From Bacteroidales bacterium (GTDB lineage: Bacteria; Bacteroidota; Bacteroidia; Bacteroidales; UBA3663), in contig JAZQOK010000003.1 in NCBI GenBank assembly GCA_045627865.1, positions 4,316 through 68,315 of the forward strand: 64,000 nt of DNA. Reading direction: 5' to 3'. The notes beneath the pieces were generated by a model that made no database searches, had not been told where the DNA came from, and saw only the letters and a program-made list of their open reading frames with translations. Made by a program: the position numbers and the translations under genes. Below are positions 1-64,000 of the stretch, piece after piece. Within the stretch, counting starts at the first letter, position 1. Every line of letters starts with the position of its first letter.

Positions 1-1
1 T

Positions 2-184
2 ATGGGAATCTCTTTTTCTGACTATATAAACCAGAAACGCATCCAGTATGCCATCGAACTGATGAAACTTCATTCAGATCTCCCTATTATCGAGGTTTCC
101 ACACAGGCAGGCTATACCTCCGACAAGTCTTTCTTCCGCAACTTCAAGAAGATTACTGGACACACACCGAAGGAAAGAAAATAA
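2..184 (+). CDS. AraC-family transcriptional regulator, C-terminal HTH (partial, runs off window)
   Basis: SFSDYINQKRIQYAIELM...IIEVSTQAGYTSDKSFFRNFKKITGHTP is the AraC second-HTH signature. Confidence 0.85.
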   Translation: MGISFSDYINQKRIQYAIELMKLHSDLPIIEVSTQAGYTSDKSFFRNFKKITGHTPKERK

Positions 185-197
185 TTCAAAACATTTA

Positions 198-2957
198 TTA
201 TATTCCGCAGATGCGTTTGATTTCGGCCAGTTTGTTGAGAGCCTCCATTGGTGTCATGTTGTTCGGATCAAGTCCCTTGATTTCATCGCGTATCTGGCTG
301 AGAACTGGATCATCGAGTTCGAAGATCTGGAACTGATAACCGGCAGGAGCTCCCGAGACTGAAATCTTTTCGACCGGCACATCCAGTTTGCCTGTATGTG
401 GACCTGACTCTCCCACTTGTGGGGAGTTCGATGGGGCTTCCAGTTGTTTCAGTACTTCGTCGGCACGTTTCACCACTTCTGGGTTCATACCTGCCAGCTT
501 GGCAACGTGGATACCGAAACTGTGTTCGCTGCCGCCCGGTTTCAGTTTGCGGAGGAAGAGTACCTTGCCATTCTCCTCGCGTACGCTCACGTTGAAGTTC
601 TTGATGCGGGAGAAGGACTTCTCCATTTCGTTCAATTCGTGATAATGGGTTGCAAACAGCATCTTCGGATGACCCTCTGCTCGTTCATGGACGTATTCTA
701 CGATACTCCATGCGATCGAAATGCCATCGTAGGTACTCGTACCTCGTCCCAGCTCGTCAAAGAGCACCAGCGAGCGCGGAGATAGGTTATTCAGGATGTT
801 CGACGCTTCAGTCATCTCGACCATGAAAGTGGATTCACCGAGCGAGATATTATCCGATGCTCCCACGCGGGTGAAGATCTTATCTACAATGCCGATATGA
901 GCGGCATCGGCAGGTACGAAACAGCCGATGTGTGCCATCAGGGTGATCAAGGCTGTCTGGCGCAACAAAGCTGACTTACCAGCCATGTTCGGACCGGTAA
1001 TCATCATGATCTGAGGAGACCCCTCCCCATCCCTCCCGAGGGAGGGGGATTGAGAGATTGAAACTGTCTTTCCATCTCCTCCCCTCGGGGAGGTTGGGAG
1101 GGGGTTGCTGTTAATCAATACATCGTTCGGAACATATTCTTCGCCGACAGGCATCTGACGTTCAATGACAGGGTGACGTCCCTGACGGATGTCGATTACG
1201 AGGCTGTCATCTACATCCGGGCGGACATAATGATAGCGGGCTGCTATGTGACTGAAAGAGAGCAGACAGTCGAGACGAGCCATGAGCTGTGCATCGATCT
1301 GGATGATTGGAATATATTCCTCCAAGGCCTTGAGCAGATCCTGATAAAGCTGGCTTTCGAGCGACAGAATACGGTCTTCGGCCGTGAGGATCTTCTCTTC
1401 ATATTCCTTCAGTTCCTGAGTGATGTAGCGTTCTGCACCAACCAGTGTCTGTTTGCGGATCCATTCGGCAGGAACCTTCTCCTTGTGGGTGTTGCGGACC
1501 TCGATGTAATAACCGAATACGCTATTAAAGGCCACTTTGAGCGAAGGAATATCATATTCCTCGGAAAGTCTTTGCTGCAGAGCCAGCAGATAATCCTTGC
1601 CAGAGTAGGCAATCTGTCGCAATTCATCGAGTTCGGCATTGACATTGGCTCGGATCACATTGCCCTTGCCGATCATGACTGGTGGCTCTGGCTCTATTTC
1701 ACGATAGATACGTTCTGCGATACGTTCGCAGGTATTGATCTGGTCGCTGATGTTCTGTAACTGTGGCAGATCAGCCTGCTGACAAGCCTGTTTGATCTCC
1801 TTGAGTGATTCAAGAGCGATGCGGAGCTGAACTATTTCGCGTGGGGAAACACGTCCTACGGCAACTTTAGCCACAATACGTTCCATGTCTCCGAGGCGTT
1901 TCAGTCCTTCACTGATGGTGTCAGCTAGCTCTGGGTCGCGGAAGAAGTATTCTACCACATTCAGACGTTCACGGATGCTCTCAGCGTGAATCAGTGGAAA
2001 GAGTATCCAGCGATGCATCAAACGTCCACCCATAGGGGTAACGGTATCGTCGATGACATTCAGCAGGGAACGTCCACCTTCGTTCATCGGATAAACCAGT
2101 TCCAGACTTCGTACCGTGAACTTATCGAGACGCATATAGGCTTCATTGTCGATGCGACGAATCGAAGTGATATGGCCAATATTCTTGTGCTGGGTAGCAT
2201 CCAGATAGCGGAGGATGGCACCTGCTGAAGATATAGCCAGATACATTTCGTCGATACCAAAGCCCTTCAGGTTCTGGGTATGGAACATGTCCATCAATCC
2301 ACGGCGGGCATTGTCGTAGCTGAAGTAATAGTCATCCAGTTCGTAGCAATATGGATTGGTGGTGAAATGCTCCTGGTAGGTAGGTTTCATACCCTTCAGG
2401 AAGAGCATCTCTTTCGGTGCATAATTGCCAATCAGTTTGTCGATATAGTCGTAGGTTCCTTCGGCGGCCAGGAACTCACCGGTTGAGAGGTCGAGTAGGG
2501 CCAGACCGACCATCTGCGAGGCCTTGGAACCTTTTGAACCCTCTACCTTTGTAATACTACCAAAGGTTACAGCAGCCAGGAAGTTGTTCTCGCGGGCATT
2601 CAGTACATTGTCACCGGTAGCCAAACCTGGGGTGATCAGTTCGGTCACTCCACGCTTAACCAGTTTCTTGGTCAATTTCGGGTCCTCAAGTTGTTCGCAG
2701 ATTGCCACACGTTTGCCTGCACGTACCAGTTTAGGCAAATAGGTGTCCAGTGCATGGTACGGGAAACCTGCCAATGGACTGCCTGCTCTGGCTGTCAATG
2801 TGATTCCTAATATATCGTGTGCGGTTTGTGCATCCTCGCAGAAGGTTTCGTAAAAATCACCTACACGATACAGGATCACTGCATCGTGGTACTTCTGCTT
2901 CAGTTCGAAATATTGCTTTAATAGTGGCGTGTCTTTCGGATCCGACGCTTTTGTCAT
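198..2957 (-). CDS. mutS: DNA mismatch repair protein MutS
   Basis: GDFYE mismatch motif, Walker [34 protein letters not shown]; contains repeat-derived segments. Confidence 0.98.
408..437. repeat. Degenerate C/G palindromic element within the mutS C-terminal linker (encodes [10 protein letters not shown])
   Basis: ctctcccac-tt-gtggggag hairpin followed by ttcgatggggc tail; same layout as the other copies. Confidence 0.55.
1018..1104. repeat. Inverted pair of C/G palindromic elements in frame within mutS
   Basis: gacccctccccat-ccctccc-ga-gggaggg (1018-1046) and cctcccc-tc-ggggagg-ttgggaggggg (1078-1104); encodes [11 protein letters not shown]...[11 protein letters not shown] just before the Walker A strand. 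Confidence 0.85.
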
Positions 2958-2980
2958 TTTTATATATTTTTATAGGCAGT

Positions 2981-3021
2981 CACGCAAAGGTCGCAGAGGA
3001 CACAAAGGTGGCCGCGCAAAG
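2981..3021. repeat. Degenerate nonamer tandem repeat (CRCARAGGN)
   Basis: cgcaaaggt cgcagagga cacaaaggt ... cgcaaag between the TrmH gene and mutS. Confidence 0.55.
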
Positions 3022-3037
3022 TATTATTAATAATGAT

Positions 3038-3592
3038 TTAGAAACAGCCTTTTTGCGAGAACGATTTAAAGAATTCCCAAATAACCAAACCGGTGGTGAC
3101 ACTGACGTTCAATGAGTGTTTGGTGCCGAACTGTGGGATTTCGAGGCAACCATCGCACATATCAACTACGGTTTGCTGGACGCCTTTCACTTCGTTGCCC
3201 ATTACTACGGCATAACCGAGAGGCTGTGATTCGGTGTTCCATGGCTCAAATGTATTCAGCATGGTACTGCCTTGGCATTGTTCGATAGCCATCACCTTAT
3301 ATCCTTTGGATTGGAGTTCGCGTACAGCTTCGTGTGTATCCTCGAAATAACGCCAATCGACAGAATCTTCAGCGCCGAGAGCGGTCTTGTGAATCTCCAT
3401 GGATGGAGGAGTAGCCGAGATACCGCACAAATAGATGCTCTCCACACGGAAAGCATCGCTTGTACGGAATACTGAACCGATGTTATTCAGAGAACGTATA
3501 TTATCCAGTACAATGATCAAAGGCATCTTCTCAGCCTGCTTGAATTCCTCTGTTGAGATTCTGCCCATCTCGAGCATTGTCAGTTTCTTCAT
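3038..3592 (-). CDS. TrmH/SpoU-family RNA 2'-O-methyltransferase
   Basis: LDNIRSLNNIGSVFRT, VMGNEVKGV, IPQFGTKHSLNVS SPOUT motifs; start placed at MKKLTM (3592), not the ORF-track start. Confidence 0.9.
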   Translation of the reverse strand: MKKLTMLEMGRISTEEFKQAEKMPLIIVLDNIRSLNNIGSVFRTSDAFRVESIYLCGISATPPSMEIHKTALGAEDSVDWRYFEDTHEAVRELQSKGYKVMAIEQCQGSTMLNTFEPWNTESQPLGYAVVMGNEVKGVQQTVVDMCDGCLEIPQFGTKHSLNVSVTTGLVIWEFFKSFSQKGCF

Positions 3593-3593
3593 A

Positions 3594-3974
3594 CTATTGT
3601 TGATTAAGTCGGTTGATGACAGATTGTAAATCAAGGGTAAGTTGGGAGCGTAGCTGATCGAGAGATTCCATGCGTCGCTCATCGCGGATTCGATCCACGA
3701 TCTTGAGCGACAGCATCTGTCCGTAAAGGTCCCCGTTGAATCCAGCCAAATGTGCCTCGACCGAAAGTTCGTGTCGGGAAGTATCGACCGTTGGACGGTA
3801 ACCAACATTGACCATGGCCGGAAATTGCTGACCATCGGGCAATGTAGCCCACGCAGCGTAAACCCCTGCAGCAGGTAATTGCCCCAATAACTGATCAATG
3901 CATAAGTTCGCAGTGGGATATCCTAATTGACGTCCCAACTGCTTGCCGTGCACAATTACTCCGGAGATATCCAT
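3594..3974 (-). CDS. Stand-alone riboflavin kinase (RibF C-terminal domain only)
   Basis: GVIVHGKQLGRQLGYPTAN, GVYA, NVGYRPT, EAH, RIRDERR; 126 aa with no FAD-synthetase domain. Confidence 0.88.
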   Translation of the reverse strand: MDISGVIVHGKQLGRQLGYPTANLCIDQLLGQLPAAGVYAAWATLPDGQQFPAMVNVGYRPTVDTSRHELSVEAHLAGFNGDLYGQMLSLKIVDRIRDERRMESLDQLRSQLTLDLQSVINRLNQQ

Positions 3975-3995
3975 AGCTAAAACGCTAATACTGAC

Positions 3996-4027
3996 TTTAA
4001 CCCCTTAAACTTTTAACCTATTAATCT
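3996..4027. repeat. Degenerate octamer tandem repeat
   Basis: tttaaccc cttaaact tttaacct attaatct between ribH and the kinase gene. Confidence 0.4.
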
Positions 4028-4028
4028 C

Positions 4029-4490
4029 TTAAAGGCCCTTCATCAAGTTGACCATCTCGATTGCAGAGATCATGGCGTCAGCGCCCTTGTTGCCGGCTTT
4101 GGTACCTGCACGCTCGATAGCCTGTTCAATGCTGTCGGTAGTAAGGATGCCATTCAGGACAGGACGGCCTGATTTCATGCTGGCAGTAGCAATGCCTTTA
4201 GCCGACTCGTTAGCTACCATGTCGAAGTGTGGAGTAGCACCACGGATAACTGCACCAAGACATACAACAGCATCATATTTGCCAGATTCTGCCATCTGCT
4301 GAGCTACCAATGGAATCTCGAATGCGCCTGGAACGTAAGCGAGAGTGAGGTTTTCAGTCTTGCCACCATGGCGAACGAAACAATCCTCGGCACCACCAAT
4401 GAGGCGGTCAACGATAAAGTCATTAAAACGAGAAGCAACGATACCGATCTTCTGACCTTCGGCGGTCAGGTTTCCTTCAATTTTCTTCAT
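4029..4490 (-). CDS. ribH: 6,7-dimethyl-8-ribityllumazine synthase
   Basis: [38 protein letters not shown]. Confidence 0.97.
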
Positions 4491-4506
4491 ATTTGTTAAT
4501 TATTTA

Positions 4507-5733
4507 TTACTTGAGATTTTGGTTCTTAATATCTTTCAGATGTAGCAAGTGACCCATTTTGGCGTACTTGGTATACATATAGAACTCATCCTTCTCGTTG
4601 CAGGTCATCTCGATAGGTTCGCGATCTACAATCTTGATTCCAAAGCCACCCAAGCCATCGATCTTGGCAGGATTGTTGGTCATCAGAATCAGGTCGTGAA
4701 TACCAAGATCTGCAAGGATTGAAGCACCTGTGCCATACTCGCGCAGGTCAGCAGCAAAGCCGAGAGCCAGGTTTGCTTCGACAGTATCCATGCCCTGATC
4801 CTGCAATGCATATGCACGCAACTTGTTGATCAAGCCGATGCCACGGCCCTCCTGACGCAGATAGAGCAGTACACCACGGCCACGCTGTTCAATACGACGC
4901 AAAGCCTCTGCTAGCTGTTCGCCACAGTCGCAACGCAAGCTGCCAAAGGCATCGCCAGTCAGACATTCCGAGTGAACACGGCAGAGAACCGGCTCAGGGG
5001 TGGTAACATCGCCCTTGACCAAAGCCACATGATGTTCACCAGTTACTTCGTTGACATAACCATAGGCCTTGAAGGTGCCATATTTGGTAGGAAGTTCGGC
5101 AACAGATACCTGTTTAACCAGTTTCTCGGTGTTGCGGCGGTAAGCGACGAGGTCTGCAATCGTGATCTTGACAAGGTTATGTTTCTCGGCAAAATCGAGC
5201 AATTCGGTGGTACGCATCATAGTACCATCCTCACGCATGATTTCGCAACAAAGTCCACACTCCTTCAGTCCTGCCAGACGGCACATGTCGACAGTTGCTT
5301 CGGTGTGACCTGTGCGAACCAATACGCCACCTTCGCGTGCTTGCAATGGGAACATGTGGCCAGGACGTCGAAAATCGTCAGGTTTAATGCCATCGGCTAC
5401 GGTAGCACGGGCTGTGATGCCTCGTTCAACGGCCGAAATACCGGTCGAGGTCGATATGTGATCAATACTGATTGTGAAAGCTGTGAGGTGATTATCCCCA
5501 TTGTTGGCGCACATTTGTGGCAGATTCAACTGCTCACAGATCTGACGACTCATAGGCATGCAGATAAGTCCTTTTGCCTCCGATGCCATGAGGTTGACAT
5601 TTTCCGTTGTGGCAAATTCGGCCGCACAGATCAGGTCGCCTTCGTTCTCGCGATCTGGATCATCGACAACCAGAATACACTGGCCAGCCTTGATGGCAGC
5701 AATTGCCTCTTCGATAGTGTTAAATTTGTTCAT
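4507..5733 (-). CDS. ribBA: Bifunctional DHBP synthase / GTP cyclohydrolase II
   Basis: [38 protein letters not shown]. Confidence 0.97.
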
Positions 5734-5735
5734 AT

Positions 5736-6377
5736 TTAAATAAATCCGTTTTGTGCTAATTTCTGCATGATGTCAGGCTTGCTGGAGGGAGTTACTCCCA
5801 ACAGTTTCTCGACATATTTGGCAAGGATATCGTTTTCAAGATTGACCAGATCGCCCACACGGGCCTGATGCAAGGTTGTAGCTGCTTGCGTATGAGGAAT
5901 AAGCGAGACCGCAAATGAGCGATCGTCAACGCGGGCTACAGTCAGCGAGACACCCTGAATTGTAATGCTGCCTTTCTCGATGATGTATCGCAACAAGCAA
6001 CTTTCACATTCGATTGTGAGCCAAAGGGCTGTATCGTCTTGTCGGCGGTCTGAGATTCGGCCTGTTCCATCGATATGGCCCGAAACGATATGTCCACCGA
6101 GACGGGTTTGCAGGGACAAGGCTCGTTCGAGGTTGACTGGACTGCCTGCTTTCAGTTCTCCAAGGGCTGTGCGTTGTACGGTTTCAGGCATCACGTCGGC
6201 CGTGAAGCCATGGCCTGTCAGACTTGTGACAGTTAGGCAGACGCCATTGGTCGCAATACTGTCACCCACTTGGGTACCCTCCATGACCAATTTGGCATCT
6301 ACTTCGAGCGTGAAGCTCTTGGCGCCTCGATGCAAGGATTTAACGTGTCCTACTTCTTCAACTATACCTGTAAACAT
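5736..6377 (-). CDS. ribE: Riboflavin synthase (alpha chain)
   Basis: Begins with the conserved MFTGIV (start 6377), [28 protein letters not shown]. Confidence 0.96.
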
Positions 6378-6382
6378 AAAAG

Positions 6383-6423
6383 ACTCTCTCTGCCCTTGGG
6401 GCACCTCCCCCGTGATGGGGAGA
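6383..6423. repeat. Intergenic double-hairpin palindromic element related to the in-frame copies
   Basis: tgccc-tt-ggggca followed by ctcccc-cgtgat-ggggag between ribD and ribE. Confidence 0.6.
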
Positions 6424-6432
6424 ATTATTTAG

Positions 6433-7539
6433 TTATTTTTTTATACAATGAATTAATATATCCTCGCCAATTTGCTCTACGCTGATGGTGTGCAGCTGGA
6501 GAGCATCTTTGAGCTGAGCAAAGCCCTGTCCTTCAACAGGTGTTTTGGCATCGACTCCGCCCACTAACTTCGGAGCAATAAAGGCATAGATTTCGTCAAT
6601 GAGTCCTTCGTGGAGAAAAGCCTCATTGATGGTACCGCCACCCTCGATGAGAATACTATCGATCTTGGCCTCGCCTGCTCGCTGCAGCATCTCGTCCAAT
6701 GAGGTGCAGGCCCAGATTTGTACCCCGGCATCTTTCAGCTGCTGAGTCTTTTCGGGAACCTCCTTGTTGCATACGACAATGGTAGTGATCTGTTGGGCTG
6801 TCTTGACCAGCTGGCAATCGAGAGGGATGCGCAGGTGTCGATCCATAACGATTCGGATTGGATTACGAGCTGAGGGTTCGTCCGGAATGCGGGTATTGAG
6901 CATCGGATCATCGGCCAAAACCGTTCCTATGCCACAAAGAATAGCTGTATGAACCTTACGGAGCTTGTGGACATATTGACGGGATGAGGATCCGCTGATC
7001 CATTGGCTATCTCTTGTATAGGTACAGATCTTTCCGTCAAGTGTCATCGCGTATTTCGCAACAATCCAAGGTCTTTTGGTTGTGATGAATCGCAAGAATA
7101 CCCGGTTCTGGAACTTCATCTCCTGTGCCAATTCCGATGTCTGATCAATAACCTCGACTTCGATACCTGCCTCAAGCAGTATTTCGATACCATGGCCAGC
7201 CACCAATGGATTCGGATCGAGTAATCCTACCACTACGCGAGCAATCTTATGTTCGATGATGGCTTCGGTGCATGGCGGTTGTTTGCCGTGGTGACAACAA
7301 GGTTCGAGTGTGACATACATCGTTGCACCTGCACAATCCACGCCACGGGTATCGGCATCACGGAAGGCATTACGTTCGGCATGCAGGTCACCATAGCGTG
7401 CATGATAACCTTGAGCTACCACGCTACCATCACGCACAATGAGAGCACCGACCAATGGGTTCGGATTGACTGCTCCTTCACCACATTGAGCCAACGTCAT
7501 GGCCTGACGCAAGAATTCTGTATCTTTACTATTTATCAT
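6433..7539 (-). CDS. ribD: Bifunctional deaminase/reductase RibD
   Basis: PNPLVG, HAE, TLEPCCH, SQWIS, LIEGG; start placed at MINSK (7539), downstream of the riboswitch. Confidence 0.96.
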   Translation of the reverse strand: MINSKDTEFLRQAMTLAQCGEGAVNPNPLVGALIVRDGSVVAQGYHARYGDLHAERNAFRDADTRGVDCAGATMYVTLEPCCHHGKQPPCTEAIIEHKIARVVVGLLDPNPLVAGHGIEILLEAGIEVEVIDQTSELAQEMKFQNRVFLRFITTKRPWIVAKYAMTLDGKICTYTRDSQWISGSSSRQYVHKLRKVHTAILCGIGTVLADDPMLNTRIPDEPSARNPIRIVMDRHLRIPLDCQLVKTAQQITTIVVCNKEVPEKTQQLKDAGVQIWACTSLDEMLQRAGEAKIDSILIEGGGTINEAFLHEGLIDEIYAFIAPKLVGGVDAKTPVEGQGFAQLKDALQLHTISVEQIGEDILIHCIKK

Positions 7540-7546
7540 ATTAAAC

Positions 7547-7658
7547 CGTTCTTCCATCCAGACTTTACTGTCGGTACCGGAGTTGCACCGGTTCATGGCC
7601 AGAAGGCCTAGCGGACTGTACCGCCGATCGGGAATTACACCCTGCCCTGAAGAGTTAT
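7547..7658 (-). ncRNA. FMN riboswitch (RFN element)
   Basis: Minus strand reads tcttcagggcagggtgtaattcccgatcggcggtacagtccgc...ccggtgcaactccggtaccgacagtaaagtctggatggaagaa, the RFN consensus, directly upstream of ribD. Confidence 0.95.
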
Positions 7659-7664
7659 ACGTTG

Positions 7665-7672
7665 CAAAGATA
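7665..7672 (-). promoter_or_regulatory. Bacteroidetes -7 promoter box for the rib operon
   Basis: TATCTTTG immediately upstream of the riboswitch. Confidence 0.7.
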
Positions 7673-7850
7673 AAGTTTTTGGTCATACCTTCAACCATGC
7701 GAACCATATATTCACTATGTGTTTGCACAAAAAGAATTCTTTCGTGTAGAAACGGCAAGCCAAGTTGACATTTTTTTGTGCAATATGCTTACAAGTCTCC
7801 ATGCCCGACCGAAAAGTCCTGCAAAACTTGTGTATGTAATATAAATAGTG

Positions 7851-7858
7851 TAACTTTG
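7851..7858 (+). promoter_or_regulatory. Bacteroidetes -7 promoter box for gpmI
   Basis: TAACTTTG about 55 bp upstream of the ATG. Confidence 0.65.
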
Positions 7859-7912
7859 CGCGCAATTAAGACAAGATATTAATTAATTCAAATCATAAAA
7901 TAATAATCAGTT

Positions 7913-9436
7913 ATGTCTAAGAAAGCTCTTCTGCTCATCCTCGATGGTTGGGGATGTGGCGACGGTTCAAAGTCCGATGCAATTGCAAGTACTCCAACCC
8001 CATATTGGGATTCACTCATCGCTAATTATCCTCACTCAAAGCTCCGTACCGATGGCCTCAATGTAGGTCTTCCTGCAGGTCAGATGGGTAACTCTGAGGT
8101 AGGTCACATGAACATTGGTGGTGGCCGTATCGTATATCAGGATCTCGTTAAGATCAATATGGCTTGCGAGGATGGATCAATTGCTAAGAATCCAGAGGTT
8201 GCTGCTGCTTTCGCGAATGCTAAGAAGGGTGGCAATATCCACTTCATGGGTCTCACCTCAACAGGTGGTGTTCACTCATCATTGGCTCACCTCTTGAAGC
8301 TTATTGACCTCGCTAAGGAGAATGGCTTGGAGGGTCGTACCTTCCTGCACTGCTTCATGGATGGTCGTGATACCGATCCACGTTCAGGCAAGGGCTTCAT
8401 CGAGACCGTTGCTAACCATTGCAAGGAGGTTGGCTGTGGCGAGATCGCCTCTATCACTGGTCGTTTCTATGCTATGGACCGCGATAAGCGTTGGGACCGT
8501 ATCAAGAAGGCTTATGATCAGTTGACCGCTGGTGTCGGTGCTCAGTATGCTTGTCCTGTACAGGCTATGGAGGACAGCTATGCAGCTGGTGTAACTGACG
8601 AGTTCGTTGAGCCAGCTGTATTGGCTAAGGATGGCAAGGCTGTTGGTACTATCCAGCCTAACGATACCGTTATCTTCTTCAACTACCGCAACGACCGTGC
8701 TAAGGAGATTACCGCTGTCCTCACTCAGGAGGATATGCCTGCTGAGGGTATGAAGACCATGCCTCTCTACTTCTGCACCATGACTCCATACGATGCTAAG
8801 TTCCAGGGTCTCCACATCCTTTTCCCTAAGGAGAACGTAGAGATGACCCTCGGTGAGATCGTAAGCAACGCTGGCAAGAAGCAGCTCCGTATCGCTGAGA
8901 CTGAGAAGTATGCACACGTAACCTTCTTCTTCAATGGTGGTCGTGAGTCTGAGTACGAGGGCGAGAATCGTATCCTTGTACCTTCACCAAAGGTTGCTAC
9001 CTATGATCTCCAGCCAGAAATGAGCGCACTCATCGTTAAGGACAAACTCGTTGATGCCATCAAGACTCAGGAGTTCGACTTCATCGCTTGTAACTTTGCT
9101 AATGGCGATATGGTAGGTCACACCGGTATCTATCCAGCTATCCAGAAGGCTGTTGAGACCATCGATATTTGCTGTCACGACGTATGTGAGGCTGCTAAGG
9201 AGAATGGCTATGAGGTAATCATCATCGCTGATCACGGCAATGCTGACTACTGCATTAACCCAGACGGCACTCCAAACACTGCTCACTCATTGAACCCAGT
9301 TCCATGTGTCTACATCACTGAGAACAAGGCTGCCAAGGTCGCTGAGGGTCAGCTCTGTGACGTTGCTCCAACTATCCTTAGCATCATGGGCATTGCTCAG
9401 CCTAAGGAGATGACTGGTAAGAACCTGATTGGTTGA
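7913..9436 (+). CDS. gpmI: 2,3-bisphosphoglycerate-independent phosphoglycerate mutase
   Basis: [42 protein letters not shown]. Confidence 0.98.
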
Positions 9437-9451
9437 TAGAAGGATTTGCGC

Positions 9452-10321
9452 ATGTTGCAAACTACCTTTCGAACAAAAATAACAATCCTACTCGTAAGCA
9501 TCCTGGCGCTGTTGGCAGTGCCAGGATGTGACGATTACAATACCGACGTGTTGGGTACAAAGTTTTTGCCACTCAACTCGTTGGTATCATCTTATGTGCA
9601 TGCTGTCTATGTGGAATATCGTGACGGCGATGTTCGAATCTGGGGACCGAATGCTGATCTGGTAAATGCGCAAAAAGAGGGGGTAAGACTTTCGATTACC
9701 TCCAATGACGACAGTCTTGCGTTGGTGGTTTATGGCAATGCTGTCGGTGATTCTCTCAAACCACTGAATGGCCAGTTGAAAATCACTATGGAACATGACT
9801 TTGCTCTATATCTGAATGGTCTTTCGCTTCATTCCATTGAGGGTCCTGCCATCGAGATTCAATCTGATGAGCATATCTGTTATCTTGTTGTTCCAAAGAA
9901 TAGCAGGAATTATCTTTCGGATTTGCTCTATGAGACCCAGTATAAGGATGGTTTCATTCAGGAGTCCGATGGATGCCTATTTACCAGCGGACAACTATAT
10001 CTGGACGGTACAGGTTCGTTGGACATCACCAATGTGGCGTATCCTCGTTTCGATGCCGACTTGGGTGATTCCATTTATACACATGCACTTTATGCACGTG
10101 GAGGTTTGATATGCAATTATGCAATCACAGCTACGCTCAGATCCAAATATGGCGATGCCATCCACACCTCGGGTGCAGAGGTTAAACTGGTGAAAGGAAC
10201 ATGGAATCTCTATCCAGGTCGCGATACCATCAATACCGAAGAGGCTGGATTTACCATCGGAGAGGCTGCTAAAGTGTATGTCAACGACTCGCTTTTTACT
10301 CTTCCGATTGATTCTATTTAA
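9452..10321 (+). CDS. Lipoprotein with carbohydrate-binding (Cthe_2159/DUF4353-like) beta-helix domain
   Basis: Lipobox AVPGC; LYLNGLSLHSIEGPAIEI, NYLSD, GCLFTSGQLYLDGTGSL pattern. Confidence 0.6.
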   Translation: MLQTTFRTKITILLVSILALLAVPGCDDYNTDVLGTKFLPLNSLVSSYVHAVYVEYRDGDVRIWGPNADLVNAQKEGVRLSITSNDDSLALVVYGNAVGDSLKPLNGQLKITMEHDFALYLNGLSLHSIEGPAIEIQSDEHICYLVVPKNSRNYLSDLLYETQYKDGFIQESDGCLFTSGQLYLDGTGSLDITNVAYPRFDADLGDSIYTHALYARGGLICNYAITATLRSKYGDAIHTSGAEVKLVKGTWNLYPGRDTINTEEAGFTIGEAAKVYVNDSLFTLPIDSI

Positions 10322-11622
10322 TAGATCTCATTCTTTTCTTTGACGTGTATCTTCTTTAATAAACGTAAGCTGTAGGTGGCCTTGGTGCCACCTTTTGTTA
10401 TGCTTGCAGAGGAAGAAGAGAGACTGAATGTATGAAAAGCGTCGTTACATAGATAACGCAGATTGTCTCCATCGGCGTCTGTAAGGCTCAATATGGGCAG
10501 ATTATAGTTCGATAGTATATTGTTTAAGGTCGATGCACGATTGCCCGCGTAGAGACTTCTTAGGGCATACGCCTCCTCTTTGGTTGGAATATGCCACTGA
10601 CTGATTCTTCCGGACAATGTGCCTCCCTCCTGATAGGCAGAGGCAATGTCTGAGGCCTCTGTTCCATAATCAACAGAATTGGCAGAGTGGATAGATTCCC
10701 ACTCGTTGATGCTCAATAACCAGAAATCAGCTTCATTATCTTCACCTTTCTCTTGATAGGCGACAATATGGCCGTCCCATATACCGGGTACGCTCGGCAG
10801 TGAAGCGAGGAAAATCGTGTCCTCTTTGGAAGTTCCATGCGATACGCTTGGGTCAATCAAGACATCATTGGCCAAAAGCCCCGATGTTGAGGGCTTCAGT
10901 TCATATTTATAACCTGCTTTGATAGGATAGGGTAGAATATAACCATAATTTAGAGTGGAATCTGTACGTATAACTTCCATACTGACAATCGTATTGGTAC
11001 CTTGACCCGGAAAGAGATGAAAGGGACCTGCCTGCCAGGTGTTATTCTGTCTTTCGCAAGCAACAGAGAAAGCCTTTGGTTCTTCGTAGCTTGCCTGAAG
11101 GTTGACTTTTGTATAGAGGGAACTCAACTGGACATTGACTTGCTTGGTACTGGACGCAAGGTTTTTGCTAGCGATAGATATTTCGGCCGTTTGCGGCAAC
11201 AGTTGGAGATACGTACGTGCCGTTTCAGAGGCTAAAGTAACATCTGCCTCTCCCATATAGAGTGCCTGAGCCGGGAGAGAACTCTTGGAGAGCGAAATCT
11301 GAGAATCTAAAGAGAATGCATTGGGAAGATTGTAATAGGAGGTTCCTGATAAGGCTACAATGCGGTAACTGCCCCACGTCAATGAGATTGGCATGGATGG
11401 CATGTCGTAGGTCAAAGTACAATCTTTGATTCGGTTGCCATCACGGTCAAAGATCAACAGATTAACCGGATAGGAAATGTAAGAGGAAGAGAAGACCGAA
11501 ATCTGCAGATTGCAGAGGCTTCCAGCATTCTCTTTGTTTCCCTTTTCGCTCTCTACTTCGTCAATCGGATCATAACAGGCCGAGAAGAGGAGCAATATGA
11601 ATAAATTAATCAGGTGTTTCAT
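10318..11622 (-). CDS. Hypothetical lipoprotein, FimB/Mfa2-like N-terminal region
   Basis: Lipobox LFSAC then acidic YDPIDE; YPVNLLIFD...LTWGSYRIVALSG resembles type V pilin N-domains. Confidence 0.45.
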   Translation of the reverse strand: MKHLINLFILLLFSACYDPIDEVESEKGNKENAGSLCNLQISVFSSSYISYPVNLLIFDRDGNRIKDCTLTYDMPSMPISLTWGSYRIVALSGTSYYNLPNAFSLDSQISLSKSSLPAQALYMGEADVTLASETARTYLQLLPQTAEISIASKNLASSTKQVNVQLSSLYTKVNLQASYEEPKAFSVACERQNNTWQAGPFHLFPGQGTNTIVSMEVIRTDSTLNYGYILPYPIKAGYKYELKPSTSGLLANDVLIDPSVSHGTSKEDTIFLASLPSVPGIWDGHIVAYQEKGEDNEADFWLLSINEWESIHSANSVDYGTEASDIASAYQEGGTLSGRISQWHIPTKEEAYALRSLYAGNRASTLNNILSNYNLPILSLTDADGDNLRYLCNDAFHTFSLSSSSASITKGGTKATYSLRLLKKIHVKEKNEIY

Positions 11623-11643
11623 CGTATTAGCGGTGTATATTGA

Positions 11644-13662
11644 TTATAGATTGTCGAAGAAGTATTGGGCAATCCTCGTCAGCAGATGAACACGGTCCTT
11701 GCCGCGCACATTGTGCGGATGGTTGGCGTAGAGCATGAAATCCGGATAGGTGCCAGCTTCAACTGAATTCTTTAGGAATTGAATGGACATCTGTGGGACA
11801 ACAGTGTCATCCTGATCATCGTGTATAATCAGCAATTTTCCTTTCAGTTTACCAGCCTGTTTGATGAGGCAGTTCTTTTCGTAGCCTTTAGGGTTGTCTT
11901 CAGGAGTACCCATGTAGCGTTCGCCATACATTACCTCGTATCGGCTCCAATCGAGTACTGGTCCACCGCAAACACCTACCTTGAAGATGTCTGGATAGTT
12001 CAGTTTGAGGTAGGTAGTCATAAAGCCACCATAGCTCCAACCATAAACACCGATACGTTCAGTATCGATATACGGCAGAGATCTGAGCAGTTCGACACCC
12101 TTTAATTGATCGGCTGCTTCAGCCTCGCCCAAATTGTGCCAGATAGCCTGTTCAAAGGCTAATCCACGGTGTGCTGAGCCACGTCCATCGACGGTTAGAA
12201 CAGCATATCCTCGAAGAGCCATGTAACAATCCCAGCCTGGTAGGTTGTGGTCAAGACCTTCAGTCACCAATTGGGCATGTGGACCATTGTAGACATAGAT
12301 GATGGCAGGATATTTCTTGTCTTGGTTTTTGTCGTAATCCAAAGGTTTGGTCAGTCGATAATAGAGATCAGTCTCTCCATCAGCTGACTTAATGGTGCCG
12401 AATTCCACCTGTGGACGACGATAGTTCTCGAAAGGATTAGGAGCAATGTAGAGCACCTTGCGTTTCATGTCCTGCAAAGTGATAAGTTGGCAGACGCGTG
12501 GGGTGAAGACATTATTGTACGAATCATATACCTCAGTAAAGTCTTCATTGATCTTGATACGATGGTTGCCCTGTTCTGGAGTGATACAGACAGGTTTTCC
12601 ATGCTTCAGGTTGAGGCTATAGAGATGATTTTCGCGAGGATCAGCTTCGGTCGAGGTAAAATAGAGTGCTTTGGCCTCTGGATCAGCTCCAAACAATTGC
12701 GTTACCTCGAACTTACCCTTGGTCAGTTGTCTGCTCTTCATGCCCTTATAGGTATGATACAGTTTCTGAGGCTTGGCTGACTCATAGGCGTGTTTAGTTG
12801 CGCTGAAATCGATCCCAGTAATATTATATAGATAGAGGTGATCCCATCCGTCGCGTTCATCTTGCCAGATGAATTGGTCGTTGCTGCCTGGCAGGAAATA
12901 AAGCGGATGCTCAGGCTCAACATATTTATCTGCTTTTTCGCTGAAAAGAGTTGCCAGATAGTTGCCCGAAGCGACATCATACACGTTTAATTCCATGTAG
13001 TTCTGCTTGCGGTTCAACTCGGCCACGAAGATCTGCTTGCCGTCAGGACGCCAAGAAACGCAGGTTAGATAATGCTCTGCATCGTTGAGTGATGCTTCGT
13101 CGTCAGAATCATGGTTGGGCTTGTCGTTGGTCTGAAGGTAGACGGTCTTGCGGCTTTTGCTGTCGTAGATGCCTATTGTAACCTGATGGCTGGTCATGCC
13201 TGCCATCGGGTATTTACGCCAACGAACGGTTGCCTCACGGTCGTCGGTCTGTACCAATGGATAGCTCTGTACCATCGACTCGTCCATACGGTAGAAGGCA
13301 AGTTTGCGGTTGTCCTTGCTCCAGAACAAACCTCTATCGATACCGAATTCGTTGCGATGTACAGATTCTCCATACATGATTCCCTTTTCATCTTTTGGAA
13401 GCTGATTGCGCCAGATTTCCTCCAATTCTGCTGTCGGTGATTTCTCTTTGGCAATCGCTTTTGCCTCCTTGACATCTTCGGGAAGAGTGTACTCAAACTT
13501 GCCCTCCTTGTTCCAACGGGTATTCAACAACGATTTTGCATACAGGAAATCCGGTGACCCGGATGTGAGTTGGGCCATCGAGAGCAATTTTTCGTTGTTG
13601 GTTGCAGAGGCAACAGTTGTTGATGCTAATAGCATAGCCAGAAAGGCAAGTTTGAGATTCAT
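11644..13662 (-). CDS. S9B peptidase (dipeptidyl-peptidase IV / prolyl tripeptidyl peptidase-like)
   Basis: Signal peptide, DPP-IV propeller (HRNEFGI, YPMAG), GWSYGG nucleophile motif, DDTV, HPH. Confidence 0.92.
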   Translation of the reverse strand: MNLKLAFLAMLLASTTVASATNNEKLLSMAQLTSGSPDFLYAKSLLNTRWNKEGKFEYTLPEDVKEAKAIAKEKSPTAELEEIWRNQLPKDEKGIMYGESVHRNEFGIDRGLFWSKDNRKLAFYRMDESMVQSYPLVQTDDREATVRWRKYPMAGMTSHQVTIGIYDSKSRKTVYLQTNDKPNHDSDDEASLNDAEHYLTCVSWRPDGKQIFVAELNRKQNYMELNVYDVASGNYLATLFSEKADKYVEPEHPLYFLPGSNDQFIWQDERDGWDHLYLYNITGIDFSATKHAYESAKPQKLYHTYKGMKSRQLTKGKFEVTQLFGADPEAKALYFTSTEADPRENHLYSLNLKHGKPVCITPEQGNHRIKINEDFTEVYDSYNNVFTPRVCQLITLQDMKRKVLYIAPNPFENYRRPQVEFGTIKSADGETDLYYRLTKPLDYDKNQDKKYPAIIYVYNGPHAQLVTEGLDHNLPGWDCYMALRGYAVLTVDGRGSAHRGLAFEQAIWHNLGEAEAADQLKGVELLRSLPYIDTERIGVYGWSYGGFMTTYLKLNYPDIFKVGVCGGPVLDWSRYEVMYGERYMGTPEDNPKGYEKNCLIKQAGKLKGKLLIIHDDQDDTVVPQMSIQFLKNSVEAGTYPDFMLYANHPHNVRGKDRVHLLTRIAQYFFDNL

Positions 13663-13704
13663 AAATGGTGTGATAGGATTAACAATCTAGTTGCTAACTT
13701 TCAA

Positions 13705-15492
13705 TTATTTCTTGTCGTTGCTGAAATCAAGTACATGTTTGCTCATGTCGAAATCAGGAGAGAACATCGGACGGTTTGGATCGTATTCACGACGCTTGCG
13801 AGGTGCGTGTGGCTTCTCAGCACCCTCTTCTGCTTTCTTGAATGGCTTACGCTCCTTGTCAAAAGGTTTATGGTCTTTGTCAAAAGACTTACGTTCCCCT
13901 TTGGCAAATGGTTTCTTATCGCCCTCTTTACGGAATGGCTTCTTGTCGCCATCCTTGCGGAAAGGTTTCTTCTCCTTGTCGTCGGCTGACTTAGCCGAGA
14001 TAGATCCATCTTTGTTTACTTTGTAAGCACGCTCTGTACCACTGTCCTTGGTGCGACGTGGTTTGCGATCTTCCTCCTTCTTGAACTTACGATCCTTGTC
14101 GAAAGGCTTCTTGTCTCCATCGCGACGAGGTTTCTTATCACCGAACTTCTTGTGCTGGTGCTCGAACTTACAATCCTCTTTCTCGTCTGCCGATTTCTTG
14201 TCCAGTGCCTTGCCGCCGGCACGGAACTCATCAAACTTACCGCTGAAGAGTTCGTACTTACGCAACTGGCAGTCAATACCACCGTTGTTGAGATCAATCT
14301 TGATCGATGGCTTGAGACCGATATAGTCGAATGGCTCAGCCTCAACCTTCTGTCCAGTACGTGGGTCTTTGACAGTTACCTTTTCTTCGCTTGAGATAAT
14401 CCAAGCTTCAGCACCCTGGAACTGCTTCTTCAACACTGAACCAACCATGCGATAGAAGGTTGGAACGTCGGTAAAGAGACGTTTGCCATAAGGAGGGTTC
14501 GCAATCACCATCAAACCAGGAGCATCCTGTCCTTCGGCTTTGAGTTGCTGGGTGTATTCGCTCTGTGGAGCTTGTTTGGTATCCTCGAAGTCGCAAACGT
14601 CGAGGGTGATGTATTTTGACAAACCTGCAGCACGTACATTCTCGCGGGTTGCTTCAATGGCAACTTTCGATACATCGGCACCGAAGATGTGGAATTGGAA
14701 CTCACGCTCCTGACTGTCGTCGTCATAAAGATTCTGCCACAACTCCTCGTCGAACGCCATGTCGCCAACGGTCCAACGCTGGAAACCAAAGTTCTTGCGA
14801 TACAGGCCGGCTGGAGTGTTGGTCGCAATCAAAGCAGCCTCAATCAGGAAAGTACCCGAACCACACATTGGGTCAAAGAGGTCACGCTGACCATCCCAAC
14901 CTGCCTTGAGCAGAATACCTGCAGCCAACACCTCGCTGATAGGAGCATCGGTCAGCTGTTCTTTGTAACCACGCTTGTAAAGTGGTTCGCCGCTGGCATC
15001 CAACGAAATCTGGCAATCGCTACGACCACCATTCTCATGAGCCTCAGCGGTATCTGCGATGTGCAGATTCAACTGAACATCAGCGCTGGCTACAGCTACC
15101 TTCGGACGTTTCATGTTGTGCTCTACGAACCAGTCGCAGATAGCATCCTTGGCGCGATAGATAGCGTAGCGGGAATTGCGGAAGTTCTCGCTGAAGATAG
15201 TATTGTCGATGGCGATGGTCTGACCCTCGGCTACATACTTAGACCAGTCAATAGCCTTGATGCAGTTATAGAGTTCGTCAGGATCACCTGCCTGGAATTT
15301 TTCGACCGGTTTCAGTACACGGAGTGCGGTACGAAGCCAAAGGTTGGCTTTGTAAAGTAATTCCTTATCACCCACAAAACTAACCATGCGGGTTCCGATG
15401 ATGATGTTGACACCTCCCAGTGTCTCAATCTCTTTGGCCAGGATTTCCTCGAGGCCAGCCAATGTTTTGGCTACAATCTGAAATTTATCCAT
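13705..15492 (-). CDS. THUMP-domain class I SAM-dependent rRNA methyltransferase (RlmL-like) with Lys-rich repetitive tail
   Basis: GEPLYKRGY, LAAGIL, DPMCGSGT, NPPYG; C-terminal KKPF repeats. Confidence 0.9.
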   Translation of the reverse strand: MDKFQIVAKTLAGLEEILAKEIETLGGVNIIIGTRMVSFVGDKELLYKANLWLRTALRVLKPVEKFQAGDPDELYNCIKAIDWSKYVAEGQTIAIDNTIFSENFRNSRYAIYRAKDAICDWFVEHNMKRPKVAVASADVQLNLHIADTAEAHENGGRSDCQISLDASGEPLYKRGYKEQLTDAPISEVLAAGILLKAGWDGQRDLFDPMCGSGTFLIEAALIATNTPAGLYRKNFGFQRWTVGDMAFDEELWQNLYDDDSQEREFQFHIFGADVSKVAIEATRENVRAAGLSKYITLDVCDFEDTKQAPQSEYTQQLKAEGQDAPGLMVIANPPYGKRLFTDVPTFYRMVGSVLKKQFQGAEAWIISSEEKVTVKDPRTGQKVEAEPFDYIGLKPSIKIDLNNGGIDCQLRKYELFSGKFDEFRAGGKALDKKSADEKEDCKFEHQHKKFGDKKPRRDGDKKPFDKDRKFKKEEDRKPRRTKDSGTERAYKVNKDGSISAKSADDKEKKPFRKDGDKKPFRKEGDKKPFAKGERKSFDKDHKPFDKERKPFKKAEEGAEKPHAPRKRREYDPNRPMFSPDFDMSKHVLDFSNDKK

Positions 15493-15531
15493 ATAAAATA
15501 TTTGGGTTATAATAATCTAATCTATCTCTTC

Positions 15532-16419
15532 TTATTTAGTTAAGGGTTGGGGCATATCCTGCTTGTAGAACAGCTTGGTGTTGGCAGGAACATCGCGGGT
15601 AACCCAAAGGTTGCCACCGATGGTCGATCCTTCGCCGATGGTGATACGTCCCAGGATGGTGGCATTGGCATAAACCACCACATTGTCGCCCAAAATAGGG
15701 TGACGTGCAATGCCTTTGACAAGCGATCCATCCTCCTCCTGAGGGAAGTTCTTGGCACCCAAAGTAACACCCTGATAGAGGGTGACATTGTGGCCAAGAA
15801 TAGCTGTGGCTCCAATCACGACGCCAGTGCCATGATCGATGGCAAAGGAATGTCCGATGGTGGCACTTGGGTGGATGTCGATGCCTGTCTCGCTGTGTGC
15901 CAACTCTGTAATCATACGGGGGATGAGTGGACAATCAATCACATCCAGCGCATGGGCAATGCGGTAGTTCGTGATGGCTCTCATGCCCGGATAACAGAGA
16001 ATCACTTCTCCTAAGTTATGGGCAGCCGGGTCATTACGATACATGGCAACAACGTCGGTGGCCAACAATTCACGAAGCTCCGGCAGTTGCTCTACGAACT
16101 TTTTGGCACGGCGAACGGCTGCATCGCGAACTACCTCCTGTTCGACGAAATCTTCGCCATTGGTAAAGGCTAATCCAGCCATGATCTGCTTGACCAGTTT
16201 CTCGTAGAGTCGCTCTACACCGACACCAATGTGATATTGGAGTGCTCCGTTGAGTACAGATTTGCCATAGTATCCCGGAAAGAGGACACTACGGCATATC
16301 TCCACAATATCGCGGAGTTCCTGTACCGAGGGGAATGGAACCCCCTCGATGCCATAATGATGTAATTCGCTGTTCGAGATGTCGCTCAGTTCAGCGATGG
16401 TCTTGTCAAAGTTATGCAC
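15532..16419 (-). CDS. cysE: Serine O-acetyltransferase
   Basis: DPAA, YPG, TGIDIHP, IDHGTGVVIG, YQGVTLG, RHP hexapeptide region. Confidence 0.93.
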   Translation of the reverse strand: MHNFDKTIAELSDISNSELHHYGIEGVPFPSVQELRDIVEICRSVLFPGYYGKSVLNGALQYHIGVGVERLYEKLVKQIMAGLAFTNGEDFVEQEVVRDAAVRRAKKFVEQLPELRELLATDVVAMYRNDPAAHNLGEVILCYPGMRAITNYRIAHALDVIDCPLIPRMITELAHSETGIDIHPSATIGHSFAIDHGTGVVIGATAILGHNVTLYQGVTLGAKNFPQEEDGSLVKGIARHPILGDNVVVYANATILGRITIGEGSTIGGNLWVTRDVPANTKLFYKQDMPQPLTK

Positions 16420-16438
16420 AATGAAAAATGAATTGTCA

Positions 16439-16508
16439 AGTTATTAGTTACGAGTTATTAGTTATTAACTTCGAAAAACCTAACTATTAACTTTTAACTA
16501 ATAACTTA
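16439..16508. repeat. Two inverted arrays of heptamer repeats (AGTTANN x4 / TAACTNN x4)
   Basis: agttatt agttacg agttatt agttatt ... taactat taacttt taactaa taactta. Confidence 0.75.
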
Positions 16509-16520
16509 ATTTTCTCAAAA

Positions 16521-17744
16521 TTACTTGATTCCGTACTTCTTCTTCAACTCCTTGCTGATAGCATTCTTGTTGACTACATAATTAATGGTCTTGGCAGCGC
16601 AGAATTCAGGAGTCATGTACCAGATACCATTGTACTTGCCGGTCTTGCCCCAAGAGTTCTTGATCATGTAGTACTTGTTACCCTGTTGATCCTTGGCAGT
16701 ACCGAACAGGTGCATGCCGTGGTCATCTCCAGTTTCGAAGTTATCGAAACCACGCTGACGGCTTTCTGCTGTAACCTGCTTCTGTGGCAATGGCTTCTTG
16801 CTGATCTCAGCACCCTTAGCCTTACGGTCCAACTTCAACCAACGAGCCTGATCTGCACCTGGAGCATCTGGAGCATCCATGTCTGGATAAAGAGCCAAGC
16901 CATCGCGGGTGAAACCATCTTCGCTTACGTCACCACCCCAAAGAACAGTGTAACCAGCCTTGATGGCATCGTCGATGATCTGCATCATGTCGGCCAACTC
17001 GAGGTTCAGGCTCTCGCCCCAACGCCAGTTGTCCTGTACTTCGATTACAAAACCTTTGCCGAGGTTGGCTCCAGTAGAGTATGGATGATGGGTGAAACTG
17101 GTGATGCTTACATAGTCGTCGGCGTTCAAGCCTGTGCTCTGGGCAAAAGTCATTGGGGTATACTCCTTGCCCTCGTACTTGAACTTCTCAGGCAATTTGC
17201 CTAGGTAAATTTCGTGAACGGCACGAACGGCCTTCTTCCACAGAGCCTCGCCATCAGGGCTGAACTGAAGTTTTGTACTCTTGGCAGCAGCCTGAACGAG
17301 TGGATCGGTCATGGCACTCAACTCCTTGTGGTTTGAGAGGGAATCACCATACATAACACCTGCAGGCATCTCGCAATCAGGTACGAGGCCATAGTTGCGG
17401 AGGCAATACATGATATCGACAAACGAACCACCCTGAGAGAATGATACATCACCATGCATACGTACAGATTTGTCGGCACGGTCCATATAGGTATTCTCAA
17501 CAACGAACATCTCTGCAAAATCATAAACCTTTCCGCTCTTCTTGAGTACCTCGCTCTCGAGGAAGCTCATACCAGAATAGCTCCAGCAAGTACCAGCATT
17601 CTTCTGGTTCTTGATAGGAGTGATTGCAATTGAATCGACGGTTGTAAACTGGAATCCTTCAGCAGAATCCTTCTTCTGTTCCTCTTGTGCGTAGACTGCG
17701 CTCGACATGGCGATAGCAGCAGCCAGAATCATCACTTTCTTCAT
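16521..17744 (-). CDS. pepC: Aminopeptidase C (C1 cysteine peptidase)
   Basis: Q..GTCWS catalytic Cys, DDHGM His, KNSWG Asn; signal peptide. Confidence 0.9.
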   Translation of the reverse strand: MKKVMILAAAIAMSSAVYAQEEQKKDSAEGFQFTTVDSIAITPIKNQKNAGTCWSYSGMSFLESEVLKKSGKVYDFAEMFVVENTYMDRADKSVRMHGDVSFSQGGSFVDIMYCLRNYGLVPDCEMPAGVMYGDSLSNHKELSAMTDPLVQAAAKSTKLQFSPDGEALWKKAVRAVHEIYLGKLPEKFKYEGKEYTPMTFAQSTGLNADDYVSITSFTHHPYSTGANLGKGFVIEVQDNWRWGESLNLELADMMQIIDDAIKAGYTVLWGGDVSEDGFTRDGLALYPDMDAPDAPGADQARWLKLDRKAKGAEISKKPLPQKQVTAESRQRGFDNFETGDDHGMHLFGTAKDQQGNKYYMIKNSWGKTGKYNGIWYMTPEFCAAKTINYVVNKNAISKELKKKYGIK

Positions 17745-17753
17745 AATAACACT

Positions 17754-19421
17754 TTATTTTTTTGATTTATTATTTTTCTTTTTGGTTTGTTTGGGAGCCG
17801 AAAGGATCTCTTTATAACGCTTCTCATCGCTCAAAAGACTGACGGCTTCGTGTACGAGGGTATCCTTCTTCAGCGTCTGCTGTATCATGCCGTGGCGGAA
17901 ATGATAACGGAGCTCCATCTCCTGCTGGAGTTCATCCATAATCTCTGCCTGAAGGCTATCCAGATCATGCTCGAGGTCAATCTTCATCAACTTGAGTACC
18001 GTATCGCGACGAGTAGCTATCACTTCGCGCTTGAAATCAGCATAGATCGAGTCATCTATTACAGGCATCTCGGCATGTTGGCCACGAAGTCTGTTTGCGA
18101 AATGGAACAGCCTATTCTCGCGCTGCAGATAGAAAGAGAGATTACTGATCAGCTGAGGTTTGACCTCGATGTCTGGCTTGATGCCACCACCATCACGAAC
18201 TTCACGTCCTGCAGCAGTGTGGAAGACGTGTGTCAGGGAATCAGGAATTCGTCCGAGGTCAGGTGCATCTTCGCCTGCCTCCCAACGGGCCACACGCTTT
18301 GCCTGATAATCGATGGCTTGAATACAACGTCCGCTTGGGATGTAGTACTTGGCCGAAGTTAGTTTGATGAGGGTGTTGTATGGCAGTGGACGGGTGCTTT
18401 GTACAAGGCCCTTGCCATAACTGCGTTCGCCCATAACGACTGCGCGATCCAAATCCTGAAGAGCACCACTGGTGATCTCACTGGCTGAAGCCGAACTGCG
18501 GTTTACTAGTATAGCTAACTTCAGATCTGGTTCGATCGGAGGGGTATTGGTTCGGTAAGTACTGTTCCAATCGCTGATTTTGGCTTTGGTTTCAACCACA
18601 ATGCTGCCCTTAGGCACAAACATACCGACAATTTTTACAGCCTCATCAACCAAACCGCCAGGGTTGCCACGCAGGTCGAGTACGAGACCTTTTAGTTGTT
18701 TCGGGTTTTGAGTTTCGGGTTTTGAGTTATCGTTCAGTTGGCTCAGGGCATTCTGTACTTCGAGAGCCGCCTTGTCGGTGTAGTTGCTGAGCTGAATATA
18801 GGCGATGCTGTCGTTCAACCATCCATAGTAGGGAACAGCATCCATGACAATCTTACGTCGGGTGATGGTAACTGTGCGTGGTTCTGCCTCGCCTGGGCGT
18901 AGAAATTTCAGTTCGAACGAAGTGTTCGGCTGTCCGCGCAGGTGCTCACTGACGTACGAGGTTGTCTTCTTAATCATGTTTTCCCCATCGATGGCAAGCA
19001 GGCGGTCACCTGGCCAAAGTCCGACCTCCGATGCCGGCATCTTGTCGTAAGGTTCGCTCACGCAAACGGTGTCGCCCATTTGCATAATGATGGCTCCGAT
19101 GCCGGCATATTCGCCTGTGGTCATGGTCTTAAATTCTCCTTGATCCTCTTCGGTGTAGAACTGGGTATAGGGATCCAATTCCTCGAGCATGGCATCGATA
19201 CCTGCGGTAAGTACACGGCTCCAATCCACACTATCGACATAATGTGTCTGTAGTGTGCGAATTGCAGAACCTAAAATTTCCATGTATTGTTGGGCATTCA
19301 ACCGATTGTCAGTTGTTTTCTTCTCTGGGGTTGAGGGCTGTTCTCCGGCTTGTACTGGTTGACAAGTCAGCATCAAAATGCACCATAACAGAGCCCATTT
19401 GCCCGTAGTTAATCCTTTCAT
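17754..19421 (-). CDS. S41A C-terminal processing protease (PDZ)
   Basis: LDPYT, DLRGNPGG, SASASE, GKGLVQ, YYIPSGRCIQ. Confidence 0.93.
   Translation of the reverse strand: MKGLTTGKWALLWCILMLTCQPVQAGEQPSTPEKKTTDNRLNAQQYMEILGSAIRTLQTHYVDSVDWSRVLTAGIDAMLEELDPYTQFYTEEDQGEFKTMTTGEYAGIGAIIMQMGDTVCVSEPYDKMPASEVGLWPGDRLLAIDGENMIKKTTSYVSEHLRGQPNTSFELKFLRPGEAEPRTVTITRRKIVMDAVPYYGWLNDSIAYIQLSNYTDKAALEVQNALSQLNDNSKPETQNPKQLKGLVLDLRGNPGGLVDEAVKIVGMFVPKGSIVVETKAKISDWNSTYRTNTPPIEPDLKLAILVNRSSASASEITSGALQDLDRAVVMGERSYGKGLVQSTRPLPYNTLIKLTSAKYYIPSGRCIQAIDYQAKRVARWEAGEDAPDLGRIPDSLTHVFHTAAGREVRDGGGIKPDIEVKPQLISNLSFYLQRENRLFHFANRLRGQHAEMPVIDDSIYADFKREVIATRRDTVLKLMKIDLEHDLDSLQAEIMDELQQEMELRYHFRHGMIQQTLKKDTLVHEAVSLLSDEKRYKEILSAPKQTKKKNNKSKK
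18698..18728. repeat. In-frame 14-bp (2x7) tandem repeat in the S41 protease (NSKPETQNPK)
   Basis: tttcgggttttgag x2 perfect. Confidence 0.7.
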
Positions 19422-19441
19422 TCTATATAAATAATGTGTGG

Positions 19442-19551
19442 CAAATATACTTATTTTTTTAGAATCTAGAACTTTTGACTTCTATTTTTTATACTTTTCG
19501 GCACTTTTCGTTTGGATTTCTTGTGTTTGTCAATGGAATATGCTAAATTTG
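19442..19551. promoter_or_regulatory. Divergent -7 promoter boxes (S41 gene on -, GH137 gene on +)
   Basis: TATATTTG on minus (19442-19449); TAAATTTG on plus (19544-19551) with TTTG at about 19526. Confidence 0.6.
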
Positions 19552-19568
19552 CGCCAAAAAGTAGAATA

Positions 19569-21335
19569 ATGAAAAATATTTTTCTCTCGATTTTAGGAGT
19601 TATTACTACGATTTCTGCTTGGGCACAAACCCAAGAGGAGATGAAGATTGTTTACGAGGAGGCGCAGACTCCTTACAAGTATGGTTTGGTCGTTGCACCC
19701 AAGGATGGTGACCATATGACCGACTGCCCGACGGTGTTCCGATTGAACGACCGTTGGTATATGACTTATGTCATCTTCGATGGCAAGGGTTATGAGACCT
19801 GGATGTCTGAGTCGGACGATCTGCTCCACTGGAAGGAGGTGGGTTGTCTCCTGCCATTCCGTCAGGGCACCTGGGATAAGCAGCAACGTGCCGGTTTCCC
19901 GGCATTGACCAATTGGGAGTGGGGTTCTGACCAGCAGGGCCTCGGCCAAGTGGATGGCAAGTACTGGATGAGCTATTTCGGTGGCGAAAACAAGGGTTAC
20001 GAGGCTCAGCCACTTCATATCGGCATGGCTTATACCGATGCCTCAGCTTTCGAACAAAAGCTGCGTTCGGGTAGCAAGAACCTCTCCTGGTCGGTGCTTG
20101 ATGCTCCAGTCCTTTCGCCCAAGGATAGTACGGTGCAATGGTGGGAGACAGGTACGCACTACAAACCATTGATTTATCGTGATCCGTCGCGTACGCTGGG
20201 TTATGATTATATTCTATATTACAATGCCTATGGCAAGCATCCTGATACTGGGTTGGGTGCTGAACGCATCGGTATGGCATTGAGCAATGATCTGGTCCAT
20301 TGGACCCGTTATGCTGGTAATCCGGTTTTCCATCATGAAACCAAGGGTACCATTACGGGCGATGCTCAGATTGTGCGTTTCCGCGAAGGTTCGGCCACGG
20401 AACAACCGCTTTATGTGATGTTCTATTTCCGTGCTTTCGATCCTACCCGTAAATATTCGGCCTATAATACCTTTTCGTGCAGCCACGACCTGGTTCATTG
20501 GGAGGATTGGCAAGGACAGGATCTGATTTGGCCGACCGAGGCATATGATGATCTTTTCTCGCACAAGACATTCATTCTCAAATGGCAGGGTGTTGTCTAT
20601 CATTTCTTCTGTGCCGTCGATAAGGACATGCGTCGTGGCATTGCTGTGGCTACATCTAAGGATTTCGGCAAGTCGGACATTCACTTCTATCATCCTTTCC
20701 GCATGGGCAATGGCTTTACCAGCCATGCTGTCCTGCAATCCAACACCATCGTGCCTCTTTGGGGCGAAGCTCCTGTGGGTGCCGAGGTCGAGGTGACTAT
20801 GGGAAAGGAGCACATCATGACCGTGGCCGATGGTCATGGCCGTTGGGAGGTTCTCTTGCCGAAGCAGAAGCCTTCGGTCAAGCCGGTCAAGATTACTGCT
20901 ACTTGTCAGGGAGAAACTTGCGAGATTCTGGATGTAGTTTTTGGTGATGTCTGGATGGGTGCCGGTACGGCGATTGATTCCACCAACCTGCAACGCCTGA
21001 ACATCTCTTCGGCCGATACTGAGGTTCGATTGCTGTTTGCCCCAACTTCGGGCACTGCCTGGAGCGATTGGCAGAAGGCTCCTGTTCGTACGCATGGCAA
21101 GGCAAAGCGTGTGGTGGGCATCATTTCTGCTGGTGTGGAACGTGGCAAGATCAAGTCGTGGTCAACTCCTTCGGGCAAATGGAACAAGCGCATCCTCCAG
21201 CCTCTCTCTCCTTATCCTCTGCGTGGCATCCTCTGGTACGATGGCGCCAATGCTGCCACTCCCGAGGATCTCGAAACGCTCAAGACCCTCTTCCGCGAGT
21301 CTTTGGGTGCCCCTAACGCTGAGTTCAGGAAGTGA
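19569..21335 (+). CDS. GH137-like beta-L-arabinofuranosidase fused to a degenerate sialate-O-acetylesterase-like region
   Basis: YEEAQTPYKYGLVVAP, DCPTVF, GYETW, AERIGMA, ITGDAQIV, HK..ILKWQGVVYHF match the GH137 propeller as recalled; C-terminal HAVLQ..VPLWGEA, DVVFGDVW, LRGILWY resemble SASA esterases. Confidence 0.75.
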   Translation: MKNIFLSILGVITTISAWAQTQEEMKIVYEEAQTPYKYGLVVAPKDGDHMTDCPTVFRLNDRWYMTYVIFDGKGYETWMSESDDLLHWKEVGCLLPFRQGTWDKQQRAGFPALTNWEWGSDQQGLGQVDGKYWMSYFGGENKGYEAQPLHIGMAYTDASAFEQKLRSGSKNLSWSVLDAPVLSPKDSTVQWWETGTHYKPLIYRDPSRTLGYDYILYYNAYGKHPDTGLGAERIGMALSNDLVHWTRYAGNPVFHHETKGTITGDAQIVRFREGSATEQPLYVMFYFRAFDPTRKYSAYNTFSCSHDLVHWEDWQGQDLIWPTEAYDDLFSHKTFILKWQGVVYHFFCAVDKDMRRGIAVATSKDFGKSDIHFYHPFRMGNGFTSHAVLQSNTIVPLWGEAPVGAEVEVTMGKEHIMTVADGHGRWEVLLPKQKPSVKPVKITATCQGETCEILDVVFGDVWMGAGTAIDSTNLQRLNISSADTEVRLLFAPTSGTAWSDWQKAPVRTHGKAKRVVGIISAGVERGKIKSWSTPSGKWNKRILQPLSPYPLRGILWYDGANAATPEDLETLKTLFRESLGAPNAEFRK

Positions 21336-21938
21336 ACCTCCTTCGGCAGCATCAATGTATTGTCTCAATGATTTTTATTTAATGACCTCAGAGAAGAGGA
21401 GAAGAAAAGAAGATTGTTTAGCGACAAATGCTTCTACTTTTCAAATCTTCTTTGAGGATAATAATTCTATGGCTCTCAGAGTGTAAAAAAGTGTAATGGA
21501 GAATTATAGGAATCACTTCATTTCACTCCCTTAACTCTGCGAGAGATAGTAAACTTTCTTCTACTTATGTTGACTTACTGCATACTACTTGCATTGCATT
21601 CCATGGCCGGAACTTTTGGTTTTGATGCTATTACGAATATGCCGACATTTTCGCTCGAAATAGGTCGGATGGCATATTCTCAACTTGAGGCTAAAGGCTA
21701 AAAGTAAAGGTCGCTACAACAGGTCACTACCCAGGCAAAATGAGGCTCTGCAGTAGCCTCTCAGGTGGAGTCCGCTCTCCGGAAAAAGGTATTAAAAATC
21801 CTTTTTGACCTTAATGACCAATGACCACGGACAAGTGTTGAAATGAATAAAGTGAGGGGAAAAAGAGGACATTCTTGGTAAAAGGTATTGCGGGAGTCAA
21901 GAATAAACCGTATCTTTGCACCACTAAAAAAGAATCCT

Positions 21939-22574
21939 ATGAGCATTTTCGATAAAATCAAATCCTTCTTTGCGAGCGATGAACAGCTGATGGCTGCTAA
22001 TGGTCATGCTGCCTATCGTGTTGATCAGGCAACATTTGTGGTTCCTGTAGAGATTACAGAAGAGGCTGTCTATGCCGCTTTGGTAGAATATGGACGACAG
22101 GCAGGGTATATTGATCCACAACGTGCTGTGCAGCGGAATAGTGATGCGCTGATGGCTTCGGTCAAGAATCAGGTCATCAAGATGCACGAGGAGATACTGA
22201 AGGCCTACGAGAAACAGAACTTGTCGCCCGATGAGAAGCTGCTGAACCGTCTGACCATCGAAAATATGTTTTTCCTCTCGATGGGTACTGCCATCCTGGC
22301 CAAGGTCAAGAAGACCAACCTCATTGCCCAGGGATTCTTCGGTAAACTGCTCAAGAAGTCTGGCCCTGAGTTCTTCTATCGCGAGGTTTTGGCGATGGCT
22401 GGGCATAAGTATGGCGACGAAACGAGCGAAGCCATCCACACCCATGTACAACGTGCTGCCTACCTGCTACTGTCCAGCTTCGACAACCAGTCGGATCGCC
22501 GCTCGTTGGCCATCGTATGCGCCAAGGCCATGTACATGTATGGTTTGGCAGTCACTCTCCGTGTGAAAGAGTAG
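21939..22574 (+). CDS. Hypothetical protein
   Basis: Clean ORF preceded by the -7 box TATCTTTG (21911-21918); no recognised motif. Confidence 0.7.
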   Translation: MSIFDKIKSFFASDEQLMAANGHAAYRVDQATFVVPVEITEEAVYAALVEYGRQAGYIDPQRAVQRNSDALMASVKNQVIKMHEEILKAYEKQNLSPDEKLLNRLTIENMFFLSMGTAILAKVKKTNLIAQGFFGKLLKKSGPEFFYREVLAMAGHKYGDETSEAIHTHVQRAAYLLLSSFDNQSDRRSLAIVCAKAMYMYGLAVTLRVKE

Positions 22575-22581
22575 AGATACT

Positions 22582-23991
22582 CTATTCCTTGAAGTCATCG
22601 ACTTCGACAAGGTGATACTTTTCGCGTTCGTCGGGAGAGGTCAGTTTCAGGGTGACATTTCTCAAGGTCAACGAACGGATGTGTTCGGCTGATAAACCCC
22701 AAGCCGGCTGGATGCCGTGAGCTGAGGGTTCTGGGTAGTGAGGATCATGTTTCTCGAAGAAACGGTTTCTTCCCTTTTGCGTCCGTACATCTTCGAGGGT
22801 TATTCCTCCACGGAATTCAACCATGATGTTTTCCATCCAGATGCTATCGATGGGATTCTCCTTCTGCCCGCTGAGCAGAATGGCATAGCGGCTGTCGCAG
22901 TCTTTGGCCGTGATGTTGGTCAGGCGGATATTCCGGAACTTCGAGGCAGGAGTTCCCTCTGGGGCTCTCATTCGTCGGCCAAGAACCATGTAGATAGGAG
23001 AGTTGCAGATGTCCTCCATCAGGATATTGTCCACGAAAACATTCTCCAGTATAGCACCATCCACCGTTTCGAAGGCCAATCCTCGGCAATGTGTCAGTCG
23101 GCAGTTGCGGATCGTGATGTCGCGGAAGGCGGAGTTACTCTCTGTACCAAGTTTGATTCGACCAGTAGGACCATCCTGATCCGGTGCAAGCAGTTGGTTG
23201 GTCGTCTTTGTACCATCGAAAAATGTACCGTTATCAAATCCCGATACCTCGCAATCTTCAATCAAAACATCGGCGGTAGGTTTCATGAATCCCAAGGCGT
23301 ATGAGCACTTCAGCACGATGGCATCGTCGTTGAAGGTATTGACTTTGCAGTTTCTGACCACGACATGTTCGCAGCAGTCGATGTCAAAGCCGTCACGGTT
23401 GGTATCGACCATGACTCCCTCGATGAGAAGGCTGTCAACGCCTGTGAGGAGCAGGGCGAAGTGTCCGCATTGCGACAAGGAAATATCTCGGATGGTGATG
23501 TTCCGGCAATTCTTCATGGCAATGGCTTTATTGGCCGCTTTCTGATCCTTCCGGTGTCCACGGGTCAGGACATCTGTACCATCGATCAGGCCTTTGCCCT
23601 CGATGGTGACATGGGTCAGATCCTCGCCCCATAGGAGCGAGTTGTGCCAGTGGCTATGACCGAAATCCTGGTAGGTCTTTCCGTCGAAAGGTTCTGCCTC
23701 ATCGAAGCTGTTGATGCTGTCGGGTGCTGCTGCCTGGATGATGGCACCCTCCTCGAGCCGCAATGTGATATGGCTCTTCAAATGGATGGAGTGGCACAGG
23801 TATTTCCCTTTGGGAATCAGCACAACGCCCTCTTTGGCTTGGCTGGCTGCTTCGATCGCTGCATTGATGGCTGTGGTTTCGATATGGACGCCATCTCCTT
23901 TAGCACCGTAATCCAGTACGTTGTAGTTTTGTGCAAATCCGCTGATGTATGCGGCTGTCAACAGTATGAGTAATTCCAGTTTCCTTTTCAT
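22582..23991 (-). CDS. GH28 glycoside hydrolase (galacturonidase/rhamnogalacturonase type)
   Basis: NVLDYGAKGDG, TNRDGFD, DDAIVLK, GRIKLGTES; signal peptide. Confidence 0.92.
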   Translation of the reverse strand: MKRKLELLILLTAAYISGFAQNYNVLDYGAKGDGVHIETTAINAAIEAASQAKEGVVLIPKGKYLCHSIHLKSHITLRLEEGAIIQAAAPDSINSFDEAEPFDGKTYQDFGHSHWHNSLLWGEDLTHVTIEGKGLIDGTDVLTRGHRKDQKAANKAIAMKNCRNITIRDISLSQCGHFALLLTGVDSLLIEGVMVDTNRDGFDIDCCEHVVVRNCKVNTFNDDAIVLKCSYALGFMKPTADVLIEDCEVSGFDNGTFFDGTKTTNQLLAPDQDGPTGRIKLGTESNSAFRDITIRNCRLTHCRGLAFETVDGAILENVFVDNILMEDICNSPIYMVLGRRMRAPEGTPASKFRNIRLTNITAKDCDSRYAILLSGQKENPIDSIWMENIMVEFRGGITLEDVRTQKGRNRFFEKHDPHYPEPSAHGIQPAWGLSAEHIRSLTLRNVTLKLTSPDEREKYHLVEVDDFKE

Positions 23992-24824
23992 AGTTTCCTT
24001 GTTTGCGTGAATGCTTTGCCGAGATTAGCGATGATATCGGAGGGCAGGAGTGACTCCATGCTTTGGCCTTCATCGAGGGCAATGTCGGCAGCAAGGGCGT
24101 GAATCCAGACACCGAGAGTGGCGGCTTCAGTAGCTGTGTAATGTTGCGCCAATAGGGCAAGGATGATGCCCGTCAGGACATCGCCACTACCGCCTACCGC
24201 CATGCCTGCGTTGCCGTGCTGCGTATTGACGAAGACTTCGCCCGAAGGAGTATAGATGTGGGTATGATGACCTTTGAGGACAACGACCAAAGACCCACCC
24301 CGTCCCTCCCTCGTAGGGAGGGTGTTTAATGCTGATGTCAGTCGTTTCCATTCTCCTACATGAGGGGTGAGGATGGATCCTTGGGGAATCAGATCGATCC
24401 AATCGGGATGCAGAGCCAGGATGTTAAGGGCATCGGCATCGAGCACCATGGGTTTCCCCCATTGCTGCAGCAGCTGATGAAGTGCCTCTTGTGTCTCTGT
24501 GGCTTGACCCAACCCAGGGCCAATTCCAATGACTTCGGTGTCTTGGGGTACAATGATATGGGTATGATGCTGAGGATCTTTGTCGCAATCACATTTAGCC
24601 TCGGGAATGCCTAACTGCAGAATATCATATCCGCATCTGGGTACACGGACGGTGAGCAGTCCTACACCACTACGCATACAGGCACGCGCAGATAGAAGTG
24701 CTGCTCCCATCATGCCTTGGCTGCCAGCTACGAGCAGTGCTCGTCCATAATCACCTTTGTGGCTTTCTGCTTTGCGTAAGCGGTGGATGCTATGTATCAG
24801 TTCGGGGGTGATGATTGTTTCCAT
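23988..24824 (-). CDS. nnrD: ADP-dependent NAD(P)H-hydrate dehydratase
   Basis: HKGDYG, GIGPGLG, LDADAL, LTPHVGE, GGSGDVLTG. Confidence 0.93.
   Translation of the reverse strand: METIITPELIHSIHRLRKAESHKGDYGRALLVAGSQGMMGAALLSARACMRSGVGLLTVRVPRCGYDILQLGIPEAKCDCDKDPQHHTHIIVPQDTEVIGIGPGLGQATETQEALHQLLQQWGKPMVLDADALNILALHPDWIDLIPQGSILTPHVGEWKRLTSALNTLPTREGRGGSLVVVLKGHHTHIYTPSGEVFVNTQHGNAGMAVGGSGDVLTGIILALLAQHYTATEAATLGVWIHALAADIALDEGQSMESLLPSDIIANLGKAFTQTRKL
24292..24324. repeat. C/G palindromic element in frame within nnrD (TLPTREGRGGS)
   Basis: gacccaccccgt-ccctccct-cgt-agggaggg, perfect 8-bp stem. Confidence 0.85.
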
Positions 24825-24833
24825 ATTTTTGAA

Positions 24834-26768
24834 TTACAATTCTACGGCATAGACATTATCAAAGCCTTCAAAATTGGCACGGAAGATGATCCATTTCTGG
24901 TCGGGACTGACGTGTACATTAGGCTCCAGTGAATAGTCGTGCCTCTGCATGTTGACCAGTTTTTCGGTGCGCAGCTGGTCGGTCTTTTTGCCGTCGCTGT
25001 CGAAAGTGTAGTCGTAACGGTAGATCCATTGGTCTTTGTCTGAGTGTGCTACCGAATTGGGTGATCCGCCATCTCCTACCAGGAATGTTTCGTCCCACGA
25101 AGTGGTATAGTGTACAGCCCACTCATCGCGAGTCAATTCATAATCCTCCTCTTCGAGTGTTTCAAGATTTACTTTTCCGACATAGAAAGTCTCTCCGCGA
25201 GGACGTTGCAGATCAAAGTAGAGATATTTTCCTTGGGCACCAAACCACTCGTGTCCGGCAATCTCTCCATAATGCTTCTTGCCATTTTCGTCGGTATATT
25301 CGTCGATGAAAAGGGTACGCTTGTGCATCAGTACAGGTTTGCCAGTACGGATATCAACATTCCAGATTCTGTCCACCTTATGCCAGGGTCCCTCGTGGCA
25401 GAATAGCAGGCGGTTTGGGTCTGTAGGCGAGAACTGCAGATGATTGAGCCAGGCATGGTCAGTCCATACATCCTGGAAACTTCCATTCGAAGTATTGATC
25501 ACAAAGATGGTTTTCTCCAATTTTGCCTCGAAGATAAGGTTGAAGAACTCTGATTTCTTAGGATGCTCTTTGAGAATTTTGCCCTCTTCAGGATTATTGA
25601 ATGTTCCGGCCAGAAGCGTACCATCGCAGTTTATACATACGATATGCCCCGTTTTTCCCTCCGGCAAACGGGCAATGAGACGTGGTTGGGCAATGGCATC
25701 CTTCTGGGTGCTGATGGCAAAAATGCTATCTTGACGCTGGAAGAAGATGTCGCCTGTCGCTGCACAAACAATCTCAGACGACACACCTTGAGGAACATCG
25801 GTAAGCTGGCGGATGTCAAGAGTGTTCAAATCTACGGCATACATCTGCTTTATACTTCCGGCTGTTGAGTTGATTCTCATGTCGGTCGATGATTCGACCT
25901 TGTCCGAACCTACAAACACCATTTCTCCTGTGGCCAAGAAAGGGTTGTTATGGAAGTAGAACGAACGGTTCGCTCCCTGTCGGCGCGACAACTTGATTAC
26001 ACGGTGGCCAGTATCTTGATCAATCCATTCGTTAGGCATTACCTGTCCACCTGTTTCTATGGTCGGGATGTTTCGGAATGGTTCCAGTTTCTTTTTATTG
26101 TTCACCAGATCGCTCAACTCCTTGTCGCTGACGGCATAGTCATAAATGCGGAAATTGGCCACTTTGGTGTTTGCCAGATATTTGTCTCCCTTGAAGGGGG
26201 CTCGTCCTATCCAGCAACAGGCAGGAGCTTCGGCAAAGATTTCTGAAAGAATCGGCATGTTTTCGTTACGTCCGATAAGTTCGCCGTTCAGGAATAGTTC
26301 ACCGATTTTTCCCTTCTGGCGGAACAGGGCATGAATCCATACATTGCGCTCTGGTTTCCCTCCCTGCATGACAATCTCTTCATGGTTCCAGCCTCCTGTT
26401 GAGGTCTCAAATCGTTGTTCGTTGAGTCGCATAGCCATGTAAGGTCCCTCTTCGGCTTGGTTTTCTGCCAATTTGGAGAATGCAAAGAGAAAATGTCCGT
26501 AGCCATCTAATGTATTGGTAGAATCGACCATATAATTGACCGAAATACTGAAGTCGTTGAGTTTGCTGATCTTTTCACCAACTCTTGCAAGGTCATAGTA
26601 ACCGTCAGTATTGCCCAGATTCAGGACAGTCATACCTTCCAACTTTTCGATGGTGGCACCATTGCGGACATTCTCCCTGTCCCACCCATATTCGGTCGAA
26701 GATTTGATTTCTGCACATGCAGCAAGGATAAGGCTTGCTGATAGCATCAAAAGTTTTTCACATCTCAT
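24834..26768 (-). CDS. Lipoprotein: LamG-like domain + oligogalacturonate lyase (PL22-like) propeller
   Basis: Lipobox LAAC; WIGRA...NFRIYDYA LamG; DQDTGHRVIKLS, FYFHNNPF, LNHLQFSP, FCHEGPW, GHEW, EPNVH. Confidence 0.8.
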   Translation of the reverse strand: MRCEKLLMLSASLILAACAEIKSSTEYGWDRENVRNGATIEKLEGMTVLNLGNTDGYYDLARVGEKISKLNDFSISVNYMVDSTNTLDGYGHFLFAFSKLAENQAEEGPYMAMRLNEQRFETSTGGWNHEEIVMQGGKPERNVWIHALFRQKGKIGELFLNGELIGRNENMPILSEIFAEAPACCWIGRAPFKGDKYLANTKVANFRIYDYAVSDKELSDLVNNKKKLEPFRNIPTIETGGQVMPNEWIDQDTGHRVIKLSRRQGANRSFYFHNNPFLATGEMVFVGSDKVESSTDMRINSTAGSIKQMYAVDLNTLDIRQLTDVPQGVSSEIVCAATGDIFFQRQDSIFAISTQKDAIAQPRLIARLPEGKTGHIVCINCDGTLLAGTFNNPEEGKILKEHPKKSEFFNLIFEAKLEKTIFVINTSNGSFQDVWTDHAWLNHLQFSPTDPNRLLFCHEGPWHKVDRIWNVDIRTGKPVLMHKRTLFIDEYTDENGKKHYGEIAGHEWFGAQGKYLYFDLQRPRGETFYVGKVNLETLEEEDYELTRDEWAVHYTTSWDETFLVGDGGSPNSVAHSDKDQWIYRYDYTFDSDGKKTDQLRTEKLVNMQRHDYSLEPNVHVSPDQKWIIFRANFEGFDNVYAVEL

Positions 26769-26819
26769 GATAATTAGGTATTTTCAGTTTATTGTTACAA
26801 TTAAATGATTTCTTTGGCG

Positions 26820-26898
26820 CAAATATAATTATTTTCGATCGATTCTGGTATTTATGTCACGTTTTATTTTGATTTTTGCAGAAATTCAGTTATCTTTG
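26820..26898. promoter_or_regulatory. Divergent -7 promoter boxes (PL22 gene on -, GH29 gene on +)
   Basis: TATATTTG on minus (26820-26827); TATCTTTG on plus (26891-26898). Confidence 0.6.
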
Positions 26899-26941
26899 CA
26901 CCCATAAAGACATTATATCTATAATAAACACTCATTACGCT

Positions 26942-28588
26942 ATGAAAAAAAGTTTCTCTCTGTGTTTGTTTTTCGCCTTAGCAGCCTTTGTGCATGCTCA
27001 AGATTATAAGATTCTGGTATCGGAGGCTGATGAGCCGATGCAGACGGGTCAGTTTACACCCGACTGGGAATCGTTGCGTACCTACCAGGTGCCCGATTGG
27101 TTCCGCGATGCTAAATTCGGTATCTGGGCTCATTGGGGACCTCAGTGCGTTGAGGGATCAGGCGACTGGATGGGCCGTATGATGTACATGGAGGAAAACG
27201 ATAAGTATAAATACCATTGTGAACATTACGGACATCCATCGGAGTTCGGATTCAAGGATATTTTGCCTCTTTTCAAGGCCGAAAACTGGACACCCGAGCA
27301 GTTGGTGAAGTTCTATGCCGAGGAGTGTGGAGCACAGTATTTCTTTGCGTTGGGTAATCATCATGATAATTTTGACCTTTGGGATTCTAAGTATCAGGAG
27401 TGGAATTCTGCGCACATTGGTCCTCACCGCGATATCTTGGCTGAATGGTCGAAGGCTGCCAAGAAGGCAGGATTGCCTTTCGGTATTTCGTTCCATGCTG
27501 ATCACGCCTGGATTTGGTATGAACCCAGCCGGCGTTTCGACCTCAAAGGCCCCAAGATTGGTGTGAAATATGATGGCTGGCTCACCAAAGAGGATGGCTA
27601 TAAGCCCAATCCGGATGGTACTGAGAAATGGTGGAAAGGACTTGATCCACAGAAACTCTATGCCCAAACACACGATTTCTCGGAACGCAGTTGGGATGAT
27701 AATGGAATCCACAACCAATGGGGATGGGAAAATGGCGCAGCTACGCCATCGCACGAGTTTGTAACCAATTTCTACAACCGTACGCTCGATGCCATCAACC
27801 GCTATAACCCAGATCTTCTGTATTTCGATGTGACTGTTTTGCCGTTCTATCCGCTCAGCGATGCGGGCATGAAGATTGCCGCCCATCAGTACAACAAGAC
27901 GCAGGGACAGGGCATCGTGTTTGGCAAGATCCTGACCGACGAGATGAAGGAGGCTCTGGTATGGGATGTGGAGCGTGGTGCTCCGAATAAGATCATGGAA
28001 CGCCCATGGCAATGTTGCAACTGCATCGGCGATTGGCATTATAACAACGGTATCTACGAGCGCAACCGCTACAAGTCGGCTGCTACAGTAGCAAAACTGC
28101 TTGTGGATATTGTTTCGAAGAATGGTAACATGCTGCTCTCTGTGCCATTGCGTGCTGACGGTACGCCCGACGAGAAGGAGCTGGCCATCATGCGCGAGTT
28201 CGGTGCCTGGATGAAGATCAACAGGGAGAGTATTGTCAAAACTCGTCCTTGGCACATCTTTGGCGAAGGTCCTATTGCCCAAAGTGATGTCAAGATCAAT
28301 GCACAGGGCTTCAACGATGGCAATTATGTCAAGGCAGGTGCGGACGAAATACGTTTCAATCAAACCGATAAGTACCTCTATGTCTCGGCCTTGGCTTGGC
28401 CGGCAGATCGCACCATTACCATCCGTTCTTTGGCTGAGGGTAGCGAACTTTTTGCCAACAAGATCCGAAAGGTGGAGCTCTTGGGTTATGGCAAAGTTGC
28501 CTTCCAGCGTACGGCCGATGCTCTTATCGTCACACTGCCTGAAACACCACTCAACAACATTATGCCTGTGCTGAGAATACAGAAATAA
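26942..28588 (+). CDS. Alpha-L-fucosidase (GH29)
   Basis: WFRDAKFGIWAHWG, HHDNF, LYFD, DVERG, DIVSKNGN; start at MKKSF. Confidence 0.93.
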   Translation: MKKSFSLCLFFALAAFVHAQDYKILVSEADEPMQTGQFTPDWESLRTYQVPDWFRDAKFGIWAHWGPQCVEGSGDWMGRMMYMEENDKYKYHCEHYGHPSEFGFKDILPLFKAENWTPEQLVKFYAEECGAQYFFALGNHHDNFDLWDSKYQEWNSAHIGPHRDILAEWSKAAKKAGLPFGISFHADHAWIWYEPSRRFDLKGPKIGVKYDGWLTKEDGYKPNPDGTEKWWKGLDPQKLYAQTHDFSERSWDDNGIHNQWGWENGAATPSHEFVTNFYNRTLDAINRYNPDLLYFDVTVLPFYPLSDAGMKIAAHQYNKTQGQGIVFGKILTDEMKEALVWDVERGAPNKIMERPWQCCNCIGDWHYNNGIYERNRYKSAATVAKLLVDIVSKNGNMLLSVPLRADGTPDEKELAIMREFGAWMKINRESIVKTRPWHIFGEGPIAQSDVKINAQGFNDGNYVKAGADEIRFNQTDKYLYVSALAWPADRTITIRSLAEGSELFANKIRKVELLGYGKVAFQRTADALIVTLPETPLNNIMPVLRIQK

Positions 28589-28596
28589 GAAGAGAT

Positions 28597-29943
28597 TTAT
28601 TTCTTTGGAGCATCTCCCTGTGGTTTGCCTTTGCGATGGCTGTGACCATGGGGAGATTTTGTATGATTATGTGAACGGTTACCGGAACGATGTTCTCCAT
28701 GATTACGTCCACTGTGCTGATTGACGTTAGCCATCACTTCTGCCTCGTTACAACCACCTAGGGACTCCGGTACTGGGATGCGTTCAAGTGTCTTCCCGAG
28801 GAACTGCTCGAGCTGAACGAACTTCTGCAATTCGCGACGGTCATTGGCCGAGATGAAGGTGACACTTTCTCCATCGGCATCAGCACGGGCAGTACGGCCT
28901 ACGCGATGCACATAGTCCTCAGGGTCGTGTGTCATGTCGAAGTTAATGACCAATTGAATGCCTGTGATATCAATGCCACGGCTGACAATATCGGTAGCCA
29001 CAAGGACATTGATGCGACCAGCTTTGAAGGCATTCATTGTTTCTTCGCGCTCTTTTTGTTCGAGGTCGCTGTGCATGGCCGAAACCATGAAACCCTTCTT
29101 GCGCAGAGAGAGTACCACATCCTTGACCTTCAGTTTCTTCGAAACAAAGACCACAACGCGTTTGTCTGGGTTCTGCAGAAGAGAATCCTTGACGAATCCA
29201 TCCGGCTTGCCACCGAAGAACTGCTTCAGTACGCGGATAATCATATCCACCTTCTGAGGCTCGTAGCAGATGCAAGCCTGTTGGCGGATCTTGTCGGCTG
29301 GCTTCGAAACAGCAATCTTGACCATGGTAGGTTTCCACATGATTGCTTCGGCCAGTTTCTGGGTCTTAGGAGGCATGGTGGCGCTGTAAAGGATCTTCTG
29401 ACAATCGGCAGGGAGCAGTTTGGCAATGGCCATGATATCGTCGTAGAAGCCCATGTCCAACATACGGTCAGCTTCGTCGAGTACAAAGAAAGCCACCTGG
29501 CTCAAATCCACATAGCCGAGGTTGATGTGCGAAAGCAGACGACCAGGAGTGGCGATAACCACGTCGGCACCCTTGATAAGACCGTTCTTTTGTTCGGCAA
29601 AATCTCGTCCCTCGCCACCGCCATACACAGCCACGCTCGAGGCATCAACATAGTAGCTGAAACCCTGCATCTGCTGGTCAATCTGCTGGGCAAGCTCGCG
29701 GGTAGGAGCCATGATAACGCAGTTGATGGCATCCGACGGATAGCGATAACGGTTCAGGTTCGAAAGAATCGGAAGGAGGTAGGCGGCGGTTTTGCCGGTA
29801 CCGGTTTGTGCTACAGCGATTACATCATCGCCAGCCAACACAGGTGGAATGGCTTTCTCCTGCACAGGAGAGCATTCCTTGAAATGCATGTATTCGAGGG
29901 CTTCCATCACGCCCTCATCCAGGTCGAGTTCGCTAAATTTCAT
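28597..29943 (-). CDS. DEAD-box RNA helicase
   Basis: AQTGTGKT, PTRELA, TPGR, DEAD, SAT, HRVGRTAR; -7 box at 29966-29973. Confidence 0.96.
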   Translation of the reverse strand: MKFSELDLDEGVMEALEYMHFKECSPVQEKAIPPVLAGDDVIAVAQTGTGKTAAYLLPILSNLNRYRYPSDAINCVIMAPTRELAQQIDQQMQGFSYYVDASSVAVYGGGEGRDFAEQKNGLIKGADVVIATPGRLLSHINLGYVDLSQVAFFVLDEADRMLDMGFYDDIMAIAKLLPADCQKILYSATMPPKTQKLAEAIMWKPTMVKIAVSKPADKIRQQACICYEPQKVDMIIRVLKQFFGGKPDGFVKDSLLQNPDKRVVVFVSKKLKVKDVVLSLRKKGFMVSAMHSDLEQKEREETMNAFKAGRINVLVATDIVSRGIDITGIQLVINFDMTHDPEDYVHRVGRTARADADGESVTFISANDRRELQKFVQLEQFLGKTLERIPVPESLGGCNEAEVMANVNQHSGRNHGEHRSGNRSHNHTKSPHGHSHRKGKPQGDAPKK

Positions 29944-29959
29944 CTTTTTTCGTATAATT

Positions 29960-30565
29960 TCATCGCAAAGATACTATTTTTTCGCGTATTGTCAAAATAT
30001 CTGTATTGCTTTCATCTGTTTCAAACAAAAGACGTTCCAGAGGAATAAGTCTTGCCACCTCGGGATTGAATTTTTCGCCTAAAGAGATCTGAAAGCCTGC
30101 TTTGAGCAGCTGCTGAGCTAATTGCGGCCCTTTGCGATAGCCGTGGATGATTGCCCCACCCCATTCCTCTCCCGTCGGGAGTGGGTAATATTCTTTGACA
30201 TAAGCCATCATTTCTGCCCAATATCCCACACAATGGATGATGACGGGCAGATGCATTTCTTGCGCCACCTGAAGTGCTGTCTTAAAAGCAGTTAGCTGAA
30301 GCTCTAACGGCACACCACATTGGTTGTCCAATCCGCATTCGCCAATGGCCAGCAGATTGGGATTGCCTGCCAGACGTTGGGCGACCTTAAGAAACTCCTT
30401 TTCCTTTATCCCTTTTCCTTTATCCTTTTCTATCTGCCACGGATGCAGTTCAAGGCTGAACGGGGTTTCGCAACCCGATAAGGCAACATCGGCAGGAAGG
30501 GACAATAGTGCCTCTTGGTGCCCTGGATGATGGGTATGGATGTCGAGCAGGTTTTGTATCTTCAT
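29960..30565 (-). CDS. tatD: TatD-family hydrolase
   Basis: DIHTH, LHPW, IGECGLD, IIHC, IHG, ETD. Confidence 0.88.
   Translation of the reverse strand: MKIQNLLDIHTHHPGHQEALLSLPADVALSGCETPFSLELHPWQIEKDKGKGIKEKEFLKVAQRLAGNPNLLAIGECGLDNQCGVPLELQLTAFKTALQVAQEMHLPVIIHCVGYWAEMMAYVKEYYPLPTGEEWGGAIIHGYRKGPQLAQQLLKAGFQISLGEKFNPEVARLIPLERLLFETDESNTDILTIREKIVSLR
30153..30185. repeat. C/G palindromic element in frame within tatD (PLPTGEEWGG)
   Basis: gccccaccccat-tcct-ctccc-gtc-gggag-tggg. Confidence 0.75.
30396..30430. repeat. In-frame heptamer repeat CCTTTWT in tatD (EKDKGKGIKEKE)
   Basis: tcctttt cctttat ccctttt cctttat ccttttc; same unit as 40081-40108. Confidence 0.7.
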
Positions 30566-30708
30566 GCGGTGCAAAGGTAGGGATTTTCCGTGATTTCGCC
30601 AAATTATTCATCTTGAATGTATATTTTTTCGACCCTTTATTTGGAAAATAAAGCAGAAATGATTATCTTTGCGCCCATAACTGTAAAACACTCCTTATAC
30701 CGTCAATC

Positions 30709-33357
30709 ATGCAAGAAGACGAAGAAATCATTAACAGCAACGAAGAAGAAATAAGCGAAAGCAATACCAGTTATATGCCACACAACGATGATGAGGTCGG
30801 CGAAGACAAGATCCATCACTTGGGCGGTATGTATCAGAACTGGTTCCTTGACTATGCGAGCTATGTTATTCTGGAACGAGCCGTACCGCACATGGTGGAT
30901 GGCTTGAAGCCAGTGCAGCGTCGTATCCTACATGCCATGAATGTAATTGATGATGGCCGTTACAACAAAGTTGCGAACATTGTCGGACAGACTATGCAGT
31001 ATCACCCTCATGGCGATGCTTCCATCGGTGATGCTCTGGTTCAGATGGGCCAGAAAAATCTTCTGATCGATACGCAGGGCAACTGGGGCAATATCCTGAC
31101 GGGCGACGATGCTGCCGCTCCACGATACATTGAGGCACGACTCTCGAAGTTCGCGCTCGAAGTGGTGTTCAACAACAAGATCACTCCATGGCAGTTGTCG
31201 TACGATGGCCGTAAGAAGGAGCCTATCAACCTGCCAATCAAGTTCCCTTTGCTGTTGGCGCAGGGTGTTGAGGGCATTGCCGTAGGTTTGTCGTCGAAGA
31301 TTCTGCCCCACAACTTCAACGAACTGTTGGACGCCTCGATTGCCTATCTGCGTGGCGAGGAGTTCCAGATCTTCCCGGATTTCCCGACCGGAGGTTTGAT
31401 TGATGTCAGCAAGTATCATGACGGACAGCGTGGTGGTTCGGTCAAGATCCGTAGCCGTATCGAGAAGATTGACCAGAAGACACTCCGAATTCTGGATGTT
31501 CCATTTGGCAAAACTACCGACTCTCTGCTCGAATCGATCAAGAAGGCCAACGATAAGGGCAAGATCAAGATCCGTAAGTTCGACGACTTTACGGCCGATC
31601 ATGCCGAGATTGTTGTACACTTGATGCCGGGTGTATCGAGCGACAAAACCATCGACGCACTCTATGCCTTTACCGATTGTGAGGTTTCGATTTCTCCGAA
31701 CTGCTGTGTTATTTACGACAAGAAGCCGCACTTCCTGACCGTGAGTGAGGTGCTGCGTCGCTCGGCCGAGAATACCAAGGATCTGCTCCGTCAGGAACTC
31801 GAGGTGCAGAAGGGAGAGTTGCTGGAGCATCTGATGACGATCTCGCTCGAAAAGATCTTCATCGAGGAACGAATCTACAAGGACAAGGAATTTGAGTTGG
31901 CCAAGGATATTGATTCAGCTTTGTCGCACATCGACAAGCGCTTGGAACCTTACAAACCGAACTTTGTTCGCGAGGTGACACGCGATGACCTGCTTCGATT
32001 GGAGGATATCAAGATGGCACGTATCCACCGTTTCAGCAGCGATAAGGCCGACGAAGATATTGCCAACACCAAGAAGAAGATCAAAGACATCGACAAGAAA
32101 CTGAAGCATCTGGTCGATTATACTGTCGAGTGGTTCGAGCATCTGAAGGAGAAGTATGGTAAGGATCATCCACGTCAGACAGAGATCCGTAACTTCGATT
32201 CAGTAGATGCTTCGAAGGTCATCGAGAGCAACCTGAAACTCTACTTCAACGAAACCGACGGTTTCATCGGAACAGGTTTGAAACCTTCGGAATCCAGCTT
32301 CATCTGCAACTGTTCGGAGATCGATGAGATTCTCGTCATCTATAAATCCGGTCAGTACAAGGTGGTCAAGGTAGCCGACAAGATCTTTGTCGATAAGGAT
32401 GTGCTCTACATCAACGTCTATCGCAAGAGCGACCAGCGTACCACGTACAATGTCGTGTATCGCGATGGTAAGGGCGCCATGGCACCTTACTACATCAAGC
32501 GTTTCAACATCACTTCGGTACAGCGTGACAAGGTCTATGACCTGACTTTGGGCACACCGGGATCGAAGGTGGTTTACTTCTCGGCCAACCTGAATGGCGA
32601 AGCTGAGGTGCTTAAGATAACCATCAAGAGTTTGAACAAGGTGGCTCATACCAAGAGTTTTGAGCGTAACTTTGCCGAGGTACCGATCCGTGGACGTGGT
32701 ACCAAGGGCTTGCTTCTGACTCGTGCCGAAGTGAAGAGCATTACCGTCAAGGAGCATGGTGGTTCGACCTTAGGTGGCCGTCCAGTATGGTGGGATAGCG
32801 ATGTACATCGCATCAACTACGACAAACAGGGTCAGTATCTGGGCGAGTTCCAGAGCGATGACCGTATTCTGGTGGTATTGGATAACTATGAGTATTATCT
32901 CACAACCTTCGATGATTCCAACCACTACGAGACGAACATCTACCGTATCGAGAAGTATGATCCGAACAAGGTTTGGACTATTGTCATGAAGGATTGGGAG
33001 ACTGGTTTGCACAACCTGAAACGATTCACTCTCGATGCCAAGCCTACTCGTCAGAGCATGTTGGGTGAGCCTAAACGATTCTCGTTTGGATTCTTGACCG
33101 ATACGCCATATCCACGTCTGAAGTTCACTTTCGCCAAACCGGATGATTTCCGTGCTCCGATTGAGATTGAGGCTGAAGAGTTCATTCAGGCTAAGAGTGT
33201 AGGCACCAAGGGCAAGAAGGTGGCCAACTGGAAAGTCGCATCGATTGTAGAACTTGCGCCAACCCGTGTGCCTGAAAATGAGACCGAAACTCCAAACGAA
33301 AACGAAAATGCTGATGGAGATGAAGAAACTCCTGCTGATCCTGAGTCTTTGTTCTAA
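30709..33357 (+). CDS. parC: DNA topoisomerase IV subunit A (Bacteroidetes type)
   Basis: DGLKPVQRR, YHPHGDAS, AAPRYIEARL catalytic Tyr; -7 box at 30664-30671. Confidence 0.93.
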   Translation: MQEDEEIINSNEEEISESNTSYMPHNDDEVGEDKIHHLGGMYQNWFLDYASYVILERAVPHMVDGLKPVQRRILHAMNVIDDGRYNKVANIVGQTMQYHPHGDASIGDALVQMGQKNLLIDTQGNWGNILTGDDAAAPRYIEARLSKFALEVVFNNKITPWQLSYDGRKKEPINLPIKFPLLLAQGVEGIAVGLSSKILPHNFNELLDASIAYLRGEEFQIFPDFPTGGLIDVSKYHDGQRGGSVKIRSRIEKIDQKTLRILDVPFGKTTDSLLESIKKANDKGKIKIRKFDDFTADHAEIVVHLMPGVSSDKTIDALYAFTDCEVSISPNCCVIYDKKPHFLTVSEVLRRSAENTKDLLRQELEVQKGELLEHLMTISLEKIFIEERIYKDKEFELAKDIDSALSHIDKRLEPYKPNFVREVTRDDLLRLEDIKMARIHRFSSDKADEDIANTKKKIKDIDKKLKHLVDYTVEWFEHLKEKYGKDHPRQTEIRNFDSVDASKVIESNLKLYFNETDGFIGTGLKPSESSFICNCSEIDEILVIYKSGQYKVVKVADKIFVDKDVLYINVYRKSDQRTTYNVVYRDGKGAMAPYYIKRFNITSVQRDKVYDLTLGTPGSKVVYFSANLNGEAEVLKITIKSLNKVAHTKSFERNFAEVPIRGRGTKGLLLTRAEVKSITVKEHGGSTLGGRPVWWDSDVHRINYDKQGQYLGEFQSDDRILVVLDNYEYYLTTFDDSNHYETNIYRIEKYDPNKVWTIVMKDWETGLHNLKRFTLDAKPTRQSMLGEPKRFSFGFLTDTPYPRLKFTFAKPDDFRAPIEIEAEEFIQAKSVGTKGKKVANWKVASIVELAPTRVPENETETPNENENADGDEETPADPESLF

Positions 33358-34183
33358 TCTTTGCCAGTTGGCAGTGGCCCAAGAGGATGAACTTGATCCT
33401 CTCTTTTCCCGTGGACCCGTAGAACGACCAGTTACTTCTTCGCTCTCTATGGGTGGCGGCAAGGGCAATCAGCGTGATACCTATCTGACTAACTTGCATT
33501 ACGAGGGTGTTGCGCTGGATGTTCATTATGACCGTACCAGAATGATGCGTCAGATGCGCTGGAATAATATCCAGACCATCGATGTCTCGTTGATGGATGG
33601 TGATGATCAGCAGGCCGGTCTTTCGTCTGTTATGGCAGGCCGGTTTCGTTACCGCTTTGCTATGCACAAGGTTTGGTCGATGGATCGATACAGTTTCTTT
33701 GTGGGACCTTATGCGGGCTTGGATCTCGGCTTTAATTATAATCTCAAGATGGCTGGCGGAAATAATCCAGCTACTGCTCGTTTGACTGAGAACTTCGGTG
33801 TATCAGGAGGTTCCAGTTGGACGTATAGCATTCGTCGTCAACCTTGCAAGCTGGACCTCATGGTGCAGATGCCTCTTGTAGGTAGTGCCTTGGTGCCGGA
33901 GTATGGTGCTTCGTACTATGAGTCTTTCTATCTTGAAGAACCCACCAAAGCTTTCCATTTTACTTCATTGCATAACCAGCAGGATCTGGATGTTCGTCTG
34001 ACGACAGATTTGCCTGTATCTATTATTCCATGGTTCAGTCGCTATGGTAATTCCTTGCGTGTTGGCGTTGCTTATCATATCGAGACCATGGATATCAATA
34101 ATATCATTACACGTTACTCTACTTTCCAGTTTATCTTGGGTTGGACGTGGCAGTATTTACCCTATAAAACTCCACGTCCATGA
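33320..34183 (+). CDS. DUF3316-like outer-membrane beta-barrel protein
   Basis: Signal peptide MKKLLLILSL, DTYLT..Y.G, GNNPATA, PEYGASYYE; overlaps the end of parC by 38 bp. Confidence 0.65.
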   Translation: MKKLLLILSLCSNLCQLAVAQEDELDPLFSRGPVERPVTSSLSMGGGKGNQRDTYLTNLHYEGVALDVHYDRTRMMRQMRWNNIQTIDVSLMDGDDQQAGLSSVMAGRFRYRFAMHKVWSMDRYSFFVGPYAGLDLGFNYNLKMAGGNNPATARLTENFGVSGGSSWTYSIRRQPCKLDLMVQMPLVGSALVPEYGASYYESFYLEEPTKAFHFTSLHNQQDLDVRLTTDLPVSIIPWFSRYGNSLRVGVAYHIETMDINNIITRYSTFQFILGWTWQYLPYKTPRP

Positions 34184-35292
34184 AAAAGACTTTATGGTTT
34201 TCGTTATCGTTAGGGTTATCGTTATCGTTGCTAACCTCCTGCTTGGACGACGATTCGTTGGAACAGGAGAATTCCTATGTGGGTAACTTCGAAGCCTGCT
34301 GGCAGGCAATGGACGAACACTATTGCTTCTTCCGCGAGAAGAATGTAGATTGGGATGCTGTCTATCGTGCCTATAAACCCTATTTTAGCGATTCGGTTCA
34401 ATCTCAATATGAAGAGTTTTCGTTGATGGCTCAGATGTTGGCAGAGGTACGTGATGGTCATGTCAATCTGTATAGTCCTTTCAATTCAGCACGTTATTGG
34501 AAATGGTTTGAAGATTATCCTCAGAACTTTGATGAAAATCTGCTGAAGCGCTACTATCTCGGGTCGAACTATTTGATGGCATCGGGTATGCAGTTCGGCC
34601 AGTTCAAAGATACGATTGCTTATCTGCGTTACCCCTCGTTTTCATCGACAGTTGGAGCAACCAATCTGGATTATGTCCTGTCGCTCCTGCATAATGCAAA
34701 AGGACTTATTATCGATGTACGTGACAATGGTGGGGGTGCATTGACCAATGTACCTATTCTTGCTAACCGCTTCTGTACAGATAAGACGATTTATAGTTAT
34801 ATTTGTCACAAGACAGGTAAGGGTCACGACGAATTCTCCGAACCACAACCACTTTATCTAGAACCGCAATCGGATCGTGTTTCGTGGGATGCCTCCGTCC
34901 AACCAGTGGTTATCTTGACAAACCGCTCTTGCTATAGTGCCACAAACAACTTTGTGGCTGCTATGAAGTCGTTGGATGGAACTATGACCCCAGATTCGTT
35001 AGGCCAGATGTACCCGAAAATGATTAAGACGCTGGGTGACCGTACTGGCGGTGGTGGTGGAATGCCATTAGAAACGGTTTTGCCCAATGGTTGGGTGCTG
35101 CGTTTCTCGGCTTGTCCAATTATGGACAGCAACAAACATCAGGTCGAAGAGGGTATTGATCCGGATTTCAAAGTCGATATGGATAGCCTCAGAATGTTCA
35201 ATAATCATATTGATGATATTATTGATTCTGCTCGCGCGTACATTAATGAATATACGCGTAAAGAGTATCCAAAGAAAAAAGACGCCAAATAA
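34180..35292 (+). CDS. S41-family peptidase lipoprotein (tricorn C1-like domain)
   Basis: Lipobox LTSC, NFEACW..MDEHYCFF, DGHVNL, IDVRDNGGG, YSA, TGGGGG, GIDPD. Confidence 0.88.
   Translation: MKKTLWFSLSLGLSLSLLTSCLDDDSLEQENSYVGNFEACWQAMDEHYCFFREKNVDWDAVYRAYKPYFSDSVQSQYEEFSLMAQMLAEVRDGHVNLYSPFNSARYWKWFEDYPQNFDENLLKRYYLGSNYLMASGMQFGQFKDTIAYLRYPSFSSTVGATNLDYVLSLLHNAKGLIIDVRDNGGGALTNVPILANRFCTDKTIYSYICHKTGKGHDEFSEPQPLYLEPQSDRVSWDASVQPVVILTNRSCYSATNNFVAAMKSLDGTMTPDSLGQMYPKMIKTLGDRTGGGGGMPLETVLPNGWVLRFSACPIMDSNKHQVEEGIDPDFKVDMDSLRMFNNHIDDIIDSARAYINEYTRKEYPKKKDAK
34201..34230. repeat. Hexamer repeat TCGTTA in the signal-peptide coding region (SLSLGLSLSL)
   Basis: tcgtta tcgtta gggtta tcgtta tcgttg. 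Confidence 0.65.
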
Positions 35293-35340
35293 TTTGGTAG
35301 TTTCAATTAATATGCGTATCTTTGCGCCCACAAAACTCCT

Positions 35341-35422
35341 GCGGGAGTGTTGAAATTGGTAGACAAGCCAGACTTAGGATCTGGTGCCGTGAGGCGTGTG
35401 GGTTCGAGTCCCACCTTCCGTA
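35341..35422 (+). tRNA. tRNA-Leu (anticodon TAG)
   Basis: Acceptor GCGGGAG/CTTCCGT, anticodon arm ccaga-ctTAGga-tctgg, long variable arm, T arm gtggg-ttcgagt-cccac; -7 box at 35317-35324. Confidence 0.96.
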
Positions 35423-35424
35423 CA

Positions 35425-35462
35425 GACCCCATACCTGCATTGGTATGGGGTTTTGTATTTTT
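35425..35462 (+). terminator. Intrinsic terminator after tRNA-Leu
   Basis: accccatacc-tgcatt-ggtatggggt followed by T-rich tract. Confidence 0.8.
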
Positions 35463-35466
35463 GGTT

Positions 35467-35571
35467 CCGTGAGGCGTGTGGGTTGCTCCCTTTGGTCGCG
35501 CGCAAGCGGAAGCTCCCTTTGGTCGCGCGCTTTGCGGAACGAGTCCCACCTTCCGTACAGACCCCATACCT
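35467..35571 (+). repeat. Duplicated tRNA-Leu 3' half with a 55-bp two-unit insert in the T-loop
   Basis: ccgtgaggcgtgtgggtt and cgagtcccaccttccgtacagaccccatacct match the tRNA region, separated by gctccctttggtcgcgcgc-aagcggaa and gctccctttggtcgcgcgc-tttgcggaa. Confidence 0.9.
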
Positions 35572-35596
35572 AGAATTAGGTGTGGGGCTTTTTTTT
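35561..35596 (+). terminator. Second, diverged copy of the terminator
   Basis: ccccatacct-agaatt-aggtgtgggg followed by a T run. Confidence 0.75.
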
Positions 35597-35684
35597 GTGT
35601 CTCTGGTGCCTTTTTACCTATTTTTGCGTATTGTACTAACTAAAAATAAGCCGTACCTTTGCGCCGTCAAAATCAATAATAATT

Positions 35685-37064
35685 ATGAATTGCGGAATCA
35701 AAGGTATCATAATGGCCATTGTAGCCTTGGGAATCGCCACACCTGTGGCAGGTGAGGAATCGGCCGATCAAGCTATAGAAGTGGATGCTGTCACTTCGGC
35801 CACACAGCAAAAGCGTCGTCTCACATTGGGTGGTTATGGAGAGGCCGTGATGACCCGTAACTTCTATTCCGATAATATCTATCGTTATTCCCGTCCTTAT
35901 GAACATAAGGATGATGATTCGCATGGCCGTTTCGACTTGCCTCATGTGGTGATCAACCTTGGTTATGACTTTGGCAAAGGCTGGACGATGGGTACAGAAA
36001 TAGAGTTCGAACATGGCGGTACGGAATCGGCTGTCGAGATGGATGCGGACGAAGCTGGTGAATATGAAGCCGAGGTTGAAAAAGGTGGAGAGGTGGCTTT
36101 GGAACAGTTCTGGATTAATTATAAGTTCCAGCATCTTCCTCTGAATATTCGTGCGGGTGAGATTATTGTTCCTGTGGGTGCTGTGAATGCTTATCACATG
36201 CCTAACGAGTTCTTTACGGTTTATCGTCCGGAGGGAGAGGCAAACATCCTTCCAAACACCTGGCATCAAACAGGTATCTCGTTGTGGGGTCGTACCAAAC
36301 AATGGCGTTACGAGGCGCAGTTCCTCTCAGGTTTGGATTCAGAACGTTTTGGTTCGGATTGTTTTGTCCACTATGGTGCTAATTCTCCTTATGAATTCAA
36401 GATTGCCAATACTTATGCAGGTGCTTTGCGTATCGATAATTATAGTGTCAAGGGATTGCGTTTGAGTGCCAGTGGCTATGTTGGCAATACGTTCTCGAAT
36501 ACTTTGCGTAGTCGCAGCAGTAAGTACGCAGATGTGAAGGGAACCTTGTGCATCGGAGCCTTCGATTTTCAGTATAAGAACCGGCACGTTACCTTGCGTG
36601 GAAACTTTGATTGGGCACACTTGAGTGATGCCAATCAGATTACCGCTTTCAACAAGAACTTCCCAACTCATTCTGGACAAGATGGTTCGCCGTCCAAACA
36701 TCAGCCAGTAGCCAGCGATGCTTGTGCTTATGCCATGGAGGCAGGATGGAACCTGTTTGCTTTGGGCGGTGTCTCGAAACTACAGAACCAGAATCTGTAC
36801 CTCTTCGGCCGATATGAGTACTACAATTCGATGCAGAAAGGCCAGCAGAGTGATGCCTACGGGTGGTGCCAGAAGAAACGTTTGGCTGTGGGTATAAATT
36901 ATATGCCGATCAAAGAGATTATTGTCAAGGCAGAGTTTTCGGAACGTTACTTTGATCATACAGGCCGGAACTATACCACCTCTTCGGGGGCAACTTATCC
37001 TTTGGAATACAACAACGAACCCAGTGTGAGCGTTGGTATTACCTACTGTGGTTGGTTCAAATAA
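35685..37064 (+). CDS. Outer-membrane porin-like protein of imelysin loci
   Basis: LGGYGE, EIEFEHGG, GEVALEQF, TVYRPEGE, PNTWH; signal peptide; -7 box at 35654-35661. Confidence 0.75.
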   Translation: MNCGIKGIIMAIVALGIATPVAGEESADQAIEVDAVTSATQQKRRLTLGGYGEAVMTRNFYSDNIYRYSRPYEHKDDDSHGRFDLPHVVINLGYDFGKGWTMGTEIEFEHGGTESAVEMDADEAGEYEAEVEKGGEVALEQFWINYKFQHLPLNIRAGEIIVPVGAVNAYHMPNEFFTVYRPEGEANILPNTWHQTGISLWGRTKQWRYEAQFLSGLDSERFGSDCFVHYGANSPYEFKIANTYAGALRIDNYSVKGLRLSASGYVGNTFSNTLRSRSSKYADVKGTLCIGAFDFQYKNRHVTLRGNFDWAHLSDANQITAFNKNFPTHSGQDGSPSKHQPVASDACAYAMEAGWNLFALGGVSKLQNQNLYLFGRYEYYNSMQKGQQSDAYGWCQKKRLAVGINYMPIKEIIVKAEFSERYFDHTGRNYTTSSGATYPLEYNNEPSVSVGITYCGWFK

Positions 37065-37096
37065 TGTCAAAATCAATTAAAAAAATAATTACAACA

Positions 37097-38212
37097 ATGA
37101 AAATGAATTGGAAGAATCTGCTTACCATGGTCTTGATGACCGGTGCAGCTATGAGTGTAACCTCATGTGATGACGATGATGTGAAAGAAACAGAAGATCA
37201 AGCACTCAAACTGGTTAATGCTAATTTTGTAGATGCAACCGTTGTCCCTACTTATAATGGATTGGTTGAAACTACTGCCGAGATGATCAAGGCGCTCGAA
37301 GCCGGCAAGATAGCAGAGGCAGGTCAGGCTTGGAAACAGTCACGCCAGTATTGGGAGTGGTCGGAGGCTTTCCTTTTTGGTGCCGCTTCCGGTTATGGTA
37401 TTGATCCGCACATTGACACATGGCCATTTGATGCAGCCGCATTCAATAACAATATGTCGAAGTATAACCCTTCGGAGAATGAAGCTGATGCAGCTAACAT
37501 GGAGGAGATTATTGCTACAGGACAGGGTTTGACCGGCTTCCATGCCGTAGAGTATATTCTGTTCCGTGAAGGACAGATTCGTACAGAGTTGTCCGATAAT
37601 GAATTTTGGTTTGCTAAAGCTGCCGCTAACGATCTCTATCTTTCTGCCTTGAAACTTGTGATGGCTTGGGGCGGTGAGCTGACCAAAGAGCAGGAGGCAA
37701 TCCTTGAGGAGGCAGAGTTCGAGTGCGATGATTTTTGCGAGGAGTTCAAGAATGCAGGTCAGGCAGGTTCACGTTGGAAGACCGTCACGGGTGCCTCTGT
37801 GCAGATTATCGAAGGTTGCCAGAACATTATCGACGAGGTGGCTCATTCCAAGATTGGTGCTCCTTATACTGGCGAAGATACCAACTATATTGAGTCGCCA
37901 CATGCCTACAATTCTATTCAGGACTTCTACGACAATATTCAGTCTTGTCGTCATGCCCTCTATGGATTGACTCCTGATGCCGGTAATAATGCTACGCCTG
38001 CTGCCAAGTCTCTGATCGCCTATACATTGGTCAAATATCCGGCTGAGACGGCCAAGGCTCAGGCAGCACTCGAAGCCTCTTTGCTTGCCATCAATGCTAT
38101 GCCAAAGCCTTTTGTGCTTAATTTTCAGGATCCCAAAGTCGGTCTTGCTATTAAGGCCCTCGAAGAGTTGGATGAAGCACTTTCTGAATTGAAGAGCAAA
38201 CTTGCAGAATAA
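37097..38212 (+). CDS. Imelysin-family (peptidase M75 / IrpA-like) lipoprotein
   Basis: Lipobox VTSC-DDDD, WEWSEAFLFG, IDTWP, GFHAVE (GxHxxE), ESPHAYNS. Confidence 0.88.
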   Translation: MKMNWKNLLTMVLMTGAAMSVTSCDDDDVKETEDQALKLVNANFVDATVVPTYNGLVETTAEMIKALEAGKIAEAGQAWKQSRQYWEWSEAFLFGAASGYGIDPHIDTWPFDAAAFNNNMSKYNPSENEADAANMEEIIATGQGLTGFHAVEYILFREGQIRTELSDNEFWFAKAAANDLYLSALKLVMAWGGELTKEQEAILEEAEFECDDFCEEFKNAGQAGSRWKTVTGASVQIIEGCQNIIDEVAHSKIGAPYTGEDTNYIESPHAYNSIQDFYDNIQSCRHALYGLTPDAGNNATPAAKSLIAYTLVKYPAETAKAQAALEASLLAINAMPKPFVLNFQDPKVGLAIKALEELDEALSELKSKLAE

Positions 38213-38242
38213 ATACTACTACAATACCTATTTTTTTCGCCA

Positions 38243-38282
38243 CCAGATGCCTTTCTTGGGCATCTGGGTTTGGTATTTTTTT
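38243..38282 (+). terminator. Stem-loop between imelysin and di-heme genes (terminator or stabilising hairpin)
   Basis: ccagatgcc-tttcttg-ggcatctgg followed by T-rich tract. Confidence 0.55.
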
Positions 38283-38310
38283 CGATCGTTCATTAATACT
38301 TTTTATATCT

Positions 38311-39975
38311 ATGAAGATTTTCAACTATTCTCTTTTTGTTTTGGTAACAGCCTCTTTTGCTGTTGCCTGTAGCGATGATGAAAAGCCATCGGTTGTAGAA
38401 TACAAATCTGACTCTTTTGTCAAAGAGGAGATTTATGCAGGTGGTGAGTTAGGCACAGTTTTTAATGCCTCTACTTATGCGTTCCAACAGCCAACGCCAG
38501 CGGCTGAACAAGGAGGATTCAGCCAATCTTTCAAACTGGGTGAATATCTGTTCGAGAAGGATTTTAACACCAATACCGAGGGTGCTTTTGCTGGTTTAGG
38601 TCCAGTTGCTGTGCGTCCAGGATGCCTCTATTGTCATCCGAATTATGGTCATGGAAAACGTCAGGAGGAGTATAACGCCACGAAGCAAGGCAATGGCTAT
38701 CTGTTGGTGATATACGACAAACAGACGGATAATTATATCTATTCTGTGGCTGGTATGCCACAAACATTGGCTTATGGCCCATTCAAGGCTCCTATTGACG
38801 AAAAGCAGATTACCATCGACTGGAAGAACTATACTGATGATTGGGGCAATAAGTTCCCCGATGGCGAAAGCTATAGTTTGATCTATCCAGAGGTCAATAT
38901 CCCTCGTGAAGCTTATTATGCTCCTATTATGGCCAACCGTGGGGGCAACTATGTCGAGATTGGAGTGGACGAGGTTGTTGTTGCTCTTGAGTCAACCATT
39001 GGTGTCTATGGTACTGGTTTGACCGATGCTATTCCAGACGAGGCCATTACTGCACAATGGGCACAGGAGGAGCAGGCTTATAAGAAAGGCTATCTGAAAC
39101 ATTGGAGAGATGCCTGGTTTGAGAATGGAGAGTGGAAAACCTATTATACCAGCACCTCCGTCAATTCCGACAAGAAACAGTATGTGCGTCGTTATACCTA
39201 CGCCATGAGTCGTGGTCCTATTCTGGATGCAGCAGGTTCAAATGCAATCTGGAACATAACCAATGTCACACGTTCTGATCGTCGTTCGCTATACTTGGAT
39301 TTGGCAGGTCAGTTCTATGCCCGTCAATCCATGAATGATCCCGATGTACAGGCAGGTTTCCCAAGTTGGATCTCCTCAATTGATCCTGACAAGAAACATC
39401 CCTCTTGGCACATTGCCCGTACTGATTCTGCCATTTGGAACTATTTGACAGCAAAGGATCATGACGCAGAGATGAGCGACAAGGACTATCGAGACTTTAT
39501 GGTATGGCATCGAGGATTAGCTGTTCCTGCAGCTCGAGATCTGGAGGATCCTGAGGTTCAATTGGGTCATGACAAGTTTCGCGAGATTGGATGTGCCAAC
39601 TGTCATCGTCCATCGTGGAAGACTGGAAATGATGATATTCATGATCCTTCTGGTTTCTTCACCAAGAATACCGACATGCCTCGCTATCCGAACCAAACCA
39701 TTTGGCCTTATACTGACTTCGTGCAGCACAAACTCTGTATGATCAACGATATCCGTACGGGATGGTGTCGAACTACTCCACTTTGGGGACGAGGATTGTG
39801 TAAACTGGTCGAAAATACCGAAGATCGTTTGCATGACTGTCGTGCACGTAACACATTGGAGGCTATCATGTGGCATGGTGCTAAGGAGTCGGATGCTCGT
39901 GCTTCGGTTGAGAATTTCCGCAATCTTACCAAGGAGGAACGTGATGCTGTTGTCAGGTTTGTGGATGCAATTTAA
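38311..39975 (+). CDS. Di-heme oxidoreductase (DHOR)-family lipoprotein
   Basis: Lipobox AVAC; two CXXCH motifs (CLYCH, CANCH); GLGP, RTTPLWG, LHDCRAR, EAIMWHG. Confidence 0.88.
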   Translation: MKIFNYSLFVLVTASFAVACSDDEKPSVVEYKSDSFVKEEIYAGGELGTVFNASTYAFQQPTPAAEQGGFSQSFKLGEYLFEKDFNTNTEGAFAGLGPVAVRPGCLYCHPNYGHGKRQEEYNATKQGNGYLLVIYDKQTDNYIYSVAGMPQTLAYGPFKAPIDEKQITIDWKNYTDDWGNKFPDGESYSLIYPEVNIPREAYYAPIMANRGGNYVEIGVDEVVVALESTIGVYGTGLTDAIPDEAITAQWAQEEQAYKKGYLKHWRDAWFENGEWKTYYTSTSVNSDKKQYVRRYTYAMSRGPILDAAGSNAIWNITNVTRSDRRSLYLDLAGQFYARQSMNDPDVQAGFPSWISSIDPDKKHPSWHIARTDSAIWNYLTAKDHDAEMSDKDYRDFMVWHRGLAVPAARDLEDPEVQLGHDKFREIGCANCHRPSWKTGNDDIHDPSGFFTKNTDMPRYPNQTIWPYTDFVQHKLCMINDIRTGWCRTTPLWGRGLCKLVENTEDRLHDCRARNTLEAIMWHGAKESDARASVENFRNLTKEERDAVVRFVDAI

Positions 39976-40008
39976 TCATATTTGGTTATAAAATAGTAAA
40001 ATTCAATA

Positions 40009-40048
40009 TGCAAAGATACAACATAACCATTTTTGTTGTATCTTTGCA
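40009..40048. promoter_or_regulatory. Perfect 15-bp inverted repeat with a -7 box in each arm
   Basis: tgcaaagatacaaca-N10-tgttgtatctttgca. Confidence 0.7.
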
Positions 40049-40080
40049 CTCAAGTTGATAAAAGGTGATTTTTCATTTTT

Positions 40081-40108
40081 CCTTTATCCTTTATCCTTTA
40101 TCCTTTAA
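40081..40108. repeat. Heptamer tandem repeat CCTTTAT
   Basis: cctttat x3 + cctttaa immediately before the regulator ATG. Confidence 0.8.
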
Positions 40109-40111
40109 ACT

Positions 40112-41080
40112 ATGGGTCATAAATATCGTAGTAACGACAGCTTGGCTGAATTGATATCGGAAGACTCTCGCCTCCTCCAGGTGATGAGCCGATTTGGTAT
40201 TGCTCTTGGTTTTGGTGATAAGACCGTCGAAGAGGTCTGTCATGAGAATCAGGTGGATACCGATACGTTTATTGCTGTTTGCAATTATATCTCTCAGGGT
40301 ATTCGTCCTTCGTTCGATGAATACTCTCTGCTGAAAGCAAGTTCATTGTTGGTTTATTTGCGCAATTCACATAGTTTCTTTCTCGATTTCAAATTGCCTA
40401 ACATCCGGCGTAAGTTCGTGAATGCGGTCGATTGCAGTACCAACAACGAGGTGGGATTCCTGATTCTGAAGTTCTTCGATGATTATGTGTCGGAGATCAA
40501 AACGCATCAGGAGTATGAAGCAGAGCATTTCTTCTCGTATGTTGAGGGATTGATTCAGGGCAAACGTAGTGCAGAGATGAGCCTTCAGCACTTCGAAGAG
40601 GATCAGTCGCACAAGGAGCATGATGAACTGATTGCCCAGCGTATGTCCGATCTGAAGAATATCATCATCCGTTACTCTCCATCGTCGCTCAACAAAGAGT
40701 TGCTGAACGATGCCTTGTTGCATCTGTTTGAGTTCGAAAAGGACTACGAGAGCCATACTTTGGTCGAAGATACATTGTTCTTCCCGGTGGTAAGTGTACT
40801 GGAAAGCATGGTGGATATTGACGAAGAGGAGGAACTGTCGGTGTCTGACAATCACGAAGTTTTGAGCCAGCGCGAGAAGGATATCATCTTGGGTGTTGTG
40901 CGTGGACAAACCAACAAGGAGATTGCCGACTCGCTGTTCATCTCGATTCACACGGTACTGACGCATCGTCGCAACATTGCCCGTAAGCTGGAGATCCATT
41001 CTCCAGCAGGTTTGGTTATCTACGCTTTGGTCAATGGAATAGTGACCATGGACGATATCAAGGAGATTCCTTATAGTTGA
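40112..41080 (+). CDS. LuxR-type regulator with ScdA/hemerythrin-like N-terminal domain
   Basis: RFGIALGFGDKTVEEVC, His/Glu motifs (SHSFFL, HQEYE, HTLVEDTLFFP), C-terminal LSQREKDII...NKEIADSLFISIHTVLTHRRNI. Confidence 0.85.
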   Translation: MGHKYRSNDSLAELISEDSRLLQVMSRFGIALGFGDKTVEEVCHENQVDTDTFIAVCNYISQGIRPSFDEYSLLKASSLLVYLRNSHSFFLDFKLPNIRRKFVNAVDCSTNNEVGFLILKFFDDYVSEIKTHQEYEAEHFFSYVEGLIQGKRSAEMSLQHFEEDQSHKEHDELIAQRMSDLKNIIIRYSPSSLNKELLNDALLHLFEFEKDYESHTLVEDTLFFPVVSVLESMVDIDEEEELSVSDNHEVLSQREKDIILGVVRGQTNKEIADSLFISIHTVLTHRRNIARKLEIHSPAGLVIYALVNGIVTMDDIKEIPYS

Positions 41081-41084
41081 TATT

Positions 41085-43142
41085 ATGAGGAATGTACTCA
41101 AGATAACAGCTTTTGCATTGTTGGCAATCATCATTTTGGTGATGGTGGTGGCTACTTTGGTCGAAAAGTCGGCAGGTAGCGCCATGTTCATCTATGGCTC
41201 TTGGTGGTTCGCCTCTTTGTGGGGCGTACTGGCCGTTGTCTCGTTGATGTATATTGGCTTCCAGAAGCTCCAGAAACGTCCGGTTGTTTTCATGCTACAC
41301 CTTTCGTTTGCCGTAATCCTGATGGGAGCACTCATCACTCATGTGTGGGGCAAACAGGGTATCCTTCATTTGCGATTGGACGAGGAAACACATATTTTCG
41401 CGCTCGAAAATGGCTATGGTTCGAAGTTCCCTTTTGAGGTATGCCTGAAGGAATTCTCGGTAGTCAATTATCCAGGTACAGAAACAGCTATGGATTATGT
41501 TTCGGTCGTCGAGGTCAAGGAAAAAGAGACACCCACGGCAGTACTGACTATTTCGATGAACAAGATAGGGCAGTATGGCGGTTACCGATTCTATCAATCC
41601 TCCTATGATTGGGATCTGCAAGGTTCGGTCTTTTCGGTTGCCTACGATCCGTGGGGAATCGGTGTGACTTATGTCGGTTACGCCCTGCTTTTCCTCTCAA
41701 TGGTGCTCTTGCTGGTTCTTCCGGATGAAGGCTTCCGTCGGGCATTGAAACGATTGTCGGTTGTAGCGTTGTTGGCTCTGATGGGCATGGATAGCTATGC
41801 TGCACCAGCTCAACCCAAGGTGTTGCCCGATAGTATTGCCCAGCAGTTCGGACATCTTTATGCCTACTACAATGGTCGTATTTGCCCGTTGCAGACAGTT
41901 GCTTACGATTATACTACCAAACTGTATGGCAAATCTTCGTATCAGGGATTTTCGGCCGAACAGGTCTTTACGGGTTGGCTCTTTTACCCCACCAGTTGGG
42001 TCGATCAGCCACGCAAGGCAACCAAAGGTCCTCGCTATCAGGAGGAGCAGGATGCCATTGTGCAGATGATGCTCTCGGGGCAGTTTATGCATATTTTCCC
42101 CTATCGGGATAGCCTTCAGAACATCACATGGTATTGTCAGGGTGACAATCTACCGATGACCATGGAAGAGAATACCTGGTTCTTTGTCAAGAAGTCGATG
42201 GATTATGTGGGCGAACTGGTCGTGATGCAACGATATGATTCGCTCGGATATACGTTGCAGAAGATTCGTAAGTTCCAGCAGGATCAGGCAGGCGAAGTTC
42301 TCCCTTCCGACCTGCATTTCAAGGCAGAGCAGACTTACAATTCCATGAACCTTGTGCGACCTTTGGCCATGTTCTTTGCAACATTGGGTATTCTGCTGTT
42401 TGTCTTCTATGTGCGTTTCTGGCTCAAGAACCGGAATAACCCTTTGTGGTTGACCATTCCTGTGAATGTGCTATTGGTACTAGTCATTGCCTATCAAACA
42501 GTTTTTCTGGCACTCCGGTGGTATGTATCAGGGCATTTGCCACTCTCCAATGGATACGAAACGATGCAGTTCCTAGCGTGGGTAGTCATGATCCTGACTT
42601 TGATCATACAACGCCGTTTTGTGCTGATGATTCCTTTTGGTTTCCTGCTGATCGGGTTGACTTTGCTCGTTTCGATGATGGGACAATCCAATCCGCAGAT
42701 TACTCCGCTCATGCCGGTTCTTTCATCTCCGTTGCTTTCCCTTCACGTATGCATCATTATGTTAGCTTATGCCTTGCTTTCCTTTATTTTCTTCAACGGA
42801 TTGACATCGTTGTTCCTGAAGGATGAAAGTAAGATTATAGCCTTGTACGATGTCTCGCGTGTCATGCTCTATCCAGCCTTGTTCTGTCTGACGGCAGGTA
42901 TCTTTATAGGTGCCATTTGGGCCAATGTCAGTTGGGGCAGATACTGGGGATGGGATCCCAAGGAGGTTTGGGCCTTGATCACGATGCTTGTCTATAGTTT
43001 TGCTTTCCATGCCCAAAGTTTGCCTCTCTTCCAGAAGCCGAAGTTCTTCCACCTCTACATGGTTCTTGCTTTCCTTTCGGTTCTCATGACCTATTTCGGT
43101 GTGAATTTTCTATTAGGAGGCATGCATAGCTATGCCTCCTAA
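41085..43142 (+). CDS. ccsA: Cytochrome c biogenesis system II fused CcsB/CcsA protein
   Basis: Multiple TM helices, ResB-like SMNK...YRFYQSSY, WAN.SWGRYWGWDPKE (WWD domain), GMHSY. Confidence 0.9.
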   Translation: MRNVLKITAFALLAIIILVMVVATLVEKSAGSAMFIYGSWWFASLWGVLAVVSLMYIGFQKLQKRPVVFMLHLSFAVILMGALITHVWGKQGILHLRLDEETHIFALENGYGSKFPFEVCLKEFSVVNYPGTETAMDYVSVVEVKEKETPTAVLTISMNKIGQYGGYRFYQSSYDWDLQGSVFSVAYDPWGIGVTYVGYALLFLSMVLLLVLPDEGFRRALKRLSVVALLALMGMDSYAAPAQPKVLPDSIAQQFGHLYAYYNGRICPLQTVAYDYTTKLYGKSSYQGFSAEQVFTGWLFYPTSWVDQPRKATKGPRYQEEQDAIVQMMLSGQFMHIFPYRDSLQNITWYCQGDNLPMTMEENTWFFVKKSMDYVGELVVMQRYDSLGYTLQKIRKFQQDQAGEVLPSDLHFKAEQTYNSMNLVRPLAMFFATLGILLFVFYVRFWLKNRNNPLWLTIPVNVLLVLVIAYQTVFLALRWYVSGHLPLSNGYETMQFLAWVVMILTLIIQRRFVLMIPFGFLLIGLTLLVSMMGQSNPQITPLMPVLSSPLLSLHVCIIMLAYALLSFIFFNGLTSLFLKDESKIIALYDVSRVMLYPALFCLTAGIFIGAIWANVSWGRYWGWDPKEVWALITMLVYSFAFHAQSLPLFQKPKFFHLYMVLAFLSVLMTYFGVNFLLGGMHSYAS

Positions 43143-43217
43143 TAAAAATATAGGATATATTTGGATAATTGATAAAAAATACCTATCTTTGCAGCCGCAA
43201 ACCGATAATTTGTACGT

Positions 43218-44366
43218 ATGAAGACTCAAAAATACATTTGGGAAGATTTGGGCACCACAATCGAGTTGTCACTTTTTGTTCCCGATACAACCAATCAAAC
43301 ACAGGAATCTGTCTGTGAGGAGTGCCATGCAATGCTTCACATTGAACCGCGAGGAGAACTCTTCGAGGGACAGTTGCGTCGTGCCTTGTTGGCTGAGCAG
43401 CGGATGTTAGAGGAACTGCACGGGTTCCAAACTGTCTTCAAACGCTATTTTTTGAGTGATGCGACCAATCAGGCCCCTTTGTTGCCTATTGACAATACTA
43501 TTTCGGCTATTCAGCAGCCTCCATTGGATGGCTCTAAACTGGCAGTTTGGTTCTATCTGCAGAAGGGATCCAAACTTCAGAATAAGGAGGGAATGACTGT
43601 CGTTGAACATAATGGATATCAGCATCTTTACAAGTGGGGACAGGTTGTTCCTGAGGGTGATAGCTATCAGCAGACCAAGACACTTCTGGAGCAATATGAA
43701 AGTAGTTTGAAATCTTTCGATGCAACTCTTGAAGCAAATTGTGTCCGAACCTGGTTCTTTGTCCGTGATGTCGATACGCAATATGCAGGAATGGTTAAGG
43801 CACGTAAGGAGAATTTTGTTGAACAGGGTTTGACCGAAAAGACACATTACATTGCTTCGACCGGTATCGGAGGTTTACCTGCTGATACCAAGGCCATTGT
43901 TCAACTGGGTACCTATGCCTTAACAGGATTTCTGCCTATGCAGCTTCAATATCTGTATGCGAAGACACATTTGAATCCGACTTATGAATATGGTGTTACC
44001 TTCGAACGTGGTACTGCGGTACATTTCGGCGATCGTGACGAGATTTACATCTCTGGAACTGCCTCAATCAATAATCGTGGCGAGGTAATGTATGTTGGCG
44101 ATATCGTGAAACAGACGGAACGAATGTGGGAGAATGTTGATGCTTTGCTCGATGAGGGGAATGCGACCTTCGATGATGTGGCACAGTTGATTGTATATCT
44201 CCGTGATATGGGTGATTATCCGGTGGTTAAAAAGATGTTTGACGAGCGTTTCCCGAACGTGCCTCGTGTCTTTACATTGGCTCCTGTTTGCCGTCCAACT
44301 TGGTTGATTGAGATGGAATGCATCGCTATTCCTCACCGAAATAATGACAACTATCGACCATTATAG
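43218..44366 (+). CDS. Rid (YjgF/RidA-fold) multi-domain hydrolase
   Basis: NCVRTWFFVRDVD, YIASTGI, YGVTFERG, ISGTASI, VCRPTWLIEME; -7 box at 43184-43191. Confidence 0.78.
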   Translation: MKTQKYIWEDLGTTIELSLFVPDTTNQTQESVCEECHAMLHIEPRGELFEGQLRRALLAEQRMLEELHGFQTVFKRYFLSDATNQAPLLPIDNTISAIQQPPLDGSKLAVWFYLQKGSKLQNKEGMTVVEHNGYQHLYKWGQVVPEGDSYQQTKTLLEQYESSLKSFDATLEANCVRTWFFVRDVDTQYAGMVKARKENFVEQGLTEKTHYIASTGIGGLPADTKAIVQLGTYALTGFLPMQLQYLYAKTHLNPTYEYGVTFERGTAVHFGDRDEIYISGTASINNRGEVMYVGDIVKQTERMWENVDALLDEGNATFDDVAQLIVYLRDMGDYPVVKKMFDERFPNVPRVFTLAPVCRPTWLIEMECIAIPHRNNDNYRPL

Positions 44367-44432
44367 TTCTTTTTAGTAAGAATTTTCATTGAAAATTTGG
44401 TTGTTTGCACAAAATAAGTTAATTTTGTGCCC

Positions 44433-45488
44433 ATGAAAAGCATTTTTCCATTCTTGTGTGGCCTACTGACCTCAATCGTTTTATTCTCCTGCTCGGAGAC
44501 TAAGTTGCGCGTTGCTGAAGGTGCTCCATATACATTGACTGGCACGCTGTGGCAGGATTCTACAACTATCGATTCTTTGGTTACATTGATTATTGATCGT
44601 CATGAGTTTTCTTTCTCTGCTGAGGGTGACTCGATGCCGGTCTACGAGGAGTTGTCGCTACCTGTCGTTGAGGGACATTTTTCATACCAGGGCAAGGCTC
44701 CTCTCGATGTGGATGAACTTTACCTCTACGATCAGCATGGACATATGGCCCGCTTGTATGGCTCTTCGGGTGCTAATATACAGGTTCAGGTACTGAAAAA
44801 TGGAACGGTTCAGCAATCTGCTCCTGATTCTTCAGATCTGATGCGTACTTTGATACTTCGTGATTCTATTCCTTTGCTGAATGATTCTTTGAAAGTGCGT
44901 CGTATCCTGGGTGGTCTGCCAGAGTCAGCCAAACCAGAATGGCTGATGTCTTCGATCAACACGATGCTTGACCAGATGTCAAATAAAATGGATAAATCGA
45001 CACGTTTGCCACGTGTTGATCTGCAACTGACTGATACTATCTATTCGCTTCTGGCTAATCGCTCGGAATATCTGTTGCTCTATTTTTGGTCGGAGTCAGT
45101 TCCTTCGTCCGTAGATTCGCTTCGGTTATTTACCTCCATTGCTCAAGATTATGGACTTTATTCTTTTGCAGACTCGTTTGTGAGTAACAAATCAAAGTCT
45201 CGTCGAGAAAAAGCACGTCGTATAGAACTCATTTCTGTTTGTATGTATGCATCTGATAGTGCTTCGTGGAAGGCTACTATTAAAAACCTTCCGGGCAAAC
45301 ATACTATCTTGCAAGGAGCTTATGCGCATCCGCTGGCATCAGTTTGTAGAATCCATCAATTGCCGAGTTTGATATTGGTAGACCGTTTTGGAAACTATCA
45401 GTCACGTGATGTTTGGGGCACGGAACTCTATAAGTGGCTTGATCGGGCTCCATTCAATAGCGATATCAACAAAAAGCTAAGCAAATAA
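44433..45488 (+). CDS. Lipoprotein with DUF4369-like N-terminus and thioredoxin-like C-terminus lacking CXXC
   Basis: Lipobox LFSC; LLLYFWSESVPS at the usual FWAxWC site; LPSLILVDRFG. Confidence 0.55.
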   Translation: MKSIFPFLCGLLTSIVLFSCSETKLRVAEGAPYTLTGTLWQDSTTIDSLVTLIIDRHEFSFSAEGDSMPVYEELSLPVVEGHFSYQGKAPLDVDELYLYDQHGHMARLYGSSGANIQVQVLKNGTVQQSAPDSSDLMRTLILRDSIPLLNDSLKVRRILGGLPESAKPEWLMSSINTMLDQMSNKMDKSTRLPRVDLQLTDTIYSLLANRSEYLLLYFWSESVPSSVDSLRLFTSIAQDYGLYSFADSFVSNKSKSRREKARRIELISVCMYASDSASWKATIKNLPGKHTILQGAYAHPLASVCRIHQLPSLILVDRFGNYQSRDVWGTELYKWLDRAPFNSDINKKLSK

Positions 45489-45520
45489 CTCAACAACTAA
45501 TAACTATCAACTATTAACTT
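45486..45520. repeat. Heptamer tandem repeat (NNAACTA)
   Basis: taactca acaacta ataacta tcaacta ttaactt; same family as 16481-16508. Confidence 0.7.
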
Positions 45521-45532
45521 TCATTCAATACC

Positions 45533-47104
45533 ATGGTTGTTCGTACTATTTCTGCTGCTCTGCTGGGGATTGACGCTACACCGGTCTATTGTGAGACCGC
45601 TACGGCTCCTGGTTGCCGTATTCTCTTGATCGGATTGCCTGATGCGGCTGTCAAGGAGAGCCGTGACCGCATGGAGAGTGCTATGCGAGAATCTGGCCTT
45701 CGTCCGCCAAGAAAACAAGTTACCATCAATCTCGCTCCTGCTGATGTCCGCAAGGAGGGTGCTCTCTACGATGTCCCGATTGCAGTGGCTGTTTTGGCTG
45801 CTGGAGAACTTATTCCTGCCAACAAACTGGAGAAATATATGATTGTTGGAGAGCTGTCACTTGATGGTAAGATCAAGCCTGTAAGTGGTTGTCTTCCGTT
45901 TGCAATTCTTGCTCGGAAAATGCAGTTACAGGGCATTATCGTGCCTCGTGAAAATGCGCAAGAGGCTGCTGTAGTTAATAATTTGGATGTATTGGCTGCA
46001 GATACTTTGTCTGAAGTGGTTGATTTCCTTTGTGATCGTGGCGTGCTTGATCAGGTTTCGGTCAATACACGAGAAATGTTTGCCAAGGCAGAACGTATTT
46101 TCCCAGCTGACTTTGCCGATGTGAAAGGACAGACCCTCGTTAAACGAGCATTTGCTATTGCTGCAGCTGGTGGTCATAATCTGATTATGGTTGGCCCTCC
46201 TGGAGCGGGCAAAAGCATGATGGCTAAGTGTTTGCCAAGCATTCTTCCTCCACTTTCTCTTAGTGAGGCTTTGGAAACAACCAAGATTCATAGTGTGGCA
46301 GGCATACGAGCAGAATCGGGTTTGATAACACAACGTCCGTTTAGAGCTCCTCATCACACGATTTCGAGTGTCGCCTTGATTGGCGGCGGCTCGAACCCAA
46401 TGCCAGGTGAAATAAGCCTTGCGCACAACGGGGTTCTCTATCTCGATGAACTTTTGGAGTTCAATAGAGCAGTCCTTGAAGTGCTTCGCCAACCCTTGGA
46501 AGACCGTAAAATTACCATTGCACGAGCCAAGAATACAGTTACCTATCCATCGTCGATGATGCTGGTAGCCTCCATGAATCCCTGCCCATGTGGTTACTAT
46601 AATCATCCGACTCGAGAGTGCACCTGTACAGAAACTCAAGTTCGAAAGTACTTGGGTCGCATCAGTGGTCCTTTAATGGATCGTATCGACCTTCAGATCG
46701 AAATTCACCCTCTCTCTTTCGATGAACTCTCTCGTACTCATGTAGCTGAATCCTCTGCCTCTATCCGTGAGCGAGTACTCAAGGCTCGTCAGATACAAAC
46801 CAAGCGATTTGAGGCGTACAACAATAATCTCCCGCCCTATGAGGGAGGGATGGGGAGGGTCTCTTGTAACGCACAGATGACTCCTGCTTTGATGCGAGAG
46901 TTCTGTGCCCTTGATGATCGTTCTCTCAAGATGCTACAGAGTGCGATGTCAAAACTTGATCTCTCAGCCCGCGCTTATGATCGCATCCTCCGTGTTGCCC
47001 GCACTATCGCCGACTATGAAGGCTGTGAGAATATTATTTCTACCCATATCGCCGAAGCTATCTCGTATCGTAACCTCGACCGTAACAACTGGGGACAAGG
47101 ATAA
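45533..47104 (+). CDS. comM: YifB/ComM Mg-chelatase-like AAA+ ATPase
   Basis: GLPDAAVKES, NLAPADVRKEG, GPPGAGKS, PFRAPHH, GEISLAHNG, NPCPCG, DRID, RVARTIAD. Confidence 0.93.
   Translation: MVVRTISAALLGIDATPVYCETATAPGCRILLIGLPDAAVKESRDRMESAMRESGLRPPRKQVTINLAPADVRKEGALYDVPIAVAVLAAGELIPANKLEKYMIVGELSLDGKIKPVSGCLPFAILARKMQLQGIIVPRENAQEAAVVNNLDVLAADTLSEVVDFLCDRGVLDQVSVNTREMFAKAERIFPADFADVKGQTLVKRAFAIAAAGGHNLIMVGPPGAGKSMMAKCLPSILPPLSLSEALETTKIHSVAGIRAESGLITQRPFRAPHHTISSVALIGGGSNPMPGEISLAHNGVLYLDELLEFNRAVLEVLRQPLEDRKITIARAKNTVTYPSSMMLVASMNPCPCGYYNHPTRECTCTETQVRKYLGRISGPLMDRIDLQIEIHPLSFDELSRTHVAESSASIRERVLKARQIQTKRFEAYNNNLPPYEGGMGRVSCNAQMTPALMREFCALDDRSLKMLQSAMSKLDLSARAYDRILRVARTIADYEGCENIISTHIAEAISYRNLDRNNWGQG
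46829..46861. repeat. C/G palindromic element in frame within comM (LPPYEGGMGRV)
   Basis: cccgccct-atg-agggaggg-atggggagggtc; tail is nearly the reverse complement of mutS 1018-1030. Confidence 0.8.
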
Positions 47105-47127
47105 CCTTATTACAGCAATCAATTTAT

Positions 47128-47709
47128 ATGACTTCGCGAGAATTTTTGGAAATCCTGCATATTACAGAACGCCTCAAGGATACGCCGAGGCATTGTACAA
47201 CATCAAAGGGTAGAATTGAGAGCGTAGCTGAACATAGCTGGAGAATATCTTTGATGGCTTTTCTGCTGAAAGATGAATTTCCAGAGGCCGATATAAACAA
47301 GGTGGTTAGCATGTGCTTGATTCATGACTTAGGCGAATGCTTTACGGGTGACATCCCGGTGTTCAACAAAACAGATCAGGATCGTGAGCATGAGGAGCAG
47401 TTGCTTGATCAATGGGTAAAGACATTGCCGTCCAATGTATCTAAGACAATGTCAGATCTTTATGCGGAGATGAATGCTCAGCAGACGCTTGAGGCTAAGT
47501 TATACAAGGCATTGGACAAGCTTGAGGCTTTGATCCAGCACAATGAGTCCCCAATCAGTACATGGGCCGAAAATGAGTATCAGCTGCAGAAGACCTATGC
47601 TTGGGGTAATGTGGATTTTTCTTCGTGGCTGAAAGATTTGAGACAAGAGATTTTGAAAGATACGTTTCAAAAGATTGAAAATAAAGAAAAAATATGGCGG
47701 AACATTTAG
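47128..47709 (+). CDS. HD-domain phosphohydrolase (YfbR/HDDC2-like)
   Basis: ESVAEHSWR, IHDLGE, GDI, DKLE. Confidence 0.88.
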   Translation: MTSREFLEILHITERLKDTPRHCTTSKGRIESVAEHSWRISLMAFLLKDEFPEADINKVVSMCLIHDLGECFTGDIPVFNKTDQDREHEEQLLDQWVKTLPSNVSKTMSDLYAEMNAQQTLEAKLYKALDKLEALIQHNESPISTWAENEYQLQKTYAWGNVDFSSWLKDLRQEILKDTFQKIENKEKIWRNI

Positions 47710-48164
47710 ACATTGTACAAGGAACCAAGAATGAGAAGTATGAAGCACTTTATCCTCAAATAGAGGCAGTGGTAGGTGCCGAATCAGATCCGATTGCCAA
47801 TATGGCGAACATGGCATCTATGCTTCATGAGACCTTCGGATTCTGGTGGACGGGCTTCTATCGTGTGATAGATGGAATGCTTGTGTTAGGTCCATTCCAA
47901 GGGCCATTGGCTTGTACCCGTATCAAAAAGGGTAAAGGTGTTTGTGGAACAGCTTGGGCAACAGAACAGACGCAGGTAGTTCCTGACGTTGATCAGTTTC
48001 CGGGGCATATAGCTTGTTCTTCTGCTTCGAAGAGTGAGATAGTTGTACCTATTCGAAAGGATGGTGAAATCATCGCTGTATTGGATATTGATAGTGCAGA
48101 ATTGTCAACCTTCGACGAAATCGACCAACTTTGGTTGGAGAAGATGGTTCAATTATTGGCATAA
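47694..48164 (+). CDS. msrC: GAF-domain free methionine-R-sulfoxide reductase
   Basis: WTGFY, LGPFQG..AC, GVCG, FPGHIAC, SEIVVP, LDIDS. Confidence 0.88.
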   Translation: MAEHLDIVQGTKNEKYEALYPQIEAVVGAESDPIANMANMASMLHETFGFWWTGFYRVIDGMLVLGPFQGPLACTRIKKGKGVCGTAWATEQTQVVPDVDQFPGHIACSSASKSEIVVPIRKDGEIIAVLDIDSAELSTFDEIDQLWLEKMVQLLA

Positions 48165-48211
48165 TCTCTCTTTATTATATAAAATGAAATAAACCAAAAA
48201 TTTTAATACTT

Positions 48212-48436
48212 ATGAAATTAGCTACACTTATTACTTGTTGGAACGGCTTTGAAGCCGAAATTATTCGCACAAAGTTGGATGCCTCCGATATTCCTTGTGT
48301 ATTGCAAGGAGAGGCTGTGTCGAGCGTACAGATTGGTTACGGATTGGGCAATCGCGCTTTCTCTGTTCAGGTTCTTGTGAAGGAGGAGGACTTGGCCAAG
48401 GCTAAGGAACTTATTGCAGAGGATTCTGATAAATAA
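48212..48436 (+). CDS. DUF2007-family small protein
   Basis: EAEIIRTKLDASDIPC..., VLVKEEDLAKAKEL. Confidence 0.75.
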   Translation: MKLATLITCWNGFEAEIIRTKLDASDIPCVLQGEAVSSVQIGYGLGNRAFSVQVLVKEEDLAKAKELIAEDSDK

Positions 48437-48459
48437 AGAACTAAATAGCTGGTTGTCTT

Positions 48460-49479
48460 ATGAAAGCGCTTTTTATAGGTGGAACTGGAACTATTAGTTC
48501 TGCCATTACCAGACTTGTGGCACAAACTCCCGGGTGGGAACTGTTTTTGCTAAATCGAGGTAATCGTAATGATGAATTACCCTCTTCGGTCAAGACCATA
48601 ATTGCTGATATCAACGACGAGGCAAACGTGGCCAAATCTATCGATGGAATGAGCTTCGATGTAGTTTGTGACTTCATCGGTTTTGTTCCAGAGCAGGTTG
48701 AACGAGACATACGTCTGTTTGAAGGACGAACTCGTCAGTATATGTATATCAGCTCGGCTTCTGCCTACCAGAAACCTTTGTCCTCTCCTTATATTACCGA
48801 GGGGACACCACTCTCAAATCCACATTGGGAGTATTCTCGCAATAAGATTGCTTGTGAAGAACTATTGATGCGACAGTATCGTGAAAAAGGTTTCCCTATT
48901 ACTATCATCCGTCCAAGCCATACCTATTGTGAACGTTCCATTCCTGTGGCTGTTCACGGTACGAAAGGCAGTTGGCAGGTGTTGAAACGAATGCTTGAAG
49001 GCAAGCCTGTTATCATTCCCGGCGATGGCACATCCCTTTGGACATTGACGCATAATAGTGATTTTGCCAAAGCATTTGTTGGATTGATGGGTAATAAACA
49101 TGCCATTGGCGAGTCTTTCCAAATTACAGGCGATGAGAACCTGTCATGGAACCAGATTTATGAAATTGTCGCCTCTGCTTTGGGCGTTGAACTCAAACCT
49201 TATCATGTTGCTTCCGATTTGTTGGCTCAAGTGGGTAAACAATATGACCTTGAGGGCAACCTCATTGGAGACAAGGCCAATACAGTTGTCTTTGACTGTA
49301 CTAAGGTGAAACGTGCTGTTCCGGGTTATGTCGCTACTACTCGTTTTGACCAAGGCGCTCGCATGGCGATTGATCATATTCTTGCTCATCCAGAGTTGCA
49401 GGTAGAGGATCCAGAGTTTGATGCTTGGTGTGATCGAGTCATTAATGCCATTGAACAGGCAAAGAATTCATTGATTTAA
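48460..49479 (+). CDS. Atypical SDR / NAD-dependent epimerase-dehydratase
   Basis: GGTGTIS, NRG, ISSASAY, YSRNK, RPSHTY. Confidence 0.88.
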   Translation: MKALFIGGTGTISSAITRLVAQTPGWELFLLNRGNRNDELPSSVKTIIADINDEANVAKSIDGMSFDVVCDFIGFVPEQVERDIRLFEGRTRQYMYISSASAYQKPLSSPYITEGTPLSNPHWEYSRNKIACEELLMRQYREKGFPITIIRPSHTYCERSIPVAVHGTKGSWQVLKRMLEGKPVIIPGDGTSLWTLTHNSDFAKAFVGLMGNKHAIGESFQITGDENLSWNQIYEIVASALGVELKPYHVASDLLAQVGKQYDLEGNLIGDKANTVVFDCTKVKRAVPGYVATTRFDQGARMAIDHILAHPELQVEDPEFDAWCDRVINAIEQAKNSLI

Positions 49480-49534
49480 TACTATTTCTACGATGAAAAA
49501 GATAATTCTCTTCATCTGCATTCTCTCTAAATAG

Positions 49535-49570
49535 AAAAAAGCAGTCAAATGTTTGTTTGGCTGCTTTTTT
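49535..49570. terminator. Bidirectional intrinsic terminator
   Basis: aaaaaagcagtcaaa-tgtttg-tttggctgctttttt between convergent genes. Confidence 0.85.
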
Positions 49571-49595
49571 ATTTGTCCCTTTCATCGATTAGAGA

Positions 49596-52500
49596 TCAAT
49601 ACACTGAAATCTTCTTTCGTCCGATGAGATAGATTCCAGCTTGTGGAAGTGTGAACGATGTGATTCCCTTGGTTGCCGTGTGGCGATATACCAAGTGTCC
49701 GCTGAGGGTGTGAACTTGAATATCGACAGGTAAGTCGAAAGGAGACTCAACAACGATGGTTCGTCCACGTACCGAAATCTTCAGATTCTCGATTGCCTCT
49801 TCTGGTTCCTCCTCTTCTTCAATAGTTTTTTGATACCAATCTTCAATCAGCAGACGGTGTGGTGCAGCCATACTGCTAGCTGCTGTGATGTAGGTGCGGA
49901 ATGGAATCACCGTTCCATTCTCCTGATCGAAGGCATTGCCTTTGGCATCCAGGGTGTAGTCACCAGTCGTATGGATGTAGGAACCGATATGGCTGAATCC
50001 ATTGGCAACGGAGGTTTGATTCTCCTCGTCACTAACAGCAATACTTACATTCGTGTTCTCGAAAGTGGCTGCCTGAGGATTGCCCGTTTTGCTGTGAGTG
50101 TCCAACGAATAGACGCTACCCTCCATCGAGAACTCGTAGTAGTCATTGCCAGGAAGTGCAATGATATAAGGTACACTTGCGGTCAATGGAATGTAGTCGG
50201 CAAATGTAACATCATCGTCGGTGGCAGCATCGGCATAGTGCTTACCGAAGTTTGGATCTCCATTATAATTGTCCAAGCTGGCAAAATAGGTGTTCTTATA
50301 TTTGTACTCATCGATGACCTCTACCTCTTGTCTGTCATCGACAAAGGTACCCTCCGTGCCCTCTTTGCCCACTCTACTGAAGGTTGCCTTGTCGTCTGCA
50401 ACGGCAGTCAGGCCTCTCAACCAGTATTCGTGGTTCAGAACGCTATTGCCATAGAAGTGGCTGATCTCTCCGTTTACATCTGCCTCAACGTGTGTTGCTG
50501 TAAATGGCAGACAAATACCTTCCCAGCCATTGATGTCTCCACTACGATAGTTTTGAGGCATACGCTCGTACCAAGCACGCGTGTTGACACCGAATTCGAT
50601 AGGTGCATTGAAGTCCTGCTTATCGACAAGGTGGAAGTAGTCGGTACTTCCGTTGGCAATGTTATGGTATGCCACATCTGCCTCATCGCTATTATCGGTA
50701 TCACTGTAAGCAAATACATCATCCTGTCCAGCATTATACACCAGCAAGTTCTGACTGACGTGACCAGTAGTCTCGTTGCTATAAGAACTATAATCCTTAT
50801 TACTATCAACGCTGAACTTAGTTGGCAAAGTGACGGCACCATCACCCTCAGCAGTCATTGTTGTATAGTCGATGGCTGTGAGTGATGGATTGAGAGCCCA
50901 AGCATCCTTGTTATAGTGGAACTTCTGGTCTGCCTTGCTCTGGTAGAAGCCAGCCGTCTCATACACACGGTTGCCACCCTTCGTTCCATCAGCATCGCCA
51001 TTGGCCACAGGCTCGATATGCACAGGATAAGCATCGGCATTGATCTTATCAAGGTGCTGACCGAAGAAGAGATAGTCGTTGGCGTAGTTGGCTGGGAGAC
51101 CACGGTATGTGAAGTACTCCGTACCATTACCACTGACATCAACAGTATGGTCGGCAACAGCCGACGTGCCATCGTGGAGAGGTATGTTCGTATCGGCTTC
51201 CCCATCATTATCGGTATCCTTCCAACGTGCAGCATCGTGGGTGTGCAGTTGGTCGTGATGAGTATCCTTATGACCATAGTTAGGAGCACTTGTACGCAAT
51301 GACCAAACGCGGTCGGTGGTAGCGTACTGGTAATCACCGTTGGCGTAGCGACCTTCAACGTAGCCATCAGCGGTAGGAGTGAAATAATGGCTCAACTTGT
51401 AGGCAAGGCTGCCGTAAAGGACTTTAGAGTCATTAAGGTCCTTAGAGTCTTTAAGCTCGTAGCAGTTGGTGCTCGTGCCAGTAGAGGCTATCGTGCCACC
51501 TACAAGGCCAAGATTATAGACATTGCCGGTAAGATTACCGCCAAAGAATGAGTCGCCATATTCGCCCAGCTCGATACGGTAGCCATCGCCATGGAAGTTA
51601 CCGGCAAATGCTTGGCTGATGGCAGGCAGAGGCTCGGTCAGCGTTATATCCTTCTGCAAGATGATATCAAGACCATCAAGTCCCACTGGAATATTCTTCA
51701 CATTTCCCTCTGTAGCCAAATTCAGATACTCGATGAACGCATGCAAGTCAGCTTCATCCTCGATGTAAAGCTTAGCCTCTGCGAACTTTGGATGGTATGT
51801 GTGTGCTTGGTTGTCAGGGATGGTTGAAGGCATAGTCTCAATCAGGAGGTCGCGAATGACATTGCCACTACCATCGGTCACGAAGACGTCCTTCATGCGG
51901 TGGTAGTTATGCACCACAATCATACGGTTCTCCTTCGGTATGGTAACCGTCTGCTCTGGCATAACCGGGAAGTCGTAGCCACCTGCGGTGAAGATATAGG
52001 CGATGGTGTACTCATTCTGCTTGTAGTAGGCAGGGATGGTACCGGTGACAATAGTGTTGTTCTCGTCATCGGTTTTCTCTTCATAGCTGCTCTTCGGGAT
52101 AACGATACCGTGATCTATATCCCACTTCCATTCGCCGTGCTCATCGATCTCACTCAGAGGAAGTATCTGCCATGAAGCAGCGGTAATAGGCATCAACTCA
52201 GGAGTCTTGACCTTCAGACCACTGGTAGAGAAACCGATGAGCTCACCAGGAAGGGCACAGTTCTCTATCTTAACACCTCCCGTTACGGTAGGACCTTGCA
52301 GATAGACGACGTTGACCGTGATGGTGTATTCGTAGGTCTGCTCCACGCCGTTGGCATCGGTTGTCTTACCTTCGAAGTAGATCTTTACCAATTCCGGTTC
52401 ATCGAGGTGATTCTTGTATGCCGCATCACCGCTGTTATTCAACTTATCCTGCAGACGGATGTTGAACTGCGGCAGGTGGTCGTTCTGGACGGTCTTACCC

Positions 52501-55500
52501 GTAGTGAACGAGCCACTGGCAGGTACGCTGTATCGAGGCATATCGTTGTGCCAGTCGTCAATGTCATTACCACCGACAAAGATATCGAACTCATAGTCGC
52601 TTATCTTGTCTATCGTATTTCCACCATCATCAGTTTCTGTGTCTGTGGAAGGCAGTACTGGTTCGTAGTTGTTACGGTGGAAACCATCCTCGGTGCTGAG
52701 CCACTCAATTTTCTTAATATTGAGCCTACTTCCATTCTCCATACCTGATAGCACAATATTCGGGTCGGTCTTGATAAGATCGAAGTCGAGTTTGTGCTGA
52801 TAGGTAAAGCCTGTGAGTGTGGTATTGAAGAAGTACTTGTTGCCCTCTACATACCAGTAGTGAGCCTCATCAAGGTGAGGTTTGCTGGCATCTCTTTGGG
52901 TGATATTGCCTGGTGTACCAAAGTGCTGAACGAAGCAGTCATCGACGATGTACTGGTCACCAATATTCTCATGAGTTATAGGATCCTCACCCTGATCAAT
53001 AATACCCGGGAACACAAAGTTACCAGAAGTCATGAGGAAGTGGTCCTCGCCTGTTGCAACGTCAGGATTCTCGTGGATATTGTCGGCATAAACATAACCA
53101 CCACCTTCGCCCTGCACCAGGGTGAGGAGTTTGACCTCACAGACACCCACGATAGGACCATAGTAGGTCTGTGACTGGTGTGCTCCGACATACTCCTGGT
53201 TCTGGATACGGAGGCAGTAACCATTATTGATACCGATGGCATTACGTGCCGTAGCTACGTTGCGCTGCTTGAATGTTGTGGTAGCCTCGGCTGTCTTGTT
53301 GCCTTCGGCATCGGGTGTGGATTTGGTGTAGTTGGTGATGAAATCAAGCTTTTTGCTAAAGTAAGTGCCCGAGGTCTTTGCACCTTGGTTGTTATGGAAT
53401 CCATCCGTGAAGGCATCGTTGGTTACAATAGAACCGAGATAGTGCACATTATTGAAAAACGCCAGATAGTTTCGCTGCTTCTTGGTGTCGAATTTAGTGC
53501 CTTCCCCGGAGCCGCTGTGCGCACTGATCTCGCCAAGCGTAGCATCTGCATCGAGCGTAGAGTTGAGGCGCATCTCATTGATACGTGTGATACTATAGAT
53601 GGTAGCATCGATCTGGTCGGTAGCAAAGTCCTGAGCGCCCTGCAGCATGAGGCAGCAGTCGTTGACCGATAGCAAGTCCATACGCTGGAAGGTATTCATC
53701 AGGATTGGATGCTTGGCAGTACCATCGGCCCAACCGTAGCGGGTAACATCTGCCGAACGGAAACCTTCACAGAAGGTCAAGTGACCGTCGCCATAGATAC
53801 CACCATCACCGGTAAGGGTGTAGTAGGTTGTGCCGCCCACGGGAGTGTGGTCACCCTGGTGAGTATAAACCTCTTTGCCGCCGACAGTCTCCTTGATGAA
53901 CTTACCAATAACAGAGCTGGTAGCAGGGATATTAGCTACAGTAGCTTTGAGGGTAGAGACACGGATATGGTCGCGGTCGGTATAAGAAAAGTTGTCAGGA
54001 TCAGTCGCATCCATATCGCCCAGCATCACACTGGAGTTACCGCCATAGCCCGCAAATGTCGGTTCGTCGTAGCCATAGCGTCCTGAGAAGTTGTGCGGAT
54101 AGATATCCGTAATGGTTGGTGAATCGTCAAGCAACTTATATGTAGTCACAGAACCTGCCGAAGCTGCCATACTGTTTTCCAACGAGTAACCGCCGCCATA
54201 GATGCCCTTACCAATCTTGATGGCAACATCGTTCCAGGTGGTGCCGTCAGTCTGATGCTTGGTTGTAGGAGTGACAACAACTTCCTCAAAATTGCTGGCG
54301 TAGTCTGATGTCTTGGCTATTATCTGCTGATATACATTATCCGGAACGAGGTCGCCCTTCAGATACCATACGCTTGGCTTGATAACAGGGTTACCGTCAC
54401 CATCTAGTTTTGTAGTGTTCCACTTGTCGGCACGATCGAGAGCATATTCACCCGATGACAGACACTTGTAGTATTTAGGATAGCCCACGATGACCTGCGT
54501 GCTTCCATACATATCTGAGGCGTAGCAGCCGCCCGCCACATCGGTATAGACAAGGCCGTTGCGAATCTCGACTGTTGTGTTGCCGATAAGCTTACCGTTA
54601 CGTCCACCGCCAATGACGTTGTTGAACGAAGGATATTGATAGGCATTGGCAATGCCCAAGAGGTTATTTGCTGGAGTCGTACTATGCTGGATGTCCCAAT
54701 TGGATTCATCACCCAGCAAGGTCGTTAGCTCTGCACTGAGGTTAGAGTTAGCAACAAGATTGCCCATCGTACTTGTGTCGAGGCAACGATCCATATTGAT
54801 GGTGACATTACCCCACACGTGCGAGTTCTGTCCGAAGCCGGCACCATACACATTGAAGCAAGGGATGTTGTTGGCAATGGATTTGTCAAGGTCCTCCTTA
54901 TCGACATAGCGCAGCATGTTGCTGTATATGTTCAGCTCCACATCGCCCTCTACCTCGCCCGACTGGTAGCAACCGCCATAGATGTTGCACGAAGGAGCAT
55001 AGACACCATCGGCAATCTTCCAGATGTGGTCGCCGCCTTCGTGTTCAAGGAATTCTTCATCAGATGTATATTCGGTCTCAAACAGTTTGTTGAACTCCTC
55101 GTAGGTGTATTTCACACCCTTCTGACGGTTGTCATAGAGGAAGCCGTGCTTCTTCGCTGTCTCGAAGTTCTCACCATGACTATTTTTGGTAGCCGGGTTC
55201 TTGTCTGCTGGCACGTCCATCACCAGTGGCACGAACTGCGAAGCAATGTCGAGCTTGAACTTCTTGTTTCCATAGGTCGCGTTGTCGGAAATCTTACGGG
55301 TGTAACCGCCCATGGAGTATATTTTCTTCTTGCCATCATTGAATTCAATGTTAGCATCCAAACAGGCTGCCACAATCTTATCATAGATGATAATGTCGTG
55401 ATGGAATGGCAGCGTGACGGTCTTATCTACCAGCATTGAACCACGGTTACCACCACCGCAATAGGTACCGATGTGTGCCTCCTTCAGTGGCAGGTTGAGG

Positions 55501-58500
55501 TTGAAGTCCTTTGGTTGTGCCTTCATATCGACCGCCATCATGTAGATGTTGAGCAGGATAGGATTGTGAGACTGGTCCAAAGACTTTCCATCAGTATAGT
55601 CAGGGAAATCACTTGCCTCCGTATCGGCTCCCATATCGTCGAAACCATTCAACTCAGCGAACCTGGCAATCTGATCATTTTCGGTATAAGCCTTACCGTC
55701 GGAACCCATGAATACACCATTGAGCGTTACATACGAGCCAATCTTGAATTTCGTGAAGGACTCGTCACCTATGATGGTAGAAGCATTACCACCACAGAAC
55801 ACGTTACCCTTGACGTAGGCAACACGCTTGGCAGTAGAGTCTGCGCCGTGTTGGTCTATATAATGATAGTTCTCTACACCTGCTACATTGAGGAAGGCCT
55901 TATCTACTGAAGGACGATAATTATTGATTGTGAGAAGTTTCTTGGTGTCACTTGCTGTGTCCCATCCTGACTTATCCCCTGTCGGTTTGACGTGATATAC
56001 AAGTTCCTTGAGTTCAGTGTTGAACTCCTCAATCACGTCTGACTGATAAGGATTTTCGGTATTGCTTTCCCAATCGATGTCCTTATCCCACTTATACAGG
56101 TAGAAGCCGTTGCCTGAACCATAGACATTGCCCGATACGGCACCAGAGATGTTTACATTTGTGCCGTGATATACCTTACCTGAGATATCGTTACCACCAT
56201 AGACGTTCTCTATGTAGCCATCGGAGATGTTGACGGTAGCACCGTAAAAGTCCTCACCGTCAGTTCCCTCAGGCCAGGTCTTCCATTCTCCTTTCTCTGC
56301 CTCATCATAATCATCAGGTTTTGTATCGTTAGGCTTCACATCACTCAATCGGCATCCTCCGAAGAGCGAACCGATATAGATGTCTGGCTGGTCGATGGTG
56401 ATACTGAGTCCACGAGGCGAGTAGTTGGCATTGCTGCCATCGGTATTATTCTCTACACCTGCGCTTTCTCCGATTGCTCCGTTCTGGGTTGCCGGTTTAC
56501 CCGCTGGATTATAATAGGTCATATCACCCATGTTGCCGCCTGAATATACATTCTCCAGTCGTCCGTTCTTGAGGTTCCATGTTGGCTGGATATCCATTGT
56601 GGCGAGGTTGTTACCACCGAAGAGACGTGCCACATGGAAGTTATCCATCGTCAGCTTGCTTTCTTCCCACTTATAACCTACCGTCACATCGCGGAAGAAG
56701 ATGTTCTGCACGATGTTCTTCTGGTATTGCGTAAATTCAACTTCTGCGAAGTTTTTACTCTTGGCATCAGTGAAGATGAAGGTAGAATCGGTTACGGTTG
56801 CCATATTGCCACCACCAAAAGCGCGAAGCGTTGAGCCACCGTCGATTTCGATAAGCGCCTTTGCCACATTCGGTTTAGCACCACTCTCCACTTCGGATAC
56901 CCAAGCCTCGCCATTACCTCCGGCGAATGCACTACCGACGAGAGGGAAACCACGGTCGGCAGACTCATCATCAGCAGAAATCTCCACGTAGGTATTGAAC
57001 GTATGTCCCGCGATTGGCTCACGGGTATTGGACCATTTGGCCTCAGTGAAATAGGCTGGCATCGTACCGTGAATAGTACCTGCAATATCATTGCCACCAT
57101 AAAGGTTACAGATGATGAGGTGGTTGGCATTGGCGATGCCACGAGCCTTACCATCGTATGCCCATACATGAGTTGCACCCATAATATCTGCCTGACGGCT
57201 ACCGCCATAGACATTGTTCACGAAGCCCTCAGCCAGTTCCACAAATGTATTACCATTGATTACGCCCTTGAAGCCACCTCCATAGAGCGAACCAAGAAGC
57301 GTTCCCTGCTTACCAACGGCATAATACACATTGACGTTACCATCCACCTCACCCATGTTCGAACCACCGAAGGCATTGAACATGTACGGGAAGTGACCAT
57401 GCGTATCATCATCACCACCGGCATCCTGCTCAATAGCCTTAATGGAGAGATAAACGTCGCCCATGGAGTGTGTATCGGTACCATAGCCAGCGCCGTAAGC
57501 GTTGAGGGCATTGTTGCGCTCCACGTCCATGGCAACATCATAGATTTTCAGGTTATTATCCTTACTGAAATAGGTAGCATCGGTACAGTTCGGCGAAAGC
57601 CAGCAGTTGTAATCCACCCATGAGTCACCCTCCACGAAGCCGGAAAGGAAGCAACCGCCAAACACGTTACCGCCATGTAAGTATGTGCCTTTTGTATCGG
57701 TCAGTACCTCAGGTTCCATAGCACACTGAAGGTCAAGGTGAAGAAGAACCTTGTCCTTGTTGGCTGTGAAGAGCTCATCCGCATTCGCTTCTCGTTTAGG
57801 GTCATCATCATTCAAAGGCTCGAAGTATGACGTTGCATATCTTTTTTTGCGTTCTGTGTCTGAGATTCCATCTGCTCTTGGGTCAGCATGCACCTGATGG
57901 ATATGGTGACCCACAGGACTGGCGTTCACACCCGTACTGTTTTCTGAGAGGATGCCACCATTGAAGTTGTAGCGAAGAATACTTGTGATCTTCGTTGGAT
58001 CATCAGGATCCTCATGGAGTTCGTCGATATACTCGCCAGCACCTGCAGGGTCATCAGGATCGACCTTTGTCCAACCACCAGGAACCTCCGTCGCATAGTC
58101 ATAAACGCCATCATTATCACCATCGATAAAGTTATCATGAGTGTCGGATTCGAAAAGATGATACTTTACATGCGCATTATACGCTCCACCCACAACAGTG
58201 TGACCAATGGTTACACCTTCAGGCAGTACATAGTCGAACGTACCCTCGGCAGTCTTTGCACGCATCGAACCACGGAAACCACCGCCCACGAAGTTTGCGA
58301 GCCATACATCCTCAGCAGCACTGCCATCGTGGTTGTTGATTCTGAGGCGCACGTCATCCGTCCATATCATCACGTTGTTCAGGTAGGCTTGGAATGGCTT
58401 CAGCTGTTCGGCACGGGTCATCTCTTTACCTAATTCGTCACCCACGGCAAAGCCAGGATAGTACTTTCCTGCATTATAGTTGTAGTAGTGGTGATAGTAG

Positions 58501-61500
58501 TTGTCGTGTTCGTAGTCACCATTCTGCGTAGCAAGGTTTCGACCGGAGCATCCCATGAAGAGACCTGATACATTCTCGCCATTATCTATATAGGTACTAC
58601 CATCAGCCGCGTCAGCCAACTCCGTGTGCGTACGACCAATGGTGACGTGTGAACCGATATTGACATAGAGCTTACCGCCACCTTGGAAATAGTCAGGGTC
58701 ATCACGAGTAAGGTGAGGGTCACCGTGGTACTTGCCTTCTTCTGCCAGCATGGACTTGTCCCATGCACCAATAGTACAAGAGTTTCCACCACCGAACACC
58801 TGACCGAGCACCTTAACGCGCTCTGCTTCGGTATTGCCTTCGAGGGTAAGCTCTACACCGCCAATGGTTTGCGGACGCCCTACATAGGTATTACCCTTAG
58901 GACCATTATTGTGTGTAGAGTGATCCACATAGTAGTAATTGGCTGTGCCATGCGCACCCATGTTGTATTTCAGTTCATTAGGAACATAATAGCCTACGTG
59001 GTTACCATTACCCGCGCCATAAACCTGCCCCTGAATAGTACCGCCATAGATGGTAAGACTGGCCAAACCATTGACAGTACCCGACACGTCGTTAGCACCA
59101 TACACGTTGCCACCGATAGTAATTTCGTTCTTATGATCAGTGTAAGTATAACTACGGAGGACATAGCCATGCTCGTCATCAAGGTCAACAGAGGAATGAC
59201 GTCCTGCACCCCCATCCTGCAAACCGATGACGGTCTTTGTAGCATATAAGTTTACATCTGGCTGTGGATTGCCCTCACCGTCCAGAATCAGGTTGCCGTC
59301 ATTATCTCTCTTGTATGGCGTGATATTACCCATCACCGAACCACCGAAAACATCCTGAACGATGGTGCCACGGGTAATATTAAGTTCTGTCTTCTCACAT
59401 GGAGCATAGTAGCCACCGCCATACACGTGGTGAACGCGCGACAGAGGGTCATTGCCCACATGCACCTTACACATACCGCCCACAGGACCGTTCATACCAC
59501 CACCGATGATACTGTGGAAACCAGTACCGCGGACGAGGTTGATGTCGCTAAGGGCGTTACCATTGATCTTAGCATTGATACCGAAACCTCCGCCGAAGAC
59601 AGAGAAGTGAGGCTTTGCAACATTGGCAATACACTCCTTGTAATAGTCGGTAGTGCTGAAATCTGCAGGTGCTATTGGTGCACCAGTCATATATACGTGC
59701 GAGTTACCCTTCACGGTGCACGCCATATTACCACCGCCATAGAGGTTGTGGGTGATATCGCTCTCGGTGTTGCGCTTGTCGCTAGCACTACTCTGGTCAA
59801 GGAAGCGACCTGTGACCTCTGCGAGCATCTGCTCATAGGTAGCATCCGATGGCAGGAACTCACGTGGCTTCCAGTATTTGGTGTACTCAAGGTCTGCTTT
59901 CTCCAAATAAACGTAGGTGTTGCCATAGATATCGGCAGAGGTTACATTAGCGTCGCCTGTGCCTGGGTCACCACCGAAGCCACCGCCGAAGATATCTTTT
60001 GCCACCATACCGTCGAGGACAGCCACATTGGTACAACCATCGGTTACGCCAGGAACCATAGTTCGTCCTGATTCGCCTTTGGATGCAGCAATCGTCTGAC
60101 ATGTAAACACCATACCCATATTGCCACCGCCATAGACATGGCTCCACACCTTGGTGCCATTGAGCGAGACATTGGTGCTACCACAGACAGTACCAACGAA
60201 CATCGACATCGTCATCTGAGCCTTCGTACGACCGTTGCCGCCACCGAAGACACTACCGAGGATGTTGCCACCATTGAGATTCAGGGAGGTGGTATAGTCG
60301 AGTGTGGCAAGACTGTGGTTCTGCTGGGCAACATGGCCTTCCATCTGAGGACGAGCACCAACGTAGTACCAACCAGTATTGGCAATGTCACCGCCACCAT
60401 ACACGTTACCATAGATGATGGTAGTGTTACCACTGATAGCGACATCCGTCTCTCGCATCACCTGCGCTGCGTAGGTGTATGGCAACTTGACTTTGCCTCC
60501 GCCACCAAATGGGCTATCTATTTCATCCTCAGCCTCAATACCAGCACCACCGCCATAGACGCTACCATTATACAATCCGCCCTGGATGTCCACCTTCGTA
60601 GCACCATAGACAGCACCAACATAGCTATTAACGCCACCCGTAGCATCAGCACCAGACTTCGAGCCCAATCCGCCACCAAAGACATTGAAGACGAAAGGTT
60701 GTCCCTGGATGGTTATGTTTGTCTGGGAGGTATATGTTGTCTTTTTATAATTGATTGCATGGGTTGGATCTGTGTTATCCTTGTCGTATGAATCCTTATC
60801 GTATGCACCCACCGTTCCATCGAAGCCACCGCCATGAACAGCAGGAACGAACTGCTCGGACAGTTTGGTGTCTGGCTTCAGACGAAGAGCCAGTTTATCG
60901 ATAGCCTCCAGTTCGTCATGCGTGAAGGCAACCCCATCGGCAGGTTTGATGCTGGCAGTGCCTGGAATATTGATATTGACATTTGTGTTTCCTGCCACAT
61001 CAGTATGCGCACCGTAGCCTGCACCGAAGACTGAGCAGATAGGTATCTTCTGCTGGTTAGGCTTCATGGAGTTGTCATAGAAGTAACGCCATGCTGCCAT
61101 GGCACGTAGGTCTGACGTGAAACTATATGCCGTGATCATGCCCTTTGTCATGGTAACGTTGGTACTGCCCGCCACATTACATGCCATATTGCCACCGCCG
61201 TAGATATTGCGAAGGTTATCCTCATCGCCAATAACATACACAATCTCACCACCATTGATGGTGACATGGGTGTCGCCAGTGCCCTCCTCGAGTGTACCGT
61301 CAACTTTGTGCGTACCGATGTCGGCAGATGACTTGACGGAGCCATCGTTATTGAGTGCACCATTACCGCCACCGAAGATGCTACCTCCGTACTCACCCTT
61401 GTTGATGGTTACGTTGGTATTACCTTTGATGGCAGCTTGATCGCCACCACCATAGACGTTGCCATGAATCTTGATCTTGCTTTGCCCTCTCGCCGTAGTT

Positions 61501-61556
61501 GCCATGCCTACGGTCAGGAGCAATATCGAGAGTATATGTAATGCTTTGCTTCGCAT
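49596..61556 (-). CDS. Giant (3,986 aa) secreted GGG-repeat protein with probable T9SS C-terminal domain
   Basis: Signal peptide ending ARG-Q; dozens of (V/I)(Y/F)GG(G/N/S) repeats over the first ~2,600 aa; late FAGNFHGDG and ICLPF segments; C-terminal ...GIYLIGRKKISVY. Confidence 0.85.
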   Translation of the reverse strand: MRSKALHILSILLLTVGMATTARGQSKIKIHGNVYGGGDQAAIKGNTNVTINKGEYGGSIFGGGNGALNNDGSVKSSADIGTHKVDGTLEEGTGDTHVTINGGEIVYVIGDEDNLRNIYGGGNMACNVAGSTNVTMTKGMITAYSFTSDLRAMAAWRYFYDNSMKPNQQKIPICSVFGAGYGAHTDVAGNTNVNINIPGTASIKPADGVAFTHDELEAIDKLALRLKPDTKLSEQFVPAVHGGGFDGTVGAYDKDSYDKDNTDPTHAINYKKTTYTSQTNITIQGQPFVFNVFGGGLGSKSGADATGGVNSYVGAVYGATKVDIQGGLYNGSVYGGGAGIEAEDEIDSPFGGGGKVKLPYTYAAQVMRETDVAISGNTTIIYGNVYGGGDIANTGWYYVGARPQMEGHVAQQNHSLATLDYTTSLNLNGGNILGSVFGGGNGRTKAQMTMSMFVGTVCGSTNVSLNGTKVWSHVYGGGNMGMVFTCQTIAASKGESGRTMVPGVTDGCTNVAVLDGMVAKDIFGGGFGGDPGTGDANVTSADIYGNTYVYLEKADLEYTKYWKPREFLPSDATYEQMLAEVTGRFLDQSSASDKRNTESDITHNLYGGGNMACTVKGNSHVYMTGAPIAPADFSTTDYYKECIANVAKPHFSVFGGGFGINAKINGNALSDINLVRGTGFHSIIGGGMNGPVGGMCKVHVGNDPLSRVHHVYGGGYYAPCEKTELNITRGTIVQDVFGGSVMGNITPYKRDNDGNLILDGEGNPQPDVNLYATKTVIGLQDGGAGRHSSVDLDDEHGYVLRSYTYTDHKNEITIGGNVYGANDVSGTVNGLASLTIYGGTIQGQVYGAGNGNHVGYYVPNELKYNMGAHGTANYYYVDHSTHNNGPKGNTYVGRPQTIGGVELTLEGNTEAERVKVLGQVFGGGNSCTIGAWDKSMLAEEGKYHGDPHLTRDDPDYFQGGGKLYVNIGSHVTIGRTHTELADAADGSTYIDNGENVSGLFMGCSGRNLATQNGDYEHDNYYHHYYNYNAGKYYPGFAVGDELGKEMTRAEQLKPFQAYLNNVMIWTDDVRLRINNHDGSAAEDVWLANFVGGGFRGSMRAKTAEGTFDYVLPEGVTIGHTVVGGAYNAHVKYHLFESDTHDNFIDGDNDGVYDYATEVPGGWTKVDPDDPAGAGEYIDELHEDPDDPTKITSILRYNFNGGILSENSTGVNASPVGHHIHQVHADPRADGISDTERKKRYATSYFEPLNDDDPKREANADELFTANKDKVLLHLDLQCAMEPEVLTDTKGTYLHGGNVFGGCFLSGFVEGDSWVDYNCWLSPNCTDATYFSKDNNLKIYDVAMDVERNNALNAYGAGYGTDTHSMGDVYLSIKAIEQDAGGDDDTHGHFPYMFNAFGGSNMGEVDGNVNVYYAVGKQGTLLGSLYGGGFKGVINGNTFVELAEGFVNNVYGGSRQADIMGATHVWAYDGKARGIANANHLIICNLYGGNDIAGTIHGTMPAYFTEAKWSNTREPIAGHTFNTYVEISADDESADRGFPLVGSAFAGGNGEAWVSEVESGAKPNVAKALIEIDGGSTLRAFGGGNMATVTDSTFIFTDAKSKNFAEVEFTQYQKNIVQNIFFRDVTVGYKWEESKLTMDNFHVARLFGGNNLATMDIQPTWNLKNGRLENVYSGGNMGDMTYYNPAGKPATQNGAIGESAGVENNTDGSNANYSPRGLSITIDQPDIYIGSLFGGCRLSDVKPNDTKPDDYDEAEKGEWKTWPEGTDGEDFYGATVNISDGYIENVYGGNDISGKVYHGTNVNISGAVSGNVYGSGNGFYLYKWDKDIDWESNTENPYQSDVIEEFNTELKELVYHVKPTGDKSGWDTASDTKKLLTINNYRPSVDKAFLNVAGVENYHYIDQHGADSTAKRVAYVKGNVFCGGNASTIIGDESFTKFKIGSYVTLNGVFMGSDGKAYTENDQIARFAELNGFDDMGADTEASDFPDYTDGKSLDQSHNPILLNIYMMAVDMKAQPKDFNLNLPLKEAHIGTYCGGGNRGSMLVDKTVTLPFHHDIIIYDKIVAACLDANIEFNDGKKKIYSMGGYTRKISDNATYGNKKFKLDIASQFVPLVMDVPADKNPATKNSHGENFETAKKHGFLYDNRQKGVKYTYEEFNKLFETEYTSDEEFLEHEGGDHIWKIADGVYAPSCNIYGGCYQSGEVEGDVELNIYSNMLRYVDKEDLDKSIANNIPCFNVYGAGFGQNSHVWGNVTINMDRCLDTSTMGNLVANSNLSAELTTLLGDESNWDIQHSTTPANNLLGIANAYQYPSFNNVIGGGRNGKLIGNTTVEIRNGLVYTDVAGGCYASDMYGSTQVIVGYPKYYKCLSSGEYALDRADKWNTTKLDGDGNPVIKPSVWYLKGDLVPDNVYQQIIAKTSDYASNFEEVVVTPTTKHQTDGTTWNDVAIKIGKGIYGGGYSLENSMAASAGSVTTYKLLDDSPTITDIYPHNFSGRYGYDEPTFAGYGGNSSVMLGDMDATDPDNFSYTDRDHIRVSTLKATVANIPATSSVIGKFIKETVGGKEVYTHQGDHTPVGGTTYYTLTGDGGIYGDGHLTFCEGFRSADVTRYGWADGTAKHPILMNTFQRMDLLSVNDCCLMLQGAQDFATDQIDATIYSITRINEMRLNSTLDADATLGEISAHSGSGEGTKFDTKKQRNYLAFFNNVHYLGSIVTNDAFTDGFHNNQGAKTSGTYFSKKLDFITNYTKSTPDAEGNKTAEATTTFKQRNVATARNAIGINNGYCLRIQNQEYVGAHQSQTYYGPIVGVCEVKLLTLVQGEGGGYVYADNIHENPDVATGEDHFLMTSGNFVFPGIIDQGEDPITHENIGDQYIVDDCFVQHFGTPGNITQRDASKPHLDEAHYWYVEGNKYFFNTTLTGFTYQHKLDFDLIKTDPNIVLSGMENGSRLNIKKIEWLSTEDGFHRNNYEPVLPSTDTETDDGGNTIDKISDYEFDIFVGGNDIDDWHNDMPRYSVPASGSFTTGKTVQNDHLPQFNIRLQDKLNNSGDAAYKNHLDEPELVKIYFEGKTTDANGVEQTYEYTITVNVVYLQGPTVTGGVKIENCALPGELIGFSTSGLKVKTPELMPITAASWQILPLSEIDEHGEWKWDIDHGIVIPKSSYEEKTDDENNTIVTGTIPAYYKQNEYTIAYIFTAGGYDFPVMPEQTVTIPKENRMIVVHNYHRMKDVFVTDGSGNVIRDLLIETMPSTIPDNQAHTYHPKFAEAKLYIEDEADLHAFIEYLNLATEGNVKNIPVGLDGLDIILQKDITLTEPLPAISQAFAGNFHGDGYRIELGEYGDSFFGGNLTGNVYNLGLVGGTIASTGTSTNCYELKDSKDLNDSKVLYGSLAYKLSHYFTPTADGYVEGRYANGDYQYATTDRVWSLRTSAPNYGHKDTHHDQLHTHDAARWKDTDNDGEADTNIPLHDGTSAVADHTVDVSGNGTEYFTYRGLPANYANDYLFFGQHLDKINADAYPVHIEPVANGDADGTKGGNRVYETAGFYQSKADQKFHYNKDAWALNPSLTAIDYTTMTAEGDGAVTLPTKFSVDSNKDYSSYSNETTGHVSQNLLVYNAGQDDVFAYSDTDNSDEADVAYHNIANGSTDYFHLVDKQDFNAPIEFGVNTRAWYERMPQNYRSGDINGWEGICLPFTATHVEADVNGEISHFYGNSVLNHEYWLRGLTAVADDKATFSRVGKEGTEGTFVDDRQEVEVIDEYKYKNTYFASLDNYNGDPNFGKHYADAATDDDVTFADYIPLTASVPYIIALPGNDYYEFSMEGSVYSLDTHSKTGNPQAATFENTNVSIAVSDEENQTSVANGFSHIGSYIHTTGDYTLDAKGNAFDQENGTVIPFRTYITAASSMAAPHRLLIEDWYQKTIEEEEEPEEAIENLKISVRGRTIVVESPFDLPVDIQVHTLSGHLVYRHTATKGITSFTLPQAGIYLIGRKKISVY
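51420..51455. repeat. In-frame nonamer repeat in the giant gene (LKDSKDLNDSKV)
   Basis: gactttaga gtcattaag gtccttaga gtctttaag; same unit as 61578-61636. Confidence 0.75.
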
Positions 61557-61577
61557 AATCTTTTTTATTTAGTTAAT

Positions 61578-61636
61578 GACCTTATGGTCTTTAAGGTCTT
61601 TAAAGTCTCTAAATCTAAGGACTTTAGAGTCTTTAA
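61578..61636. repeat. Nonamer tandem repeat filling the spacer between the two GGG-repeat genes
   Basis: gaccttatg gtctttaag gtctttaaa gtctctaaa ... gactttaga gtctttaa. Confidence 0.75.
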
Positions 61637-64000
61637 TTATTATCGCCTATCTTCACATTCGTGTCACCACTCACAATGGCCTCGTTGCCACCGCCGAAGA
61701 CATCGCCGGTGATGGTTACGGCTACTTCTTCCGGGGTTGTGGTGTCGTTACCACTGACGTGCTTGTTTGTGGTCTTGAGTCCGATATTTACTTCGGTGTT
61801 TCCGTATACAGCGCCAGCATTACCACCTCCATAGATGGTGCCGATAGAACCGACTTCATCCGGGATAGCAATGGTGTTTCCGGTCTTAGTGATGCCGTAT
61901 GGCAATGTCGCTGTCTCGGAGAGCAGTTTGCGCTGATCCTTATCGTTGAGCACATAAATAGGAGCAGTAGTCTTATCTGCAAAGATACCTTTTATCGGAT
62001 CCACATTAACCTTTGTATTACCATAAACCACTGCAGTTTCGCCAAATCCACCGCCGAATATCTTACCGATACGGGTGAAGGAGATAAGATTGATGGTAGG
62101 ATCGCCGTGCAGAGGAGAACCATTGGTCTTGCACGAACCGTCATCGTTGTATCCATAAACTGAGTATGCCGCTTTATTACCGCAAGCATACAGTTCGCCA
62201 ATCATCACTGGCCAACAGCCGGTCTCATCTATATTAATTGTGATACTACCATAGACATTTCCACTTTGGTTATTGCCACCGAACACCTTTCCGAAGGTTC
62301 CGCTGGTGATGATAAGGTCGATGTCTCCATGAATGTCTGCATCACTGGAGCCTGCATATACCACGTCTGCACCCTCAGAACAGCTCAGCGTTACAGAACC
62401 TCCACAGTACATTTCTGCTTGGTTACCGCCAGCATGTACTTCTCCCAAATGGAGCTCACATACCGTACCCACATAATCGTCAGGAACATTAAGCACCTCT
62501 ACGTAGGCATGCTCACGGATATAACCAAGGGTATTACTACCACCATAGACATTATTCACTGTACCTCCATAGATTTTAATATCTGTCTCGCCCGTACCGT
62601 AAGTAGGAGTACTCGCATCGGTCTGGCTGTAGTAACCCTTGTAACCGATGTCGGCACCAGGGTTGTCTGCACCATAGCCGTTACCACCAGCAAACGCATT
62701 GTTGATGGCATTAGCACCATAGATAGTAACCTTTGTGGCAGGCACAGGAGCAGCGTTACCACCACCATAGACATAGTCGATAGAGTTATCGCAGTTCTCG
62801 ATGAGCACTTCGGCGAAGCCATTGCCTGCTGCAAAAGTCTCATCAGAAGGCACATAAGCAGAGAGGTTGCCACCGCCATAGACGGCAGGGACATCGTAGT
62901 CTTCACCATCGCGAGAAGTAGTTTTTGTTACATGAACCTTCACGTGTCCTGTAGGTGTACCATTCAAGTTGTTGGCTCCGAAGATACCTGTCTCTGTCAC
63001 CTTACTTCCATCCAGATGCACGTATGTATCACCATAGACCTTAGCTGCAACCTCAGCAGAGCCCAACGCACCACCATAAGCTCCACCCACAGCACCGCCC
63101 GTCAGGTTGACAGTTGTATTGCCGTTGACATCAGCTAATGCGCCACCGCCATAAACATCGTGGGTAACGGTACCGCCACTGATGTTTACGGTAGGACTGC
63201 CTTTGGTCTCTGCCAAACTACCGCCACCGAATACATTATTGCCAATACTACCACCTGAGATGGTGACTGTAGGATTGCTGGTCACGATAGCTGACGCACC
63301 AAGGCCACCACCGAAGACATCGTTGGTAATAGTGCCACCGATGATGTTCACCTCAGGATAAGTGCCGGGAGTAGTAGGGGTATAAGCCGCATCCTGACCA
63401 CCGCCATAGACGTAGCCTGCATGAAGTCCGCAGCCGTATTTTGTTGTGTTCTCTGCGATGTTCACCGTGATGCTACCAGCCACATTACCGCTAACGTTGT
63501 TGCCACCAAAGATGCGATCAATCTTACCACCTTCGATAGTGAAGGCGATATCTCCTGTAATATCTGCTTCACGCGCACCACCAAAGAGGTCTCCAATGCC
63601 TTCAGTATCACTTCCGGTACAACCGATATCAAAGGTGCCGGCTTTGCCGTCTGCTTGGTTACCTCCGCCATAGACTTCGGTTACATGTAGTTCTGCAAGA
63701 GCATCGCCCGTTTTCACGATGGTCACAAGCTGCTCGCCTGTGATAGTTCCCTTACTATTACTTCCTGCAAAGGCTTGTGTTACGCTTCCACCATGGATAG
63801 TCAAATGCGCATCGCCACTGACATTAGCCTCGGTCTGTGGTTCAGCAGTCTTATCACCATGACCACCAGCAAATGCCATCGCAGCAACGCCGCCATTGAT
63901 AATGACATCAGTATTGGTTACATCTGCAGCATTACCACCGCCGTAGATATTAGCAACTGTTCCCTTATCAAGCTGCACCTTGCCTGTACCAACGACATTG
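61633..64000 (-). CDS. GGG-repeat protein, C-terminal part (5' end outside the window)
   Basis: More than 20 x(Y/F)(G/A)G-type repeats in the 781 aa shown; ends VFGGGNEAIVSGDTNVKIGDNN with no sorting domain. Confidence 0.85.
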   Translation of the reverse strand, partial: NVVGTGKVQLDKGTVANIYGGGNAADVTNTDVIINGGVAAMAFAGGHGDKTAEPQTEANVSGDAHLTIHGGSVTQAFAGSNSKGTITGEQLVTIVKTGDALAELHVTEVYGGGNQADGKAGTFDIGCTGSDTEGIGDLFGGAREADITGDIAFTIEGGKIDRIFGGNNVSGNVAGSITVNIAENTTKYGCGLHAGYVYGGGQDAAYTPTTPGTYPEVNIIGGTITNDVFGGGLGASAIVTSNPTVTISGGSIGNNVFGGGSLAETKGSPTVNISGGTVTHDVYGGGALADVNGNTTVNLTGGAVGGAYGGALGSAEVAAKVYGDTYVHLDGSKVTETGIFGANNLNGTPTGHVKVHVTKTTSRDGEDYDVPAVYGGGNLSAYVPSDETFAAGNGFAEVLIENCDNSIDYVYGGGNAAPVPATKVTIYGANAINNAFAGGNGYGADNPGADIGYKGYYSQTDASTPTYGTGETDIKIYGGTVNNVYGGSNTLGYIREHAYVEVLNVPDDYVGTVCELHLGEVHAGGNQAEMYCGGSVTLSCSEGADVVYAGSSDADIHGDIDLIITSGTFGKVFGGNNQSGNVYGSITINIDETGCWPVMIGELYACGNKAAYSVYGYNDDGSCKTNGSPLHGDPTINLISFTRIGKIFGGGFGETAVVYGNTKVNVDPIKGIFADKTTAPIYVLNDKDQRKLLSETATLPYGITKTGNTIAIPDEVGSIGTIYGGGNAGAVYGNTEVNIGLKTTNKHVSGNDTTTPEEVAVTITGDVFGGGNEAIVSGDTNVKIGDNN

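Follow-up and report, generated by a model that had tools for sequence, protein, structure and literature searches.

Palindromic repeats inside housekeeping genes of a Bacteroidales genome and their link to the ends of DUF559 nuclease cassettes

Introduction

How does a short palindrome come to lie, in frame, inside several unrelated housekeeping genes of one bacterium? The window analyzed here, a 64,000-nucleotide stretch of DNA from a draft Bacteroidales metagenome-assembled genome (G000; 39 contigs, 87% complete), carries such hairpin units in mutS, nnrD, a tatD-family gene, and comM. There is precedent for this arrangement. Rickettsia palindromic elements are short palindromes that sit in frame inside open reading frames (ORFs) probably still encoding working proteins, and REPs have also been reported within genes, with many replication and repair functions among the hosts (both in passages of PMC3733652). 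The original prediction was that a non-autonomous element of the REP or Rickettsia kind adds lineage-specific loops to proteins here. Our results support it: The inserts are limited to G000 and its nearest relatives, with empty sites within the same genus, and the mutS pair corresponds to the two ends of a gene-bearing cassette.

A repeat family dispersed across the genome

The unit is about 30 nt long and consists of (A)GACCC, a C-rich tail, and a C/G hairpin; its G-rich strand has four G-runs. In the window, the core pattern CTCCC-N3-8-GGGAG was seen five times against 0.28 expected, and none of 100 shuffles reached five. A census of the 3.17-Mb genome (blastn-short, 128 unit variants as seeds, E ≤ 0.05) returned 234 strand-specific matches, which merge into 197 loci once the strands are combined. 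The reversed genome gave 11 weak matches and none at ≥36 bits, a score attained by 218 matches in the real genome. The recurrence of the unit in several genes beyond chance, proposed from the window, is thereby confirmed by the shuffles, and the genome scan bears it out. We observed that public contigs are prone to break at the repeat. The single RNA run contained other copies of the repeat only.

Most census units (179 of 197) are anchored on the tag [GA]ACC[CT], chiefly GACC(C/T), with G as the first base in 170 of the 179. The base at −1 is A in 124 of these 179; conservation ends just beyond AGACCC and does not extend past −4. Further subfamilies end in GCCCC or GCCTC instead of GACCC. Adjacent units within 200 bp are strongly oriented: 39 pairs have their GACCC ends outward and one inward, with 4 + 8 in tandem. 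Doublets measure 90 to 175 bp, lack an ORF, and have inverted ends of 30 to 36 nt. No Rfam family matched the unit sites at the gathering threshold.

Well inside long ORFs (at least 30 amino acids on each side) lie 48 of the 197 units, distributed over 35 ORFs. Random placement would put 132 to 162 units inside genes (mean 150), and most copies are thus intergenic. The impression that most visible copies are in coding sequence therefore holds for the window but not for the genome. Pfam families were found in 30 of the 35 host ORFs (27 of 32 outside the window and all three within it). Hosts include MetH, PolA, aconitase, SufB/D, QueA, MnmE, DbpA, TrpE, RmlD, ArgC, Tex, and HsdR. Near-identical 30-nt units occur in unrelated genes and are read in five frames, three on the G-rich strand and two on the C-rich one. 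Because units are G+C-rich and the commonest variant (F1) is stop-free in five of six frames, in-frame inserts in loops or linkers would leave the protein working.

Copies within the window

Table 1. Repeat units in the window and the genes that host them.
Feature	Position	Strand	Details
mutS host gene	198..2957	-	919 aa, intact; Pfam MutS domains I-V
mutS linker solo unit, decayed, GCCCC-ended subfamily	403..437	-	variable C-terminal linker, aa ~841-852
mutS inverted doublet	1017..1105		left unit 1017-1049 (+), right unit 1077-1105 (-); census
Double-hairpin unit, subfamily F6, intergenic	6386..6422	+	ribD stop to ribE start; census
nnrD host gene	23988..24824	-	278 aa; Pfam Carb_kinase 2.1e-51
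nnrD solo unit, subfamily F1	24292..24322	+	encodes TLPTREGRGGS; census 61.9 bits
tatD-family host gene	29960..30574	-	204-aa ORF; Pfam TatD_DNase 1.9e-25
tatD unit, probable, decayed, F1-type	30153..30185	+	encodes PLPTGEEWGG; hairpin by pattern
comM host gene	45533..47104	+	523 aa; Pfam Mg_chelatase, ChlI, Mg_chelatase_C
comM solo unit, one stem mismatch	46829..46861	-	encodes LPPYEGGMGRV; census

The inverted doublet in mutS is a clean net insertion of 84 nt (28 amino acids) directly ahead of the Walker A strand. The alignment with E. coli MutS breaks there (query residues 612/649 versus chain residues 600/608). This is the only MutS1-type gene found in the genome, whose own rows comprised mutS and one paralog at 28% identity. 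The 28–amino acid insert is missing from all 39 Bacteroidales rows among those listed and from 12 outgroup families. Among 30 rows, the doublet was present in G000 and its sister genome G003 only; in three genomes (G016, G004, and G017) that position is occupied by a single unit from a different subfamily, and in five genus members it is empty. DNA contigs from three other studies span the left junction between mutS and the element. We found that the doublet is colinear with a 0.54-kb DUF559 cassette elsewhere in the genome (C7:21720-22261), matching it at 30 of 32 positions in the left end and 35 of 39 in the right. The doublet thus corresponds to a longer, gene-bearing element of this genome that has lost its interior.

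Two other copies are clear. The comM insertion is exactly 33 nt (11 amino acids), facing a 33-nt gap in nine genus orthologs among those listed; the unit occurs in 3 of 30 rows, with decayed copies in G003 and G005. The nnrD unit supplies 10 amino acids in place of the orthologs' six (net +4) and was found in 2 of 29 rows, G000 and G003. Between ribD and ribE, the intergenic unit precedes the real ribE start by 9 nt, and units of its double-hairpin type also flank DUF559 genes in G007 and G003.

The remaining two copies, in the mutS linker and in tatD, were matched by hairpin pattern and missed by the census, and scored nonsignificantly with nhmmer within the window alone (E = 17 and 12, respectively); it is comparison with the G003 sites that makes them credible. 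At the mutS linker, G003 has a well-kept unit, GCCCCCTCC-AA-CTCCCCC-AA-GGGGGAG, and about nine extra amino acids are common to G000 and G003 relative to other genus members. This copy, first described as a degenerate member of the same family (408-437), is indeed unit-like but belongs to another subfamily with a GCCCC end. The tatD site reads GGGAGAGGGTTGGGGTGGGAC in G003, close to the family tail, and the loop is unit-like in these two genomes only. Loop length there varies across the genus, and a clean insertion is not demonstrable because other members have equally long, unrelated loops. The TatD_DNase match is itself partial (profile positions 61 to 203 of 253). The original prediction that the intragenic copies preserve frame and encode similar peptides was borne out. 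Ortholog alignment shows clean lineage-specific insertion for the mutS pair and comM and a replacement for nnrD, but not a clean case for tatD.

DUF559 genes are flanked by inverted units

G000 has six DUF559 (PF04480) genes, scoring 101.7 to 112.3 bits against a Pfam curated cutoff of 20.6 bits. Compared with PDB structures, the nuclease matches 3HRL, an 'endonuclease-like protein' (7e-20), and more weakly 3R3P, a 'mobile intron protein' (0.0065). All six genes have inverted units on both flanks, an arrangement that is new here: Four have census units 33 to 144 nt away on each side, and further subfamilies can be read beside the other two. Of the 29 DUF559 loci that could be tested across the genus, 24 have inverted matches on their flanks with scores of at least 30, and in other families of the order such matches beat all 20 shuffled controls at 19 of 29 loci. 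DUF559 was present in 118 of 301 Bacteroidales genomes sampled.

The unit of replacement can be seen at one locus where G000 and G003 carry different cassettes, whose nucleases belong to different lineages and whose ends are of different types. The flanks are 96 to 99% identical, and this identity stops exactly at AGACCC and GGGTCT. There are about eight unit subfamilies in G000, and for six of them a cassette of matching end type is present. For subfamily F2/F6 (at least 23 units), no cassette was found in this 87% complete genome. Cassettes of one type occupy the same locus in different species and are mostly inherited vertically, rather than seen jumping. Because of this inheritance, the clustering of end types on the nuclease tree (12 changes versus 22.3 in shuffles) is not independent evidence.

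In other Bacteroidales families, a whole cassette lies in frame within LeuRS, ValRS, and IleRS, with the LeuRS cassette at the same site in three families. Nine nested or fused proteins contained only their host families and DUF559/MTES_1575 by Pfam (E ≤ 1e-5), with no Hint domain, which would mark protein splicing, at that threshold.

We propose, with a probability of roughly 0.6, that the palindromes represent copied terminal inverted repeats of a small DUF559 nuclease cassette, mobilized in trans. The full cassette is about 0.5 kb, with two inverted ends around a single gene for a Vsr-like nuclease of the PD-(D/E)XK superfamily. Each end comprises (A)GACCC or GCCCC, a C-rich tail echoing the stem, and a C/G hairpin of 5 to 9 bp. 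In this account, cassettes with internal deletions persist as inverted doublets, as in mutS, and the solo units of nnrD, comM, tatD, and the mutS linker are surviving half-elements. The nuclease would recognize and cut the ends and so mobilize both cassettes and their derivatives. In-frame insertions would be tolerated in surface loops and interdomain linkers, with selection purging the others, in line with the shortage of gene-internal units relative to random placement, and the inserts, which we infer are translated, would form extra loops rich in proline and glycine. To our knowledge, a PD-(D/E)XK nuclease is not by itself a known transposase, and the mobilizing role of DUF559 is our inference.

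What moves the units?

A different agent, or replication slippage or recombination, may have spread the units, with DUF559 genes being homing-type selfish genes that later settled in existing doublets. We consider this unlikely, although several observations fit it. DUF559 is related to the mobile-intron homing endonuclease of PDB 3R3P, and homing endonucleases of the Vsr-like kind can enter a variety of contexts (in excerpts of PMC2677866). The cassettes also persist at their loci across species, and the shared LeuRS site resembles homing. Against this, every cassette is bounded by a matched end pair of its own, cassettes of the corresponding end type exist for six of the approximately eight subfamilies, and what was exchanged at the common G000/G003 locus is the whole cassette, end to end.

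Among 39 genus genomes, in which unit abundance was taken as pattern matches, DUF559 is present in all 10 genomes with at least 10 matches, so that none of these lacks it, and in none of the 12 with no match; this co-occurrence is partly circular, as each cassette contributes up to two matches, and is confounded by kinship. Exceptions are G017 (nine matches) and, outside the genus, G095 (12), both without DUF559. Within the genus, unit abundance nevertheless follows DUF559 presence better than it follows RAYT-like genes.

Those genes are the basis of a second alternative, which we find improbable: that the units are REP/REPIN sequences mobilized by the genome's RAYT-like HUH tyrosine transposases, with DUF559 genes as bystanders. 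G000 has at least five paralogs of 350 to 430 amino acids with weak matches to Y1_Tnp or REP_Tyr_transpos, an HUH motif (DHIH or DHFH), and a Y[VI]xxNP-like motif past a low-complexity insert. A conserved 5′ tag with a hairpin, arranged in inverted doublets, is REP/REPIN architecture (as described in parts of PMC3116915 and PMC6006769), and, of the 10 genomes with at least 10 pattern matches, 7 have RAYT-like matches, versus 3 of the 12 without any pattern match. However, the RAYT-like scores (35.6 and 38.3 bits) lie under curated cutoffs (80 for the RAYT model), and the 5′ tag is GACCC rather than GTAG or CGTC. Flanking by its own repeats is the defining arrangement of a REPtron, and none of the five RAYT-like genes is flanked by units, the nearest being 616 bp to more than 10 kb away. 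The suggestion that copies might flank a DUF559 or a RAYT gene thus held for DUF559 and failed for RAYT. Furthermore, no RAYT-like match was found in the high-copy genomes G032 (76 pattern matches), G048 (66), and G016 (22), whereas low-copy genomes can be rich in them (11 in G046, with two pattern matches; seven in G035, with one).

It is very improbable that the motif originated many times as a functional sequence selected by the host (a terminator, G-quadruplex, or protein motif); the intergenic majority and the four G-runs would suit such a role, but the presence/absence differences have sharp borders, near-identical units occupy five reading frames across both strands of unrelated genes, pairs face strictly outward, and Rfam gave no match. 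Least probable of all is that intragenic copies are assembly artifacts or marks of pseudogenes, since, despite the draft state of G000 and the contig breaks at the repeat, G003, a separate assembly, has the same insertions, the left mutS junction is crossed by contigs of three further studies, all host ORFs are intact and keep their full sets of Pfam domains to either side of the inserts, and no second MutS1-type gene was found in the genome.

Relation to known elements

Our preferred reading, that DUF559 cassettes are the source of the palindromes, sets them beside several known systems. Like Rickettsia palindromic elements, they add short, lineage-specific peptide segments, here through 48 units in 35 intact ORFs. 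Unlike them, they inhabit another host phylum, appear to have no sequence relation to them, take the form of ~30-nt units or 90- to 175-bp doublets with a GACCC tail and C/G hairpin, and exist in a full-length version that carries a DUF559 nuclease gene. We know of no such form for the Rickettsia elements.

With REPs and REPINs they share a tagged hairpin unit, inverted doublets, and hundreds of mainly intergenic copies, and with the REPtron an enzyme gene that is present in single copy, passed on vertically, and bordered by repeats of its own (described in PMC6006769). Yet what the repeats enclose here is a gene for a PD-(D/E)XK/Vsr-like nuclease (PF04480) rather than an HUH Y1 transposase, the RAYT-like genes of G000 have no flanking units, the tag is GACCC/GCCCC rather than GTAG/CGTC, and a quarter of copies are intragenic.

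Vsr-like homing nucleases are selfish genes that invade replication and repair genes, introns, and inteins (in excerpts of PMC2677866). The I-Bth0305I family ('fractured genes') has the same nuclease fold class, and DUF559 matches 3R3P weakly. Genes of that family are located within introns or between the two parts of a split intein, or else they disrupt their host gene. In contrast, the nuclease here is bounded by hairpin inverted repeats, yields gene-less derivatives, and lies in frame in aminoacyl-tRNA synthetases without a Hint domain at the Pfam threshold above.

The derivatives also resemble bacterial MITEs in their terminal inverted repeats, lack of coding capacity, and origin by internal deletion from a longer element. 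In-frame insertion into genes is occasional among MITEs (Correia/NEMIS, RUP, and Nezha). Here, the parent element encodes a DUF559 nuclease only, with no recognizable DDE, serine, or tyrosine transposase, and no target-site duplication is readable between G000 and G003, which are only 85 to 90% identical in DNA.

We tentatively suggest, at slightly less than even odds, that these cassettes represent an undescribed class of prokaryotic mobile element, whose sole gene is a Vsr-like DUF559 nuclease between hairpin-plus-tail inverted repeats. The nuclease would stay fixed at its locus in a RAYT-like role and spread gene-less doublets and solo units. The whole cassette would serve as an unspliced, in-frame extra domain in the three synthetases of other Bacteroidales families, and its derivatives would add loops to dozens of housekeeping proteins, including beside the MutS ATPase site.

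This is a second, independent, and much richer case of palindromic elements inside proteins, beyond Rickettsia. The hosts are free-living gut Bacteroidales, and a single genus offers both empty and filled sites. The effects of inserts on protein function are directly testable, for example, in MutS with and without the 28 amino acids beside Walker A, and DUF559, a widespread domain of unknown function, gains a concrete, testable role. If the nuclease mobilizes the ends, repeats would be spread here by a system that employs no HUH and no DDE enzyme. Note that the units also affect annotation, as they lengthen ORFs, break assemblies, and make housekeeping proteins appear longer than their orthologs.

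A family of paired hairpin repeats

The CTCCC-N3-8-GGGAG hairpin occurs five times in the 64-kb window against 0.28 copies expected by chance, and none of 100 dinucleotide-preserving shuffles reaches five. It marks a mobile-looking repeat family in the genome under study (G000), a 3.17-Mb draft of 39 contigs with 47.5% G+C that is rated 87% complete; the window corresponds to C3:4316-68315. Read on the C-rich strand, the unit consists of (A)GACCC, a C-rich tail resembling the 5' stem arm, a 2-4-nt spacer and a 5-9-bp C/G hairpin. A blastn-short census of the whole genome, seeded with 128 distinct unit variants, located 197 copies, with 11 weak matches in the reversed genome that served as a control. 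The count of 197 is an underestimate, and more subfamilies with GCCCC or GCCTC ends were found outside the census. Strand-specific matches of at least 36 bits numbered 218 in G000 and 0 in the reversed genome. One nhmmer profile built from 115 aligned units lacked the power needed for the census (26 matches at E <= 0.01), and the multi-seed search was used instead. Unit variants intergrade: single-linkage clustering at 80% identity joined 109 of the 128 in one continuum, so subfamily labels (F1, F2 and so on) were assigned by hand from stem and loop. Rfam, at its gathering threshold, returned only an FMN riboswitch and a tRNA and no family at the units.

Neighboring units are strongly oriented. 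Where two lie no more than 200 bp apart, their GACCC ends face outward in 39 pairs and inward in one, with spacers of 27-200 bp, arranged as in a MITE or REPIN. Outside the unit end, an A stands at -1 in 124 of 179 cases and positions -2 and -3 are A-rich; nothing else is conserved. The G-rich strand of every unit (for example, the reverse complement of window 24292-24322) has four runs of at least three G (GGGAGGG-N-GGGGTGGG), and the tail repeats the stem arm. These features could permit a G-quadruplex or slipped pairing as an alternative fold.

Lineage-specific insertions among the copies within genes

The original prediction was that a palindromic element sits in frame inside mutS, nnrD, tatD and comM, with a related double hairpin between ribD and ribE. 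These sequences are as described. Every intragenic copy in the window keeps the frame and encodes the predicted peptide, and the double hairpin (6386-6422) is truly intergenic. Coordinates of the genes discussed are collected in the table.

The mutS pair (1017-1105) provides the clearest history. Nothing is present at that point in any of the 39 Bacteroidales MutS rows displayed. Among MutS sequences from 18 genus members and 12 other families, only those of G000 and its close sister G003 (MutS identity, 97%) contain the 28-aa insert, whose DNA is identical in the two. In three relatives (G016, G004 and G017), a solo unit from a different subfamily occupies exactly the same position. A further five genus members have unrelated short or low-complexity inserts, and another five, like every one of the 12 outgroups, have an empty site. 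The alignment to E. coli MutS is interrupted between chain residues 600 and 608, which puts the insert immediately ahead of the strand running into Walker A. This pre-Walker-A loop is a hotspot of length change within the genus. In three loci (L120 of G013, L122 of G014 and L121 of G007), it holds low-complexity repeats (SNPSNPSN..., GLNGSNGSNG...) or other short inserts.

Contigs from three other studies span the left mutS/element junction in public DNA data, so the element is no artefact of the G000 assembly; the right junction is not bridged by public DNA contigs under a 31-letter rule. In X20, the sole metatranscriptome run, contigs match only the repeat itself and have loose ends elsewhere, which makes them uninformative on mutS mRNA. 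Runs X1, X3, X5 and X20 (metagenome or metatranscriptome) show a 20- to 100-fold increase in summed contig depth at the element (window 1026-1117); many other contigs there bear the same repeat.

The remaining window copies differ in how well they stand as insertions. In comM, the ortholog gap is exactly the 33-nt unit, and decayed copies persist in G003 and G005. The nnrD unit is restricted to G000 and G003, and there 10 residues take the place of 6. The tatD copy does not hold up as a clean insertion: several orthologs have unrelated segments of equal length, the very finding that the original prediction named as counting against it, and loop length varies across the genus. Its profile match is not significant (E = 12), and the G003 sequence there is close to a unit-family tail. 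A further mutS copy (403-437) is also not significant (E = 17); at this site, G003 has a well-kept unit of a GCCCC-ended subfamily, and about nine extra residues are common to both genomes.

Some observations concern the host genes themselves. The FMN riboswitch lies within the 441-aa 'ribD' ORF as listed; this ORF is therefore overcalled at its 5' end, with the real start downstream of the riboswitch. In this genus nnrD is a stand-alone ORF of 278 aa, and most other families of the order have matching frames of about 500 aa (L157-L166) that are probably fused NnrE-NnrD. The window also holds one ORF of 3986 aa.

Genes discussed in the text (window positions for the first six rows; C, contig; L, fetched locus)
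Feature	Genome	Location	Strand	Remarks
MutS	G000	198-2957	minus	919 aa; Pfam domains I-V
NAD(P)H-hydrate dehydratase (nnrD)	G000	23988-24824	minus	Pfam match
TatD-family protein	G000	29960-30574	minus	Pfam; only profile positions 61-203 of 253 match
ComM	G000	45533-47104	plus	Pfam match
FMN riboswitch	G000	7542-7658	minus	103 bits
Long ORF	G000	49596-61556	minus	3986 aa
RAYT-like family	G000	L001:254-1507; L002:1300-2589; C31:131369-132547; C34:14473-15318; C12:77789-78673		350-430 aa
ValRS with nested cassette	G186	L274		
LeuRS with nested cassette	G228, G195, G203	L278, L284, L281		one same site in three families
IleRS with nested cassette	G242	L271		
Two DNA methyltransferases with nested cassette		L279, L276		
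Epimerase-family protein with nested cassette	G013	L246 or L238		own genus
PIF1-like helicase with nested cassette	G016	L238		own genus; N-terminus

Units are depleted from gene interiors genome-wide

Across G000, 48 of the 197 units lie inside 35 ORFs (minimum ORF length, 150 aa; minimum distance from the unit to either ORF end, 30 aa). Pfam supports 27 of the 32 host ORFs outside the window and all three within it. Hosts include MetH, PolA, aconitase, SufB/D, QueA and MnmE (two units each), as well as DbpA, TrpE, RmlD, ArgC, Tex, HsdR, an M16 peptidase, GDP-mannose dehydratase and UDP-glucose dehydrogenase. When compared with Pfam envelopes, the units fall in inter-domain linkers or within stretched domain envelopes. 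Intragenic units use every frame of the G-rich strand and two of the C-rich strand, whose third frame is usually interrupted by a TAG within the loop.

When 197 windows were placed at random, 132-162 of them (mean, 150) fell in gene interiors, from which the units are thus depleted about threefold. That most visible copies lie in coding sequence is true of the window (four of five census units) but not of the genome (48 of 197), of which the window is not typical. In the M16 peptidase (L002:42-1214; G000:C12:64766-66025), a unit and an adjacent partial unit are in frame (LPPFTGGQGEGLGGLGEGPEG), and this gene is directly upstream of one RAYT-like gene.

Units form the ends of DUF559 cassettes

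Only six outward-facing pairs in G000 are 200-4000 bp apart. Three of these, each spanning about 0.5 kb, have a small ORF in common, which encodes DUF559 (PF04480), a Vsr-like nuclease. None of the six encloses a transposase, as a longer autonomous element would. The original prediction had proposed looking for units beside DUF559 or RAYT genes, and inverted units do flank all six DUF559 genes of G000: for four, census units lie 33-144 nt from the gene at either end, and two have units of non-census subfamilies. Units average one per 16 kb, so such flanking cannot be accidental. The link extends to sequence, as the mutS doublet is colinear with both ends of the cassette on contig C7 (left, 30/32; right, 35/39) and is therefore an internally deleted cassette. 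The nuclease gene of this cassette is at C7:21894-22199, and another DUF559 gene is at C10:13579-13896. The G000 DUF559 protein matches PDB 3HRL (7e-20) and, weakly, 3R3P, named 'mobile intron protein' by its depositors and presumably the homing endonuclease I-Bth0305I.

These associations suggest that the nuclease recognizes the hairpin-plus-tail ends and may mobilize cassettes, doublets and perhaps solo units, in which case joining to a new site would fall to host repair or replication. Selection probably retains stop-free, in-frame insertions in tolerant loops only, and the inserts are probably translated. For target-site duplications, G000 and G003 proved too divergent over the 14 kb aligned, and one G000-only insert of 60 bp lacks a clear duplication. 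Overall, the observation behind the original prediction is confirmed, and its interpretation, a non-autonomous element creating new protein loops, is supported once corrected for the coding-sequence majority and for tatD.

Mobilization by RAYT, the HUH Y1 REP-associated transposase, ranks low as an alternative. At least five G000 paralogs weakly match HUH Y1, but their scores are below curated cut-offs and no RAYT-like gene is flanked by units. Moreover, three high-copy genus members have no match and some low-copy members have many. A low-complexity insert interrupts the HUH Y1 N-terminal part of these proteins, which also have a large additional C-terminal domain that is conserved.

RAYT classes in Bacteroidetes and Vsr-like homing endonucleases have both been described (PMC6006769 and PMC2677866). 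No account of a DUF559 cassette with hairpin ends turned up in the open-access literature searched, and among the retrieved papers that mention DUF559, none presents it as a mobile-element gene in its title or the opening of its abstract. The DUF559 link makes the family at least a novel variation on a known kind of element.

Units and cassettes in other Bacteroidales

A strict tail pattern (GGGAGG-N2-5-GGG-N1-4-GGGTC), which matches G000 88 times and the reversed G000 sequence 0 times, is present in 27 of 39 genus members. Seven have 76, 66, 55, 49, 36, 30 and 22 matches, and twelve have none. Across the order, it occurs in 34 of 301 genomes, mostly one to three times, with the highest counts outside the genus being 18, 12, 7 and 5. 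DUF559 is found in 15 of the 39 genus members, including all 10 with at least 10 pattern matches and none of the 12 without a match. This association of DUF559 with unit abundance is suggestive rather than a test, as the genomes are related and each cassette itself adds up to two matches.

Inverted flanking matches scoring at least 30 occur at 24 of 29 testable DUF559 loci in the genus, each with its own variant, and flanks in other families beat all 20 shuffled controls in 19 of 29 cases. Cassettes with one end type occupy the same locus in different species, and the nuclease genes are stable residents at their loci, as RAYT genes are. The cassette next to an aconitase-family gene is of one type in G000 and of another in G003, G007 and G041, with G007 and G041 being placed by flank similarity only. 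In the G000/G003 alignment, the flanks are 96-99% identical, and this identity breaks off exactly at AGACCC on one side and at GGGTCT on the other. The G000 cassette (C11:103446-103941) lies at the extreme 5' end of the gene, whose ORF now begins inside it; the G003 cassette (L260, on C1), at precisely this site, differs in nuclease lineage and end type.

Whole cassettes can also be nested in genes. In other Bacteroidales families, the DUF559 domain and unit-encoded flanks form one open frame within larger proteins, among them aminoacyl-tRNA synthetases and DNA methyltransferases, and two cases occur in the genus itself (see table). Pfam places host families on either side of the insert and detects no intein domain in these proteins. 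LeuRS, ValRS and IleRS of G000 are empty at the corresponding sites. Roughly 30 of about 150 DUF559 matches listed in the order survey have open frames longer than 400 aa, and nesting is therefore probably not rare.
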